In this document: positions 1 through 32,000 of the stretch, piece after piece
Layout: every line of letters starts with the position of its first letter
How positions within the stretch are numbered: the stretch's first letter is position 1
Source: Candidatus Omnitrophota bacterium
GTDB lineage: Bacteria; Omnitrophota; Gorgyraeia; Zapsychrales; JANLHA01
Reading direction: 5' to 3'
Length of the DNA: 32,000 bases
Assembly (NCBI GenBank): GCA_963662715.1
Contig: OY759724.1
Span: 30,001 to 62,000, forward strand
Position numbers and translations under genes: made by a program
Notes under the pieces: model-generated
What the model was told of the DNA's origin: nothing
Seen by the model: only the letters and a program-made list of their open reading frames with translations
Databases searched by the model: none

Positions 1-3000
1 CCTGCCAATTAACCCCCGTATCACTTAACACATTCAAATCCTGCCAGTTGATCCCTGCATCACTTAATACATCAATATCTGCCCAGTTGATCCCCGCATC
101 ACTTAATACATCTATGTCCAGCCAGTTGATCCCCGCATCACTCATCACATCGATGTCCAGCCAGTTTATCCCCGCGTCACTCATATCATTCACACTCACC
201 CAGTTAATCCCCATGTCACTCATCACATTCAAATCCTGCCAGTTAATCCCCGTATCCGATAGCACATCCAAATCTAACCAATTAATCCCCGTATCACTTA
301 AGACATCAATATCCAGCCAGTTGATTCCCGCATTCGTCATATCACTCATACTCACCCAGTTCATCCCCATATCACTCATCACATCTATGTCCAGCCAGTT
401 GATCCCCGCGTCACTCATATCATTCACACTCACCCAGTTAATCCCCATGTCACTCATCACATTCAAATCCTGCCAGTTGATCCCCGTATCCGAGAGCACA
501 TCCATATCCTGCCAGTTGATCCCCGCATCGCTCAGGATATCCAAGTCCAGCCAGTTGATCCCCGCGTTCGTCATATCACTCATACTCACCCAGTTCATCC
601 CGATATCACTCATCACATCGATATCCAGCCAGTTGATCCCCGCGTCACTCATATCATTCACACTCACCCAGTTAATCCCCATGTCACTCATCACATTTAT
701 ATCCTGCCAGTTGATCCCCGTATCCGAGAGCACATCTAAATCCTGCCAGTTGATCCCCGCATCACTCAGGATATCCAAATCCAGCCAATTGATCCCCGCA
801 TTCGTCATATCACTCATACTCACCCAGTTCATCCCCGCATCACTCATCACATCGATATCCTGCCAGTTGATCCCCGCATCACTTAAATCATTCATGCTCA
901 CCCAGTTAATACCCATGTCACTCATAACATTTATGTCCTGCCAGTTGATCCCCGTATCCGATAGCACATCTAAATCCTGCCAGTTGATCCCCGCATCACT
1001 CAGGATATCCAAGTCCAGCCAGTTAATTCCCGCGTTCGTCATATCACTCATACTCACCCAGTTCATCCCCGTATCACTCATCACATCGATATCCAGCCAG
1101 TTGATCCCCGCGTCACTTAAATCATTCACACTCACCCAATTGATCCCCATATCACTCATCACATTCAAATCCTGCCAGTTGATCCCCGTATCCGAGAGCA
1201 CATCCAGATCCTGCCAGTTGATCCCCGCATCGCTCATCACATCGATGTCCAGCCAGTTGATCCCCGCGTCACTTAAATCATTCACACTCACCCAATTGAT
1301 CCCTATATCACTCATCACATTTATGTCCTGCCAATTAACCCCCGCATCACTTAACACATCAATATCCGACCAGTTGATCCCCGCATCTGATAGGACATCC
1401 AAATCCGACCAATTGATCCCTGTATCTGAAATAACATCAATGTCCGACCAGTTGATCCCCGCGTCCGAAAGAACATCGATATCCAGCCAGTTGATCCCCG
1501 CGTTCGTCATATCACTCATACTCACCCAGTTCATCCCCATATCACTCATCACATCGATATCCACCCAGTTGATCCCCGCGTCACTTAAATCATTCACACT
1601 CACCCAATTGATCCCCATATCACTCATCACATTTATGTCCTGCCAGTTGATCCCTGTATCACTCAATACATCCATATCCTGCCAGTTAATCCCCGCATCA
1701 CTCATCACATCGATATCCAGCCAGTTGATCCCCGCATCACTTAAATCATTCACACTCACCCAGTTAATCCCCATGTCACTCATAACATTTATGTCCTGCC
1801 AGTTGATTCCTGTATCTGATAGAACATCCAAATCCTGCCAGTTGATCCCTGCATCGCTCATCACATCCAAATCCAGCCAGTTGATCCCCGTATCTGATAG
1901 AACATCCAAATCCTGCCAGTTTATCCCCGCATCACTCATCACATCGATGTCCAGCCAGTTAATCCCCGCGTCACTTAAATCATTCACACTCACCCAATTG
2001 ATCCCCATATCACTCATCACATTTATGTCCTGCCAGTTGATCCCTGTATCACTCAATACATCCAAATCCCGCCAATTAATCCCCGCATCACTCAGAGCAT
2101 TAATATCCTGCCAGTTGATCCCTGTATCACTCAATACATCGATGTCCAGCCAATTGATTCCTGTGTCACTTAACACATCGATATCCAGCCAGTTGATCCC
2201 CGCGTTCGTCATATCACTCATACTCACCCAGTTCATCCCCATATCACTCAGCACATCAATATCCTGCCAGTTGATCCCCGCGTCACTCAAATCATTCACA
2301 CTCACCCAATTGATCCCCGCGTCACTCATCACATTTATATCTGACCAGTTGACCCCTGTATCGCTCAACACATCCAGATCCAGCCAATTAATCCCCGTGT
2401 CACTCATCACATCTATATCCAGCCAGTTGATCCCCGCATCGCTTAAATCATTCACACTCACCCAGTTCACCCCCGCACTGCTCATCACATCGATATCCAG
2501 CCAATTAATCCCCGTGTCACTCATCACATCTATATCCAGCCAGTTGATCCCCGCATCACTTAACACATCGATGTCCTGCCAGTTGATTCCCGCGTCTGAG
2601 ATAACATCCAGGTCCAGCCAGTTAATCCCCGCATCACTCATCACATCGATATCCAGCCAGTTAATCCCCGCGTCACTTAAATCATTCACACTCACCCAGT
2701 TCACCCCGGCACTACTCATCACATTTATGTCCTGCCAGTTGATCCCCGTATCGCTCAACACATCCAGGTCCAGCCAATTGATCCCCGCGTCACTCAGCAC
2801 ATTAATATCCTGCCAGTTAATTCCCGCATCACTCAGCACATTAATATCCTGCCAATTGATCCCCGCATCACTTAACACATCGATATCCAGCCAGTTGATC
2901 CCTGCGTCACTCAAATCATTCACACTCACCCAATTAATCCCCATATCACTCATCACATCAATATCCACCCAATTAATCCCTGTATCTGAAAGAACATCCA

Positions 3001-6000
3001 GGTCCAGCCAGTTGATCCCCGCATCACTTAACACATCGATGTCCTGCCAGTTGATTCCCGCGTCTGAGATAACATCCAGATCCAGCCAATTAATTCCCGC
3101 ATCACTCATCACATCGATATCCTGCCAGTTGATCCCCGCGTCACTCAAATCATTCACACTCACCCAATTTACCCCGGCATTGCTCATCACATCAATATCC
3201 TGCCAGTTGATCCCCGCGTCACTCAATACATCCAAATCCACCCAATTGATCCCCGCATCACTCAGAACATTAATATCTGACCAGTTGATCCCCGTATCTG
3301 AGATAACATCCAGATCCAGCCAATTAATTCCCGCATCACTTAACACATCGATATCCAGCCAGTTGATCCCCGCGTCACTTAAATCATTCACACTCACCCA
3401 GTTGATCCCCATATCACTCATCACATTTATGTCCTGCCAGTTGATCCCCGTATCGCTCAACACATCCAAATCCACCCAGTTGATCCCCGCATCACTTAAG
3501 ACATCCAAATCCTGCCAGTTAATCCCCGTATCACTTAACACATCGATGTCCTGCCAGTTCACTCCGGCGTCACTCATCACATCAATATCCAGCCAATTGA
3601 TCCCCGCGTCACTTAAATCATTCACACTCACCCAGTTTACCCCGGCACTACTCATCACATTTATGTCCTGCCAGTTGATCCCCGTATCGGATAGAACATC
3701 TAAATCCTGCCAATTAATCCCCGCGTCACTCATCACGTCAACATCCTGCCAGTTGATCCCCGCATCACTCAGATCATTCACACTCACCCAGTTGATCCCC
3801 ATATCACTCATCACATCAATGTCCAGCCAGTTGATCCCCGCGTCACTCAAATCATTCACACTCACCCAATTTACCCCGGCACTGCTCATCACATCGATGT
3901 CCTGCCAGTTGATCCCCGTATCTGACAGAACATCTAAATCCTGCCAGTTAATCCCCGCGTCACTCAACACATCAATGTCCAGCCAGTTAATCCCCGCATC
4001 ACTCAAATCATTCACGCTCACCCAATTAATTCCCATATCACTCAACACATCAATATCCAGCCAGTTGATCCCCGCATCACTTAAAATATTTAAATCCCTC
4101 CAATTGATTCCTGCGTCAGAGAAAACGTCCAAATCCTGCCAGTTAATCCCTACATCTGAAAGGACATCCAAATCCAACCAGTTGATCCCCGCATCACTTA
4201 ATACATCAATGTCCAGCCAGTTGATTCCCGCGTCACTCAAATCATTCACACTCACCCAGTTGATCCCCATATCACTCATCACATTTATATCCTGCCAGTT
4301 GATCCCCACATTCGTCATATCACTCATGCTCACCCAGTTCATCCCCATATCACTCATCACATTCAAATCCTGCCAGTTGATTCCCGTATCACTTAATACA
4401 TCCAAGTCCTGCCAGTTAATTCCCGCATCACTTAACACATCGATGTCCAGCCAGTTGATCCCCGCATTCGTCATATCACTCATACTCACCCAGTTCATCC
4501 CCATATCACTCATCACATCAATGTCCTGCCAGTTGATCCCCGCATCACTCAAGTCATTCATACTCACCCAGTTGATCCCTATATCACTCATCACATTTAT
4601 ATCTGACCAGTTGATCCCCGTGTCACTTAACACATCCATATCCGACCAGTTGATCCCCGCATCACTTAAGACATCTATGTCCAACCAGTTAATCCCCGCA
4701 TCCGTCATATCACCTATGTTTATCCAATTCACCCCCGCATCACTCATCACATCGATATCCTGCCAGTTGATCCCCGCGGCACTCAAATCATTCACACTCA
4801 CCCAGTTGATCCCCGCATCTGATAGAACATTCAAATCCGACCAATTAATTCCTGTGTCTGAGAGAACATCAATGTCCAGCCAGTTGATCCCCGCGTCACT
4901 TAAGACATCGATGTCCAACCAGTTCATCCCCGCATTCGTCATATCACTCATACTCACCCAGTTCATCCTTGCATCACTCATCACATCAATGTCCAGCCAG
5001 TTGATCCCCGCGTCACTTAAATCATTCACACTCACCCAATTGATCCCCGCGTCACTCATTTCATTAATGTCCGACCAATTGACTCCCGTATCACTTAACA
5101 CATCCCAATCCAGCCAGTTGATCCCCGCGTCACTCATCACATCGATATCCAGCCAGTTGATCCCCGCATCGCTTAAATCATTCACACTCACCCAATTGAT
5201 CCCCATATCACTCATCACATCAATATCCTGCCAATTGATCCCTGTGTCTGAAAGCACATCCAGGTCCAGCCAGTTGATCCCCGCCTCACTTAACACATCA
5301 ATGTCCAGCCAGTTGATCCCCGCCTCACTTAACACATCCAAATCCAGCCAGTTGATCCCCGCGTCACTCATCACATCTATATCCAGCCAGTTGATCCCCG
5401 CGTCACTCAAATCATTCACACTCACCCAGTTAATCCCCATGTCACTCATAACATTTATGTCCTGCCAGTTGATCCCTGTATCACTCAACACATCCAAATC
5501 CCGCCAATTAATCCCCGCATCACTCAGAGCATTAATATCCTGCCAGTTGATCCCTGTATCACTCAATACATCGATGTCCAGCCAATTGATTCCTGTGTCA
5601 CTTAACACATCGATATCCAGCCAGTTGATCCCCGCGTTCGTCATATCACTCATACTCACCCAGTTCATCCCCATATCACTCAGCACATCAATATCCTGCC
5701 AGTTGATCCCCGCGTCACTCAAATCATTCACACTCACCCAATTGATCCCCGCGTCACTCATCACATTTATATCTGACCAGTTGACCCCCGTATCGCTCAA
5801 CACATCCAGATCCAGCCAATTAATCCCCGTGTCACTCATCACATCTATATCCAGCCAGTTGATCCCCGCATCGCTTAAATCATTCACACTCACCCAATTA
5901 ATCCCCATATCACTCATCACATTTATATCTGACCAGTTGATCCCCGTGTCTGAAAGTACATCCAGGTCCACCCAGTTGATCCCCGCATCACTTAACACAT

Positions 6001-9000
6001 CGATGTCCAGCCAGTTGATCCCCGTATCTGAGATAACATCCAGGTCCAGCCAGTTAATCCTTGCATCACTCATCACATCGATATCCTGCCAGTTAATCCC
6101 CGCGTCACTTAAATCATTCACACTCACCCAGTTTACCCCGGCACTACTCATCACATCGATGTCCTGCCAGTTGATCCCCGTATCGCTCAACACATCCAGG
6201 TCCAGCCAATTGATCCCCGCGTCACTCAGCACATTAATATCCTGCCAGTTAATTCCCGCATCACTCAGCACATTAATATCCTGCCAATTGATCCCCGCAT
6301 CACTTAACACATCGATATCCAGCCAGTTGATCCCTGCGTCACTCAAATCATTCACACTCACCCAGTTCACCCCCGCACTGCTCATCACATCGATATCCAC
6401 CCAATTAATCCCTGTATCTGAAAGAACATCCAGGTCCAGCCAGTTGATCCCCACATCACTTAACACATCGATGTCCTGCCAGTTGATTCCCGCGTCTGAG
6501 ATAACATCCAGATCCAGCCAATTAATTCCCGCATCACTCATCACATCGATATCCTGCCAGTTGATCCCCGCGTCACTCAAATCATTCACACTCACCCAAT
6601 TTACCCCGGCATTGCTCATCACATCAATATCCTGCCAGTTGATCCCCGCGTCACTCAATACATCCAAATCCACCCAATTGATCCCCGCATCACTCAGAAC
6701 ATTAATATCTGACCAGTTGATCCCCGTATCTGAGATAACATCCAGATCCAGCCAATTAATTCCCGCATCACTTAACACATCGATATCCAGCCAGTTGATC
6801 CCCGCGTCACTTAAATCATTCACACTCACCCAGTTGATCCCCATATCACTCATCACATTTATGTCCTGCCAGTTGATCCCCGTATCGCTCAACACATCCA
6901 AATCCACCCAGTTGATCCCCGCATCACTTAAGACATCCAAATCCTGCCAGTTAATCCCCGTATCACTTAACACATCGATGTCCTGCCAGTTCACTCCGGC
7001 GTCACTCATCACATCAATATCCAGCCAATTGATCCCCGCGTCACTTAAATCATTCACACTCACCCAGTTTACCCCGGCACTACTCATCACATTTATGTCC
7101 TGCCAGTTGATCCCCGTATCGGATAGAACATCTAAATCCTGCCAATTAATCCCCGCGTCACTCATCACGTCAACATCCTGCCAGTTGATCCCCGCATCAC
7201 TCAGATCATTCACACTCACCCAGTTGATCCCCATATCACTCATCACATCAATGTCCAGCCAGTTGATCCCCGCGTCACTCAAATCATTCACACTCACCCA
7301 ATTTACCCCGGCACTGCTCATCACATCGATGTCCTGCCAGTTGATCCCCGTATCTGACAGAACATCTAAATCCTGCCAGTTAATCCCCGCGTCACTCAAC
7401 ACATCAATGTCCAGCCAGTTAATCCCCGCATCACTCAAATCATTCACGCTCACCCAATTAATTCCCATATCACTCAACACATCAATATCCAGCCAGTTGA
7501 TCCCCGCATCACTTAAAATATTTAAATCCCTCCAATTGATTCCTGCGTCAGAGAAAACGTCCAAATCCTGCCAGTTAATCCCTACATCTGAAAGGACATC
7601 CAAATCCAACCAGTTGATCCCCGCATCACTTAATACATCAATGTCCAGCCAGTTGATTCCCGCGTCACTCAAATCATTCACACTCACCCAGTTGATCCCC
7701 ATATCACTCATCACATTTATATCCTGCCAGTTGATCCCCACATTCGTCATATCACTCATGCTCACCCAGTTCATCCCCATATCACTCATCACATTCAAAT
7801 CCTGCCAGTTGATTCCCGTATCACTTAATACATCCAAGTCCTGCCAGTTAATTCCCGCATCACTTAACACATCGATGTCCAGCCAGTTGATCCCCGCATT
7901 CGTCATATCACTCATACTCACCCAGTTCATCCCCATATCACTCATCACATCAATGTCCTGCCAGTTGATCCCCGCATCACTCAAGTCATTCATACTCACC
8001 CAGTTGATCCCTATATCACTCATCACATTTATATCTGACCAGTTGATCCCCGTGTCACTTAACACATCCATATCCGACCAGTTGATCCCCGCATCACTTA
8101 AGACATCTATGTCCAACCAGTTAATCCCCGCATCCGTCATATCACCTATGTTTATCCAATTCACCCCCGCATCACTCATCACATCGATATCCTGCCAGTT
8201 GATCCCCGCGGCACTCAAATCATTCACACTCACCCAGTTGATCCCCGCATCTGATAGAACATTCAAATCCGACCAATTAATTCCTGTGTCTGAGAGAACA
8301 TCAATGTCCAGCCAGTTGATCCCCGCGTCACTTAAGACATCGATGTCCAACCAGTTCATCCCCGCATTCGTCATATCACTCATACTCACCCAGTTCATCC
8401 TTGCATCACTCATCACATCAATGTCCAGCCAGTTGATCCCCGCGTCACTTAAATCATTCACACTCACCCAATTGATCCCCGCGTCACTCATTTCATTAAT
8501 GTCCGACCAATTGACTCCCGTATCACTTAACACATCCCAATCCAGCCAGTTGATCCCCGCGTCACTCATCACATCGATATCCAGCCAGTTGATCCCCGCA
8601 TCGCTTAAATCATTCACACTCACCCAATTGATCCCCATATCACTCATCACATCAATATCCTGCCAATTGATCCCTGTGTCTGAAAGCACATCCAGGTCCA
8701 GCCAGTTGATCCCCGCCTCACTTAACACATCAATGTCCAGCCAGTTGATCCCCGCCTCACTTAACACATCCAAATCCAGCCAGTTGATCCCCGCGTCACT
8801 CATCACATCTATATCCAGCCAGTTGATCCCCGCGTCACTCAAATCATTCACACTCACCCAGTTGATCCCCATATCACTCATCACATCAATATCCTGCCAG
8901 TTGATCCCTGTATCACTCAACACATCCAAATCCCGCCAATTAATCCCCGCATCACTCAGAGCATTAATATCCTGCCAGTTGATCCCTGTATCACTCAATA

Positions 9001-12000
9001 CATCGATGTCCAGCCAGTTGATTCCCGCATCACTTAACACATCAATATCCAGCCAGTTGATCCCTGCGTTCGTCATATCACTCATACTCACCCAGTTCAT
9101 CCCCATGTCACTCATCACATCAATATCCTGCCAGTTGATCCCCGCGTCACTCAAATCATTCACACTCACCCAATTGATCCCCATGTCACTCATCACATCA
9201 ATATCCTGCCAGTTGATCCCCGTGTCACTTAACACATCAATATCCTGCCAGTTCACTCCGGCATCACTTAAAACACCTATATCCAGCCAGTTGATCCCCG
9301 CGTCACTCAAATCATTCACACTCACCCAGTTGATCCCCATATCACTCATCACATCGATATCCTGCCAATTGATCCCTGTATCTGAGAGCACATCCAAATC
9401 CACCCAATTAATTCCCGCATCTGAAAGCACATCCAAATCTGACCAGTTGATCCCTGTATCTGAGAGCACATCCAAATCCACCCAGTTGATCCCCGCATCA
9501 CTCAACACATCAATATCCAGCCAGTTGATCCCCGCGTCACTCAAATCATTCACACTCACCCAGTTAATCCCGGCACTGCTCATCACATCGATGTCCTGCC
9601 AGTTGATCCCCGTATCGCTCAACACATCCAGGTCCAGCCAATTGATCCCCGCGTCACTCAGCACATTAATATCCTGCCAGTTAATTCCCGCATCACTCAG
9701 CACATTAATATCCTGCCAGTTGATCCCCGCATCACTTAACACATCTAAATCCTGCCAGTTGATCCCCGCATCACTTAAATCATTCACGCTCACCCAGTTC
9801 ACTCCGGCACTGCTCATCACATCGATATCCAGCCAATTGATCCCTGTATCTGAAAGAACATTCAGGTCCAGCCAGTTGATCCCCGCATCACTTAACACAT
9901 CTAAATCCTGCCAGTTGATCCCCGCATCACTTAACACATCCCAATCCAGCCAGTTGATCCCCGCGTCACTCATCACATCAATATCCAGCCAGTTGATCCC
10001 CGCGTCACTTAAATCATTCACACTCACCCAGTTTACCCCGGCACTACTCATCACATCAATATCCAACCAGTTGATCCCTGTATCACTCAATACATCCAAA
10101 TCCACCCAGTTGATCCCCGCATCGCTCAGGACATTGATATCCTGCCAATTAATTCCCGTATCGCTCAACACATCCAAATCCAACCAATTGATCCCCGCAT
10201 CACTTAACACATCGATATCCAGCCAGTTGATCCCCGCATCACTTAAATCATTCACACTCACCCAGTTGATCCCCATATCACTCATCACATTTATGTCCTG
10301 CCAGTTGATCCCCGTATCGCTCAACACATCCAAATCCAGCCAGTTAATCCCCGAGGAAGACAGTTCAGCTATATTCATCCAATTAATCCCATTGATCGTC
10401 ATCTTTCCCATGTCTGTCCAGTTAATTCCTGCTTCAGACATAACTGTTATGTTATCCCAATTAATTCCTTTTAAAGACATTTCTCCAATATTCAACCAGT
10501 TAATATCTGAATCTGACATTTCTCCAATCCTATCCCAATTAATGCCACTCATTGTCATTTCGTCAAGATTTAACCAATTAACACCTGAAATCGACATGTC
10601 ACTGATGCTATCCCAATTAATTCCTTTATTAGCCATATCAACCAATCCATCCCAGTTCACTCCAGCATCGCTCATCACGTCAATATCCAGCCAATTGATC
10701 CCCGCATCAGTTAACACATCCAAATCCAACCAATTGATCCCCGCATCACTTAAGACATCGATATCCTCCCAGTTAATACCCTTATCCGCTAATACATCAA
10801 TATCTTTCCAATTTATCCCTGTATCACTCAGGATATCAATATCGGCCCAATTGATCCCCGCATCACTCAAATCATTCACACTCACCCAATTGATCCCCAC
10901 ATCACTCAGCACATCGATATCCAGCCAGTTGATCCCCGTATCACTCAAGTCATTTATACTTACCCAGTTCACCCCCGCACTGCTCATCACATCAATATCC
11001 GTCCAATTGATGCCCGTATCTGAAAGAATATCCAAATCCCTCCAATTAATTCCCGCATCACTTAAAACATCCAAATCCCGCCAGTTGATCCCTGCATCAC
11101 TTAACACATCCAAGTCCCGCCAGTTGATCCCCGCATCACTCAACACATCAATATCCAGCCAATTGATCCCCGCGTCACTTAAATCATTCACGCTCACCCA
11201 GTTCATCCCCACATCACTTAATACATCAATGTCCCGCCAGTTGATTCCCGTATCGCTTAGAACATTAATATCTTCCCAATTGATTCCCGCATCACTTAAG
11301 ACATCAATGTCTAACCAGTTAATGCCCGCATCACTCAGATCGTTGATTCCAGTCCAATTAATCCCTCTATCACTCAGCACATCAATATCCAGCCAATTGA
11401 TCCCCGCGTCACTCAAATCATTCACACTCACCCAGTTCACGCCCGCACTGCTCATCACATCGATATCCAGCCAGTTAATCCCCGTATCCGAAAAAACGTC
11501 CAAGTCCTGCCAGTTGATCCCTGCATCACTTAAGACATCGATATCCTGCCAGTTGATCCCTGCTTTTGACATAAGATCTATACCAGTCCAATTTACCCCT
11601 CTATCACTCATCACATCAATATCCGCCCAATTGATCCCTGCCGCACTCATACTATAGACGCTTAACCAGTTAATCCCTTGCTCGCTCATAATGTTAATAT
11701 CCTGCCAGTTAACTCCTGATAAACTTAAATCGTATATTCCTAACCAATTGATATTCCGAGTACTCATGACACCAACATCAAGCCAGTTGATGCCGGCCGT
11801 ACTTAATTCACCAATTTCAAGCCAATTGACAGCACGGTCACTCATCACATCCAAATCCAACCAATTGATCCCCGCATCACTTAAAACATTGATATCCATC
11901 CAATTAACCCCGGCATCACTTAAGACATCAAGATCGGCCCAATTAATTCCCATATCACTCATCACATCTATATCCAGCCAATTAATGCCGGCATCACTCA

Positions 12001-15000
12001 GATCATTTATGCTTACCCAATTAATCCCTCTGGCACTCATCACCTCAATATCAACCCAATTAATTCCCGTATCGCTTAAAACGTCCAGATCTTTCCAATT
12101 AATGCCGGTATCGCTTAGGATGTCAATATCGAGCCAGTTAATTCCCGCCCCACTCAAATCACTTAAATTGGTCCAATTGATCCCCCGGTCAGTTAAAACA
12201 TCGATATCTTTCCAATTAACCCCGGCATCACTCAGCACATCGATGTCCAGCCAGTTGATCCCTGCGTCACTCATATCATTAATGCTCACCCAGTTCATTC
12301 CTTGTTCGCTCAGGACCCTGACATCATCCCAATTAATCCCTGTATCACTCATCACATCTATATCCAGCCAATTAATGCCGGCATCAGACATATTCGCAAT
12401 GTTATCCCAATTAACTCCTGAAGAGGCAATCTCATCCCATCCTGTCCAATTTACATTCGCATCACTTAGGATATCAATATCCTGCCAGTTGATCCCCGCA
12501 TCACTCAAGATATCAAGATCGGCCCAGTTAATTCCGGCATCACTTAAAATATCAACATCCTGCCAGTTAATTCCGGTATCGCTCAGCACATCAATGTCCA
12601 GCCAGTTAATTCCGGATTCAGACAGGACCTGAATATCATCCCAGTTGACATTCGCGTCTGTCATATCACGAATGTTATCCCAGTTAACTCCCTGGATATC
12701 TATGGCCATATTTTCCAAATTCTCCCAATTAATTCCCGCGGAAGACAAATCCCCAAAATTATCCCAGTTAATACCGGCGGTCGTCATTTCCTCCAAACTG
12801 CTCCAGTTAACTCCCTGGACATCTATGGCCATTTCCTCTAACTCCGTCCAGTTGATCCCGGACGAAGACATTTCAGAAATATTCATCCAGTTAACATTGG
12901 AATTGGCCATATCCGCTAAACCCACCCAGTTAACTGCGGATTTACTGATTTCTTCAAGGGCAATCCAGTTCACCCCGGCTTCGGCCATATCAGCAATACT
13001 GTCCCAGTTGATTCCGGAGGTGGACATTTCTTCTATGTTTTCCCAATTCACCCCTTGAATATCAATAGCCATATTTTCCAGTTCCACCCAATTAATCCCC
13101 GCATCAGTCATCTCGGCCAAATTCATCCAGTTCACCCCGGCATCTGACAAGACATCAATAGCCGACCAATTGACACCCGCATCACTCAATACATCGATAT
13201 CCAGCCAGTTGATCCCCGCGTCGGACAAATCATTAATACTTATCCAGTTGATCCCCGCATCACTCAATACAGCGATATCATCCCAATTCACAGCTGAAGT
13301 CGCCAGATCATCCAAACCCGCCCAATTCATTCCGGCTGTACTTAATTCCGCGAGATCCGCCCAGTTCACACCGGCTGTTGACAGTTCATTAAATTCCGTC
13401 CAATTAATCCCGATATCGCTCAACACATCCAAATCCCGCCAGTTGATCCCCGCGTCACTCAGCGCATTGATATCCAGCCAGTTGATCCCCGCATCAGAAA
13501 GAACATCGATATCTTTCCAGTTAATGCCGGTATCAGAAAGGACGTCAATATCTTTCCAGTTAATGCCGGCCTCTGATAAAGCATTAATGTTTGTCCAATT
13601 AATGCCGACAGTACTTAACTCGGCGATATCATCCCAATTCACACCTGTCGTAGCGAGATCATCTAATCCGGTCCAGTTTACTCCGGCATGACTTAAAGCG
13701 GCAATGTCCTCCCAGTTGACACCAGCTGTAGATAATTCGTTAAATCCAACCCAGTTGATCCCAGTGTCACTCAACACATCCAGATCCAGCCAGTTGATCC
13801 CCGCATCAGTTAAGAGATCCAAATCCCGCCAGTTAATCCCGGCATCACTCAAGGCATCTAAATCCGCCCAATTAATGCCCGACATAGACATCTCCGTCAG
13901 ATTCGCCCAATTCATCCCCGATAAGGATAAAACACCGAAATCATACCAGTTGACTTCCGCTTTACTCATGATCTCCAGATCATCCCAGTTAAGGCCAACT
14001 TCCGACATGACAGTAAGATCTTCCCAATTCACTCCAGCGGTTGTCAGTTCCGCCAGATTATCCCAATTGATTGTTTCACTCCAATCCACGCCTGCTCCGC
14101 TCATATACGCTATATCAAACCAATTGACTCCGGCGTCACTCATAAATTCCATATCCTCCCAATTGATACCGGCCTCCGTCATGACCGTAATATCTTCCCA
14201 GTTGATCTGAGCCGCGGCCATTGAGTAGACATTTGTCCAATTGACCTGACTCGTCGTCATGACTTCCATATCATCCCAATTAACATCATCCAGGGCATCA
14301 GCAGACGATCTTATTGAAGAGAGGTCCGACATCAGAACCCCTATGTCATCCCAGTTGATCGTGTCTGTCTTGGATTTAATTTCCGTAATGTCCGTCCAGT
14401 TAATCGTATCGGTTTTGGCTTTGATATCCGTCACATTGGTCCAGTTGATGGACGATGTGTCGACTAAGATGTCGTTCACATCCTGCAAAATAGCAAACTG
14501 CGTCAAGTCATAGGTGTCATAGCTTGTATATGTCTGACTGCGGGCGTCGTAATAAATCAAGACCTCGGCAAAATAAGAAGAATCAAAATCAGGACTGTCC
14601 GCTGACCAGGCATAACTGAAAACATTGCTGGAAGGTGTTCCAAAATCTCCGGTTGAAATGGCTTTCTCAAGGGTCCCGTCCGGCTCGTAAATGTTGACAG
14701 CACAGGTATCGCTGGCCCCCAAAGTCACCCGGCCTTCGGACCCTTCCAGCCAGCACTTCACATACAGGTCCCCGTTGGAGTCGTCATAAACAACCGTGGA
14801 CATCGGAGTCGTACAGGGTTCAACGGTGAAAGCGGCGGTGGTATCGGAGATATAACCGCTTGCTGTCGCCTGCAAGGTATATCCCACTCCGGGGACAGGG
14901 ATTTGCAAATCGGTAAAAGTCGCCACACCGGAACCGTTTGTCGTCACGGTAGTCGTCCCGATCAGTGAAGAGCTTCCCGGATTTGACAAAATAGCAATAG

Positions 15001-18000
15001 TGACATCCACTCCCGAAGCAGAGTCGCTCGTGCTGACAATCGGCTGGTTTTCCAATAACTGACAAGAGAAAGAGGTCGTCGGCTCCTGGGTAAAGGTTAA
15101 GGTTTTATCCTCCATGGTGAAGGTTTGCACCGCGCTCCAGTCTCCCGGGACATCGGCCTCGCCAGAACCGCCGTCATGCGCCGTATCCCAGAAACGGATC
15201 CGCCAGTAATACGTTGAGCCGTCTATGGACAAAGCTGTTCCGGCATAAGAGACATCGTTCATTCGTGTGTTTTCGGTGACATCACTTCCCGTATCGGTTT
15301 TCCCGGTGTCCCACATGCGTGTGCCGTCAAAGGTATTGGCCGTGTCAACCTCAATCTCATAATAGGAACAGTCATCGGTGTCCGGATCATCACAGATGGC
15401 GGAGAACTCCGGGGTGGTGTCCGTCACGTCGGTCACGGGAGTCACAGAGCCCTCACAGTAAGGGGTGAGCGGAGCAGAAGCCACCTCATTGGTGACTTCA
15501 TCCGCCCCGATATCCGGGGATGTTCCGTCCCGGGCGTCCGCATCGATATCATCCGTAACAGGCAGATTGGCGTCACTGTCCAGATCTGTTCCGTTGGTCC
15601 CCCATAAGGTCAAACTATCGTGACGAAGGTGCAAATCTGTCGAGGTTGCTCCGGCTTCATAAAAATAGTCCGTATAATCCGTTTCATTGGTCTGGCTGCC
15701 GGTTCCGGAAGCCGTGGCATCAGATGACACATTATAAGACTGGGTGATTGTGCCGTTGAAACAAGCCTCGCTTCCATTCGTACTGTTTACTTCGCCGCAG
15801 GAAGAGTTTCTTACCGTCATCGTTCCGCTGACATTGTCGATCCCACGGGCATAACCCGTACTGCCGGTGTTGTTGATCGCATGAAGCGTGAGGTTGTGCA
15901 GATAATAAGTATCACCGCCAGATGCGGCTAACAGCCCGACAATGTTCGAGCTTGCATTCGTTGAGAGGTTTGTCATATCGTAAATTATCGTATTGCGAAC
16001 CTTCAGGTTCCCGTCATTTATAACAATCCCTCTCACATTGCTGGCGTCGGTGTCATCTGTCGTAGAGTTATCCAGATCATGAATGATGGCTTTACTGATC
16101 TGAATATCGGAACTGCTGTCGCTGATGGCGGCATTCAGCGAAATCCCATCAAGGTTTTCCGCATTCGTAATCTGTGATCCGTCTATCTCTATGCCTTCGA
16201 TACGGACATAATCATCGGATATATCAATGACCGAATAAGGATCGCCCGGGCTGGAATTCGAAGGCTGAATCACGACTCCCGTCCCTTCTTCACCGGTATG
16301 CCGCTGTGAGCTGCCGACCTCCGAGGATAAAGACGGGGCGAACATCCGGATATAATGAGTGCTGTCCGTCGTATAGCCGTCAATCGTCAACTGCGCGCCA
16401 GAGCCATCGGCCCCGTCAAACACGCCGTCAGAATACAAAACCCAGTTCAGCTGGACGTCCGCACCGGCAGAGGTCAGATCCGCGCTGTTGAGGTAACTCC
16501 CCCCGGATGAATTCGATTCCGCGGAGGAAAGCGTGTTAAACGCGCGGCTAATAGACGTGACGGCCGTGCTTGACAGATCTGACGGGACGGCGCCCGTGGC
16601 TGTTGTCACGGTATAAACCGTCGAAGACTGCCGGCTCTGAATATAATAAGTATTTCCCCCGGCGACGAGTTCGTCTCCGGCCCCGACATCATCCGCCTGA
16701 GCGGCAGTAAATTCGGCTGTATGATTGGTGATCGTGACGTTGGGAGAACCGCTTGTCAGATCACCCGTATCCGTTCCGACAGAATAATAGACTTCCACGA
16801 CCGGTTCGATAGAAAGATACGGACGATCAGAGGCGGAAGACGCGTCTTGGCTATGTATGCTGACATACTCGGCGCCCGATGGAGAGGTTCCGCTAACGTC
16901 CCTGTCGGACAAGAGGGCATAGAGGGTACTGCCGCTGGTGGAAACATAGGAGGTGTCAAGGCTTTGGGAAGAATAATAAACACCTGTCGACATCCCGGAC
17001 GTCCCGCGCCAGTCGGCGTCATACGTGCTGGCCAACGCCCCGTCAAAATTTGATTCTTGATATGAAGCGATCGGACTCGACCAACTGTATTGATGTATCC
17101 GGGCTGTAAAATCCGTTGTGGAGGCATCTGTGTTCGCTTTAAGATACAAATGAGCCCTGGCCGGAGCGGCGGATAAAGACGATGTGTCAAAAGACAAATA
17201 AGCCCGGTGGACATCATATACAAGGCCGGCGGTAAAATTCTGCCCGACTAAAAAAGTGGCTCCGGAATCATCGCTCGAGGACGATGAGTTACGGGCCTGC
17301 GTATAAGAGGGGTCCTGTCCCGAAATATATCCGTCCGCCGAATTCCCGTAAAATGTATCGGGATCAATCTGAACAGGATAAGCGGCATTTTTAAACCAGT
17401 CTAAGGGGAACTGAACCGAGACACAGAACGCATGCTCCTCCGAAGACGGCTGAGTTGATGTGTCTTTTCCCGTATCCGGAAGAGGGCTGAGGATAAATTG
17501 CCCGTAAACCTTTTCCCCGTTGGCATCTATGGCAACAGGCTTTTTCCACCACCATAAAACTTTTTTCTCCTCATCCACAAAATCCACATGCGTCGTTACG
17601 GAAGGTTTTCTGTCATTCCAAATTTTGCCATCAAAGAGCAGCTCCAAATCCGTCGCAAAATGAAGCGTAAGGGAAAGAGCTGAACCGGCAGAAGGCTCAG
17701 CAGAACCGGACAAGGATAAAGAATCCAAAGATTCCACAGAGAGAATCTTGATGAAACGGACATCGCTGGGAGTATAACGGAAATTCAATCCCCGGCCGTA
17801 AGCCTCCGGCCATTCAATAAATCCGCCCCCGGAGACGATATCAAAGGGCTTATTGCTGACCTGCCCTGTAACGGGACGGGGCCTGGCCAGGATGTGTTGC
17901 GTTCTTTTTTCTGTATCATCTTCAGAAAAGTGAACAGAAAGAGGTCCCGGGACAGCTTCTAAATAATGGCCGTCTTTCTCCAGACGTAAAATTTTGTGTT

Positions 18001-18412
18001 CACCAAATGCTTTCTTAACATAAGCCCGGTAATCCGCATCGACCATTTGATAGGACCACGGAGGAGTTGCCGTGGTTACCGCGTCATAAGGCTGCCATCG
18101 GGTATCGATATCTTGCCAGGCGCCGTTTTTCTCATAATGAAGGTCTCCGGAGGAAACAATAATCTGCTCCTGCCCGTCCGGCCGAAGGAATGTTTTTGAA
18201 GATCGCGTGCGTTCTTCCGGGAGTTCGACAGAACCCTGCGGCAAGCCTTTGATATATTGATGCTCTGAAGAGGTGACGGGAAGGGGATCCGATTCTCTGC
18301 TGCCAGGATTCGCAACATAAGAAAACACTCTGGGCACAGAGAGGAGGTATAGTCCTAGTATTATTAATAGAACGTAGTTCTTATTATCAATTTTTAGAAA
18401 GGGTTGACGCAT
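1..18412 (-). CDS. Giant secreted repeat protein. The 5' end is complete and the 3' end runs off the window (at least 6137 codons here).
   Basis: Manual reverse-complement translation. The ATG is at 18412..18410, with an in-frame TGA 12 codons upstream (plus-strand tca at 18449..18451) and no other start codon between them. The N-terminus reads MRQPFLKIDNKNYVLLIILGLYLLSVPRVFSYVANPG. I translated codon by codon from 18412 to 14341 without a stop. Inside the array, the same frame (plus-strand triplets starting at positions = 2 mod 3) reads CCA (Trp) once per 39 nt. I checked the places where the plus-strand ORFs break (11642-11695, 13022-13200, 14222-14345) and found no TTA/CTA/TCA in phase. 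I did not verify every codon in 1-14340. All neighbouring genes are on the same strand. Confidence 0.85.
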   Translation of the reverse strand, partial: MRQPFLKIDNKNYVLLIILGLYLLSVPRVFSYVANPGSRESDPLPVTSSEHQYIKGLPQGSVELPEERTRSSKTFLRPDGQEQIIVSSGDLHYEKNGAWQDIDTRWQPYDAVTTATPPWSYQMVDADYRAYVKKAFGEHKILRLEKDGHYLEAVPGPLSVHFSEDDTEKRTQHILARPRPVTGQVSNKPFDIVSGGGFIEWPEAYGRGLNFRYTPSDVRFIKILSVESLDSLSLSGSAEPSAGSALSLTLHFATDLELLFDGKIWNDRKPSVTTHVDFVDEEKKVLWWWKKPVAIDANGEKVYGQFILSPLPDTGKDTSTQPSSEEHAFCVSVQFPLDWFKNAAYPVQIDPDTFYGNSADGYISGQDPSYTQARNSSSSSDDSGATFLVGQNFTAGLVYDVHRAYLSFDTSSLSAAPARAHLYLKANTDASTTDFTARIHQYSWSSPIASYQESNFDGALASTYDADWRGTSGMSTGVYYSSQSLDTSYVSTSGSTLYALLSDRDVSGTSPSGAEYVSIHSQDASSASDRPYLSIEPVVEVYYSVGTDTGDLTSGSPNVTITNHTAEFTAAQADDVGAGDELVAGGNTYYIQSRQSSTVYTVTTATGAVPSDLSSTAVTSISRAFNTLSSAESNSSGGSYLNSADLTSAGADVQLNWVLYSDGVFDGADGSGAQLTIDGYTTDSTHYIRMFAPSLSSEVGSSQRHTGEEGTGVVIQPSNSSPGDPYSVIDISDDYVRIEGIEIDGSQITNAENLDGISLNAAISDSSSDIQISKAIIHDLDNSTTDDTDASNVRGIVINDGNLKVRNTIIYDMTNLSTNASSNIVGLLAASGGDTYYLHNLTLHAINNTGSTGYARGIDNVSGTMTVRNSSCGEVNSTNGSEACFNGTITQSYNVSSDATASGTGSQTNETDYTDYFYEAGATSTDLHLRHDSLTLWGTNGTDLDSDANLPVTDDIDADARDGTSPDIGADEVTNEVASAPLTPYCEGSVTPVTDVTDTTPEFSAICDDPDTDDCSYYEIEVDTANTFDGTRMWDTGKTDTGSDVTENTRMNDVSYAGTALSIDGSTYYWRIRFWDTAHDGGSGEADVPGDWSAVQTFTMEDKTLTFTQEPTTSFSCQLLENQPIVSTSDSASGVDVTIAILSNPGSSSLIGTTTVTTNGSGVATFTDLQIPVPGVGYTLQATASGYISDTTAAFTVEPCTTPMSTVVYDDSNGDLYVKCWLEGSEGRVTLGASDTCAVNIYEPDGTLEKAISTGDFGTPSSNVFSYAWSADSPDFDSSYFAEVLIYYDARSQTYTSYDTYDLTQFAILQDVNDILVDTSSINWTNVTDIKAKTDTINWTDITEIKSKTDTINWDDIGVLMSDLSSIRSSADALDDVNWDDMEVMTTSQVNWTNVYSMAAAQINWEDITVMTEAGINWEDMEFMSDAGVNWFDIAYMSGAGVDWSETINWDNLAELTTAGVNWEDLTVMSEVGLNWDDLEIMSKAEVNWYDFGVLSLSGMNWANLTEMSMSGINWADLDALSDAGINWRDLDLLTDAGINWLDLDVLSDTGINWVGFNELSTAGVNWEDIAALSHAGVNWTGLDDLATTGVNWDDIAELSTVGINWTNINALSEAGINWKDIDVLSDTGINWKDIDVLSDAGINWLDINALSDAGINWRDLDVLSDIGINWTEFNELSTAGVNWADLAELSTAGMNWAGLDDLATSAVNWDDIAVLSDAGINWISINDLSDAGINWLDIDVLSDAGVNWSAIDVLSDAGVNWMNLAEMTDAGINWVELENMAIDIQGVNWENIEEMSTSGINWDSIADMAEAGVNWIALEEISKSAVNWVGLADMANSNVNWMNISEMSSSGINWTELEEMAIDVQGVNWSSLEEMTTAGINWDNFGDLSSAGINWENLENMAIDIQGVNWDNIRDMTDANVNWDDIQVLSESGINWLDIDVLSDTGINWQDVDILSDAGINWADLDILSDAGINWQDIDILSDANVNWTGWDEIASSGVNWDNIANMSDAGINWLDIDVMSDTGINWDDVRVLSEQGMNWVSINDMSDAGINWLDIDVLSDAGVNWKDIDVLTDRGINWTNLSDLSGAGINWLDIDILSDTGINWKDLDVLSDTGINWVDIEVMSARGINWVSINDLSDAGINWLDIDVMSDMGINWADLDVLSDAGVNWMDINVLSDAGINWLDLDVMSDRAVNWLEIGELSTAGINWLDVGVMSTRNINWLGIYDLSLSGVNWQDINIMSEQGINWLSVYSMSAAGINWADIDVMSDRGVNWTGIDLMSKAGINWQDIDVLSDAGINWQDLDVFSDTGINWLDIDVMSSAGVNWVSVNDLSDAGINWLDIDVLSDRGINWTGINDLSDAGINWLDIDVLSDAGINWEDINVLSDTGINWRDIDVLSDVGMNWVSVNDLSDAGINWLDIDVLSDAGINWRDLDVLSDAGINWRDLDVLSDAGINWRDLDILSDTGINWTDIDVMSSAGVNWVSINDLSDTGINWLDIDVLSDVGINWVSVNDLSDAGINWADIDILSDTGINWKDIDVLADKGINWEDIDVLSDAGINWLDLDVLTDAGINWLDIDVMSDAGVNWDGLVDMANKGINWDSISDMSISGVNWLNLDEMTMSGINWDRIGEMSDSDINWLNIGEMSLKGINWDNITVMSEAGINWTDMGKMTINGINWMNIAELSSSGINWLDLDVLSDTGINWQDINVMSDMGINWVSVNDLSDAGINWLDIDVLSDAGINWLDLDVLSDTGINWQDINVLSDAGINWVDLDVLSDTGINWLDIDVMSSAGVNWVSVNDLSDAGINWLDIDVMSDAGINWLDWDVLSDAGINWQDLDVLSDAGINWLDLNVLSDTGINWLDIDVMSSAGVNWVSVNDLSDAGINWQDLDVLSDAGINWQDINVLSDAGINWQDINVLSDAGINWLDLDVLSDTGINWQDIDVMSSAGINWVSVNDLSDAGINWLDIDVLSDAGINWVDLDVLSDTGINWSDLDVLSDAGINWVDLDVLSDTGINWQDIDVMSDMGINWVSVNDLSDAGINWLDIGVLSDAGVNWQDIDVLSDTGINWQDIDVMSDMGINWVSVNDLSDAGINWQDIDVMSDMGMNWVSMSDMTNAGINWLDIDVLSDAGINWLDIDVLSDTGINWQDINALSDAGINWRDLDVLSDTGINWQDIDVMSDMGINWVSVNDLSDAGINWLDIDVMSDAGINWLDLDVLSEAGINWLDIDVLSEAGINWLDLDVLSDTGINWQDIDVMSDMGINWVSVNDLSDAGINWLDIDVMSDAGINWLDWDVLSDTGVNWSDINEMSDAGINWVSVNDLSDAGINWLDIDVMSDARMNWVSMSDMTNAGMNWLDIDVLSDAGINWLDIDVLSDTGINWSDLNVLSDAGINWVSVNDLSAAGINWQDIDVMSDAGVNWINIGDMTDAGINWLDIDVLSDAGINWSDMDVLSDTGINWSDINVMSDIGINWVSMNDLSDAGINWQDIDVMSDMGMNWVSMSDMTNAGINWLDIDVLSDAGINWQDLDVLSDTGINWQDLNVMSDMGMNWVSMSDMTNVGINWQDINVMSDMGINWVSVNDLSDAGINWLDIDVLSDAGINWLDLDVLSDVGINWQDLDVFSDAGINWRDLNILSDAGINWLDIDVLSDMGINWVSVNDLSDAGINWLDIDVLSDAGINWQDLDVLSDTGINWQDIDVMSSAGVNWVSVNDLSDAGINWLDIDVMSDMGINWVSVNDLSDAGINWQDVDVMSDAGINWQDLDVLSDTGINWQDINVMSSAGVNWVSVNDLSDAGINWLDIDVMSDAGVNWQDIDVLSDTGINWQDLDVLSDAGINWVDLDVLSDTGINWQDINVMSDMGINWVSVNDLSDAGINWLDIDVLSDAGINWLDLDVISDTGINWSDINVLSDAGINWVDLDVLSDAGINWQDIDVMSNAGVNWVSVNDLSDAGINWQDIDVMSDAGINWLDLDVISDAGINWQDIDVLSDVGINWLDLDVLSDTGINWVDIDVMSSAGVNWVSVNDLSDAGINWLDIDVLSDAGINWQDINVLSDAGINWQDINVLSDAGINWLDLDVLSDTGINWQDIDVMSSAGVNWVSVNDLSDAGINWQDIDVMSDARINWLDLDVISDTGINWLDIDVLSDAGINWVDLDVLSDTGINWSDINVMSDMGINWVSVNDLSDAGINWLDIDVMSDTGINWLDLDVLSDTGVNWSDINVMSDAGINWVSVNDLSDAGINWQDIDVLSDMGMNWVSMSDMTNAGINWLDIDVLSDTGINWLDIDVLSDTGINWQDINALSDAGINWRDLDVLSDTGINWQDINVMSDMGINWVSVNDLSDAGINWLDIDVMSDAGINWLDLDVLSEAGINWLDIDVLSEAGINWLDLDVLSDTGINWQDIDVMSDMGINWVSVNDLSDAGINWLDIDVMSDAGINWLDWDVLSDTGVNWSDINEMSDAGINWVSVNDLSDAGINWLDIDVMSDARMNWVSMSDMTNAGMNWLDIDVLSDAGINWLDIDVLSDTGINWSDLNVLSDAGINWVSVNDLSAAGINWQDIDVMSDAGVNWINIGDMTDAGINWLDIDVLSDAGINWSDMDVLSDTGINWSDINVMSDIGINWVSMNDLSDAGINWQDIDVMSDMGMNWVSMSDMTNAGINWLDIDVLSDAGINWQDLDVLSDTGINWQDLNVMSDMGMNWVSMSDMTNVGINWQDINVMSDMGINWVSVNDLSDAGINWLDIDVLSDAGINWLDLDVLSDVGINWQDLDVFSDAGINWRDLNILSDAGINWLDIDVLSDMGINWVSVNDLSDAGINWLDIDVLSDAGINWQDLDVLSDTGINWQDIDVMSSAGVNWVSVNDLSDAGINWLDIDVMSDMGINWVSVNDLSDAGINWQDVDVMSDAGINWQDLDVLSDTGINWQDINVMSSAGVNWVSVNDLSDAGINWLDIDVMSDAGVNWQDIDVLSDTGINWQDLDVLSDAGINWVDLDVLSDTGINWQDINVMSDMGINWVSVNDLSDAGINWLDIDVLSDAGINWLDLDVISDTGINWSDINVLSDAGINWVDLDVLSDAGINWQDIDVMSNAGVNWVSVNDLSDAGINWQDIDVMSDAGINWLDLDVISDAGINWQDIDVLSDAGINWLDLDVLSDTGINWVDIDVMSDMGINWVSVNDLSDAGINWLDIDVLSDAGINWQDINVLSDAGINWQDINVLSDAGINWLDLDVLSDTGINWQDINVMSSAGVNWVSVNDLSDAGINWLDIDVMSDAGINWLDLDVISDAGINWQDIDVLSDAGINWLDIDVMSDTGINWLDIDVMSSAGVNWVSVNDLSDAGINWLDIDVMSDTGINWLDLDVLSDTGVNWSDINVMSDAGINWVSVNDLSDAGINWQDIDVLSDMGMNWVSMSDMTNAGINWLDIDVLSDTGINWLDIDVLSDTGINWQDINALSDAGINWRDLDVLSDTGINWQDINVMSDMGINWVSVNDLSDAGINWLDIDVMSDAGINWQDLDVLSDTGINWLDLDVMSDAGINWQDLDVLSDTGINWQDINVMSDMGINWVSVNDLSDAGINWLDIDVMSDAGINWQDMDVLSDTGINWQDINVMSDMGINWVSVNDLSDAGINWVDIDVMSDMGMNWVSMSDMTNAGINWLDIDVLSDAGINWSDIDVISDTGINWSDLDVLSDAGINWSDIDVLSDAGVNWQDINVMSDIGINWVSVNDLSDAGINWLDIDVMSDAGINWQDLDVLSDTGINWQDLNVMSDMGINWVSVNDLSDAGINWLDIDVMSDTGMNWVSMSDMTNAGINWLDLDILSDAGINWQDLDVLSDTGINWQDINVMSDMGINWVSMNDLSDAGINWQDIDVMSDAGMNWVSMSDMTNAGINWLDLDILSDAGINWQDLDVLSDTGINWQDINVMSDMGINWVSVNDMSDAGINWLDIDVMSDIGMNWVSMSDMTNAGINWLDLDILSDAGINWQDMDVLSDTGINWQDLNVMSDMGINWVSVNDMSDAGINWLDIDVMSDMGMNWVSMSDMTNAGINWLDIDVLSDTGINWLDLDVLSDTGINWQDLNVMSDMGINWVSVNDMSDAGINWLDIDVMSDAGINWLDIDVLSDAGINWADIDVLSDAGINWQDLNVLSDTGVNWQ
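162..1214 (-). repeat. 234-bp (6-unit, 78-aa) higher-order repeat, about 4.5 copies
   Basis: The same ordered set of six unit variants recurs at 162, 396, 630, 864 and 1098. For example, 361-480 is near-identical to 595-714. Confidence 0.85.
2034..10339 (-). repeat. 3432-bp (88-unit, 1144-aa) higher-order tandem repeat: two full copies plus a diverged partial third
   Basis: Copies start at 2034, 5466 and 8898. The landmark 'tccctgta...ccaaatcccgccaattaatccccgcatcactcagagcattaatatcctg' occurs at 2041, 5473 and 8905. The block 3022-5431 matches 6454-8863; the antisense translation is identical throughout and the nucleotides were identical at the six places I spot-checked. The flanking mismatches are 3021 g versus 6453 a, and 5432 a versus 8864 g. 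Confidence 0.9.
10340..10651 (-). repeat. Island of 8 divergent 'x-x-I-x-E-M-S-x-x-G-I-N-W' units interrupting the uniform array
   Basis: Units translated in ascending plus-strand coordinate order: MNIAELSSSGINW, TDMGKMTINGINW, DNITVMSEAGINW, LNIGEMSLKGINW, DRIGEMSDSDINW, LNLDEMTMSGINW, DSISDMSISGVNW, DGLVDMANKGINW. They resemble the degenerate units at 12400-14400. Confidence 0.8.
14822..15100 (-). other. Ig-like (Big-type) domain
   Basis: The sequence reads LTFTQEPTTSFSCQLLENQPIVSTSDSASGVDVTIAILSNPGSSSLIGTTTVTTNGSGVATFTDLQIPVPGVGYTLQATASGYISDTTAAFTVEP. The 'G-x-A-T-F-x-x-L ... G-x-Y-T-L-x-A-T-A-x-G' pattern is typical of bacterial Ig-like domains. Confidence 0.4.
15110..15415 (-). other. 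FN3-like beta-sandwich (resembles the alpha-L-rhamnosidase N-terminal type)
   Basis: The sequence reads TPEFSAICDDPDTDDCSYYEIEVDTANTFDGTRMWDTGK...YAGTALSIDGSTYYWRIRFWDTAHDGG...WSAVQTFTM. I recall the 'YYWRVRVWD ... WS' motif from that domain type. Confidence 0.45.
15497..16800 (-). other. Right-handed parallel beta-helix (PbH1-like) region
   Basis: Repeated ~22-25 aa rungs are rich in N/I/G/T: ...DDYVRIEGIEIDGSQITN..., ...SDIQISKAIIHDLDN..., ...VRGIVINDGNLKVRNTIIYDM..., ...YYLHNLTLHAINNTGS..., ...GIDNVSGTMTVRNSS... The region ends with the typical cap ...TDLHLRHDSLTLWGTNGTDLDSD...DDIDADARDGTSPDIGADE. Confidence 0.6.
16805..17355 (-). other. Lectin-like (DNRLRE / CBM96-like) beta-sandwich module
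   Basis: The pattern is ...GATFLVGQNF...VHRAYLSFDTSSLSAAPARAHLYLKAN... ending in ...SQDASSASDRPYLSIE. It resembles the 'R-x-Y/L-L-x-F-D-L-S ... A-x-L-x-L ... (N/D)RP-x-L-x-V/I' signature of that family. No search was run. Confidence 0.4.
17360..18300 (-). other. N-terminal beta-rich module ending in a YPVQIDP motif
   Basis: The translation contains ...KKPVAIDANGEKVYGQF... and ...DWFKNAAYPVQIDPDTF. I recall the 'P-x-A-x-D-A-x-G ... YPVxIDP' pattern from the N-terminal regions of large secreted DNRLRE-type and wall-associated/RHS-type proteins. This is motif recall only. Confidence 0.35.
18332..18412 (-). other. N-terminal signal peptide or signal anchor of the giant protein
   Basis: A charged N-region (MRQPFLKIDNK) is followed by the hydrophobic stretch YVLLIILGLYLLSV. 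I cannot identify a cleavage site by eye. Confidence 0.55.
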
Positions 18413-18438
18413 AAAAACTATATTACAACATGAATCGG

Positions 18439-18462
18439 CCCAGAAACCTCATTCCCAGAAAC
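18439..18462 (-). promoter_or_regulatory. Direct repeat GTTTCTGGG x2 (15-bp period) upstream of the giant gene; possible operator or promoter element
   Basis: Plus-strand cccagaaac occurs at 18439..18447 and 18454..18462, which is 27-50 nt upstream of the ATG. No Shine-Dalgarno sequence is visible. A TAATAT hexamer lies about 8-13 nt upstream of the ATG on the minus strand. Confidence 0.2.
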
Positions 18463-18588
18463 GGAAAGACACCGGCTACCTGTCTCCTCAAACCGGAAAA
18501 GAACAAGCATCCCTGGCCATTCCAGCTTCTGAAAAATTTTTCTACGCCTTAATATAAGATAAAATTAAATTATTGTAACGTTATCACC

Positions 18589-20511
18589 TCACTCACTCAT
18601 CTGATCAACGATCTCTTCTTTAGCGCCCGTGTATTTCCACCAATTCTCGCGTTCTTCTCTCACTTCTTTGTCTAAAGACGAATCAATGCTGCCCATGAGC
18701 TCCATCTGAGCGGCAATGATTTTTTCTTTAACTAAATGCAGATCCTCCGCTTCCGGATTTAACCATAAATACTGCTGATAATGAGTCAACGCTGTTTTAA
18801 AATCTCCCAAATATTCACTGGAAACAAATGCGAGATTAAAGTGGGCGTTCGCATCATGAGGGACAAGCTGAACGGCCTTCCGGTACTCGTCCCGGGCTCT
18901 GCCATAATGTCCCTGATGAAAAAATATATTCCCCATGTTGTAATGCACTTTCCCCTCATCTTCCCGCATGGTTTCATGTTCCGAGGACATTTCGTCCAGC
19001 ATGGAAATAACTTTCTGACTCCTCACGCGGTCGTGAAATGCCGCGTCGGCCAAAACCTGCTCTTCCCCGGCAAATGATATTTCCGGCGCCGCCTCTGAAC
19101 TGACAACAGCCCCTCCCTGCGCCAGTAAACCGCCTGTCAGATCATGCTTTAATTGCTCGGCCTGAGATTGCAGCCGGACGATCTGCTGCTCCCACACATT
19201 GAGTTTGTTCGAAGCAACCCCATCAGATGAGCGGGACAAATTCCCAAGCAGCTCTTCTTTCGCCTCGCTCACCATACTGGCAAGCTGCCTCGCTTCCGCC
19301 AAAGCAATCCCTTTGTATTTTTCCGTCAGCTTCTGCTCAATGACATTGACTTGCGCAAGAATATCATTGATGCGTTTTTTTGCTAATTGTTTCTGCCGCG
19401 TTTTAAAATCTGAAATTTCCTGCTCTTTCTTAGCCAATTGATTCTCCAGTTGCTGAATCTCTTCCTGCAAGGCATTTTTCCGTTCGGCACTCATTTCCGA
19501 AGGCAAAGAAGAATATTCCTGGGACTTATCGGCTAAGGTCTGCTGTACTGTCTCAACCTGAGCGACCATCTCCTGCGATTTCGATTCCTGTTCTTCCTTG
19601 AATTTCTCAAACTCCTGACTTCGCTGAGCAAGTTGTTTCTCCAGGCCTTTCAGCTCCTCCGTTAAACTCATAGCCTTGCTCTCGGCAGCTTCCTTGGCGG
19701 TCTGCAACTCGGATATTTGCGCCTGGTATTCCCGAGTTTTATTTTTGAGCTCCTCCTCCAGTTGCGACACCTGCCGAGAAAGCTTTTCAAGATCTTCTTC
19801 TGCCTGCGTCCGCTGCTCTTCGCTCAGCTGTTTCATCTCGTCTTCCCGTTCCATCATCTGGCGACGCAACTCCACAATGGTTTTTTGAAGATGATTTAAC
19901 TCACGCGCTGATATCTCAACCTGGACGGTCTCCCCCTCTTCCGGGATAATTCCGGGACTCGGCTCGGCCAGCATAAATTCTAACTTCTGATTCTTTTCAA
20001 CGAGCTCTTTTTCTATTTCAGCAATTCTTTCCTGCAACTTCAGCACATTTTTTTGTGAATTCTCCAGCATGCCTTTATAGGAATCCCGCTCTTTATCAAG
20101 GACACGCAAACGGTTCACCTCGATTGTTCGCTGGCCCCGCAAATTTTTCAACTGTTGATCCAATCCCTTCTTTTGAGACTCTAATTCCTGATTCTTTTCA
20201 ATGGCCTCTTTTAAAATGCGGTTCAGTTGAATAATTTTTTCGGGGCTTAAGGATTCACCCACATCGACCTGCACGGCTGTTATCTCTTTGGCCCCTGCCC
20301 CGGAACCGGGAATCTCCTTTTCCGTTTGTCTCCGGCCGAATTTCGGCTTTTCTACGACAATTTGATCCAGGCCAATTTCCGTTTCAATGATCGTGACATC
20401 CCCCTCAACCGTCACCGGTCGATCTTGCGCAGATACCACGGCAGGACACAGTGACCACAACCATAAACAGGATAAAATAACCGTTAAATTTTTATTTCCT
20501 CTATGTATCAT
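18589..20511 (-). CDS. Secreted coiled-coil protein with a C-terminal TPR domain (MshN/PilF-like role possible)
   Basis: 640-aa ORF. The N-terminus MIHRGNKNLTVILSCLWLWSLCPAVVSAQ looks like a signal peptide. A region of about 380 aa is E/K/Q/L-rich (for example LQERIAEIEKELVEKNQKLE and QLENQLAKKEQEISDFK). TPR-like helices lie at the C-terminus (YNMGNIFFHQGHYGRARDEYRKAVQLVPHDANAHFNLAF...ALTHYQQYLWLNP). The ATG is 7 nt after the secretin stop. Confidence 0.8.
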   Translation of the reverse strand: MIHRGNKNLTVILSCLWLWSLCPAVVSAQDRPVTVEGDVTIIETEIGLDQIVVEKPKFGRRQTEKEIPGSGAGAKEITAVQVDVGESLSPEKIIQLNRILKEAIEKNQELESQKKGLDQQLKNLRGQRTIEVNRLRVLDKERDSYKGMLENSQKNVLKLQERIAEIEKELVEKNQKLEFMLAEPSPGIIPEEGETVQVEISARELNHLQKTIVELRRQMMEREDEMKQLSEEQRTQAEEDLEKLSRQVSQLEEELKNKTREYQAQISELQTAKEAAESKAMSLTEELKGLEKQLAQRSQEFEKFKEEQESKSQEMVAQVETVQQTLADKSQEYSSLPSEMSAERKNALQEEIQQLENQLAKKEQEISDFKTRQKQLAKKRINDILAQVNVIEQKLTEKYKGIALAEARQLASMVSEAKEELLGNLSRSSDGVASNKLNVWEQQIVRLQSQAEQLKHDLTGGLLAQGGAVVSSEAAPEISFAGEEQVLADAAFHDRVRSQKVISMLDEMSSEHETMREDEGKVHYNMGNIFFHQGHYGRARDEYRKAVQLVPHDANAHFNLAFVSSEYLGDFKTALTHYQQYLWLNPEAEDLHLVKEKIIAAQMELMGSIDSSLDKEVREERENWWKYTGAKEEIVDQMSE

Positions 20512-20518
20512 GCAGGCA

Positions 20519-22195
20519 TCAATCCTTTAATTTTAAAACGTGTTGGTCCCGTTGAAAATTCTCTGCCCCGTATTCCGCCGCAGGCTTCAACTGCCCCTTA
20601 TAGTCGCTAAACGGCTTCTCGTGCGAAATAATATGGGGAGTAATAAAAATCACAATTTCCGTAGCCTCTATCGAAGACTCTTCCGAACTGAATAAACGTT
20701 TCACAAAAGGGATATCCATAAGAACAGGGAAACCCTTCTTCACATGAACTTTGTTTTCCTTCTTCAACCCCCCCAGAACAATCGTCATGCCGTCTTTCAC
20801 CATAACCGTCGTTTCGACTAAGGTTTTATTGACTTGAGGGATTCCTCCCCCCTGCGATTCAATAGAACCGACAACTGTCGAGATTTCCGGCTTTAAGGCC
20901 ATCGTGACAAATCCATCATTATTAATGGTCGGGGTCACGTTCACTTTTAATCCGACATCCACGAACCGGACGTCTTCCGATGTTATGGCATTATCGCCTG
21001 TCCCGGAGGTTGTTGAAATAATATAAGGGACCGTGTCACCGACATGAATCTTTGCCTCCTCGTTATTCGTGACAAGAATCTTCGGGTTCGAGAGGATTTT
21101 CGTGTTACTGACAGACTTCAAGGCTCTGATCGCCAGTTCAAACTGATTGACATCAATGTCCCCGATGCCGTAGCGCATATAATTTGAAAACAAATTGTCT
21201 CCGGAAGACAGGTTGTCTTCGTCTAAAAAGATACTGTCAAAACTCATCCGGCGCAAAATATTATAATCACTCTTTCTGAAATCCAGCTGCCAATCGATAC
21301 CGAAATCCTGCTCGGGCTTAAACACAACCTGCAAGACACGGGCTTCAACGAGCACTTCTTTTGTCGGCTGGTCCAGAGATAGTATGAGGGCTTCAATCTC
21401 ACTCCGGCGGTCCGGGAAAGCCCGCACGATGAGTTGATTCGTTCTCTCATCAACGGTAATAGACCCGACAGAATGCGCATCAATGCGTGCTTTCAATTTT
21501 TCCGCCAGCACATCCGCTTTGGCATACTGAAGCGTATAAATAAAAGGCGCCAAAGGTTTCTCCAGGCCCGAAATAGCCTCTTTCATTTTCCCAACGGTAC
21601 CTTTGTTGTCGATCAGAACCACCGACCCGGTATCCTCATCAATAATAATACGTCCCAAAGCGCTTTTAATATTTTCCAAAGCGGCCAGGACATAACTCGG
21701 CTTAGCGTATTTCAGCTGGATAATCTCAACAACACTATTGTCGTTGAATTTTTTACCGTACATCACCTCATACTCCTGTTCCGTCATAACCCGAATAATA
21801 TCATTTTCCACAATATACGCCAACCGACTGGAAAGAACCGCGATGTCCAAGGCGTCCTGAATGGAAACGCTCTTCAAATAAAACGTCGCTCTTCCCTGGA
21901 TCGTTCCGTGCGTTACAAGGTTGAAATCCCCTTTTAACGCTAAGAATTTAAGAACATCAATCACGCTCATCTCCCGAACGTCCAGGGTGATTTTTTTCTC
22001 CAAACGTTGCTCCAGGGGAATTTTCGGCCCGTCAAATTCAATCGGGCGCGGAGACGTCATTTGCAAACGCAGTTCATCTTCCTGCCGGGGGACAGTCATG
22101 TTTTGCGCTGGCAGAGGCCCGCACCAGAGACAGCCCCAGGCCACCATCAACAGGAAAAACAAAACATTCCTAAAAATATCAAGCCGGCTTTTCAT
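20519..22195 (-). CDS. Secretin (GspD/PilQ/MshL family outer-membrane channel)
   Basis: 558 aa with a signal peptide. An N0/STN-like region is present (ITLDVREMSVIDVLKFLALKGDFNLV...DALDIAV). The C-terminal secretin core is canonical: ILSNPKILVTNNEEAKIHVGDTVPYI...VDVGLKVNVTPTINNDGFVTMALKPEIS...TTVMVKDGMTIVLGGL...FPVLMDIPFVKRLF...EIVIFITPHII. The start overlaps the upstream gene's stop by 4 nt (ATGA). Confidence 0.92.
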   Translation of the reverse strand: MKSRLDIFRNVLFFLLMVAWGCLWCGPLPAQNMTVPRQEDELRLQMTSPRPIEFDGPKIPLEQRLEKKITLDVREMSVIDVLKFLALKGDFNLVTHGTIQGRATFYLKSVSIQDALDIAVLSSRLAYIVENDIIRVMTEQEYEVMYGKKFNDNSVVEIIQLKYAKPSYVLAALENIKSALGRIIIDEDTGSVVLIDNKGTVGKMKEAISGLEKPLAPFIYTLQYAKADVLAEKLKARIDAHSVGSITVDERTNQLIVRAFPDRRSEIEALILSLDQPTKEVLVEARVLQVVFKPEQDFGIDWQLDFRKSDYNILRRMSFDSIFLDEDNLSSGDNLFSNYMRYGIGDIDVNQFELAIRALKSVSNTKILSNPKILVTNNEEAKIHVGDTVPYIISTTSGTGDNAITSEDVRFVDVGLKVNVTPTINNDGFVTMALKPEISTVVGSIESQGGGIPQVNKTLVETTVMVKDGMTIVLGGLKKENKVHVKKGFPVLMDIPFVKRLFSSEESSIEATEIVIFITPHIISHEKPFSDYKGQLKPAAEYGAENFQRDQHVLKLKD

Positions 22196-22929
22196 AAACG
22201 GACGTTCATCCTTTCCCCCATGTAGGAAAAATCTACGCTGTCTGCGTAAATCTTTTCAACTTTGACCCCAAGGAACTCCTCTCCTGTTTTCAGGAAATGA
22301 GTGACCTCTGTCTGATGATCTTCTATCATGACAGTTACCGAATCCGGCGACTCAAGCCAAGAAATTCCGACCAGCTTAAACTGATTGAGTTTCTCGGCAA
22401 TCAGTTGATTAGGCAGGACTTCTTCCACGGCTTCATCCACGACTTCCACCTTTCTTTCAAAAGGCTGAAAAATATTCCGATAAGAGACAAGACTCATATA
22501 TTCCGTAACATCTTTGACAATATTTTCAAGACGGCCGGCCAGGCCTTTTTGTGAGGATGTCAAAGCAGGAATCTCTACTTGAATGGATCTTTGGGCAGAC
22601 TTCATGCCTTTGCTGAAATCAGACACAAAATAGGCGCCCACAAGCAAAAGGGCAAAAAACAAAACTTTGTTTAATTCCCTGACGCTTAATGTCTGCGGTA
22701 TTTGAGCCATTGTGGCGGGATTCCGGATCAGCTGAAACAATTGTCCGATCCCGGATGGTAAAGTGAGCGTGCCCATCCCCAAACTTTGAACCGAATCCAA
22801 GGTCTTCTGCGCATCCGCATTGACCGAGGCAGCAGAGGAAGAGGACGGCGCAGCAGCAGAAGCGGGTTCCTGAGCTTCTGTGGCCTCAATGAGTTTGAGA
22901 AGTTTTTGTTCTGCAGTTTCTTTGGCCAT
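22192..22929 (-). CDS. Bitopic inner-membrane protein with a GspC/PilP-like (HR-type) C-terminal domain
   Basis: 245 aa. The N-region is low complexity and A/S-rich. There is one TM segment (VLFFALLLVGAYFV). The C-terminus LVGISWLESPDSVTVMIEDHQTEVTHFLKTGEEFLGVKVEKIYADSVDFSYMGERMNVRL matches the 'L-x-G-I ... A-x-I ... y-x-x-G-d-x-l ... v-x-x-I ... V-x-l ... g' pattern of secretin-binding domains. The stop is translationally coupled to the secretin start. Confidence 0.5.
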   Translation of the reverse strand: MAKETAEQKLLKLIEATEAQEPASAAAPSSSSAASVNADAQKTLDSVQSLGMGTLTLPSGIGQLFQLIRNPATMAQIPQTLSVRELNKVLFFALLLVGAYFVSDFSKGMKSAQRSIQVEIPALTSSQKGLAGRLENIVKDVTEYMSLVSYRNIFQPFERKVEVVDEAVEEVLPNQLIAEKLNQFKLVGISWLESPDSVTVMIEDHQTEVTHFLKTGEEFLGVKVEKIYADSVDFSYMGERMNVRL

Positions 22930-22965
22930 ATAATTAACTTAAATCATAACACCAATCAACGCTTC

Positions 22966-23901
22966 TTATCCTTGAGGGGATTCCCCCTGTTTGAAGCCTG
23001 CATGCGGGAATAATCGGTATCCCAAATCGAACGGATTTTGCTGGGGAAGGTCAAGGCCCCGTATCCGGAATTGCTCTTCCTTATCAACCACGTCTCGCAC
23101 TAATCTTCGATCAACGGCATGCTTATTCTGCAAGATTAACTCTTTAAGGACCTGATGACATAGTTTCGTGATTTTCCGCGGATAACCTCGTGTGTAGTTA
23201 TAAATCTCTGATATCGCCTCATCCAGGAACAATTCCATCCGGCTATTATACCCGGCTGTCGTCACGCGGAAGAGGATCAATTCTTTCGTTTCTTTTGCGT
23301 CAAGCGGATTGAGAGTATATTTAAAACTTACCCGATCAATAAAATTCGGCATCGTCATAATCTTGGCGTATAATTCCACCTGCCCCAACAAAACAAGCTG
23401 TAAAAGTTTGAACTCATTGGTTTCAAAATTTAAAAGCACGCGCAAAGTTTCCAGTGTTTCCAAATCCAATTTCTGAGCCTCATCAATGATTAATATGACC
23501 GTTTGCCTTTCTTCCAAGGCTTTATGAATAAGAAATTTTTCAAAAGCATCGCGCAATTCTAAAATATCAGCCTTATAAGGATCAAATCCGAAAAAAGAAT
23601 CAACGTTAAAATTTCTGGCCAGGGAGATAAGGAATTGTTTTTCATCGGAGAAGACGGGATTGAGGATAATGTGAAAAAGCATATTGCCGCGCTTTTTCAA
23701 TTCCTGAACAAGCAATCGGGACAGACTTGTTTTCCCGGTTCCGACATCGCCAAAAATCACGGACAAGCCTCGTTTGAGATGAAGCTCAATCAGGATATTT
23801 GTGAGAGCCATGTCATGTTCTTTTGTGAGATAAAAGAACTCGGGATCCGGGCTCGTGGAGAATGGTTCTTTATGAAATCCTAAAAGTGTATAATAGGCCA
23901 T
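22966..23901 (-). CDS. ExeA/GspA/MshM-family AAA ATPase (secretin assembly factor type)
   Basis: 311 aa. The N-terminus MAYYTLLGFHKEPFSTSPDPEFFYLTKEHDMAL is typical of ExeA. The Walker A motif is GDVGTGKTS and the Walker B motif is VILIIDEAQKL. Confidence 0.85.
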   Translation of the reverse strand: MAYYTLLGFHKEPFSTSPDPEFFYLTKEHDMALTNILIELHLKRGLSVIFGDVGTGKTSLSRLLVQELKKRGNMLFHIILNPVFSDEKQFLISLARNFNVDSFFGFDPYKADILELRDAFEKFLIHKALEERQTVILIIDEAQKLDLETLETLRVLLNFETNEFKLLQLVLLGQVELYAKIMTMPNFIDRVSFKYTLNPLDAKETKELILFRVTTAGYNSRMELFLDEAISEIYNYTRGYPRKITKLCHQVLKELILQNKHAVDRRLVRDVVDKEEQFRIRGLDLPQQNPFDLGYRLFPHAGFKQGESPQG

Positions 23902-23929
23902 AGTTCTTTTAAAAAGGACTATAAATAAA

Positions 23930-23959
23930 AGTATAAAATATGTTTTCCCTAAAATGCAA
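23930..23959 (-). promoter_or_regulatory. Candidate sigma70-like promoter for the ExeA-secretin operon
   Basis: On the minus strand, TTGCAT - 18 nt - TATACT sits in the AT-rich 273-bp spacer (23902-24174), about 30-55 nt upstream of the ATG at 23901. The match is weak and was made by eye only. Confidence 0.2.
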
Positions 23960-24174
23960 ATTTAAATTACATGTTGATTCTAACATAAGTGCCTAAGGGC
24001 ACAAATACTTAATTGTCTTTTTTTTGAGCATTTTTCACATATTTAGGCGTTTTTCTCGAGGAGAAAATAGAAAGGTGGCCAACGGAGTTCTCAGGAGGAA
24101 AATTTTTGATAAAATTATGAATTTTTCTTACACAAAACCTCTAGAAAACCAGAGAATTAAGGCTTTATGCCCCT

Positions 24175-25158
24175 TCACTTGGAAGCCCTCCGGCAACAAA
24201 AAGCGACAAATCCCGCAAAAAATCCCAGACTTCTTTCAACAGCTCTTAATAACATAATGATTGTAAATTTAATAATATTATTCTTTCTACATTTTATTTT
24301 AATACTAAAATGGAATTCTAATGCTGTTAGGAATATCAAAAGTAAAAAGAAGAAGGATATTACACGTAAGCCCCCCCCGAGAAAACTCGCGGCCAGCACC
24401 ACGGCCCCGGCATAAACAGCAGCAATTTCCGCAGAGTCCTTCCAGAACGTATAATCGTCTCCCCGCATCATTGAAGGATGACAAAGATACATTTTAAATC
24501 GCCAAAATCCATGCCGATATTGTTCACGCAAATATCTTCCGGCATGCTCAGGATGGTAATGATCAACCAGGGCCTTTTTGGCGAAAAAAATTTTATACCC
24601 GGAAGACAGCACTCGATAACTCAGATCATTATCTTCTCCGCTGGCATGCCTGTATTCCCCGTTAAACCCCCCCAGCGCCACGAACAATGACCGCCGGAGA
24701 GCGACATTATAACTTCCGAAGGCTTTAGGATAATCCGGCATTCGATTATGCCGGAATAAAATCTCCCGATAAACACAATCCGCCAACCATGCCCCGGGGT
24801 TAGCGATTCCGTAACTTCCCATTACGGCACCGACGGACGCTCCGGAAAAATGTTCAACAAGAGCACTCACCCAGTTCGGATGAGGAACACAATCAGCGTC
24901 CGTGAAACAGACAAACTCTCCCCGGGCACATTCTGCCCCCCTATTTCTTGCCCTCGCCGGACCAGCATTATCCTGGTAAATATAATGAACCCCTTCAAAA
25001 GACCGGACATATTGCGCCGTCCGGTCAGATGACCCGTCATCCACGACGACAATTTCTAACTCGCCAGCGTAATCTTGCGCGAGAGATGCTTGAATCGTCT
25101 GACGAATCGTTGCCTCTGCATTGTAGGCCGGGATGATAATACTGATGTCTTCAGGCAT
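24175..25158 (-). CDS. Family 2 glycosyltransferase with C-terminal membrane segments
   Basis: 327 aa. GT-A signatures are present: ISIIIPAYNAEATI, EIVVVDDGSSDRT, FTDADCV. The C-terminus is hydrophobic (AAVYAGAVVLAASFLGGGLRVISFFFLLLIFL). Confidence 0.85.
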   Translation of the reverse strand: MPEDISIIIPAYNAEATIRQTIQASLAQDYAGELEIVVVDDGSSDRTAQYVRSFEGVHYIYQDNAGPARARNRGAECARGEFVCFTDADCVPHPNWVSALVEHFSGASVGAVMGSYGIANPGAWLADCVYREILFRHNRMPDYPKAFGSYNVALRRSLFVALGGFNGEYRHASGEDNDLSYRVLSSGYKIFFAKKALVDHYHPEHAGRYLREQYRHGFWRFKMYLCHPSMMRGDDYTFWKDSAEIAAVYAGAVVLAASFLGGGLRVISFFFLLLIFLTALEFHFSIKIKCRKNNIIKFTIIMLLRAVERSLGFFAGFVAFCCRRASK

Positions 25159-25181
25159 ATTATTCGGGAGGTTATCTGTTT

Positions 25182-25838
25182 CTAATGTTTTTTTCCGACA
25201 GCAAAAAGCAGCATTCCAAATTGACGGCCCAAAAAAGAATCCGGAGACCAGAGGAAGGGCAACGTATTGATCCCCCCGGAGGAAATCACCCTCAGGCCAT
25301 TACGTTCGTAAAGATGCTGCAGGCCCTTCAACACAAACGGATCTTCTTTGATGCCGGGCATAAAAAAAGGACGAATCAGCTGCCATGGCGACCAACGATT
25401 CGGAACAACAGTGACCAGGAAGCCGTCATGACGCAACAGGGACATCAAATTGCGCACGATCATGTCCTGTTCTTGCAGATTAAAATGTTCAAAAAGACCG
25501 TCTGAAAAAATGAGATCAAAAGCGCCGTCTATGCCGCTGCGGAAACTGGATGACAACAAATCAGCCTTGACAACCCGGGCCCGACGGCCCGTGCTCTGAC
25601 GGGTCAAGTCAAGAGCCGACTGAGAATAATCCAGAGCCACGGTGCGCGCCCCCTGATCACAAAAATACTTTGAAAAAAATCCGCTACCGCAGCCCGCATC
25701 CAGGACATCCATCTCTTTCGACACATAAGGAGAGACTATTTGAATAATTCTCTTTTTGGACCAGGAGATGTTCGTGCCAGAAGGGATGTTATCCTTCCCC
25801 CAAAAATTATCCCAGTTTTTTGAAGAACACTTGGCCAT
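25182..25838 (-). CDS. Class I SAM-dependent methyltransferase
   Basis: 218 aa. Motif I is VLDAGCGSGFFSKYF. An acidic post-I residue follows (VALDYS), and the DLIFSDGLFEHF motif is present. Confidence 0.8.
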   Translation of the reverse strand: MAKCSSKNWDNFWGKDNIPSGTNISWSKKRIIQIVSPYVSKEMDVLDAGCGSGFFSKYFCDQGARTVALDYSQSALDLTRQSTGRRARVVKADLLSSSFRSGIDGAFDLIFSDGLFEHFNLQEQDMIVRNLMSLLRHDGFLVTVVPNRWSPWQLIRPFFMPGIKEDPFVLKGLQHLYERNGLRVISSGGINTLPFLWSPDSFLGRQFGMLLFAVGKKH

Positions 25839-25888
25839 AACGGTTATCTTTTATTTTAAAAAAAGCACCCATGACAAAAACCGCAAAA

Positions 25889-26263
25889 TCATGTTTCACG
25901 GCTGTTTGTATCTGCGTCCATTCTCTTGGTTATTTTTTCAAGCTTATTTTCCAGCAACCCGATTTTTTGCGCCATACGATCATTACGGCTATTTTGCTGA
26001 CAAAGTAAAATCGTTAACAAAAGGCTCAAAAAAACGAAGACGCAAATCATGGCGAAAAAAATAAAGTTACTTAACAATTCAAACCCAAAAACTCTGGAGA
26101 CGGCATGTAGGAATCCGTCAAAGACAGACAACAAAAGCCCTGCCAGCGAGACCAAAATCCATCCAGCCGCGTATTTAAATGTCAGCTTTTCTCGTCGGAC
26201 CAGTTCAACAATAAAAACAAATAAAACCAACGCCAAAAAAACAGACAACACTTTTGCGTTCAT
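25889..26263 (-). CDS. DUF2304-like small membrane protein (a typical GT2 partner)
   Basis: 124 aa with 3-4 TM segments. The 'VELVRREKLTFKYAAGWIL' motif is as I recall for DUF2304. A C-terminal amphipathic helix is present. The start overlaps the upstream GT2 stop by 4 nt. Confidence 0.6.
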   Translation of the reverse strand: MNAKVLSVFLALVLFVFIVELVRREKLTFKYAAGWILVSLAGLLLSVFDGFLHAVSRVFGFELLSNFIFFAMICVFVFLSLLLTILLCQQNSRNDRMAQKIGLLENKLEKITKRMDADTNSRET

Positions 26264-26985
26264 GACTGCGCTCCACCCTGTTTTTTAATCATACTTATAA
26301 ACACAGCAAAGGTCACCTTCACCATATAATAAAGCGTCACCAGATAACGGATTGAACTGTGCCCGGCCGAACGCTTACGCATCTGGACGGGGACTTCTTT
26401 CATCCGCAAGCCCGTTCGTTTAGCGACAACGACGGATTCGGGTTCGGGGAAATCATGAGGATAGCTTTCCGCAAAAACCTTAACAGCGTTCCTATGAAAT
26501 GCCTGGAATCCGGAGGTTGAATCAGTTATGCGAGACCGCGTCAACCAGCTAAGAAGATTGGCAAAAAAATGTATCCCTACCCGACGGATCAAGGACGAAC
26601 GATAGCCAAGGAACGGGGGGATAAAACGGCTCCCGACGACGATATCCACCTCGTCATTTAAGACAGGCTGCAACAGGTCGCCAAGATACCGGACATCATG
26701 CTGCCCGTCCCCGTCGATGCGCACGACGACATCATAATCATTTTCTTCAGCATAAAGGAATCCCGTCTGGACAGCGCCCCCGATCCCCAAGTTAAAAGGG
26801 AGACTTACGACTTCTTCCCCGAGAGATGACACGTCATCTCTTGTCCCGTCTGTTGAGCCGTCGTCAATGACAACGACATCCAGATCGATCGCCGTCTGCC
26901 TGATTTCCTGCAGCGTGCCTTTAATACTCCCGGACTCATTATAGGCAGGAACGATGACGAGGATCTTTTTACCCGTGGCCTTCAT
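26260..26985 (-). CDS. Family 2 glycosyltransferase (polyprenyl-phosphate sugar synthase-like)
   Basis: 241 aa. Motifs present: KILVIVPAYNESGSI, VVVIDDGSTDGT, VVRIDGDGQHD. Confidence 0.85.
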   Translation of the reverse strand: MKATGKKILVIVPAYNESGSIKGTLQEIRQTAIDLDVVVIDDGSTDGTRDDVSSLGEEVVSLPFNLGIGGAVQTGFLYAEENDYDVVVRIDGDGQHDVRYLGDLLQPVLNDEVDIVVGSRFIPPFLGYRSSLIRRVGIHFFANLLSWLTRSRITDSTSGFQAFHRNAVKVFAESYPHDFPEPESVVVAKRTGLRMKEVPVQMRKRSAGHSSIRYLVTLYYMVKVTFAVFISMIKKQGGAQS

Positions 26986-27053
26986 TTCCGTTAAGACACC
27001 TTGTTATTAGCAGCCTGTATTCAATCACATAAAATTAGTTGTCCCGGCACATC

Positions 27054-27080
27054 AACCTCATACCCGTAAGGGATGAGGTT
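27054..27080 (-). terminator. Possible hairpin terminator after the 27113..27478 gene
   Basis: aacctcataccc-gtaa-gggatgaggtt forms an 11-bp stem with one bulge. No clean U-tract follows on the minus strand, so this is weak. Confidence 0.25.
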
Positions 27081-27112
27081 CAAGCCAAATATTTAAAACT
27101 CAAAAAAACTTT

Positions 27113-27478
27113 TCATTTTCCAAAAGCCTGGCGCAGCCGATCTTTAAGGCTGTAGTTTATCACATAACCGGAGAATTGAATAACGACGCCTCCCATCATC
27201 AACTTATCAATTTTATAAATCACCCGGGGCGCTTCCCCCCAGTTGCGCTTAACGACCTGCCCCACACGACGAACCATTGTAGCGGGCAAAGGTTTTCTGG
27301 AGGTGACAACAACCTCCTGAATCATCGCAGACTCAACCCGGGGTGATAAAAGTTCAAATTGTTTGACAGCGGCATCAAGGAGGCTGTTATCCAAAACAGC
27401 CTTTAAGACCAGGATGACAATCGCCGCAACGAACAACTGTCCCAGTATCAATTTAAAAAAGATTGAAAGAAAGATCAT
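27113..27478 (-). CDS. Small N-terminally anchored membrane protein with an ATP synthase delta (OSCP)-like C-terminal motif
   Basis: 121 aa. The TM segment is LILGQLFVAAIVILVLKAVL. The C-terminus KIDKLMMGGVVIQFSGYVINYSLKDRLRQAF resembles the OSCP/delta tail 'iD-x-s-L-i-GG-x-v-i-x-x-G-d-x-v-i-D-x-S-v-r-x-r-L'. Confidence 0.6.
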   Translation of the reverse strand: MIFLSIFFKLILGQLFVAAIVILVLKAVLDNSLLDAAVKQFELLSPRVESAMIQEVVVTSRKPLPATMVRRVGQVVKRNWGEAPRVIYKIDKLMMGGVVIQFSGYVINYSLKDRLRQAFGK

Positions 27479-27540
27479 TTCCGATTCCCGGGCAACATTC
27501 CTTTAGGCGGGTTATCTGAAACAACTTAACAGAAAACCGT

Positions 27541-28815
27541 TTATTTCTCCTCTGCTTTTCTTTTTTTCACTAAATACTGAACGGCCGTCTGCAGGAGATC
27601 ATCATCCTCCGGGGCTGCCCTATAGTCGGGCTCAACTCCCCGGAAACTAAAAACCGTACCATCGGGGTGAAAGCCCCGGGCCGTAACAAGAAGCACCATG
27701 GAATCGTCTTCAAAGTTGAACATGCTCTTTAAGAACACTTGTCCCGCCGTATTGGTTCCCATAATAACGGCGCGGCCCCTGTTCTGCAAAATACCGGAGA
27801 ACAATTCCGCAGCGCTTCCGCTCTTCTTATTAACCAGAACAACAATGTCCCCCCGGAAGTGAAAGCGATCCGGGATACGGGGGACATCAAGAACAGCCCG
27901 GGGTTTATCCTTTTTCTGGAAATAGGCAAATTCCTCTTGCGGCGGCAAAAAGAACGCCGATATCTCCCGGGCGGCCAAAGGAGGTCCGCCCGGATTATCC
28001 CTTAAATCGATAATCAGACTGGCACCCTCCTCTTTTAAAATATGTGACATAAACAATGTCATATCTTCGGACGTTTTCCGGTTAAAACGTTGTATTTGCA
28101 GACAGTATATCCCCGGGACATCAACAGGCACAAAAAAAACAGTCTGCTTAAAATATTCTCTACTCAGCAAATCCACGCTCTGTTCCGCATGAGTCGCATC
28201 GGACAGATAAGACAAATTGACCGTGGTTCCCTCTAAAGGTGTCAACAGATCCTGAATTTGCGCTTCTGTCATATCCTCCACGGGTTGTCGGTCTATTAAA
28301 AGGATATAATCCTTGGGCCTGATCCCTTTATCATAGGCGTCTGAACGGGGCTCAACATGATAAAGCCGGTATCCTTCCGGGGTAAAAACACCTTCCAAAC
28401 CCAAATCAATCCGCTTGCCCAGGACTTCCTGTTCATATTCATCGGCCGCCTGCGGGGGGAAAAAAGCAGAAAAAATATCTTCTTCATCTTTCAGATAATC
28501 GACCAGATAAGCGGCACTCCGCCATTTTATGTAATCATTGGATTTCTGCGATTGCTGCAATTGAGGATAAATTTTGGAATCAAACATTTTGAGAAACCGA
28601 TGAAAATGATCACGATCGACCGTGAAGAAATAATTTTCGTCCATTGTCTGGTAGACCTCCTCGAAGAACGATAGATATTCCTGATAATCTTCACGATCCT
28701 TTTCTGTTTTCATGTCGGGATTCGCCTTCTCCGAGGCCAAAGTCACGGGCTCCACACCTACACATCCCCAAGAATAAAAACATACAAAAATTACTAAAAT
28801 AAAAAAGGGTCTCAT
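27541..28815 (-). CDS. S41-family C-terminal processing peptidase (PDZ-containing, possible lipoprotein)
   Basis: 424 aa. The signal region carries FYSWGC. The PDZ-like segment is GYRLYHVEPRSDAYDKGIRPKDYILLIDRQPVEDM. S41 motifs are present: LIIDLRDNPGGP and VLVNKKSGSAAELFSGILQ. Confidence 0.85.
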   Translation of the reverse strand: MRPFFILVIFVCFYSWGCVGVEPVTLASEKANPDMKTEKDREDYQEYLSFFEEVYQTMDENYFFTVDRDHFHRFLKMFDSKIYPQLQQSQKSNDYIKWRSAAYLVDYLKDEEDIFSAFFPPQAADEYEQEVLGKRIDLGLEGVFTPEGYRLYHVEPRSDAYDKGIRPKDYILLIDRQPVEDMTEAQIQDLLTPLEGTTVNLSYLSDATHAEQSVDLLSREYFKQTVFFVPVDVPGIYCLQIQRFNRKTSEDMTLFMSHILKEEGASLIIDLRDNPGGPPLAAREISAFFLPPQEEFAYFQKKDKPRAVLDVPRIPDRFHFRGDIVVLVNKKSGSAAELFSGILQNRGRAVIMGTNTAGQVFLKSMFNFEDDSMVLLVTARGFHPDGTVFSFRGVEPDYRAAPEDDDLLQTAVQYLVKKRKAEEK

Positions 28816-28873
28816 AATTTTTCGCAGTTAGTAGAAATTATAACATATGCCGCTGGCAAACGACCGGAAAACT

Positions 28874-28912
28874 CAAAAATCCCATTGCCTTGTTAGGACA
28901 ATGGGATTTTTG
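28874..28912 (-). terminator. Intrinsic terminator downstream of the EF-hand gene
   Basis: A perfect 14-bp inverted repeat, caaaaatcccattg / caatgggatttttg, has an 11-nt loop. On the minus strand the stem ends in GGGAUUUUUG. It begins 22 nt after the stop at 28934. Confidence 0.7.
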
Positions 28913-28933
28913 CTCAAATCACAAAGTCATTCT

Positions 28934-29359
28934 TTATTTTTTAACTTTCAGCTCAAGGCTCCTCACTTCATAACGGCTGATATATCCGTCACTATTGGTG
29001 TCATAAGATTCCAAAACATCCGACATCACAACAGCCCGGCCATCATTCTCGACTTCTTTAATCACATCCATAAAGAGCCTTTTAAGCTCCTCTTCCTGCA
29101 ATTGTCCGTCACGGTCTTGATCGTATTTTTTCTCAAATCTGTTTTGCACCTTGAAAGTTTCGCTGCCTTGATTCGCTGAAGATCTTGTGGCTGAAGTCGT
29201 TGTTCTGGCTGTCGTCCTTGTCGTTGCAGGAGAAGAGCCTGACTGCTGCTGTTGATAACGGCTGCGGCGTTCGTAATCGATCAATTGAGCATTTACGAGT
29301 TGAGCAGAGAGAAAACAAAGCATAAATATCACGATGGTCAAAGCTATGCCTTTTTTCAT
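28934..29359 (-). CDS. Secreted EF-hand calcium-binding protein
   Basis: 141 aa. The signal peptide is MKKGIALTIVIFMLCFLSAQLVNAQ. There are two canonical 12-residue EF loops, DQDRDGQLQEEE and DTNSDGYISRYE. Confidence 0.8.
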   Translation of the reverse strand: MKKGIALTIVIFMLCFLSAQLVNAQLIDYERRSRYQQQQSGSSPATTRTTARTTTSATRSSANQGSETFKVQNRFEKKYDQDRDGQLQEEELKRLFMDVIKEVENDGRAVVMSDVLESYDTNSDGYISRYEVRSLELKVKK

Positions 29360-29363
29360 CTTG

Positions 29364-29372
29364 CACCTCCTT
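29364..29372 (-). promoter_or_regulatory. Strong Shine-Dalgarno sequence of the EF-hand gene
   Basis: The minus strand reads AAGGAGGTG-CAAG-ATG. Most other genes in the window lack an obvious SD. Confidence 0.6.
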
Positions 29373-29531
29373 AAATCTTAAAATTCTCTCTTGAATTTTT
29401 ATTCTCAGTCAAACTTGTCGATTCGCTTTTATTATACAATCGCAGCAACCAATGTCAATAAATAACAAATAATAATTCTCCCCATGGCGCATCTTATTCT
29501 TCGACGAGAAAATCAGCCCCACAACAACATT

Positions 29532-30236
29532 CTACACGCTGTTTTGCAAACGTGACAGGCATTCCGCCTCCTCCGGAGTCAAAGCTGTCTCTACGGTCTG
29601 GACATGAAAGTGTTGCAGGAACGCGTTTTTAATCTGTTGCTGATTCAAAGGGATATTCACAAGAAATTCCTGATGCGCCCGCCCCCGCCTGTACTCCGGA
29701 ACGGCATGAGGGATTCTCAAACACTGTTCAATCTTATCGATGTCGAAATCATAAAGAATCGTCCCGTGATGCAGGATAAATCTTTTCGCCCGTTTCTGCG
29801 CATTGCCGGAAAACTTGCGCTCCCCTTCCGGGACAACAAGATCAGAGACAGGACGGAATTCCGCTTGCACACCGTTTCGGGACATAATACGGATGATCTC
29901 GGTCAATATCACCTGATAGGATTTACGAATGTCATGCAAACGCTCATCGGCTTGTTTGTCCAGAATAAGAGTATAGTTAAAACACCCCGGCCCCTGGAGA
30001 ACCGTCCCCCCTCCAGAGGAACGGCGCAAAACAGGGATGTCATCCCGCTGACTTTGTTCCGGGACCACATCCTCGTCTGCCTTTCCGGTCCGGCCCAAAA
30101 CGACAAAGAACGAGGAAGACTCCCAGAAACGCAAGATTTCCCCGCCGGAATGCCCCCGTTCGGCCAAGAGCAACAAAGCATCGTCCAGGAGCAGATTCTC
30201 CTCGGGAGACGAGAATGTTATGTCTTTGCATCGCAT
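29532..30236 (-). CDS. Lipoate-protein ligase / octanoyltransferase family protein (BPL_LplA_LipB domain)
   Basis: 234 aa. Motifs present: RRSSGGGTVLQGPG and the lysine motif RKFSGNAQKR. The start overlaps the gcvPB stop by 19 nt, and the product fits lipoylation of GcvH. Confidence 0.8.
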   Translation of the reverse strand: MRCKDITFSSPEENLLLDDALLLLAERGHSGGEILRFWESSSFFVVLGRTGKADEDVVPEQSQRDDIPVLRRSSGGGTVLQGPGCFNYTLILDKQADERLHDIRKSYQVILTEIIRIMSRNGVQAEFRPVSDLVVPEGERKFSGNAQKRAKRFILHHGTILYDFDIDKIEQCLRIPHAVPEYRRGRAHQEFLVNIPLNQQQIKNAFLQHFHVQTVETALTPEEAECLSRLQNSV

Positions 30237-31684
30237 GAGTTAAAAAAGTTTGCCTTCAACTCCCGGGCCGCTTTGCCTTCATCCGGACGGGAAATAGGCG
30301 TTGTCTGCGGACAATCCTTCAAGGCTTGCGGATGGGAAGCCGCCAAGGACACAGCGTTCTCAACAGCATGAATGAACCGGTCCATCATTTCTTTTGATTC
30401 ACATTCCGTCGGTTCAATCATCATGGCTTCTTTGACAATGAGGGGGAAATATATCGTAGGCGGATGAAACCCTTGATCAATGAGATATTTGGCGATATCA
30501 ATCGCATGGACATCCTGAGCCAGCAGGTCTTTCGCGGACAGCACACATTCATGCAGACAAGACCGGGGATAGGCGGCCGGCAGAATGGACTGCAGCTGAT
30601 GTTGCATATAATTGGCGTTCAATACAGAGTGGGAGCTTGTCTCCATAAGGCCTGCTTTGCCCAAAAGCAAAATATACGCATAAGCCTTAAGGATGACGCC
30701 AAAGTTACCGTAAAAAGAGGCGATATACCCGATGGACTGGGGGTAACGATAATCCAGATGAAAAATTCCGTCTTTATTTTGAACAACCCGGGAAACCGGC
30801 AAATAAGGGACCAGAGAAGCTTTCACTCCGACCGGCCCGGCTCCGGGCCCGCCTCCGCCGTGAGGGGCCGAAAAAGTTTTATGCAAGTTCACATGAATCA
30901 CATCAAAACCGACGTCCCCCGGCCGGCATTTTCCGAGAAGCGCATTAAGGTTCGCGCCGTCATAGTACATCAGTCCGTCGACATCATGGACCAAAGCCGC
31001 AATTTTATCAATATCAGAATTAAACAATCCCAGCGTGTTGGGACATGTCAACATGACAGCGGCGACCTCCTCGTTCATATGAGCTTTCAAGATATCCATA
31101 TCCATGAGCCCCCGGTCATCCGTCGGAATCGACAGGGTTTCAAATCCCGCGATGGCCGCTGAAGCCGGATTGGTGCCGTGAGCGGAGTCGGGAATGATAA
31201 TATATTTTTTCTTGTTCCCTTTTGCCTTGTGATACGCCGCGATGATCATAACGCCGGTCAACTCTCCGTGAGCTCCGGCGAGCGGTTGCATTGTAAAAGC
31301 ATCCATCCCCGTTATTTCCGTTAGCCAGCGCTCCATATCATACAAAACCTGCAGAGCTCCCTGGGTATACCGCTCCCCCTGACGCAACTGGGGCAGCAAC
31401 GGGTGCAAGTCAACAAACCCCGTGGATGCGGCCAATGATTCCGTAAAGCGGGGGTTATACTTCATCGTGCAGGATCCCAAAGGATAAAAATGAGTGTCAA
31501 CCGAGAAATTCATTTGCGACAATTGCGTATAATGTCTCACGCAGTCGAGCTCCGTCACCTCAGGAAAAGGCAAAGGCGAGGTCCGGCTGTACTTTAACGG
31601 AAGGGCCGTCGGAGCATCCACATCCGATTTTGACACTCTAAAACCCCGGCGTCCTGCTACTGTTTTTTCAAAAATAAGTTCCAT
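30218..31684 (-). CDS. gcvPB: Glycine dehydrogenase (aminomethyl-transferring) subunit 2
   Basis: 488 aa. The N-terminus MELIFEKTVAGRRGF is typical. The PLP-lysine region is VIHVNLHKTFSAPHGGGGPGAGPVGV. Confidence 0.93.
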   Translation of the reverse strand: MELIFEKTVAGRRGFRVSKSDVDAPTALPLKYSRTSPLPFPEVTELDCVRHYTQLSQMNFSVDTHFYPLGSCTMKYNPRFTESLAASTGFVDLHPLLPQLRQGERYTQGALQVLYDMERWLTEITGMDAFTMQPLAGAHGELTGVMIIAAYHKAKGNKKKYIIIPDSAHGTNPASAAIAGFETLSIPTDDRGLMDMDILKAHMNEEVAAVMLTCPNTLGLFNSDIDKIAALVHDVDGLMYYDGANLNALLGKCRPGDVGFDVIHVNLHKTFSAPHGGGGPGAGPVGVKASLVPYLPVSRVVQNKDGIFHLDYRYPQSIGYIASFYGNFGVILKAYAYILLLGKAGLMETSSHSVLNANYMQHQLQSILPAAYPRSCLHECVLSAKDLLAQDVHAIDIAKYLIDQGFHPPTIYFPLIVKEAMMIEPTECESKEMMDRFIHAVENAVSLAASHPQALKDCPQTTPISRPDEGKAARELKANFFNSCDAKT

Positions 31685-31759
31685 AGATAAAACTCTAAAA
31701 TTGTTATCGCGAATCCTCCCCCGATCAAAAAAGCCGTCCGGACAATCCCCTTTCAGCCG

Positions 31760-32000
31760 TCAGTCCTGCATGACATCTTCCAGATGTTTCGCAAACTGCA
31801 GAATTTCCGAGCGGGTCCTTTTTTCGGTTACGGCCATAATCATATAATCGTTCATTTCCGGATAATAACGGCCCAGAGGAAATCCGGCGACGAAGCCTTT
31901 CTGAATCATGGCTTCAACGACCTCGTGAGCGTCTCTATCCAGCCGAACGGTAAACTCGTTAAATGTCGGGGCACTTTTCTTAACCTCCACCCCGGGAATC
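31760..32000 (-). CDS. gcvPA: Glycine dehydrogenase subunit 1, C-terminal fragment (the 5' end lies beyond the window)
   Basis: The C-terminal sequence is ...FNEFTVRLDRDAHEVVEAMIQKGFVAGFPLGRYYPEMNDYMIMAVTEKRTRSEILQFAKHLEDVMQD, located directly upstream of gcvPB. The frame is open to the window edge. Confidence 0.8.
   Translation of the reverse strand, partial: IPGVEVKKSAPTFNEFTVRLDRDAHEVVEAMIQKGFVAGFPLGRYYPEMNDYMIMAVTEKRTRSEILQFAKHLEDVMQD

Follow-up and report, generated by a model that had tools for sequence, protein, structure and literature searches.

More than half of the 32,000-base stretch of DNA analysed here (the window) is occupied by the 5' part of one genuine, very long protein-coding gene of a Candidatus Omnitrophota bacterium, which lies on the minus strand (1..18412), encodes a visible product of 672 kDa and runs past the window edge. 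The greater part of that product is a tandem array of 13-residue units belonging to a repeat family that is undescribed; giant genes as such are already known in Omnitrophota. The protein would be a Sec-exported, very acidic and fibrous one, in which a stalk of at least 369 units extends from a head, and we consider it probable that it serves as a secreted surface fibre or tether linked to the secretin machinery encoded beside it.

The minus-strand frame and its repeat array

Translation of the reverse complement from the ATG at 18412 to position 1 gives 6,137 codons with no stop, and the open frame as a whole extends from 18448 down to 2 (6,149 codons), with that ATG as its first start codon. 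An earlier note on this DNA had proposed just such a gene, of at least 6137 codons and still open at the window edge, and had suggested looking for in-phase stops over 2..18409, of which there are none. Its further statements that the gene fills 58% of the window (18,412 of 32,000 bases) and that the frame enters the 39-bp array without a shift are also borne out, the frame being continuous with the 1,320-aa non-repeat N-terminus, and the gene's absence from the ORF track has the technical cause suspected there, ORFs that run off either end going unlisted. Openness within the array is little proof taken alone, as a stop-free 39-bp unit always yields an open frame. In the non-repeat part (14447-18412, about 1,320 codons), each of the other five frames holds 37-74 stops, and the openness of the minus frame there is far beyond chance. 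An example peptide of the predicted minus-frame product is DAGINWLDIDVMSDAGINW. An Rfam scan of the window found no RNA family.

A strand test using third codon positions was dropped; these positions are common to the true frame and to the shadow frame on the opposite strand, and codon usage, the conservativeness of replacements and comparative stop counts were therefore used instead. Four independent lines speak for the minus frame, the first being its unbroken run into a non-repeat N-terminus that is shared with relatives (P0001, P0021 and P0002; identities given below). A codon-usage model trained on 13 neighbouring genes favours the minus frame in all segments, and the differences between super-repeat copies, read in this frame, show an excess of synonymous changes and conservative replacements (BLOSUM62 +0.5 to +0.7). 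The sense frame of 14 related arrays contains no stops at all, as against 2-53 in the shadow frame of the same arrays.

The repeat unit, D-[AT]-G-I-N-W-x-D-[IL]-[DN]-V-[LM]-S, is 13 aa (39 bp) long, with the core G-[IV]-N-W-x-[DN]-[IL]-x-[VD]-[LM]-[ST], and the 369 units account for 78% of the visible protein, the array having a net charge of -871 and a pI of 4.05. The spacing of the 369 'NW' anchors is exactly 13 aa for 361 of them and the final 322 units are free of indels; N5 and W6 are invariant in the 361 in-register units, while G3 is found in 345. The units are not copies of one sequence, since they comprise 148 different peptides and 256 different nucleotide sequences. There is no Pfam or NCBIfam model for the repeat, and a literature search on the motif found nothing relevant. 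Matches of the array to Ntox33, Lysostaphin_N, Dmc1 and phrog_35229 (Pfam, NCBIfam, PHROGs) are regarded as repeat-driven artefacts, since no stretch passes alone, and calcium binding was ruled out as a conserved property, the acidic positions 1 and 10 being K/E/G/R in the array of contig L016 (described below). As to the fold, an AF2 model of 24 units (alignment of 149 in-window segments) has a 9-residue helix and a 4-residue loop per unit with a pLDDT of 46, and a Foldseek search with this model (pLDDT 46) returned only designed helical toroids at a TM of 0.2 and is unusable. The hydrophobic periodicity has its maximum at 138 degrees per residue, a value characteristic of neither a helix nor a strand, and covariation within units, which is confounded by duplication history, does not discriminate between the two. 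A tight beta-solenoid is possible. PDB sequence and profile searches with the head, the array and P0008, a short complete relative, found nothing.

Two parts of different age make up the array. The proximal, old part (10354..14458, minus strand) consists of divergent units with seven irregular spacings (15, 19 or 25 aa), and its units can be aligned one-to-one with those of relatives to about aa 2,150. The distal, young part (1..10353, minus strand) is built from a 3,432-bp super-repeat (88 units, 1,144 aa) present in three full copies, at 6866-10297, 3434-6865 and 2-3433, with pairwise identities of 85-96%. The array would have grown in this lineage by tandem duplication of this 3.4-kb, 88-unit block, which would make stalk length evolvable; across the family, stalks range from 28 (20 on the count for complete members) to more than 369 units.

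Such an array invites other explanations. On the plus strand it carries an ORF of 3,869 codons (48..11657, +; product QLIPASL...), part of a stop-free frame at 3..11654 (3,884 codons), which the earlier note had taken to be an antisense shadow. Its length could be read as the mark of a real gene, or of coding on both strands, but the openness is automatic: Tyr and His are missing from the array's product, and all 83 of its Gln come after Trp (TGG). The codon usage of this frame is poor (-0.44 vs. -0.03 bits per codon), its replacements between super-repeat copies are non-conservative (BLOSUM62 -1.0), it is interrupted by stops in every one of the 14 related arrays and six times in the window's own proximal array, and its product has no homologue outside the array; a plus-strand gene is thus practically excluded. 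Equally, stop-free units with a length that is a multiple of 3 bp open a frame whatever their function, and the array might be a non-coding 39-bp satellite, or the gene a decaying pseudogene, with the long frame an accident. This is very improbable, given that the peptide motif G-[IV]-N-W..[DN]-[IL]..[LM]-[ST] is shared by arrays of 47% and of 39% G+C in spite of their differences at other positions, that synonymous change is in excess, that 14 kb pass without an indel and that the termini are intact in complete relatives. A further reading is that the gene is real and its visible length has been inflated or mis-counted by assembly, with fewer or more of the 3.4-kb copies and a true protein perhaps nearer 2,800 aa. 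A stretch of 2,410 bp at 3022..5431 recurs exactly at 6454..8863, the offset being exactly one super-repeat, so that the block may have been counted wrongly in assembly; in addition, P0021, a complete relative, contains no more than about 75 units, and the contigs of relatives break within the array, where one of them (L001) also has a frameshift. Outside the identical stretch, however, the three copies differ at 150-514 positions and hence do not represent one collapsed or duplicated read path, 322 consecutive units stay in frame with zero indels, and 387 or more regular units are present on another, unrelated contig, all of which makes a mis-counted array unlikely.

The N-terminal head

The genuine minus-strand gene begins with an N-terminal signal (aa 1-31; 18320..18412, minus strand, as are all features of the head) that was located by a Kyte-Doolittle scan and has a possible signal-peptidase site, VFS/Y; P0021 has a similar signal ending in ALFS/Q. 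Residues 12-34 are the sole segment of the 6,137 visible aa to exceed 1.6 on this scale, the maximum elsewhere being 1.09. The earlier note's 'signal anchor' is right as to the hydrophobic N-terminal signal, which may be either an anchor or a cleaved signal peptide.

Five regions follow. Module A (aa 32-535; 16808..18319) matches no family and is conserved in the relatives P0001, P0002 and P0021, while Module B (aa 540-977; 15482..16795) is beta-rich and 27% identical to P0003. Next come an Ig/FN3-like domain (aa 987-1100; 15113..15454), which matches Pfam Ig_Rha78A_N (E 7.3e-07; 29.9 bits against a cut-off of 27.4), and a Big/Ig-like domain (aa 1105-1200; 14813..15100), which is common to the short family members P0012, P0006 and P0004 and at the first residue of which, 1105, the matches in loci L005-L012 begin. 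A small beta-sandwich-like domain (aa 1201-1310; 14483..14812), with weak CarboxypepD_reg/SpaA matches below cut-off, stands before the array in all family members. Of the recognisable extracellular modules announced in the earlier note for roughly 1300 codons, Pfam recognises only one, Ig_Rha78A_N, and Pfam, PDB sequence and profile, and Foldseek searches gave no further significant family or structure match for the head. Its closest protein match is 67% identical; over the 1,320-aa non-repeat N-terminus, identity is 67% to P0001, 50% to P0021 and 46-51% to P0002.

Module B is possibly a right-handed parallel beta-helix, P0003 itself being a match to PF13229, although Module B (aa 540-977) has no Pfam match to that family even at E<=1. 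An AF2 model of aa 23-1200, built from 4 sequences, has a pLDDT of 35 and places beta strands (pLDDT 50-69) only at aa ~712-892; Foldseek found nothing at E<=0.001 with this model, and its pectate lyase and tailspike matches are not significant. The head, about 1,300 aa long and beta-rich, probably has a glycan-binding or glycan-cleaving function. In locus L002, two neighbouring genes, each with a signal peptide of its own, encode the head (P0002) and the repeat protein separately, and the fused form in the window would have arisen by gene fusion, with the head gene still separate in that relative.

Relatives and the secretin locus

Nearly all relatives, including those at most of 11 genome loci, are labelled Candidatus Omnitrophota. 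The family, which we call GINW, was defined from four complete members of 868-2,809 aa with 20-75 units: P0021 (2,809 aa, locus L020), P0005 (1,292 aa), P0011 (900 aa) and P0008 (868 aa). The closest complete relative of the window protein is P0021, which also has a fused head (50% identity over aa 21-1307). The window protein shares with these members the tandem 13-aa core units (the same core occurs in L016), an N-terminal signal and then the Big-like and small beta-sandwich domains directly before the array, and a position downstream of AAA_22, GspC-like, secretin and TPR genes (18589-23901 in the window). All four end in a C-terminal module of about 250 aa, of helical or coiled-coil-like appearance, with the tail VVVKxW[FY]E. 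From these complete relatives, we would predict that beyond the window lie a module of about 250 aa with a VVVKxWFE tail, an uncharacterised gene and an ATP synthase operon. Neither an exact 30-mer taken from positions 1-30, looked for in the JGI metagenome collection, nor the TPR protein of the window gave a match to a recorded sequence.

Long arrays of this kind are not confined to the window. Contig L016, an unrelated metagenome contig of 125 kb, has an independent array of at least 15.6 kb and 5,205 aa, with at least 387 regular units. Thirteen of the fetched contigs have an array that reaches a contig end, ten of them ending inside it (L001, L003-L010, L012) and three beginning or being cut inside it (L017-L019). 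At E<=1e-10, a set of 1.84 billion representatives yields only about 100 clusters, mostly fragments. With arrays broken at contig ends, and gene callers dropping partial ORFs and reporting the shadow instead, the family is under-counted in databases.

Immediately upstream of the giant gene, and on the same strand, lie genes for a coiled-coil and TPR protein (18589..20511; PilW/Tgl-like TPR), a PilQ/GspD/MshL-like secretin (20519..22195; PF00263, 1.6e-47; PF03958, Secretin_N, 3.8e-21), for which none of the PilQ, GspD and MshL NCBIfam scores reaches its cut-off, a GspC-like protein (22192..22929), which gives a weak match here and the orthologues of which carry PF11356 T2SSC, and an AAA_22 ATPase of ExeA/GspA/MshM type (22966..23901), the best NCBIfam match of which, PEP-CTERM-associated ATPase, is below cut-off. 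Beyond these is a conserved block of GT2, methyltransferase, DUF2304 and GT2 genes (24175..26985, minus strand). In every one of the 11 loci for which the upstream DNA is long enough, the ATPase/GspC-like/secretin/TPR block precedes the repeat gene, the ATPase or the GspC-like gene being undetected in three of them, and in all five loci that reach its 3' end the repeat gene is followed by an uncharacterised gene for a protein of about 430-465 aa. The order in this phylum-wide locus is ExeA-like ATPase, GspC-like protein, secretin, TPR protein, repeat protein, the uncharacterised protein of about 440 aa, ATP synthase operon, and PilZ/PilMN/MshE-type ATPase genes; in L014, L015 and L020 an MshEN-T2SSE ATPase and PilM/N lie past the ATP synthase operon. 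No GspE/PilB ATPase, GspF/PilC platform or (pseudo)pilin genes were found at 18413-32000, nor any type I secretion genes in the window.

We infer that the repeat protein forms a thin fibre that is exported or displayed via this secretin, or type IV-pilus-like, machinery and acts as a long tether or adhesin, a role that would be in keeping with reports of an attached, host-dependent way of life in Omnitrophota. Synteny alone is no proof that the secretin handles the repeat protein, which could instead be a structural component of the cell envelope or periplasm (a spacer, sheath or matrix), co-located with the secretin and not its cargo, the synteny then reflecting co-regulation with envelope glycosylation and pilus genes. 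The GT2, DUF2304 and methyltransferase genes conserved just upstream fit such a component, as does the lack of pseudopilins and GspE/F in the window, and a folded protein of more than 670 kDa would be an unusual cargo for a secretin. The signal peptide, Ig-like domains, beta-helix-like head and long stalk, on the other hand, form an architecture of the extracellular fibrillar kind, and adjacency to the GspC-like, secretin and TPR genes persists across syntenic loci although their secretins are merely 37-77% identical; we regard an envelope component as rather doubtful. A bolder version of the tether or fibre that we prefer, to be taken as tentative only, would make the 13-residue unit a new protein solenoid, giving a filament a few nm thick and hundreds of nm long that is thin enough to pass through a dedicated secretin, formed either by a single chain or by several chains whose assembly starts at the C-terminal coiled-coil-like module. 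The repeat protein would then be conserved as the cargo, or the fibre, of an attachment organelle found throughout the phylum, its length tuned by unequal recombination of kilobase-scale super-repeats.

Comparison with known fibrillar and giant proteins

Fibrillar adhesins with long repeat stalks include Ebh of S. aureus and the RTX adhesins MpIBP, LapA and SiiE. These resemble the window protein in outline, with a signal, a binding head, a very long repetitive stalk on which the reach depends and, for anchoring or export, a module at the end, but there is no sequence relationship, and their stalk domains are of about 100 aa as against units of 13 aa. RTX adhesins are exported by type I secretion and have C-terminal nonapeptide repeats; the complete relatives P0005 and P0008 and the L017 tail lack such repeats (no family matches). 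Outer-membrane modules comparable with the neighbouring block are MshL-MshM-MshN of the MSHA (type IVa) pilus and GspA/ExeA-GspC-GspD of type II secretion. Secretin, AAA_22 ATPase, TPR and GspC-like protein are likewise found in one block on one strand, with an MshEN-T2SSE ATPase, PilZ and PilM/N downstream in related loci. The differences are that the NCBIfam scores in the window all fall below the family cut-offs, that no pilin genes were seen, and that the block is interrupted by the repeat gene, the uncharacterised gene and the ATP synthase operon.

In Omnitrophota, giant surface proteins are believed to underlie an attached or predatory way of life. The earlier note's remark that proteins of this size are rare in bacteria holds in general but not for this phylum, from which proteins of up to 147,155 aa have been reported, with giant genes that lie beside those for type II/IV secretion and with attachment suggested as their function (bioRxiv 10.1101/2023.11.21.568195; 10.64898/2026.06.07.730766). 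The Archaeovorins and Dockerin-type proteins (West-Roberts et al. 2023, bioRxiv 10.1101/2023.11.21.568195) come from the same phylum, are encoded by very long ORFs that fragment assemblies, likewise have type II/IV secretion-like neighbours, and are proposed to attach to or degrade other cells. However, Archaeovorins have many transmembrane regions, as against one N-terminal hydrophobic segment in the 6,137 visible aa, and SecA DEAD-like and HEAT domains, for which the window protein gives no Pfam or NCBIfam matches. Dockerin-type proteins carry dockerin/EF-hand and thrombospondin type 3 repeats, none of which appeared in Pfam scans of aa 1-2470. The window repeat, of 13 aa and with no family model, differs from both, and the West-Roberts system has more than 10 subunits, whereas the window module is small (ATPase, GspC-like, secretin, TPR).

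The tandem-repeat scaffold class of Nielsen and Lui (2026, bioRxiv 10.64898/2026.06.07.730766), the ORFs of which are also truncated by contig ends in MAGs, has one dominant repeat, as does the window protein. Membership of that class rests on repeated Pfam domains (TSP3, NHL, WD, HEAT) and a length of 10,000 aa or more, as against at least 6,137 aa here; lacking a Pfam or NCBIfam model, the window repeat would belong to their 'dark-matter' fraction. Strict nucleotide tandems are rare in their survey, whereas the window has 10 kb of super-repeat that is 85-100% identical.

The giant Omnitrophota proteins described so far are heterogeneous and mostly unique in sequence; the GINW family is instead found at one fixed locus across divergent lineages, adjoining a compact secretin module, and spans 868 aa to more than 6,137 aa through variation of a single simple repeat. 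It thereby offers a tractable handle on how Omnitrophota cells display very long proteins, its short complete members being expressible and solvable and the repeat simple enough for biophysics. P0021, P0005, P0008 and P0011 have the same repeat, Big-like and small pre-array domains and locus as the window protein, with 20-75 units in place of at least 369.

The giant frame and its product

The reverse complement of window positions 1..18412 translates through 6,137 stop-free codons, the minus-strand frame being open from 18448 to 2 with ATG 18412 as its first start codon; the giant minus-strand gene with no in-phase stop that the earlier note had described is thus borne out. Across the 1,320 non-repeat codons of this gene the remaining five frames contain 37-74 stops, so openness there is not due to chance. 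Within the array of tandem 13-residue repeats, openness by itself is weak evidence for coding, the antisense frame 3..11654 being likewise open. The ORF list holds 48..11657 (+) and lacks the giant gene because it leaves out ORFs running off the source, an artefact of listing, as the note had supposed. There is no obvious Shine-Dalgarno sequence before ATG 18412; the gap ahead of the gene is 176 bp (18413-18588), with a short out-of-frame ATG..TAA just upstream.

The visible product (672 kDa) has a single hydrophobic segment at aa 12-34, with possible cleavage between VFS and Y, and no further one. The head (aa 32-1310), in which the sole significant Pfam match is Ig_Rha78A_N at aa 987-1100, was divided into four parts by homology: module A (aa 32-535), module B (aa 540-977; beta-rich), a Big-like domain (aa 1105-1200) and a small domain common to every family member (aa 1201-1310). 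Module B is weakly linked to right-handed beta-helices, through the related protein P0003 and a low-confidence model.

From aa 1319 on the protein shows 369 NW anchors, of which 361 keep an exact 13-aa spacing. Around the unit consensus D-[AT]-G-I-N-W-x-D-[IL]-[DN]-V-[LM]-S, 148 distinct versions occur at the peptide and 256 at the nucleotide level; the array carries a net charge of -871, and its pI is 4.05. The proximal array (10354-14458, minus strand) consists of divergent units that pair one-to-one with those of the related locus L004 to about aa 2,150, beyond which similarity is at the generic unit-to-unit level. In the 10.3-kb distal array a 3,432-bp super-repeat of 88 units is present in three full copies that share 85-96% identity. 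Part of this array is duplicated exactly over 2,410 bp (3022-5431 and 6454-8863), at an offset of one super-repeat period and between flanks only 80-90% identical, which points to duplication or gene conversion in the very recent past, or else to a fault of assembly. Outside this duplicate the copies differ at 150-514 sites, and the frame passes through 322 units without an indel, which argues for a real expansion. Position 11 has Asp or Glu for Val (the W-V-S-V-N-D-L-S type) in about every sixth unit of window 1-14458, giving a 78-aa (234-bp) sub-period that may be a superperiod of the structure or no more than a trace of past duplications.

The coding strand of the array

The wobble test cannot tell the minus frame from the antisense one, since third codon positions are common to both. 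A codon model trained on 13 neighbouring genes gives the minus frame +0.15 bits per codon in the head, +0.13 in the proximal and -0.03 in the distal array, versus -0.28, -0.24 and -0.44 for the plus-strand frame. When super-repeat copies are compared in the minus frame, synonymous codon differences outnumber nonsynonymous ones (160:134, 219:161 and 83:37), and residues are replaced conservatively, at a mean BLOSUM62 of +0.5 to +0.7. Read in the plus frame, two of the three comparisons show more nonsynonymous than synonymous differences (173:139 and 209:195; B vs. C is 49:71), and replacements have a BLOSUM62 score of -1.0 in every one. A stop can arise in the plus frame only where a Tyr codon follows one whose last base is T or C, or where a Gln or His codon follows one whose last base is T; the distal array contains no His, one Tyr, at its upstream border, and 83 Gln, every one preceded by Trp (TGG). 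That composition alone accounts for why the plus-strand ORF exists and why it ends at 11656. Across 14 related arrays, stops are absent from the sense frame and number 2-53 in the shadow frame. Codon model, replacement scores, array composition and the relatives' stop counts thus agree with the note that 48..11657 (+) is an antisense shadow; overall, its observation is confirmed and its interpretation supported.

Relatives and the secretin locus

The gene belongs to a hitherto undescribed family of 13-residue-repeat proteins that occupies a conserved secretin locus, and the window holds the longest visible form of this family. Only two close head homologues were found among 5.8 billion clustered proteins, and HMMER, run over all 1.84 billion representatives with a single super-repeat as query, returned 327 proteins at E<=1e-3, of which 97 reached E<=1e-10; they are mostly fragments of 40-400 aa, the longest true members having 2,809 and 2,304 aa. 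Complete members are P0005 (1,292 aa), P0008 (868 aa), P0011 (900 aa) and P0021 (2,809 aa), the last being the closest, with about 75 units and a head 50% identical to that of the window. Each of the four closes with some 200-250 aa of low complexity and coiled-coil appearance and a tail conserved as VV(V/M)K(T/A/S)W(F/Y)E. The genome loci are mostly labelled Candidatus Omnitrophota. At ten of them the repeat ORF is open into the contig end; L017 and L019 start inside an array and reach its end. In L001 (16880-16960) the annotated P0001 (2,304 aa) stops mid-repeat and another frame carries repeats to the contig end, so this assembly or strain has a frameshift. L016, on a 125-kb contig, reads as one uninterrupted frame, 5,205 codons and 387 regular units long and truncated on either side by the limits of the stretch on record; this giant array is an independent one, has 39% G+C and shares the core motif of the window. 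P0015 and P0016 carry scattered, irregularly spaced xINW motifs and elsewhere match phage virion or tail-fibre PHROGs, and phage fibres may use the same short motif.

Upstream of the giant gene, on the same strand, lie genes for an AAA_22 ATPase (ExeA/MshM-like), a GspC-like protein, a secretin and a coiled-coil/TPR protein (PilW/Tgl-like). This block precedes the repeat gene in 11 of the 11 loci with enough upstream DNA, though in three the ATPase or GspC-like gene went undetected; secretin identities across them are 37-77%. In some lineages (L005-L009, L012 and L014, e.g. L014 4796-7991) the interval between the TPR gene and the repeat gene holds two tandem FGE-sulfatase-domain paralogues of about 520-610 aa with a conserved C-terminus, GGRCARTAP; L015 has three small unannotated ORFs in their place. 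In L002 (109-9034) two neighbouring genes encode the head (P0002, 2,252 aa, in which module B is doubled and three FN3-like domains occur) and the repeat protein, and both products start with signal peptides of their own, so the window gene, those of L001, L003 and L004, and P0021 are fusions.

On the 3' side, relatives have a conserved gene of 427-465 aa, an F-type ATP synthase operon, and then PilZ, PilM/N or an MshEN-T2SSE ATPase. The 427-465-aa gene (L014 10610-11917; L015 11888-13255; L017 3965-5338; L019 1231-2604; L020 16502-17785) is always next after the repeat gene and encodes a signal peptide; its product, which has no family match, may be a partner or anchor of the repeat protein. 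From LipB through to the repeat gene, the genes of L020, which encodes P0021, correspond one by one to those of the window. An isolated 121-aa ORF beside an S41 peptidase (27113-27478, minus strand) matches only the C-terminal half of ATP synthase delta/OSCP and is kept in L001; in related loci the full operon sits 3' of the repeat gene. A small calcium-binding protein of the EF-hand type (28934-29359, minus strand), hydrophobic over a stretch near its N-terminus, has the same position in L020 and may be relevant to the strongly acidic array, though L016 does not keep that acidity.

Fold and possible role

An AF2 model of 24 units predicts a 9-residue helix and a 4-residue loop for each, though at a pLDDT of only 46. 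By textbook capping rules the unit resembles a capped helix, with Asn as N-cap, Asp at N3, Ile4 and Ile9 as hydrophobic staple and Gly at the Schellman C' position. The hydrophobic periodicity of the array is 138 degrees per residue, which, with the I-N-W / I-D-V alternation, would also suit a beta-solenoid with two strands and 13 residues in each tight coil. The repeat has no PDB relatives by sequence or by fold.

Function, like fold, we infer. The giant protein would be exported by Sec, then transit or be displayed via the adjoining secretin/type IV-pilus-like machinery, forming a thin, highly acidic fibre whose head would bind or cleave glycans; its reach would be fixed by unit count, which would shift through unequal recombination of 3.4-kb blocks. 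Published ideas on Omnitrophota giant proteins agree with this mechanism, and giant genes near secretion systems are already documented in the phylum (bioRxiv 10.1101/2023.11.21.568195; 10.64898/2026.06.07.730766). Over its visible length the window protein is without the many transmembrane regions, SecA-DEAD and HEAT that define the Archaeovorins, and lacks the defining features of the Dockerin-type proteins; it therefore represents a different family of the same general kind.

Follow-up and report, generated by a model that had tools for sequence, protein, structure and literature searches.

Giant ORFs near T2SS/T4P-like loci have been described in Omnitrophota by West-Roberts et al. 2023 (bioRxiv 10.1101/2023.11.21.568195), by Seymour et al. 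2023 (PMC10066038) and in a 2026 preprint (10.64898/2026.06.07.730766). The system of West-Roberts et al. comprises over 10 subunits; rcpC and a rotamase gene lie upstream, pilZ and solute-binding genes downstream (10.1101/2023.11.21.568195). 'Symbiotic' F-type ATPase/type-4a-pilus (F-ATPase/T4aP) loci of Omnitrophota have also been described, and the gliding machinery of Mycoplasma mobile was proposed as an analogue of them (PMC10066038). Here we analyzed a stretch of 32,000 nucleotides from an Omnitrophota bacterium (the window) whose 13-residue repeat forms part of a giant exported protein. Its family occurs across this little-known phylum and is encoded at a locus that matches the published symbiotic F-ATPase/T4aP locus (PMC10066038).

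Results

The repeat array was delimited by using ORF translation, the spacing between Trp residues (W-W) and Tandem Repeats Finder. It is read from the minus strand (CCAGTT is the reverse complement of AACTGG, Asn-Trp), in a single open frame of 6149 codons that runs from 18448 to window position 2 and exits the left edge, with the start Met at 18412. The window edge truncates the gene, whose product has at least 6149 aa and a C-terminus outside the window. After a non-repeat head of 1330 aa, the array begins at about aa 1337 (window position ~14440) and extends as far as the window edge, reaching at least aa 6149 (2..14440, minus strand). W-W intervals (n = 373) were exactly 13 aa in 358 cases, the others being 15-mers, one 25-mer, one 6-mer and 3+10 pairs that preserve the phase, and from aa 2028 to the end of the ORF in the window Asn-Trp occurs at 317 of 317 in-phase positions. 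An earlier note, made from the sequence alone, had placed about 370 tandem 13-residue units at 1-14449; the repeat and its position stand, with the correction that the gene is on the minus strand.

The unit consensus in the window is [LQV]-D (72%)-[ILVM]-[D/N]-V (65%)-[L (60%)/M (37%)]-S (91%)-D (79%)-[A/T/M]-G (96%)-[I (81%)/V/M]-N-W, which bears out the pattern of that note except at position 6, where it had Met and Leu is the commoner residue. The array contains 17.7% Asp, 10.8% Asn, 7.7% Trp and 0.8% Lys plus Arg, with Pro, Cys and His absent; Asp, Asn, Ser or Gly account for 46% of residues. Both the Trp content and the net charge (-871, or -2.35 per unit) agree with the composition and the -2 to -3 per unit estimated beforehand. 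Tandem Repeats Finder returned a 39-nt period with super-periods of 117, 234 and 390 nt. Codon-position entropy in the array was 0.81/0.51/1.15, and the conserved Ser of the unit is encoded by both AGY (264) and TCN (60) codons; the array is therefore protein-coding and under selection at the protein level, and is no DNA satellite. A plus-strand ORF of 3884 aa (48..11657) was rejected as a shadow of the repeat.

Self-comparison of the array gave a 3432-bp (88-unit) super-repeat in about 3 tandem copies (1..10300), with a perfectly identical 2410-bp core (3022-5431 = 6454-8863) and flanks of 80-97% identity. Because of this perfect 2.4-kb duplication, the count of about 370 units depends on this assembly and is possibly inflated, and the total is not fixed since the window edge cuts the gene. 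In the window, units an even number of steps apart are more alike than units an odd number apart, a 26-residue super-period that 29 arrays from other species show as well. The window and its orthologs have the units of the proximal array in the same order (unit identity of 0.68 on the diagonal versus 0.455 background), which makes it a conserved structure as opposed to a drifting satellite.

Among species-representative genomes we found 32 genuine loci, nearly all labelled Omnitrophota or Omnitrophica, and a profile search with the array against 1.84 billion representatives gave 622 matches at E ≤ 1e-3 and 33 at E ≤ 1e-30. The ORF was still within the array at the end of the DNA examined at all 32 loci, and 28 of the 32 reference contigs break inside the array; the complete family members are P0029, P0071 and P0074. 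The family architecture comprises a Sec-type signal peptide, an optional lineage-specific head, two Ig-like beta-sandwiches, two or three 'IKAKTDTINW' units, the array (tens to at least 370 thirteen-residue units per member) and a helical C-terminal domain of 110-260 aa ending in [VI][VI]K.W[FY]E. Short arrays of ~10 units were also found within unrelated surface proteins of the GLUG type, which have no such C-terminal domain.

Across 2827 units from 32 species, aligned on a W-independent anchor, Asn at unit position 12 (N12) is conserved in 97% and W13 in 99%, and five positions are hydrophobic in ~100% of units. Position 1 (p1) is the most variable and, across the family, is for the most part polar (S, A, T, D). 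Lineages that keep the 13-residue unit differ in its net charge, from -2.6 to +0.3. Pfam and NCBIfam searches of the array returned summed artefact scores only, with 0 significant stretches; there was no match to the array in PHROG, no sequence relative of it in the PDB and no PDB structural match to the array-only model with Foldseek, and the Asn-Trp unit was not found in the three Omnitrophota papers cited above or by motif text search. By these comparisons the unit belongs to no described repeat family, as had been claimed from the sequence.

The giant protein (all its features on the minus strand) opens with the start codon (18410-18412) and a putative Sec-type signal peptide or N-terminal anchor read from the sequence (MRQPFLKIDNKNYVLLIILGLYLLSVPRVFSYVA; 18311..18412). 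Its relative P0001 shares the start Met, and short family members carry canonical A-x-A type signal peptides. The head spans ~1100 aa with beta-helix-like and Ig_Rha78A_N-like modules. For its N-terminal region (aa 47-551; 16796..18310; fold unassigned), P0001 and P0002 were the only relatives among 5.8 billion proteins, one of the two sharing the array with the window protein; the region is also encoded at loci L002 and L003. The next module (aa 552-986; 15491..16795) is specific to this lineage, ends in ...D.DG..R....DIGADE and is homologous to a duplicated module of P0003 (BLASTP E-values of 9e-20 and 2e-16). Residues 161-331 of P0003, which overlap the homologous module, match the Pfam right-handed beta-helix PF13229; the Pfam search of the window sequence gave no direct beta-helix match in aa 552-986, which is thus putatively beta-helix-like by homology transfer only.

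An Ig_Rha78A_N-like (FN3/Ig-like) module at aa 999-1112 (15113..15454) was assigned by using Pfam PF25788 (E-value: 7.2e-07; 29.9 bits, cut-off 27.4), whose matches are stronger and multi-copy in the relatives P0002 and P0071. Two beta-sandwich (Ig-like) modules recognized in family alignments abut the array (aa 1112-1330; 14459..15115). The pair is the conserved core of the family (signature ...LSNPG..GTTTVT..G.A.F..L...G..YTL.A...), and its counterpart in P0029 gives a model of pLDDT ~90 that matches tandem Ig domains in the PDB. The transition into the array (14276..14458) has one unit of 25 residues and two of 15, the latter reading T-D-I-x-x-I-K-[AS]-K-T-D-T-I-N-W; members across the family share the IK[AS]KTDTINW motif, and a search with the pattern D[IV]..IK[AS]KT recovered them. 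An irregularity in the proximal array, '...YMSGAGVDW-SETINW-DNLAELTTAGVNW' (6-residue unit; 13970..14071), is found in most family members, and the pattern WxETINWD likewise retrieved the family; the first array units are thus orthologous between species.

Upstream of the giant gene, all on the minus strand, lie a secreted coiled-coil and TPR protein of 640 aa with a PilW/Tgl/MshN-like TPR end (18589..20511; Pfam/NCBIfam and synteny), a secretin of the PilQ/GspD/MshL family of 558 aa (20519..22195; Pfam Secretin E-value: 1.6e-47; TIGR02515 PilQ: 246 bits, under the subfamily cut-off), a weakly matched GspC-like protein of 245 aa (22192..22929; NF041515 GspC_delta E-value: 1.3e-4) and an ExeA/MshM-like AAA ATPase of 311 aa (22966..23901; AAA_22 E-value: 1.5e-21; TIGR03015: 181 bits, under its cut-off). 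These four genes lie 5' of the repeat gene in about 30 of 32 loci, with the TPR gene conserved immediately 5' of it and the secretin conserved in ~30 loci; the GspC-like gene is syntenic in most loci, its L037 counterpart giving a T2SSC match (E-value: 0.0025), and the ATPase gene is syntenic as well. Between the TPR gene and the giant gene we found a weak promoter-like site, GTTACA-17-TATATT (18551..18579, minus strand; 2 sites versus 0.7 expected), and no terminator-like site. Further upstream, annotation and synteny define a conserved block of six minus-strand genes (24175..28815): a GT2 (24175-25158), a methyltransferase (25182-25838), a DUF2304 protein (25889-26263), a second GT2 (26260-26985), an OSCP-like 121-aa protein (27113-27478) and an S41 peptidase with PDZ (27541-28815). 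A small secreted EF-hand protein is encoded nearby. The left window edge falls inside the repeat gene, and the downstream order was read from L036, L037 and L038, the three loci that cover the 3' end of the gene, in which a conserved membrane protein and then an F-type ATPase operon follow; MshE/GspE and GspF come after the F-ATPase in the two longer loci, L036 and L037, and GspG too in L037.

Direct-coupling analysis (DCA) was performed on 3318 unit triplets from >30 species. The top couplings were p4-p8 (i+4) and p2-p5, p5-p8 and p1-p4 (i+3), each recurring in all three units; by separation, with variable positions only, coupling was 2.12 at 3, 1.58 at 4, 1.09 at 2 and 0.33 at 6. The analysis gave no i+2 peak, no cross-strand ladder and no strong in-register stacking. 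A single carboxylate swaps between p2 and p5 (S-D 155 versus 15 expected; N-E 107 versus 13; D-D 9 versus 199), positions that point to the same side of a helix but to opposite sides of a strand. Two independent AlphaFold2 runs placed one 8-9-residue helix in each unit at low confidence (array pLDDT: 47 and 44-61; pTM: 0.17 and 0.32); AlphaFold2 may default to helices on amphipathic, low-information sequence. The hydrophobic moment of the W13-p9 segment is maximal at 110-120 degrees and low at 160-180 degrees, and the spectrum of the whole array peaks at 138 degrees, neither alpha nor beta. Helix-capping rules place Asn at N-cap, Asp at N3, Gly at C' and hydrophobic residues at N'/N4 and C3/C'', and I11-N12-W13-x-D2-I3 ... 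L6 ... G10-I11 fits these positions. The p4-p8 coupling is partly a lineage effect because D-D is enriched in acidic lineages, and the weak cross-unit couplings do not demonstrate tertiary packing. Taken together, the i+3/i+4 couplings, the p2/p5 swap and the two AlphaFold2 runs support, and do not prove, a model in which a single short helix and a G-[IV]-N turn would make up each unit, and argue against a beta rung.

Discussion

We give about an even chance to a long stalk or tether of helix-turn units, exported through the co-encoded secretin. Each unit would most likely consist of a short amphipathic alpha-helix spanning W13 to p8 and a tight [A/T]-G-[I/V]-N turn that closes it, with Gly10 terminating the previous helix, Asn12 capping the next and one obligatory carboxylate at p2 or p5. 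Two neighbouring units may together make a 26-residue double-helix repeat, and stacking end to end would give a very long, thin helical-repeat rod. Sec would carry the protein to the periplasm and the neighbouring secretin would pass it outward, so that a long tether on the cell could present the head, with its Ig-like and beta-helix-like modules, to the surface of a host, prey or substrate. We infer this rod shape, export route and function; secretin export and the tether role are drawn purely from conserved gene order, and the secretin may instead serve a pilus or pseudopilus alone.

The working hypothesis of the earlier note was a long, possibly Ca2+-stabilised solenoid or fibre with a Trp ladder and one rung per unit or pair of units. 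Taken as a beta-solenoid or beta-roll whose Trp ladder lies inside or along an edge, this model is in our view very unlikely. Hydrophobic residues at p11, p13, (p1), p3 and p5 alternate as on a strand face, an alternation that the mostly polar p1 breaks family-wide, and S-D-x-G could be a turn; however, the couplings lie at i+3/i+4 and not i+2, a strand-pair ladder and strong same-position stacking are absent, the p2/p5 swap does not suit a strand, and both AlphaFold2 runs gave helices. Partial scores of Pfam BNR_6 (Asp-box S-x-D-x-G-x-T-W) sum over the array for this reading, but with 0 significant stretches and a motif one residue short of the Asp-box. A role of Ca2+ is suggested by the strong acidity of the window units and, for the envelope, hinted at by the EF-hand protein; several lineages have about zero net charge on the same 13-residue unit, so acidity is lineage-specific and Ca2+-dependent folding is no general principle of the family. 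The proposed 4.8 Angstrom of length per unit falls with the beta model, and a long, regular extracellular fibre is still a reasonable idea, though not as beta rungs. The note had also held that confidently predicted disorder or the lack of a regular fold would refute its solenoid, and the array models, whose pLDDT is only 44-61, go halfway to a lack of any confident regular fold.

Those low-confidence monomer models, set against strict sequence regularity, and the weak intra-chain couplings between units would suit folding only as an oligomer: a fibre of two or three chains, for which the C-terminal helical domain would serve as nucleus, like phage fibres with fibritin-like or foldon-like ends, in which invariant Trp and Asn could make an inter-chain zipper. 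The C-terminal domain is modelled as long helices (pLDDT 55-83), and that of P0009 matches PHROG 1056 'fibritin neck whisker' (E-value: 7e-5), a weak match that may reflect coiled-coil composition only. The ~10-unit arrays in GLUG-type proteins suggest that units can fold without this domain; we judge oligomer-only folding unlikely, and if it held, the helix-turn model of a single chain would be incomplete or mistaken in its details. An extended or disordered polyanion, serving as surface brush, matrix or cation-binding coat with a periodicity from duplication only, would account for the low pLDDT, the lack of a PDB structural match, the abundance of Asp, Asn, Ser and Gly and the recent block duplication with its perfect 2.4-kb copy. 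Such a chain is highly improbable given the near-invariant hydrophobic positions, N12 and W13, the residue-specific covariation, the unit order conserved among orthologs and the Ser retained through both codon families, and the charge character is missing in many lineages. That the array or its length is an assembly artefact, or that the protein is a polyprotein precursor which the S41 peptidase, for instance, cleaves into Trp peptides of 13 residues, we regard as extremely improbable. The perfect 2410-bp duplication is hard to assemble, and most reference contigs break in the array, but the array occurs independently in 32 genomes and many metagenome fragments, in the same phase and with both ends, and identity declines gradually around the perfect core as in real duplication or gene conversion. 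The peptidase gene is conserved in the upstream block; S41 peptidases, however, are common housekeeping enzymes, no conserved cleavage dipeptide separates the units, whose p1 is the most variable position, and folded N-terminal and C-terminal domains flank them.

Among known systems, RTX and other adhesins with Ca2+-dependent beta-rolls or beta-solenoids (LapA, SiiE, MpIBP) are also giant, acidic, repetitive surface proteins with long extenders and binding modules. They have Ig-like extenders of ~100 residues, GGxGxD nonapeptide Ca2+ sites and T1SS export with a C-terminal signal, whereas the protein described here has a 13-residue unit, a putative N-terminal Sec-type signal, a secretin locus and an acidity that is not conserved; Pfam and NCBIfam gave no RTX motif in it. 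S-D-A-G-I-N-W resembles the BNR/Asp-box, and partial BNR_6 scores accumulate on the array, but Asp-boxes are beta-hairpins ~40-70 residues apart in beta-propellers and the period here is a contiguous 13 residues; identity with them was rejected on the shorter motif, the lack of any single significant match and covariation that indicates a helix. Alpha-solenoids (TPR, HEAT, Sel1, PPR) share with the helix-turn model short amphipathic helices, tight turns and a stacked, elongated superhelix, and the weak two-unit (26-residue) alternation would correspond to their two-helix repeat. Their repeats, however, have 30-47 residues with helices of 12-20, compared with 13 residues per helix-turn here, and they offer no Pfam or Foldseek match and no counterpart to an invariant Asn-Trp in hundreds of copies per chain.

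The published Omnitrophota giants resemble the repeat protein in phylum, in being very long, repeat-rich and exported with few or no annotated domains, in lying beside secretin, GspE and GspF type genes where assemblies break in the gene, and in attachment to other cells as the proposed role. The published classes differ ('Archaeovorin', dockerin-type, TSP3, NHL, WD, HEAT, multi-enzyme; many with numerous TM helices), and the Asn-Trp unit is absent from the three texts (10.1101/2023.11.21.568195, PMC10066038, 10.64898/2026.06.07.730766); at most, the family could belong to the 137 'Pfam-dark' long proteins that the last of these describes. Unlike in the West-Roberts system, the repeat gene lies between the secretin-TPR genes and an F-type ATPase operon, in the T4aP/T2SS-like locus that Omnitrophota couple to a non-canonical F-type ATPase. 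The text on the symbiotic F-ATPase/T4aP loci mentions no repeat gene inside the locus (PMC10066038). In L036, L037 and L038 the repeat gene is likewise followed by an F-type ATPase operon of atypical gene order, with MshE/PilB-like and GspF/PilC-like genes next (L036, L037), a pilin-like gene (L037) and the secretin upstream. With no claim of sequence similarity to the Gli proteins, the locus also resembles the gliding machinery of M. mobile, which has an F1-like ATPase and the giant surface 'leg' proteins Gli349 and Gli521.

Extent, sequence and coding nature of the repeat array

The giant gene lies on the minus strand, in a single frame that is open from 18448 to position 2 and exits the window (6149 codons), with a Met at 18412 at the start of a hydrophobic signal-like segment. 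A non-repeat N-terminal part of ~1330 residues (the head) is followed by 373 Trp-to-Trp intervals (the array), 358 of which are exactly 13 residues long; the remainder comprises 15-mers, a 25-mer, a 6-mer, and 3+10 pairs by which the phase is maintained. From residue 2028 to the window edge, Asn-Trp was found at 317 of 317 in-phase positions. The corresponding 39-nt period is visible in the raw DNA, and Tandem Repeats Finder returned the same period together with super-periods of 117, 234 and 390 nt. The consensus of the window units, numbered p1-p13, is [LQV]-D-[ILVM]-[DN]-V-[LM]-S-D-[ATM]-G-[IVM]-N-W. By composition the array is rich in Asp (17.7%), Asn (10.8%) and Trp (7.7%), with 0.8% Lys+Arg and no Pro, Cys or His, and its net charge is -871 (-2.35 per unit). 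An earlier note had placed about 370 tandem acidic Trp units at 1-14449; its coordinates were right, and consensus, composition and charge per unit bear out its description.

Codon-position entropies within the array (0.81/0.51/1.15), and a conserved Ser that is retained through both AGY (264) and TCN (60) codons, show that the array is under protein-level selection. A plus-strand ORF at 48..11657 (3884 codons, 3869 aa) was rejected as a gene: it shadows the repeat without a stop codon, its translation is rich in S/L/I/T/P, it leads into no real N-terminus, and its codon phase is wrong. An automatic gene caller could mis-annotate this shadow. Rfam and tRNA scans returned no match in the window.

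About three tandem copies of a 3432-bp (88-unit) super-repeat occupy ~1-10300 of the window, and inside the super-repeat is a perfect 2410-bp direct duplication (3022-5431 = 6454-8863), with 80-97% identity outside this core. Very recent unequal crossing-over or gene conversion would account for the duplication, and so would an assembly artefact; the identity gradient around the core looks biological. Because of the perfect duplication, the unit count for the window is provisional.

Family members, architecture and distribution

A search of the 1324-aa head against 5.8 billion proteins returned only 2 true relatives: P0001, which is 66% identical and carries the same array, and P0002, which has head modules in common with the window protein and ends before any array could appear. 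A repeat-block search returned 24 fragments, several labelled Candidatus Omnitrophota (NCBI), and the family relatives bear Omnitrophota or Omnitrophica source names. Through a one-genome-per-species scan, 32 genuine loci were collected, nearly all in Omnitrophota MAGs; some of the MAGs (among L002-L033) are titled “uncultured Planctomycetales/Planctomycetia” in TPA records, and their closest relatives are Omnitrophota. An exhaustive profile search of 1.84 billion representative proteins gave 622 matches at E ≤ 1e-3 and 33 at E ≤ 1e-30; lower-ranked matches such as P0093, P0109 and P0171, which are LRR-like and have no N-W motif, were left out of the family as unrelated. From the scan and profile-search counts, the family is therefore globally rare but widespread within one phylum.

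Fragments and the profile search share one N-terminal order: signal peptide, Ig-like module (signature ...LSNPG..GTTTVT..), second beta-sandwich, 2-3 “IKAKTDTINW” units of 15 residues each, and the 13-residue array. The window head has ~1100 aa in addition, which include a module homologous to the Pfam right-handed beta-helix region of P0003 and an Ig_Rha78A_N-like domain. Fragments that start within the array carry a helical, non-repeat C-terminal domain of 110-260 residues with E-T-[LV]-F-G motifs and a conserved C-terminus, [VI][VI]K.W[FY]E; no membrane anchor or sorting signal was found in the family C-terminal ends examined. Complete members include P0029 (868 aa, ~33 units), P0074 (900 aa) and P0071 (2809 aa, with a 1595-aa head and ~73 units). 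Searched against PDB sequences, the head, its profile, the array and the C-terminal domain all gave nothing below E ~0.04.

The ORF is still within the array at the end of the available sequence in all 32 loci, and 276-285 units are visible in 4 loci, again with the array unfinished. In 28 of the 32 reference contigs the contig itself stops inside the array, which makes the array a systematic breakpoint of short-read Omnitrophota assemblies and the source of many “partial hypothetical protein” records; recognising it helps in curating Omnitrophota genomes. The window array and those of its closest orthologs run collinear over the first ~100 units, with a unit identity of 0.68 along the diagonal and 0.455 in the background, and a 6-residue irregularity (W-x-E-T-I-N-W-D-N-L-A) is kept in most family members. 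On this basis the proximal array is old and orthologous, and the distal part grows via block duplication.

Related motifs were also observed elsewhere. A motif [ET]-T-[LVM]-[FY]-G-x-[ILV] occurs in a helical insert that separates the IKAKTDTINW units from the array in some members (P0005, P0008, P0011 and P0032) and several times in the C-terminal domain (P0009, P0010, P0012 and P0015), and “A-Y-M-[ST]-G-x-G-V-N-W” lies close to both array ends. Arrays of ~8-10 of the same 13-residue units, [ST]-x-x-G-[IV]-N-W, are found mid-protein in P0075 and P0084 (and in P0079, P0082, P0086, P0089 and P0091), which are otherwise unrelated surface proteins (800-1350 aa) with GLUG-like beta-helix N-termini. 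The presence of such short arrays inside unrelated proteins suggests that ~10 units can make a self-contained module. Looser, variably spaced “G-I-N-W” arrays (e.g. ...LxGINWxDYxxxxxINWxxITExxLxGINW...) occur in other signal-peptide proteins, P0024-P0028; these are perhaps remote relatives of the unit, or the motif may have arisen convergently.

Fold of the 13-residue unit

Searches of the array with Pfam, NCBIfam and PHROG returned sums of partial scores and 0 significant stretches, and PDB sequence searches were empty. Matches to Ntox33, BNR_6, MAGI_u1, DUF7409, Dmc1 and glutaredoxin were discarded as summed low-complexity artefacts, since none of the Pfam/NCBIfam stretches was individually significant. 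The claim of the earlier note that the repeat is unassigned stands for the libraries and papers searched.

AlphaFold2 was run on 20 units with an in-register 31-sequence alignment (pLDDT 47, pTM 0.17) and on complete P0029 with a family alignment, where pLDDT was ~90 for two Ig-like modules, 55-83 for the long C-terminal helices and 44-61 for the array. Both runs gave one 8-9-residue helix per unit (W13 to p8), with the [A/T]-G-[I/V]-N segment between helices. Foldseek found 0 matches for the array model against PDB, and for the P0029 model only generic tandem-Ig matches, on the N-terminal modules.

Because the AlphaFold2 models are weak, secondary structure was tested independently by mean-field direct-coupling analysis (DCA) of 3318 distinct three-unit windows from the window, 31 loci and protein matches (effective N of 910). 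The strongest real couplings were p4-p8 (i+4) and p2-p5, p5-p8 and p1-p4 (i+3), each of which was reproduced in all three units. Across the six variable positions, the mean coupling was 2.12 at a separation of 3, 1.58 at 4, 1.09 at 2, 0.75 at 1 and 0.33 at 6. The signal is not a blanket lineage effect, because pairs such as p1-p2 (0.15) or p2-p8 (0.20) show no coupling. The p2-p5 coupling is a compensatory swap, in which units with no Asp at p2 have Asp or Glu at p5 (observed vs expected pairs: S-D 155 vs 15; N-E 107 vs 13; D-D 9 vs 199).

Residues i and i+3 lie on the same face of a helix and on opposite faces of a strand. Helix-capping rules fit the conserved residues, with Asn12 as N-cap, Asp2 as N3, Ile11/Ile3 as hydrophobic staple, and Gly10 as C' with Leu6 and Ile11 as the Schellman pair. 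For W13-p9, the hydrophobic moment has its maximum at 110-120 degrees, with low values at 160-180 degrees; over the whole array it peaks at an uninformative 138 degrees, so that this analysis speaks against beta and is otherwise ambiguous. Based on all these lines together, we consider it probable that the unit is a helix-turn. Cross-unit couplings are weak (0.1-1.2 for the same position in different units). Unit similarity alternates consistently between even and odd distances, both in the window and across 29 arrays from other species, a hint that the structural repeat may be two units (26 residues) long.

The earlier note had proposed a solenoid or fibre, possibly stabilised by Ca2+, at one 4.8-Å rung per unit. 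Read as a beta-rung model, the idea fits the acidity of the window units, but is not supported. A beta-solenoid would have i,i+2 periodicity and in-register stacking between coils; DCA, however, peaks at i+3/i+4 and has weak same-position couplings between units, and AlphaFold2 gives helices. Neither method is a structure determination, and we regard a beta-solenoid as improbable. Ca2+-dependent folding is not possible as a general principle, because lineages with the same unit differ in net charge per unit, from -2.6 to +0.3: the window is near the acidic extreme, and the lineages of L022, L033 and P0030, with Lys or Arg at p8, are about neutral. Only one carboxylate per unit (p2 or p5) is conserved family-wide. 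A disordered polyanion would agree with the low pLDDT and the charge of the window array, and is likewise improbable in view of the position-specific couplings and these near-neutral lineages. Cation binding may matter in the lineage of the window. Beside this possibility we mention a 141-aa EF-hand protein with a signal peptide (window 28934-29359, minus strand; Pfam EF-hand_1, _5, _6 and _7, two motifs), which is encoded between the S41 peptidase and LplA genes and looks like a secreted or periplasmic Ca2+-binding protein.

Measured with a W-independent anchor, Asn12 is 97.2% and Trp13 98.8% conserved. Because Phe and Tyr together stay at <0.5% at Trp13, this residue has a role that a generic aromatic cannot fill. 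A hydrogen bond to the obligatory carboxylate of an adjacent unit and ligand binding are two possible roles. Glycosylation of Trp or Asn via the GT2/DUF2304 genes of the locus was considered and rejected, with no evidence in its favour; Ser or Thr occupies p1 in only ~36% of units across the family, and seldom does so in the window.

Genomic neighbourhood

Upstream of the giant gene in the window, on the same strand, are genes for an ExeA/MshM-like AAA ATPase, a weakly GspC-like protein, a PilQ/GspD-type secretin and a secreted coiled-coil/TPR protein, and tblastn located all four, in this order, immediately 5' of the repeat gene in ~30 of the 32 loci. The block upstream of these is often S41 peptidase / OSCP-like / GT2 / DUF2304 / methyltransferase / GT2. 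The OSCP-like protein (121 aa; window 27113-27478, minus strand; L001 1297-1674; also L025, L028 and L032) matches only the C-terminal half of ATP synthase delta/OSCP (E 7e-9), and its gene, upstream of the secretin module, lies at a distance from any other ATPase gene of the window. The locus is bordered by gcvPB (glycine dehydrogenase subunit 2) and an LplA-like lipoate ligase gene in the window (29532-31684, minus strand) and also in the distantly related L037 (1-1527), so conserved macro-synteny extends well past the secretion genes. L037, the locus of P0029, encodes two FGE-sulfatase-domain proteins (524 and 544 aa; 6796-9991) between its TPR and repeat genes, and these are not in the window; a ~3.4-kb gap at the same site in L004, L007, L013 and other loci may hold this pair.

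The downstream side was seen in three independent contigs (L036, L037 and L038). Directly 3' of the repeat gene is a gene for a conserved membrane protein of 435-461 aa (L036 1418-2737; L037 12610-13917; L038 1249-2634), whose start abuts or overlaps the repeat-gene stop codon. This protein belongs to no recognised family; it carries a hydrophobic segment at the N-terminus and a TM helix at the C-terminus, and is internally duplicated. Identity between the copies of L036 and L037 is 27% (E 1e-52). The protein is a candidate membrane partner or anchor of the giant protein. An F-type ATPase operon is next in all three contigs, with beta, epsilon, c, delta, gamma and alpha genes in L036 and L037, where it is followed by MshE/GspE ATPase and then GspF genes, with a GspG-like pseudopilin gene also in L037.

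Proposed role

What the analysis shows is a conserved giant protein that looks exported, combines Ig-like modules with a very long periodic tract and a C-terminal helical domain, and has its gene at a fixed place in a secretin/T4aP-like/F-ATPase locus. We propose that it would be exported by Sec, pass through the co-encoded secretin, and act as a long thin stalk or tether that presents its N-terminal modules to another cell or surface. In alpha-solenoids, helices stack at ~9-10 Å per layer. If the units stack in this way, the 373 window units would span ~0.17 µm at two units per layer or ~0.35 µm at one; these are estimates only, and are comparable to the ~0.2 µm size of the ultra-small Omnitrophota cells (PMC10066038).

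An oligomeric fibre nucleated by the C-terminal helices would accord with the weak cross-unit couplings and the low-confidence models of the array; we consider it rather unlikely, and the short arrays in GLUG-like proteins that lack the C-terminal domain speak against it. That the array is an assembly artefact or a peptide precursor is hardly credible: the perfect duplication would suit the former and the conserved S41 peptidase the latter, and against them stand the recurrence of the array in 32 genomes, the identity gradient around the duplicated core, and the variability of p1, which leaves no conserved cleavage dipeptide between units.

In Mycoplasma gliding, an F1-like ATPase works with giant surface proteins. 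On a bolder reading, by analogy of logic with that system, the T4aP/F-type-ATPase symbiosis apparatus of Omnitrophota would be a machine for contact or motility, and the giant protein its missing surface filament (“leg” or tether). The Asn-Trp unit would then be a new fold class, the shortest known helix-turn solenoid, with an Asn/Trp/carboxylate ladder holding it together; we consider this combined proposal quite unlikely as it stands.

The family is conserved across the phylum, with a defined architecture, both ends known and a fixed position in a pilus/secretin/F-ATPase locus, and it gives the proposed symbiosis locus a concrete, directly testable candidate surface component. For protein science, the repeat is of interest as strictly periodic, Pfam-dark and AlphaFold-resistant; its Asn-Trp pair is invariant, and its natural unit variants, now several thousand, can serve design and covariation work.

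Comparison with known systems

The RTX (HemolysinCabind) beta-roll is built from the nonapeptide G-G-x-G-x-D-x-U-x, whereas the period here is 13 residues, and two 650-aa array blocks had no RTX match in Pfam or NCBIfam; the earlier note, too, had set RTX aside. RTX systems also have a C-terminal T1SS signal and T1SS genes, in contrast to the helical C-terminus ending in [VI][VI]K.W[FY]E and to array-gene neighbours that encode secretin, GspC-like, MshE and GspF proteins and not ABC/MFP/TolC. Dockerin and EF loops, which it had excluded as well, gave no Pfam match on the array, and the register of their 12-residue, helix-flanked loop (D-x-[DN]-x-[DN]-G-x-I-x-x-x-[DE]) misfits by inspection of the profile. 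The BNR/Asp-box hairpin (S-x-D-x-G-x-T-W) is one residue longer than the S-D-x-G-x-N-W found here, and Pfam BNR_6 reached 25.8-52.3 bits as a sum only, with 0 stretches passing. Alpha-solenoid families stack helix-turn(-helix) units into a superhelix. One helix per unit is supported here, and superhelical stacking may be present as well, in an array modelled at pLDDT 44-61 with 0 Foldseek matches; curated models of the TPR, HEAT and Sel1 type had no Pfam/NCBIfam match on the array and no PDB sequence match.

Omnitrophota are mostly uncultured and thought to live on other cells, and their giant genes, which mostly lack annotated domains and vary from one genome to the next, have long been seen as puzzling for that reason. 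West-Roberts et al. described T2SS-like loci adjoining these genes (bioRxiv 10.1101/2023.11.21.568195). The present family is encoded in Omnitrophota genomes, and stands apart from such genes in its conservation across the phylum. Giant ORFs have been defined by cut-offs of >20 kb (Seymour et al., PMC10066038) or ≥10,000 aa (preprint 10.64898/2026.06.07.730766); the visible part of the window ORF is 18.4 kb (6149 codons) and open at the window edge, relatives reach at least 4095 aa and are likewise unfinished, and complete members span 868-2809 aa. As with the T2SS/T4P-like genes adjacent to Omnitrophota giant ORFs, a secretin module is upstream here in the window and ~30 loci, with MshE/GspF downstream in L036 and L037 (and GspG in L037).

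Seymour et al. reported “symbiotic” F-type ATPase/type-4a-pilus loci in every Omnitrophota class, defined as type-2/3 F-type ATPase operons that have T4aP genes no more than 10 kb away, and likened them to Mycoplasma gliding ATPases (PMC10066038). The arrangement around the repeat gene resembles these loci and may be one of them: T4aP and F-type ATPase genes are co-located with it in L036, L037 and L038, and the window ends short of the downstream side. The 13-residue Asn-Trp repeat is unmentioned in PMC10066038, bioRxiv 10.1101/2023.11.21.568195 and preprint 10.64898/2026.06.07.730766, and a text search for the motif returned nothing relevant. Giant repetitive surface proteins beside secretion or pilus genes are of a known kind in Omnitrophota; the 13-residue Asn-Trp helix-turn unit of this family, its defined termini and its fixed site between the secretin-TPR genes and the F-ATPase operon appear to be new relative to the libraries and papers searched.

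Follow-up and report, generated by a model that had tools for sequence, protein, structure and literature searches.

Does a 2,410-bp perfect repeat within a bacterial coding sequence record a very recent event in a real gene, or a fault of assembly, and what would such an event mean for the encoded protein? We addressed this question at a locus of an Omnitrophota bacterium, in a stretch of 32,000 nucleotides (the window) for which an initial annotation had claimed that positions 3022-5431 are identical, base for base, to positions 6454-8863. The comparison bore this out over all 2,410 bp, and the flanking mismatches fall where they had been placed, at 3021/6453 (G vs A) and 5432/8864 (A vs G). 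As had also been claimed, the offset between the two copies is 3,432 bp, or 88 x 39 bp, and it is the top self-similarity offset of the whole surrounding array, giving 76.8% identity over 10.9 kb (the runner-up offset, 234 bp, gives 73.4%). When the exact self-matches in positions 1-14400 that reach 70 bp or more are ranked by length, the 2,410-bp match is followed by matches of 299, 206, 140 and 128 bp; being 8-fold longer than the next exact match, the block is not a by-product of general repetitiveness.

Both copies lie in a giant gene on the minus strand (2..18412). On this strand one frame stays open from 18448 down to 2, or 6,149 codons, and the ATG at 18412 agrees with the start of an orthologue (P0001, MHQPFLK...). 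From this start 6,137 codons are open and run past the left end of the window, giving a protein of at least 6,137 aa whose C-terminus lies outside the window. The gene begins with an N-terminal head of ~1,370 aa (14300..18412, minus strand), in which a hydrophobic signal or anchor segment, the single N-terminal hydrophobic segment of the giant protein, is followed by mostly unannotated sequence and Ig-like modules (Ig_Rha78A_N; Pfam). The remainder, at least 78% of the gene portion inside the window, is a tandem array of ~370 units of 39 bp/13 aa (2..14443, minus strand) with the consensus N-W-[LQV]-D-[ILV]-[DN]-[VD]-[LM]-S-D-[AT]-G-I, in short N-W-x-D-I-D-V-L-S-D-A-G-I. N, W, S and G hardly vary, Asp accounts for 18.5% of residues, and the spacing from W to W is exactly 13 residues in 358 of 373 cases. 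Individual 39-bp units are ~60-80% identical to each other. No indel interrupts the 326 consecutive units from 12724 to 2, and unit types are evenly spaced.

Superimposed on the 39-bp period is an 88-unit higher-order repeat, present in at least 3.7 copies on the minus strand. Copy D (9254..12685, 88 units) is nearest the N-terminus and the most diverged, with 74% nucleotide identity to copy C (5822..9253, 88 units); copy C shares 97.8% nucleotide and 97.7% amino acid identity with copy B (2390..5821, 88 units), which is 85% identical at the nucleotide level to copy A (2..2389), a partial copy of 61 units cut by the window edge. The super-unit starts proposed earlier (2034, 5466 and 8898) are a valid phase of this repeat, and the third copy is indeed diverged, at ~74% nucleotide identity. 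In the protein, the perfect block corresponds to residues 4328-5131 (copy 1, 3022..5431, minus strand) and 3184-3987 (copy 2, 6454..8863, minus strand). The rest of the super-unit, a spacer of 1,022 bp of unique sequence (5432..6453, minus strand), separates the two. Near-identity extends beyond the perfect core, to roughly 2019-5750 vs 5451-9182, with mismatches clustered in patches: the left shoulder (2019..3021, minus strand) is ~95% identical to 5451-6453 and carries patches at 2465-2539 and 2933-2960. Overall, identity grades from 100% in the core through ~95-99% in the shoulders, with their clustered patches, to 80-90% further out. This wider near-identity had escaped the initial annotation, as had the further partial copy to the left with the array continuing beyond the window, the minus coding strand and the 13-aa repeat.

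An assembly artefact had been proposed as an equally good explanation of the repeat. In its plainest form, an exact tandem copy made by the assembler, it is excluded, since a copied super-unit would give a perfect run of 3,432 bp, not of 2,410 bp. The spacer is distinct as well: it shows 50 mismatches to 2000-3021 and 101 to 8864-9885, is a copy of neither, and has the block on either side, so that at least two tandem copies of the block must exist. A subtler artefact would be one in which near-identical copies were homogenised by multi-mapped reads during consensus building or polishing, inflating their identity, or in which a repeat loop was traversed a fixed number of times, so that the copies of block plus spacer are miscounted and not two. 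A perfect 2.4-kb repeat is beyond short-read resolution, and at k = 127 about 36% of array k-mers are non-unique, nearly all of them in the two blocks and their shoulders. Related public contigs that enter the array end inside it, save for the one relative assembled all the way across (locus L022), whose array is short and has no long exact repeat. Nevertheless, single-base differences are resolved in the shoulders 1-60 bp outside the block, the open reading frame is intact over 18.4 kb, which indicates a high consensus quality, and the graded identity is the pattern expected of a natural array. The copy number and the perfect identity are both read from the assembled consensus and would stand or fall with it; we consider an artefact of this subtler kind unlikely, while giving it serious weight.

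A second alternative accepts the repeat as real and ascribes it to one unequal crossover, that is, a single clean and recent tandem duplication of the whole 3,432-bp super-unit, with the shoulder differences arising later and no ongoing conversion. Such a crossover predicts 3,432 bp of identity, to which the near-identical zone at 2019-5750 (3.7 kb) comes close. However, the shoulders contain about 5-7 isolated differences per kb in addition to dense patches, and the 2,410-bp core contains none. The shoulder rate predicts about 12-17 changes in the core, which is therefore younger than its shoulders, and the contrast between zero changes and several requires at least two events. For the patch variants, moreover, exact donors exist in other parts of the array: exact matches to the clustered variants are found at offsets of 234, 468 and 3,666 bp, the 28-bp version at 6365, for instance, occurring also at 2465. 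Such recurrence at other offsets fits short-tract exchange among units. In addition, a three-way near-identity (2019-2340, 5451-5772 and 8883-9204) involves copy D too. Taken with these observations, a single clean duplication appears very improbable.

Such a gradient, with patches traceable to exact donors at different offsets, is what repeated unequal exchange or gene conversion typically leaves behind. Unequal recombination that keeps the frame is a textbook mechanism for repetitive surface-protein genes, and it is how genes of this kind usually vary in length. Our preferred reading is that the perfect block is the latest in-register exchange between super-units of a coding array under concerted evolution, to which we assign a probability of about 0.68. 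Exchange between neighbouring super-units would take place in register, whether through unequal crossing-over of sister chromosomes, template switching or gene conversion, and blocks would be added, removed or overwritten with the reading frame and the 13-aa register always left intact. The 2,410 bp of perfect identity would mark the most recent exchange, and the near-identical shoulders with their small converted patches, together with the 85% and 74% copies, would represent earlier rounds. The length of the repeat 'stalk' would then change in steps of 1,144 aa, so that lengths may differ widely among relatives. The earlier proposal of a segmental duplication or gene conversion is thus upheld in that the event is recent, in frame and within a coding tandem array, but the graded identity does not allow one clean duplication. 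As to its age, the perfect block shows 0 changes at 446 synonymous sites (pS <0.0067), compared with dS values of 0.78-0.99 between the older super-unit copies, in agreement with the description of the event as very recent.

The minus frame is under purifying selection (dN/dS ~0.15, with values of 0.145-0.19). The initial annotation had spoken of an in-frame addition of 1,144 aa; 3,432 bp does equal 1,144 codons on either strand, and the coding strand proves to be the minus one. That the plus-strand frame, open for 3,884 codons and containing an ORF of 3,869 aa (48..11657), is the true gene, or that the array is a non-coding satellite whose identity is unrelated to any protein, is hardly conceivable, given that the minus frame stays open over 6,149 codons and runs on into a head that has clear orthologues, that dN/dS is lowest in this frame (0.15-0.19 vs 0.36-0.39 in the plus frame), that the plus-strand product is a low-complexity sequence ('SQLIPASL...') without homologues, and that the 13-aa unit is found in other proteins in the minus-frame sense. 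We therefore treat the plus-strand ORF as an antisense shadow and not as a gene.

Orthologues of the head occur in Omnitrophota metagenome-assembled genomes at 38-67% identity. A scan of GTDB genomes and JGI metagenomes returned 17 related loci, all truncated in or before the array. Apart from the one at locus L022, the relatives' contigs that enter the array break at positions equivalent to 13056 to 9699 of the window, and none continues past ~9700, where the homogeneous zone begins; in a test for upstream repetition, their terminal 20-mers were unique within each contig. A complete syntenic orthologue (P0026, at locus L022) is 2,809 aa long, with ~75 units and exact repeats of at most 91 bp. 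This short array without a long exact repeat suggests that the super-unit zone is a lineage-specific expansion. The proposal that the protein can change length in large steps is plausible in view of the 2,809 aa of the complete syntenic orthologue vs at least 6,137 aa here, a comparison of distant orthologues whose heads are 50% identical, and of which one could in principle be a collapsed assembly.

We then looked at what the array might encode. The 13-aa unit has no genuine Pfam match and no PDB match. Four Pfam hits on the array (Ntox33, Lysostaphin_N, Met_gamma_lyase and SAM_CEP-1_C) owe their scores to the adding up of weak partial matches along a repetitive query, and were rejected as spurious because no single stretch passes alone; apart from these, Ig_Rha78A_N was the only family hit in the head, the array or the complete orthologue. 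Compared by eye, the unit does not fit EF-hand, dockerin or TSP3 motifs. Among 1.84 billion proteins, only 290 representative clusters match the 13-aa repeat, and nearly all of these are fragments. Given a 103-row alignment, AlphaFold placed one beta strand in each unit (pLDDT 69.8 in one of five models); given a 28-row alignment, it produced short helices (pLDDT 38), which contradicts the beta model. A Foldseek search with the beta model found nothing at E <=1e-3, only weak matches to beta-helix enzymes with TM <=0.46. The head has no PDB sequence match and no NCBIfam match, and the C-terminus of the orthologue family is a helical-looking domain of ~270 aa ending in WFEAE.

Upstream of the giant gene, and like it on the minus strand, lie a coiled-coil/TPR protein (18589..20511), a PilQ/GspD-like secretin (20519..22195; Secretin 1.6e-47, Secretin_N), a GspC-like protein with a weak match (22192..22929; GspC_delta 1.3e-4, its orthologue at L022 matching T2SSC) and an ExeA-like AAA_22 ATPase (22966..23901). 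In relatives (L020-L022), GspE/F/G, PilZ and PilM/N genes lie downstream of the giant gene. Going by such relatives, the sequence beyond the left end of the window would encode a C-terminal domain of ~270 aa ending in WFE-x-E, and after it would come an uncharacterised gene of ~430 aa, an F-type ATPase operon and GspE/F/G. PEP-CTERM sorting was considered and rejected: the resemblance of the ATPase to TIGR03015 does not reach the curated threshold, and no PEP-CTERM motif is present at the C-terminus of the family (...WFEAE). The window contains no tRNA genes and no Rfam families. The giant protein is acidic, and the N-terminal hydrophobic segment together with the adjoining secretin/GspC-like/ExeA-like module suggests that it may be secreted or displayed at the surface.

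Several known systems resemble parts of this locus. In giant RTX adhesins, such as Marinomonas MpIBP, Pseudomonas LapA and Salmonella SiiE, a near-identical tandem extender sets the reach of the protein and its copy number is hard to assemble. The present gene is likewise giant and dominated by a near-identical tandem array. The repeats of RTX adhesins are Ig-like domains of ~100 aa, and the proteins are exported by type I secretion and have C-terminal RTX repeats and an N-terminal retention module. Neither the window protein nor P0026 gave HemolysinCabind or BIg hits, the locus contains no type I secretion genes, and an RTX-type N-terminal retention module was detected neither here nor in the complete orthologue. 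Centromeric alpha-satellite and rDNA arrays also form higher-order repeats that evolve in concert, with more diverged copies at the edges. As in these systems, monomers that are 60-80% identical are nested here in multi-monomer units up to 100% alike and homogenised at the higher-order period; unlike those arrays, this one is protein-coding, with dN/dS ~0.15 and strictly multiples of 39 bp.

Closer in biology are the Periscope proteins (SasG/Aap, Rib, Sgo_0707 SHIRT, Esp, CdrA), bacterial surface proteins that vary in length and whose repeats are highly identical in DNA sequence (Whelan et al., 2021, PMC8201768). Their repeats are gained and lost by in-frame intragenic recombination, and short-read assemblies fail on them, so that long reads are needed for counts (PMC8201768). 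In common with them, the giant gene has a long tandem array behind an N-terminal head and high DNA identity, which is reached at the level of the super-unit (97.8%, with the 2,410-bp perfect core) but not at the 39-bp level (~60-80%). Periscope repeats also differ in number between strains of one species, and they form a rod that holds a functional N-terminal domain away from an anchored C-terminus. Moreover, the Periscope unit is a folded domain of ~80-130 aa, whereas here it would be an 88-unit block (1,144 aa) of 13-aa micro-repeats for which there is no Pfam model, and Periscope proteins belong to pathogens, in contrast to the uncultured Omnitrophota bacterium studied here.

Within the phylum, giant proteins of the Archaeovorin and Dockerin types have been described, with type II secretion/pilus-like genes adjoining the giant genes (West-Roberts et al., 2023, bioRxiv 10.1101/2023.11.21.568195). 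Here, too, genes of this kind (secretin, GspC-like, ExeA-like ATPase) precede the giant gene, and assemblies fragment in the repeats as they do at those loci. Our Pfam scans, which covered head, array and complete orthologue, revealed neither Archaeovorin-type traits (HEAT, a divergent SecA-DEAD domain, many transmembrane regions, multi-enzyme content) nor Dockerin-type ones (dockerin/EF-hand, TSP3). A 2026 survey found strict nucleotide tandems to be rare in Omnitrophota long genes and recent tandem expansion not to be typical, and concluded that their repeat architectures date far back and have lost their tandem character in the DNA (10.64898/2026.06.07.730766). The present gene, by contrast, is for at least 78% of its extent in the window a single 39-bp nucleotide tandem array, with a perfect 2.4-kb repeat in it.

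The mechanism proposed is an ordinary one, in a poorly described gene family whose 13-aa repeat is unannotated. As public short-read assemblies nearly always truncate the gene, the family is nearly invisible in databases; reported protein lengths for it should be read as minima wherever the array is not spanned by long reads, and automatic gene callers may choose the 3,869-aa antisense shadow ORF instead. Should the duplication prove genuine, expansion or homogenisation of the DNA is still under way in at least one giant gene of the Omnitrophota. It is possible, if doubtful, that the 88-unit repeat acts as a built-in length-variation module, through which quanta of 1,144 aa of a long acidic fibre, with an undescribed 13-aa (26-aa paired) fold and export aided by the secretin/pilus-like genes, would be gained or lost, so that the reach towards prey or host may vary within populations. 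If so, the gene would work in a Periscope-like way by means of nested micro-repeats, in a phylum whose giant genes have been reported to lack recent tandem expansion.

The block at 3022-5431 had been described in the initial annotation as base-for-base identical to 6454-8863, and we found that this identity holds over 2,410 bp, with flanking mismatches at 3021/6453 and 5432/8864 exactly as claimed. The offset between the copies, 3,432 bp or 88 repeat units of 39 bp, was likewise borne out and is the top self-similarity offset in the whole repeat region, with a self-identity of 76.8% over 10.9 kb; the value at 234 bp is 73.4%. When exact self-matches of at least 70 bp within 1-14,400 were ranked, the 2,410-bp block was followed by matches of 299, 206, 140 and 128 bp; it stands 8-fold above the next and is therefore an outlier rather than a product of general repetitiveness. 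The block core comprises 803 codons and 446 synonymous sites without a single change (pS <0.0067), whereas older copies of the 88-unit super-unit differ with a dS of 0.78-0.99.

The block lies in a giant gene on the minus strand, where a single frame is open from 18448 to 2 (6,149 codons). Translation from the ATG at 18412 begins MRQPFLK..., runs on into a hydrophobic stretch and lines up with the starts of orthologues; no obvious Shine-Dalgarno sequence was seen ahead of this ATG. A 176-bp gap (18412-18589) separates this gene from the TPR gene; within it, a sigma-70-like promoter match lies at 18579-18551 on the minus strand. The first ~1,370 aa of the protein are non-repetitive, their sole Pfam match being an Ig-like Rha78A_N module, and orthologues of this head (38-67% identity) occur in Candidatus Omnitrophota MAGs and metagenome contigs. 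Some of the MAGs carry the label 'uncultured Planctomycetales'. Between super-unit copies, the minus frame shows the lowest dN/dS (0.145-0.19), compared with 0.36-0.39 for the + strand shadow frame and ~1 for the remaining minus frames. The gene is therefore read from the minus strand, and the + strand ORFs opposite it, at 48-11657 (3,869 aa), 11691-12632, 13170-13691 and 13704-14210, are antisense shadows. The 3,869-aa ORF was rejected as a gene on account of its low-complexity product and its dN/dS of 0.36-0.39. This chain of long ORFs owes its existence solely to the lack of stop codons in that antisense frame of the 39-bp unit, and a gene caller could annotate the ORFs instead of the true gene. 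The repeat region is also extremely C-rich on the + strand, with a GC skew of about -0.5 kept up over 13 kb (1-14000), which stems entirely from the amino acids that the repeat uses (minus-strand codons for Asp, Gly, Trp and Val) and would mislead skew-based prediction of the replication origin in this genome.

Between ~14,443 and the left edge of the window the gene encodes ~370 tandem 13-aa units with the consensus N-W-[LQV]-D-[ILV]-[DN]-[VD]-[LM]-S-D-[AT]-G-I, in which Asp makes up 18.5% of residues. The W-to-W spacing is exactly 13 residues in 358 of 373 cases, and the last 326 units contain no indels at all. Identity between units stands at ~0.61 for odd lags and ~0.65-0.70 for even ones, peaks at 0.82 at lag 6 and reaches 0.93 at lag 88, and 'NWVS(V/M)(N/S)D' variant units in the homogeneous zone are always spaced by 2, 4 or 6 units. 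At the sequence level, this parity is suggestive of a structural pair of 26 aa and of a sub-period of 78 aa nested within the 88-unit block. In one chosen phase, the minus-strand super-units are D (9254-12685), C (5822-9253), B (2390-5821) and a partial A (2-2389), beyond which the array runs on past the window. Nucleotide identity is 97.8% between C and B, 85% between B and A and 74% between D and C, in agreement with the earlier view of a diverged third copy. Sequence searches returned no genuine Pfam or PDB match for the repeat, which is rare: 290 representative clusters (E <=1e-3) among 1.84 billion proteins, the longest of 2,809 aa. About 15 'G(I/V)NW' units of 13 aa also occur in 800-1,400-aa proteins (P0041, P0042, P0043, P0046, P0047, P0055) with Peptidase_M26_N/GLUG-like N-terminal regions and Ig-like C-terminal domains (Flg_new_2, N_BRCA1_IG), so that the micro-repeat is a wider unannotated module extending beyond the giant gene. 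A further protein, P0005, joins GINW-type repeats to a C-terminal ABC ATPase-like stretch (UvrA-like by eye); its 1,183-bp JGI contig is probably chimeric or mis-called.

Identity at the 3,432-bp offset is ~0.8 across 1-2,000, 0.96-1.0 across ~2,019-3,021 except for dense mismatch patches at 2465-2539 and 2933-2960, 1.0 in the core, 0.95-0.97 onward to ~5,750 and 0.8-0.9 to ~6,900, and falls to background by ~9,300. We rejected scattered point mutations as the origin of the patches, since patch versions recur exactly elsewhere in the array: the 28-bp version at 6365 is found again at 2465, and the two versions of the block's right edge recur at 1766 and at 5198/8630. Short tracts thus appear to have been exchanged between units in different registers, at offsets of 234, 468 and 3,666 bp. 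The near-identical flanks, or shoulders, carry several isolated differences per kb and the core none; the core is therefore younger than its shoulders, and a single exchange cannot account for the pattern. The proposal of a very recent segmental duplication or gene conversion thus stands as to recency, given no change at 446 synonymous sites, but not as a single event. One unequal crossover predicts a full period of identity (3,432 bp); the observed near-identical zone of ~3.7 kb is compatible with unequal crossover followed by further conversion. Overall, the array probably undergoes concerted evolution at the super-unit period, in which high DNA identity between repeats would permit in-frame intragenic recombination and, through it, length change.

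The block had also been regarded as a possible assembly artefact. The 1,022-bp spacer (5432-6453) shows 50 mismatches to one of its homologous stretches and 101 to the other; it is thus unique sequence with a block on either side, so at least two tandem copies must exist. The assembly also resolves single-base differences immediately outside the block, and the minus-strand ORF is intact over 18.4 kb, which speaks in part against an artefact. Further identical copies of block plus spacer may have been collapsed, or a few real differences erased by polishing, but we consider an artefact unlikely overall. A plain assembler-made exact copy is excluded, because it would leave a perfect run of 3,432 bp. 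Related public contigs that enter the array all end inside it, except for one complete short-array locus (L022). Of these, the three longest, L001, L003 and L004, remain colinear with the window as far as window-equivalent 9,699-10,023, approximately the start of the homogeneous super-unit zone, and the others stop at 11,030-13,056. These end points would fit with relatives, too, having homogeneous zones that cannot be assembled. In L001 (JGI Ga0496409_0002117, ~16,900-18,654), a 66%-identical orthologue is called at only 2,304 aa because of a +1 frameshift near 16,910, after which repeats go on in another frame until the contig end; the frameshift probably reflects misassembly of the repeat, or else possibly marks a pseudogene.

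In L022 (JGI contig Ga0395783_0001152), the giant gene sits in the same gene order on either side: GcvP, LplA, GT2, DUF2304, methyltransferase, GT2, AAA_22 ATPase, T2SSC, secretin and TPR protein upstream, and a 427-aa unknown gene, the F-type ATPase operon, PilZ and PilM/N downstream. Its orthologue, P0026 (L022 10001-18430), has 2,809 aa, at least 3,300 aa fewer than the window protein, with a head 50% identical to the window head, ~75 units and a C-terminal ~270-aa non-repeat domain ending ...KTWFEAE. The L022 array contains no exact repeat >91 bp and no super-unit, so the window zone, with at least 325 units, represents an expansion specific to its lineage. The same ~270-aa domain is present in C-terminal fragments from other members of the family, with the F-type ATPase operon and GspE/F/G genes 3' of them. 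The downstream order of a ~430-aa unknown protein, F-type ATPase operon and pilus/secretion genes is conserved in L020, L021 and L022, the last genes being PilZ and PilM/N in L022, GspE (MshEN) and GspF in L020 and L021, and GspG in L021. An ATP synthase operon wedged between a giant gene and pilus/secretion genes is unusual.

Directly upstream on the same strand, the window encodes a coiled-coil/TPR protein, a PilQ/GspD-like secretin, a weak GspC-like protein and an ExeA-like AAA_22 ATPase. They fit the conserved neighbourhood of secretion or pilus-like genes that has been described for giant genes of Omnitrophota, for which a role in attaching to and digesting prey or host cells has been proposed. 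In Pfam searches the giant protein lacked HEAT and SecA-DEAD ('Archaeovorin' hallmarks) as well as dockerin and TSP3 ('Dockerin-type' hallmarks). The closest model for the ATPase (22966-23901) is the XrtA/PEP-CTERM system-associated ATPase TIGR03015 (3e-53, below the curated cut-off), and its gene has two GT2 glycosyltransferase genes and a methyltransferase gene as neighbours, which hints at a link of this locus to exopolysaccharide or protein-sorting functions. With a 103-row alignment, structure prediction placed a single 10-residue beta strand in each unit, but in one of five models only (pLDDT 69.8, pTM 0.69); a 28-row alignment gave short helices (pLDDT 38). A Foldseek search with the beta model matched beta-helix proteins weakly and non-significantly. 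By analogy, we infer that the array may form an extended stalk.

The proposed mechanism is a known behaviour of repetitive surface-protein genes: the 'Periscope protein' concept shares in-frame intragenic recombination and length change via high DNA identity between repeats, and the extenders of giant RTX adhesins behave in the same way. In contrast to both, what is exchanged here is a higher-order block of 1,144 aa built from diverged 13-aa micro-repeats, and the repeat family is undescribed. Protein lengths reported for the family should be treated as lower bounds unless long reads span the array, and shadow ORFs carry a risk of mis-annotation. In a recent survey of long genes from Omnitrophota, strict tandem repetition at the nucleotide level was judged to be minor and recent tandem expansion not to be typical; this giant gene would be an exception.

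Follow-up and report, generated by a model that had tools for sequence, protein, structure and literature searches.

A secretin module beside a GINW-repeat giant gene in Omnitrophota is probably one half of a split type II secretion-like machine

The 32,000-nt stretch of Omnitrophota DNA analysed here (the window) carries four minus-strand genes which, according to the ORF list and translations, are all co-oriented with a giant repeat-encoding gene (Table 1). Their products are an AAA ATPase, an HR-domain protein, a secretin and a coiled-coil/TPR protein. A gap of 36 nt lies between the ATPase and HR genes, the HR and secretin genes share a 4-nt ATGA overlap (letters read directly: ...cgtttATGAaaagc...), and 7 nt (TGAtgcctgcATG) separate the secretin gene from the TPR gene. 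When checked against the ORFs and the sequence, these spacings and the 176 nt to the giant-gene ATG proved to be exactly those claimed in the first-pass annotation. Domain, profile and structure matches likewise bear out all four of its gene identities, and its assignment of the contig to the Omnitrophota is correct. The 273-nt spacer contains terminator-like hairpins at 24155-24138 and 24002-23989, 3' of an upstream GT2 gene, and as judged from the letters it is likely the promoter region of the four-gene unit. The remaining genes of the window encode GT2, DUF2304, methyltransferase, S41 peptidase, LplA and GcvPB proteins. Neither ORF inspection nor domain search detected GspE, GspF or pilin genes within the 32-kb window.

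Table 1. Coordinates of the four-gene module, the flanking spacers and the giant gene in the window
Feature	Position	Strand	Remarks
GINW repeat gene, 5' part	1..18412	-	open frame, no stop over 6137 codons, incomplete at window edge
Module-GINW spacer	18413..18588	-	176 nt, TPR gene to giant gene
Coiled-coil/TPR protein gene	18589-20511	-	640 aa; ORF list, translation
Secretin gene	20519-22195	-	558 aa; ORF list, translation
HR-domain protein gene	22192-22929	-	245 aa; ORF list, translation
AAA ATPase gene	22966-23901	-	311 aa; ORF list, translation
Upstream spacer	23902..24174	-	273 nt, AT-rich, 5' of ATPase gene; sequence read

The ATPase matches the AAA_22 domain (1.5e-21), members of its cluster carry the JGI/MGnify name 'general secretion pathway protein A', and its top NCBIfam match is TIGR03015 with 181 bits, which is under the cut-off of 324.5. 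No hydrophobic or transmembrane segment was found in a sequence scan of the 311 aa, and a peptidoglycan-binding domain is absent. By these features the protein is a short AAA ATPase of the GspA/ExeA/MshM type, predicted to be cytoplasmic only. Its gene is more strongly conserved than the others of the module (56-90% identity), yet roughly every second related locus lacks it in this slot; in many lineages the ATPase would be dispensable or encoded elsewhere. It would act as an assembly factor of the GspA/ExeA/MshM type and would be paired with the HR protein as GspA is with GspB.

In the second protein, an N-terminal cytoplasmic peptide that is conserved (ETAEQKLLKLIE) precedes a membrane helix (about residues 83-112), a periplasmic linker and an HR domain (about residues 183-245); a PDZ domain is absent. 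At the sequence level the protein yields a sub-threshold GspC match alone (NF041515, 1.3e-4). The AF2 model has pLDDT > 90 across the C-terminal domain, for which the top PDB matches in Foldseek were LspC (7oio), GspB (4wfw), GspC of the GspC-GspD complex (3oss_C; TMt 0.77, rmsd 1.9 A), the PulC HR domain (6hcg_e) and PilP. In addition, PF11356 T2SSC is present in many homologues, and the orthologue of the distant relative L059 meets the T2SSC gathering score (27.9 vs 27). As modelled, the second protein is bitopic with a C-terminal HR fold of the GspC/GspB/PilP class. It would be anchored in the inner membrane with its HR domain docking on the secretin N0 ring, as in GspC, GspB/OutB and PilP, and such binding of HR to N0 is to be expected in the window system.

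The third protein matches PF00263 (1.6e-47, 161.7 bits) and Secretin_N (75.5 bits). Its signal peptide is followed by N0, a pair of N1-type domains and the secretin domain; an AMIN domain is absent and an S domain is not obvious. Its PDB matches to GspD are about as good as those to PilQ, and a profile built from the first 240 residues matches the PilQ N0 domain (9sh1, 4av2, 4ar0; E 8e-16 to 2e-12). The protein misses every NCBIfam equivalog and subfamily cut-off, and none of the curated equivalog cut-offs for GspD, PilQ, MshL and GspC is reached by the window proteins. By its domain matches, it is a PilQ/GspD-class secretin with the predicted order N0-N1-N1-secretin, which would form the outer-membrane channel of the machine. 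In the fourth protein, a hydrophobic N-terminal signal (residues 9-28) and about 400 residues with SMC-like coiled-coil matches precede TPR_11/TPR_2/TPR_1 at residues 521-596. Weak PilW and Tgl matches were also found, and the length in related loci ranges from 161 to 930 aa. This secreted coiled-coil and TPR protein is a candidate pilotin or assembly/spacer factor and may assemble or stabilise the secretin in the manner of PilF/PilW/Tgl/MshN.

The giant gene begins with the ATG at 18412 and encodes a Sec-type signal peptide (hydrophobic N-terminus at 13-34), an S/T-rich non-repeat region of ~1290 aa and then 370 units of 13 residues, D-I-D-V-L-S-D-A-G-I-N-W-x. The period is 13 in 361 of the 369 spacings, and N and W are invariant in the 326 in-register units past residue 1909. 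The aspartate content is 17.7%, that of K+R 0.8%. The giant-gene N-termini of the window and of its relatives resemble SPase I signal peptides. As it has a Sec-type signal peptide, the GINW protein would get to the periplasm.

The gene order of the module was found again in 64 related loci (~60 species-level genomes), most of them with the same 4-nt overlap, and hence the arrangement is not due to chance. The HR protein is adjacent in 57 of 61 loci, the 4-nt overlap of the GspC and secretin genes is widely kept, and the TPR gene lies directly 3' of the secretin gene in 55 related loci. A GINW-repeat gene follows the module in 33 of the 35 loci with enough flank to be informative; the module is thus conserved beside this gene. 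The partner is giant in the window, with its >6137 codons, but not in all relatives: the GINW homologue of L072 has 868 aa and that of L006 1324 aa. Direct adjacency of the TPR and GINW genes (46-196 nt) is seen again in the subclade of the window; most lineages have insertions between them, either of two FGE-sulfatase-like genes or of three genes encoding ~190 aa each. A scan of 18413-18588 found no terminator-like site. This spacer contains one promoter-like hexamer pair (18579-18551), its folding is modest (z -2.87), and its final ~25 nt before the ATG are kept in L001 and L046.

The window stops within the giant gene of its 3.36-Mb parent contig and every contig of the closest subclade breaks inside this gene, so the region downstream was drawn from sister clades. 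In relatives, the GINW gene is followed by p435, a non-respiratory F-type ATPase operon, GspE-GspF-GspG, two or three minor pseudopilins, GspK, PilM/N (a PilM-PilN fusion), PilO/GspM and a TPR protein. Both halves are present on the single contig of L072, which reads HR protein-secretin-TPR-2 FGE-like genes-GINW (868 aa)-p435-F-ATPase-GspE-GspF-GspG. Using L072 GspE, we fetched 41 loci from metagenomes, all 12 kb or longer; most have the order GspE-GspF-(Peptidase_MA_2)-GspG-pseudopilins-GspK-PilM/N-PilO/GspM-TPR, and 11 of the 41 show GINW C-terminus-p435-F-ATPase-GspE upstream. No secretin or HR protein match was obtained among the ORFs of these 41 loci, several of which end their GspE cluster in housekeeping or opposite-strand genes. 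GspG passes the NCBIfam equivalog cut-off (149 vs 88.9), and the GspE motor has an MshEN domain. In L059, all parts are contiguous (GspE-GspF-pilin-like-pseudopilin-GspK-ATPase-GspC-secretin-coiled coil).

Taken together, the module is probably the outer-membrane/periplasmic sub-assembly of a type II secretion/type IVa pilus-like (type IV filament) machine conserved across the Omnitrophota. The GspE cluster of relatives includes neither a secretin nor an HR protein, which makes the C/D half of a split T2SS-like machine the best reading of the module. Since the other half lies beyond the GINW gene in relatives, the window would comprise one half of a divided cluster that encloses the GINW gene. 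We infer that the genome of the window carries the same downstream half, most likely beyond the giant gene; these inner-membrane and filament components would lie behind p435 and the F-type ATPase operon. The GINW protein would most likely be the cargo of the machine, or a surface partner shown through it, and would then pass through the window secretin.

In the first-pass annotation the locus appeared as a stripped-down secretin module that forms the outer-membrane conduit or anchoring site for the giant protein. Taken as self-sufficient, such a module would be dedicated to this protein, do without GspE, GspF and pseudopilins, and be comparable to the filamentous-phage pIV/pI export pair. The window indeed has no E, F or G gene, the four tightly coupled genes lie directly upstream of the giant gene and include a P-loop ATPase of their own, and phage pIV (7ofh) is among the PDB relatives of the secretin. 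However, an E-F-G-K-L/M-type cluster free of secretin and HR genes follows a few kb past GINW in relatives, in L072 on the same contig, and L059 has all parts side by side. Moreover, the ATPase, missing in about half of the loci, belongs to the GspA/MshM assembly-factor class and not to the Zot/pI-type or GspE-type motors. We consider a stand-alone device very unlikely and have given up this part of the annotation. A complete type IV pilus or T2SS cluster without its own secretin had been named there as refuting; this situation is seen in relatives, namely L072 and the 41 GspE loci. The secretin may still be a conduit for the giant protein in one sense only, with this protein as cargo of a complete T2SS-like machine. 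Participation of the module in an exopolysaccharide or PEP-CTERM-type export/glycosylation system together with the upstream GT2-DUF2304-methyltransferase-GT2 genes is hardly credible. These glycosyltransferase genes are immediately upstream, on the same strand and syntenic, and TIGR03015 describes an XrtA/PEP-CTERM system-associated ATPase, but the score is far under the cut-off and the family is itself homologous to GspA/MshM. Furthermore, exosortase, Wza, Wzz and PEP-CTERM features were not seen in the window or the loci, the spacer with its terminator-like hairpins parts the GT2 gene from the ATPase gene, and secretins are not known to export polysaccharides.

The module could also be the secretin half of a general T2SS/T4aP-like machine for pili, adhesion, DNA uptake or many substrates, whose position beside the GINW gene is inherited and implies no specific tie. 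The genes from GcvPA/PB, LplA, S41 and GT2 to the module are syntenic as one stretch in ~55 genomes; conservation is therefore not specific to the module-GINW junction, and part of the adjacency could be inherited. The genes inserted between TPR and GINW in most lineages and the promoter-like site within the 176-nt spacer fit this reading, as does L057, where the module is duplicated with no giant gene within 10 kb. Seymour et al. (PMC10066038) also take the cluster as an attachment T4aP. On the other hand, every informative locus has the GINW gene between the two machine halves, and the product of this gene has a Sec signal like T2SS substrates. In the distant L055, among other neighbours, ATPase-HR-secretin-TPR is again followed by a secreted ORF, of >2500 aa and another type, and West-Roberts et al. 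report that, throughout the phylum, giant genes of unrelated types have T2SS-like genes as neighbours. We regard purely inherited synteny as rather unlikely and retain the split T2SS-like machine with a putative GINW cargo.

T2SS-like genes including gspD/E/F are known to flank giant genes of Omnitrophota (West-Roberts et al., 2023, 10.1101/2023.11.21.568195), an association recapitulated in 10.64898/2026.06.07.730766, and the locus belongs to this published class, as the first-pass annotation had supposed. With the other half most likely beyond the giant gene, it is a new example of that association and not a new minimal secretion device. Both cases involve the same phylum, a gene for a very long secreted or anchored protein with gspD/E/F-type genes, and a machine inferred to serve the giant protein. 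In the published loci, however, >10 subunits (among them gspD, gspE, gspF, rcpC and a Rotamase_2 PPIase) precede the giant gene, whereas in the window just ATPase, HR protein, secretin and TPR protein do so and the E-F-G-K-L/M genes of relatives come after it, behind the F-ATPase operon. The 13-residue GINW repeat protein also differs from the published 'Archaeovorin' and 'Dockerin-type' classes in lacking their many TM helices and their SecA-like, HEAT or dockerin domains. The word 'secretin' does not occur in either paper, and no GspA-like ATPase or HR protein is described there. Seymour et al. (2023, PMC10066038) found clusters for non-respiratory F-ATPases together with T4aP clusters in all Omnitrophota classes (57/66 contigs). 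The GspE-F-G half of our relatives, which immediately follows an F-type ATPase operon that lacks an a-subunit gene, resembles in layout these 'symbiotic' type 2/3 F-type ATPase/T4aP loci; that paper, though, handles giant ORFs as a separate trait, and in the text consulted a giant or GINW gene and secretin half immediately upstream of the ATPase are not reported.

HR-N0 docking and the short-GspA/GspB archetypes are established, a short GspA without periplasmic region being known from Alteromonas and Pseudoalteromonas (PMC9239104). As in GspA-GspB (ExeA-ExeB), GspB/OutB and GspC-GspD (4wfw, 3oss, 6hcg), the window pairs a P-loop AAA ATPase gene with a downstream one for a bitopic HR protein, and an N0 secretin adjoins. 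In contrast to GspA-GspB, the window ATPase has no peptidoglycan-binding domain and the HR protein neither PDZ domain nor C-terminal extension, and similarity to these and the GspC-GspD proteins is under family cut-offs. As the downstream half of relatives contains no separate GspC, the HR protein may act in a GspB-like as well as a GspC-like role. The likeness to MshK/L/M/N and ExeA-type systems noted earlier holds: mshK-mshL-mshM-mshN (with MshE) likewise encode a PilP/HR-like protein, a secretin, an ExeA-like ATPase and a TPR protein, and relatives have an MshEN motor. However, the gene order is another one, the MshL equivalog score is 172 against a cut-off of 250, and the major filament subunit of relatives is a GspG equivalog which, with GspK, is a T2SS hallmark. 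A large Sec-exported surface protein is encoded in or beside its exporting gsp cluster in the E. coli sslE(yghJ)-gsp-beta operon and in Klebsiella pulA-pul, the cargos being enzymes of ~1100-1500 aa. Here, by contrast, the neighbour and putative cargo, a highly acidic protein with a 13-residue repeat, ranges from 868 to >6137 aa.

The four genes of the module, which encode a short AAA ATPase, a protein with an HR domain (a periplasmic domain of the type that in GspC and PilP docks onto the secretin N0 domain), a secretin and a coiled-coil/TPR protein, were found to be arranged exactly as the first-pass annotation had described them. The ORF list, the translations and a direct reading of the sequence agreed on the tight coupling of the genes: 36 nt lie between the first two, the second and third overlap by 4 nt (ATGA), and 7 nt separate the third from the fourth. 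They also agreed on the 176-nt spacer that precedes the ATG of the giant 13-residue-repeat (GINW) gene at 18412, from where the frame stays open for 6137 codons up to the window edge. The same annotation had kept in view a terminator and independent regulation between the module and the giant gene. Terminator and promoter scanning detected no canonical terminator in the spacer; a single promoter-like site, a weak one, was picked up, and the spacer folds modestly. No Rfam family matched anywhere in the window.

Features of the locus and of its relatives (window coordinates unless a related locus from another genome or metagenome contig, L, is named)
Feature	Position	Strand	Size or remark
GINW repeats / family members	1-14500; L072:10001-12607; L006:14954-18928	minus (window)	
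Open frame antisense to GINW gene	48-11657	plus	3869 aa
Coiled-coil/TPR protein gene	18589-20511	minus	640 aa
Secretin gene	20519-22195	minus	558 aa
HR-domain protein gene	22192-22929	minus	245 aa
ATPase gene	22966-23901	minus	311 aa
Block GcvPB-LplA-EF-hand-like 141 aa-S41 peptidase-OSCP-like 121 aa-GT2-DUF2304-methyltransferase-GT2	24175-31684	minus	upstream of module
FGE-sulfatase-like gene pair	L009:12195-15450; L072:6796-9991; about 25 other loci		
p435 gene (435-aa protein)	L072:12610-13917		after GINW gene
F-type ATPase operon (alpha, epsilon, c-like, b/delta, gamma, beta)	L072:13933-19336; L091:4421-9907		between p435 and GspE
IS200-type transposase gene	L055:5020-6294		between TPR gene and large Ig-domain ORF
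Module with tandem second secretin and TPR protein	L057:1672-10764		

The identities proposed for the four genes were upheld by domain, profile and structure evidence. The ATPase carries a P-loop AAA domain of the GspA/ExeA type (Pfam AAA_22, 77.5 bits, 1.5e-21), and its translation contains a Walker A motif (GDVGTGKTS) and DEAQ. Its best curated match, TIGR03015, lay far under the cut-off; members of its 90% cluster bear the JGI name 'general secretion pathway protein A' (GspA). Neither a hydrophobic or transmembrane segment nor a match to the peptidoglycan-binding family PF01471 was found in the protein. Because the membrane segment and the peptidoglycan-binding domain are missing, we assign it to the short GspA/MshM form, an archetype known from Alteromonas (PMC9239104).

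The third gene product belongs to the secretin superfamily, scoring 161.7 bits with PF00263 against a gathering score of 27.5. Its matches in the PDB comprised GspD, PilQ, pIV and RcpA, with GspD and PilQ equally close. Periplasmic ring domains of the N0 and N1 types are present (Secretin_N, 75.5 bits in two stretches), and a profile of the N-terminal region identified the N0 domain of PilQ (E 8e-16). Every curated NCBIfam equivalog cut-off was missed, including those for GspD (TIGR02517, 225.5 bits, cut-off 351.35), the PilQ subfamily (TIGR02515, 246.2 bits, cut-off 284.35) and the MSHA secretin MshL (TIGR02519, 172.4 bits, cut-off 250.2), and Pfam yielded no match to the AMIN domain that is a feature of PilQ.

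For the HR-domain protein, Pfam returned no match, the score with the GspC equivalog NF041515 was 21.8 bits and thus below 150, and a sequence search of the PDB gave nothing relevant for this protein or for the ATPase. PF11356 (T2SSC) is present in about half of its listed homologues, and the orthologue in the distant locus L059 scores 27.9 with T2SSC at a threshold of 27. An AlphaFold2 (AF2) model, built from an alignment of 56 homologues, contains a membrane helix and, at the C terminus, a beta domain predicted with confidence (pLDDT >90 for residues 183-245). The seven best Foldseek matches in the PDB were all HR domains of LspC, GspB, GspC, PulC or PilP, with probabilities of 0.97-1.0 and TMt values of up to 0.77, identifying the domain as an HR beta-sandwich; the latter value, with an rmsd of 1.9 A, was reached with GspC in the GspC-GspD complex. 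Among the orthologues from L001 to L072, the N-terminal cytoplasmic peptide reads ETAEQKLLK(L/M)IE when the ATPase gene is the neighbor; in loci without that gene it is mostly ...LLKMMQK or ...LLKALQK. This variation may be a faint hint of pairing and co-evolution of the ATPase with the HR protein and is confounded by phylogeny.

The coiled-coil/TPR protein consists of a signal peptide, which on reading the translation resembles an SPase I type rather than a lipobox, about 400 residues of coiled-coil character and a C-terminal TPR block. Tests against the TPR-lipoprotein pilotin families were negative for PilW (28.4 bits, below 154) and Tgl (20.2 bits, below 225). The length of the coiled coil differs widely by lineage, with proteins of 161 to 640 aa and one of 930 aa in L057, and the C-terminal TPR block is retained. 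By curated thresholds, the module proteins fall into none of the GspD, PilQ, MshL or GspC equivalogs and are divergent members of the broader superfamilies.

We then compared gene neighborhoods by scanning for the secretin with one genome per species and by searching all ORFs of the resulting loci with the window proteins using BLAST. The scan recovered 62 Omnitrophota loci at 34-78% identity and eight Rhodocyclaceae loci at about 31%; the 62 related loci, all from Omnitrophota MAGs, corroborate the origin of the contig. The conserved order is GcvPB-LplA-S41-GT2-DUF2304-(methyltransferase)-GT2-[ATPase], continued by HR protein-secretin-TPR protein, none, two or three small genes and the GINW gene. 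About 55 Omnitrophota genomes share the synteny of the upstream block from GcvPB to GT2. Of 61 loci, 57 have an adjacent HR protein and at least 32 have the ATPase at its place in the order, and in 55 loci the TPR protein directly follows the secretin. As to co-occurrence of the module with GINW genes, 35 loci extend for 4.5 kb or more past the TPR gene, and 33 of them contain a GINW-type gene. Both exceptions are distant. In L055 the GINW position is taken by an ORF of a different type (>2500 aa, Kre9_KNH Ig domains); an IS200-type transposase gene also lies there. In L057 the ATPase, HR protein, secretin and 930-aa coiled-coil/TPR protein precede one further, tandem copy each of the secretin and the TPR protein, and no giant gene occurs within 10 kb. 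In most lineages the TPR and GINW genes are separated by genes for a pair of secreted paralogues, each of about 540 aa and with an FGE-sulfatase-like domain; the pair is missing from the subclade of the window, in which the TPR and GINW genes are directly adjacent.

The GINW protein starts with a Sec-type signal peptide, followed by some 1290 S/T-rich residues in which no confident domain was detected and by 370 copies of the 13-residue unit D-I-D-V-L-S-D-A-G-I-N-W-x in strict period. Scoring of 326 in-register units beyond residue 1909 showed N and W to be invariant, the repeats of the window have a six-unit (78-aa) super-period, and the composition of the region is strongly acidic (17.7% Asp, 0.8% Lys+Arg). 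No Pfam family covers the repeats, the sole matches being spurious ones to sub-stretches (Ntox33, Lysostaphin_N). A homologue search with the N-terminal 1290 aa gave four matches and one with 1000 aa of repeats gave 14, all of <1500 aa, the word-based search being one that misses long proteins. Family members share the C-terminal tail ...KLEEINAKI.ALREAMNVQDVVVKSYYESE and span 868 aa (L072), 1324 aa (L006) and >6137 aa (window), so that we regard length as a lineage-specific expansion of a conserved component of the locus. All contigs of the window's subclade end in or right after the giant gene, with 3179 aa (L153) as the longest call. The plus-strand open frame opposite the GINW gene results from the lack of stops in the repeat; GC skew stands at about -0.5 in 1-12000 and at about -0.35 in 12001-14000. 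The separate gene that follows GINW genes in relatives encodes p435, a coiled-coil-rich protein that carries a signal peptide and is anchored in the membrane by its C terminus. In more distant clades (L104-L150) the large ORF itself ends in a p435-like region including the anchor.

The ORF list and Pfam confirmed that genes for GspE, GspF and pilins are absent from the window. The conclusion that had been drawn from this, namely a stripped-down secretin module, is not supported by the relatives. One GINW homologue recovered with the repeats lies on contig JACQCF010000020.1 (L072). There the genes for the HR protein, secretin and TPR protein, the FGE-like pair and a complete 868-aa GINW protein are followed by p435, an F-type ATPase operon, GspE carrying an MshEN domain, GspF and GspG. 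Using this GspE as query for metagenome contigs, we annotated 41 loci of at least 12 kb with Pfam and NCBIfam. Most show the order [large ORF]-p435-F-ATPase-GspE-GspF-Peptidase_MA_2-like-GspG-two N-methyl pseudopilins-GspK-PilM/PilN fusion-PilO/GspM-like-TPR protein, with GspG over its equivalog cut-off. In 11 of the 41 the large ORF is a GINW protein of the same 13-residue period. No secretin or HR protein was matched among the ORFs of these loci, and several of the clusters terminate in housekeeping or opposite-strand genes. All parts are contiguous in L059 (GspE-GspF-pilin-like-pseudopilin-GspK-ATPase-GspC-secretin-coiled-coil protein). With regard to a complete GspC-M set, the E-F-G-pseudopilins-K-L/M-like part is absent from the window and, in relatives, lies beyond the GINW gene, on the same contig in L072 and in the 41 metagenome loci.

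Most simply, these arrangements can be read as a single machine with its genes divided between the two sides of the GINW gene, p435 and the ATPase operon, the C/D half being the one in the window. Since the contigs of the closest relatives all break in the giant gene, we infer the downstream half in the window's own genome from gene order in the other relatives. By analogy with T2SS and T4P (PMC9239104), the HR protein would connect the inner membrane with the N0 ring of the secretin, the ATPase and TPR protein would help secretin assembly, and export would be powered by the pseudopilus half encoded beyond the giant gene. Its context suggests that the Sec-exported GINW protein may be cargo or a surface-displayed partner.

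Other interpretations were weighed as well. We considered and rejected PEP-CTERM/EPS export for the module. A filamentous-phage-like pIV/pI pair, with pIV among the structural matches of the secretin, was dismissed because the ATPase is of the AAA_22/GspA class. A bolder scheme, which we hold to be very improbable, builds on the membrane anchor of p435: the GINW fibre would never be released, would be tethered to the inner membrane via p435 and threaded through the secretin to the surface, with the F1-like ATPase and the pseudopilus machine driving or extending it and the TPR protein as spacer or collar. AF2 prediction for 260 residues of repeats, with 16 in-register window segments as alignment, reached a mean pLDDT of 39 and was unusable, and hence permits no statement on fibre shape or fit to the secretin pore. 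If true, the scheme would describe an adhesion or motility organelle composed of a T2SS-derived outer-membrane portal, a motor like that of Mycoplasma gliding and a giant leg protein.

Omnitrophota are uncultured, ultra-small and probably predatory or parasitic bacteria, and their giant genes are among the longest known. To our knowledge, nobody knows the route by which such giant proteins reach the surface. For a T2SS-like export or display, the split gene arrangement offers named candidates, i.e. the secretin, the HR-N0 pair, p435 and GspE. The locus gives a cleaner picture of the gene neighborhood than published summaries, with secretin, HR protein and assembly factors on one side of the repeat gene and, in relatives, motor, platform and pseudopilins on the other, behind a membrane-anchored protein and an F1-like ATPase. 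Its chief value is as a clear basis for experimental work.

The locus does not reveal a secretion system of a new kind and belongs to a kind already published. According to the accessible text of West-Roberts et al. (10.1101/2023.11.21.568195), giant genes of Omnitrophota are generally preceded by a T2SS/T4-like locus of >10 subunits including gspD, gspE and gspF, and the accessible part of a 2026 preprint (10.64898/2026.06.07.730766) restates this association. As far as that description reaches, the suspected membership in this class was correct, with a >6137-codon ORF beside a gspD-type gene and E and F in relatives. The accessible portions of the published texts do not state that the genes are split into a secretin half upstream of the GINW gene and a motor/pilin half that lies downstream of it, after p435 and the ATPase, nor do they mention the GspA-like ATPase and HR protein or the GINW repeat family as partner. 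In comparison with GspD of the T2SS (N0-N1-N2-N3 and S domain), the window secretin has just 558 aa and an N-terminal region nearer to PilQ/HofQ, and the TPR protein retains generic TPR similarity alone to PilF/PilW/Tgl and MshN. Seymour et al. (PMC10066038), in the accessible text, describe gene clusters for non-respiratory F-type ATPases that in every class lie together with T4aP clusters, and treat giant ORFs as a separate trait. No a-subunit gene was seen in the F-type ATPase operons of L072 and L091, and in this respect the operon of the relatives agrees with the 'symbiotic' type 2/3 F-ATPase described in that 2023 paper.
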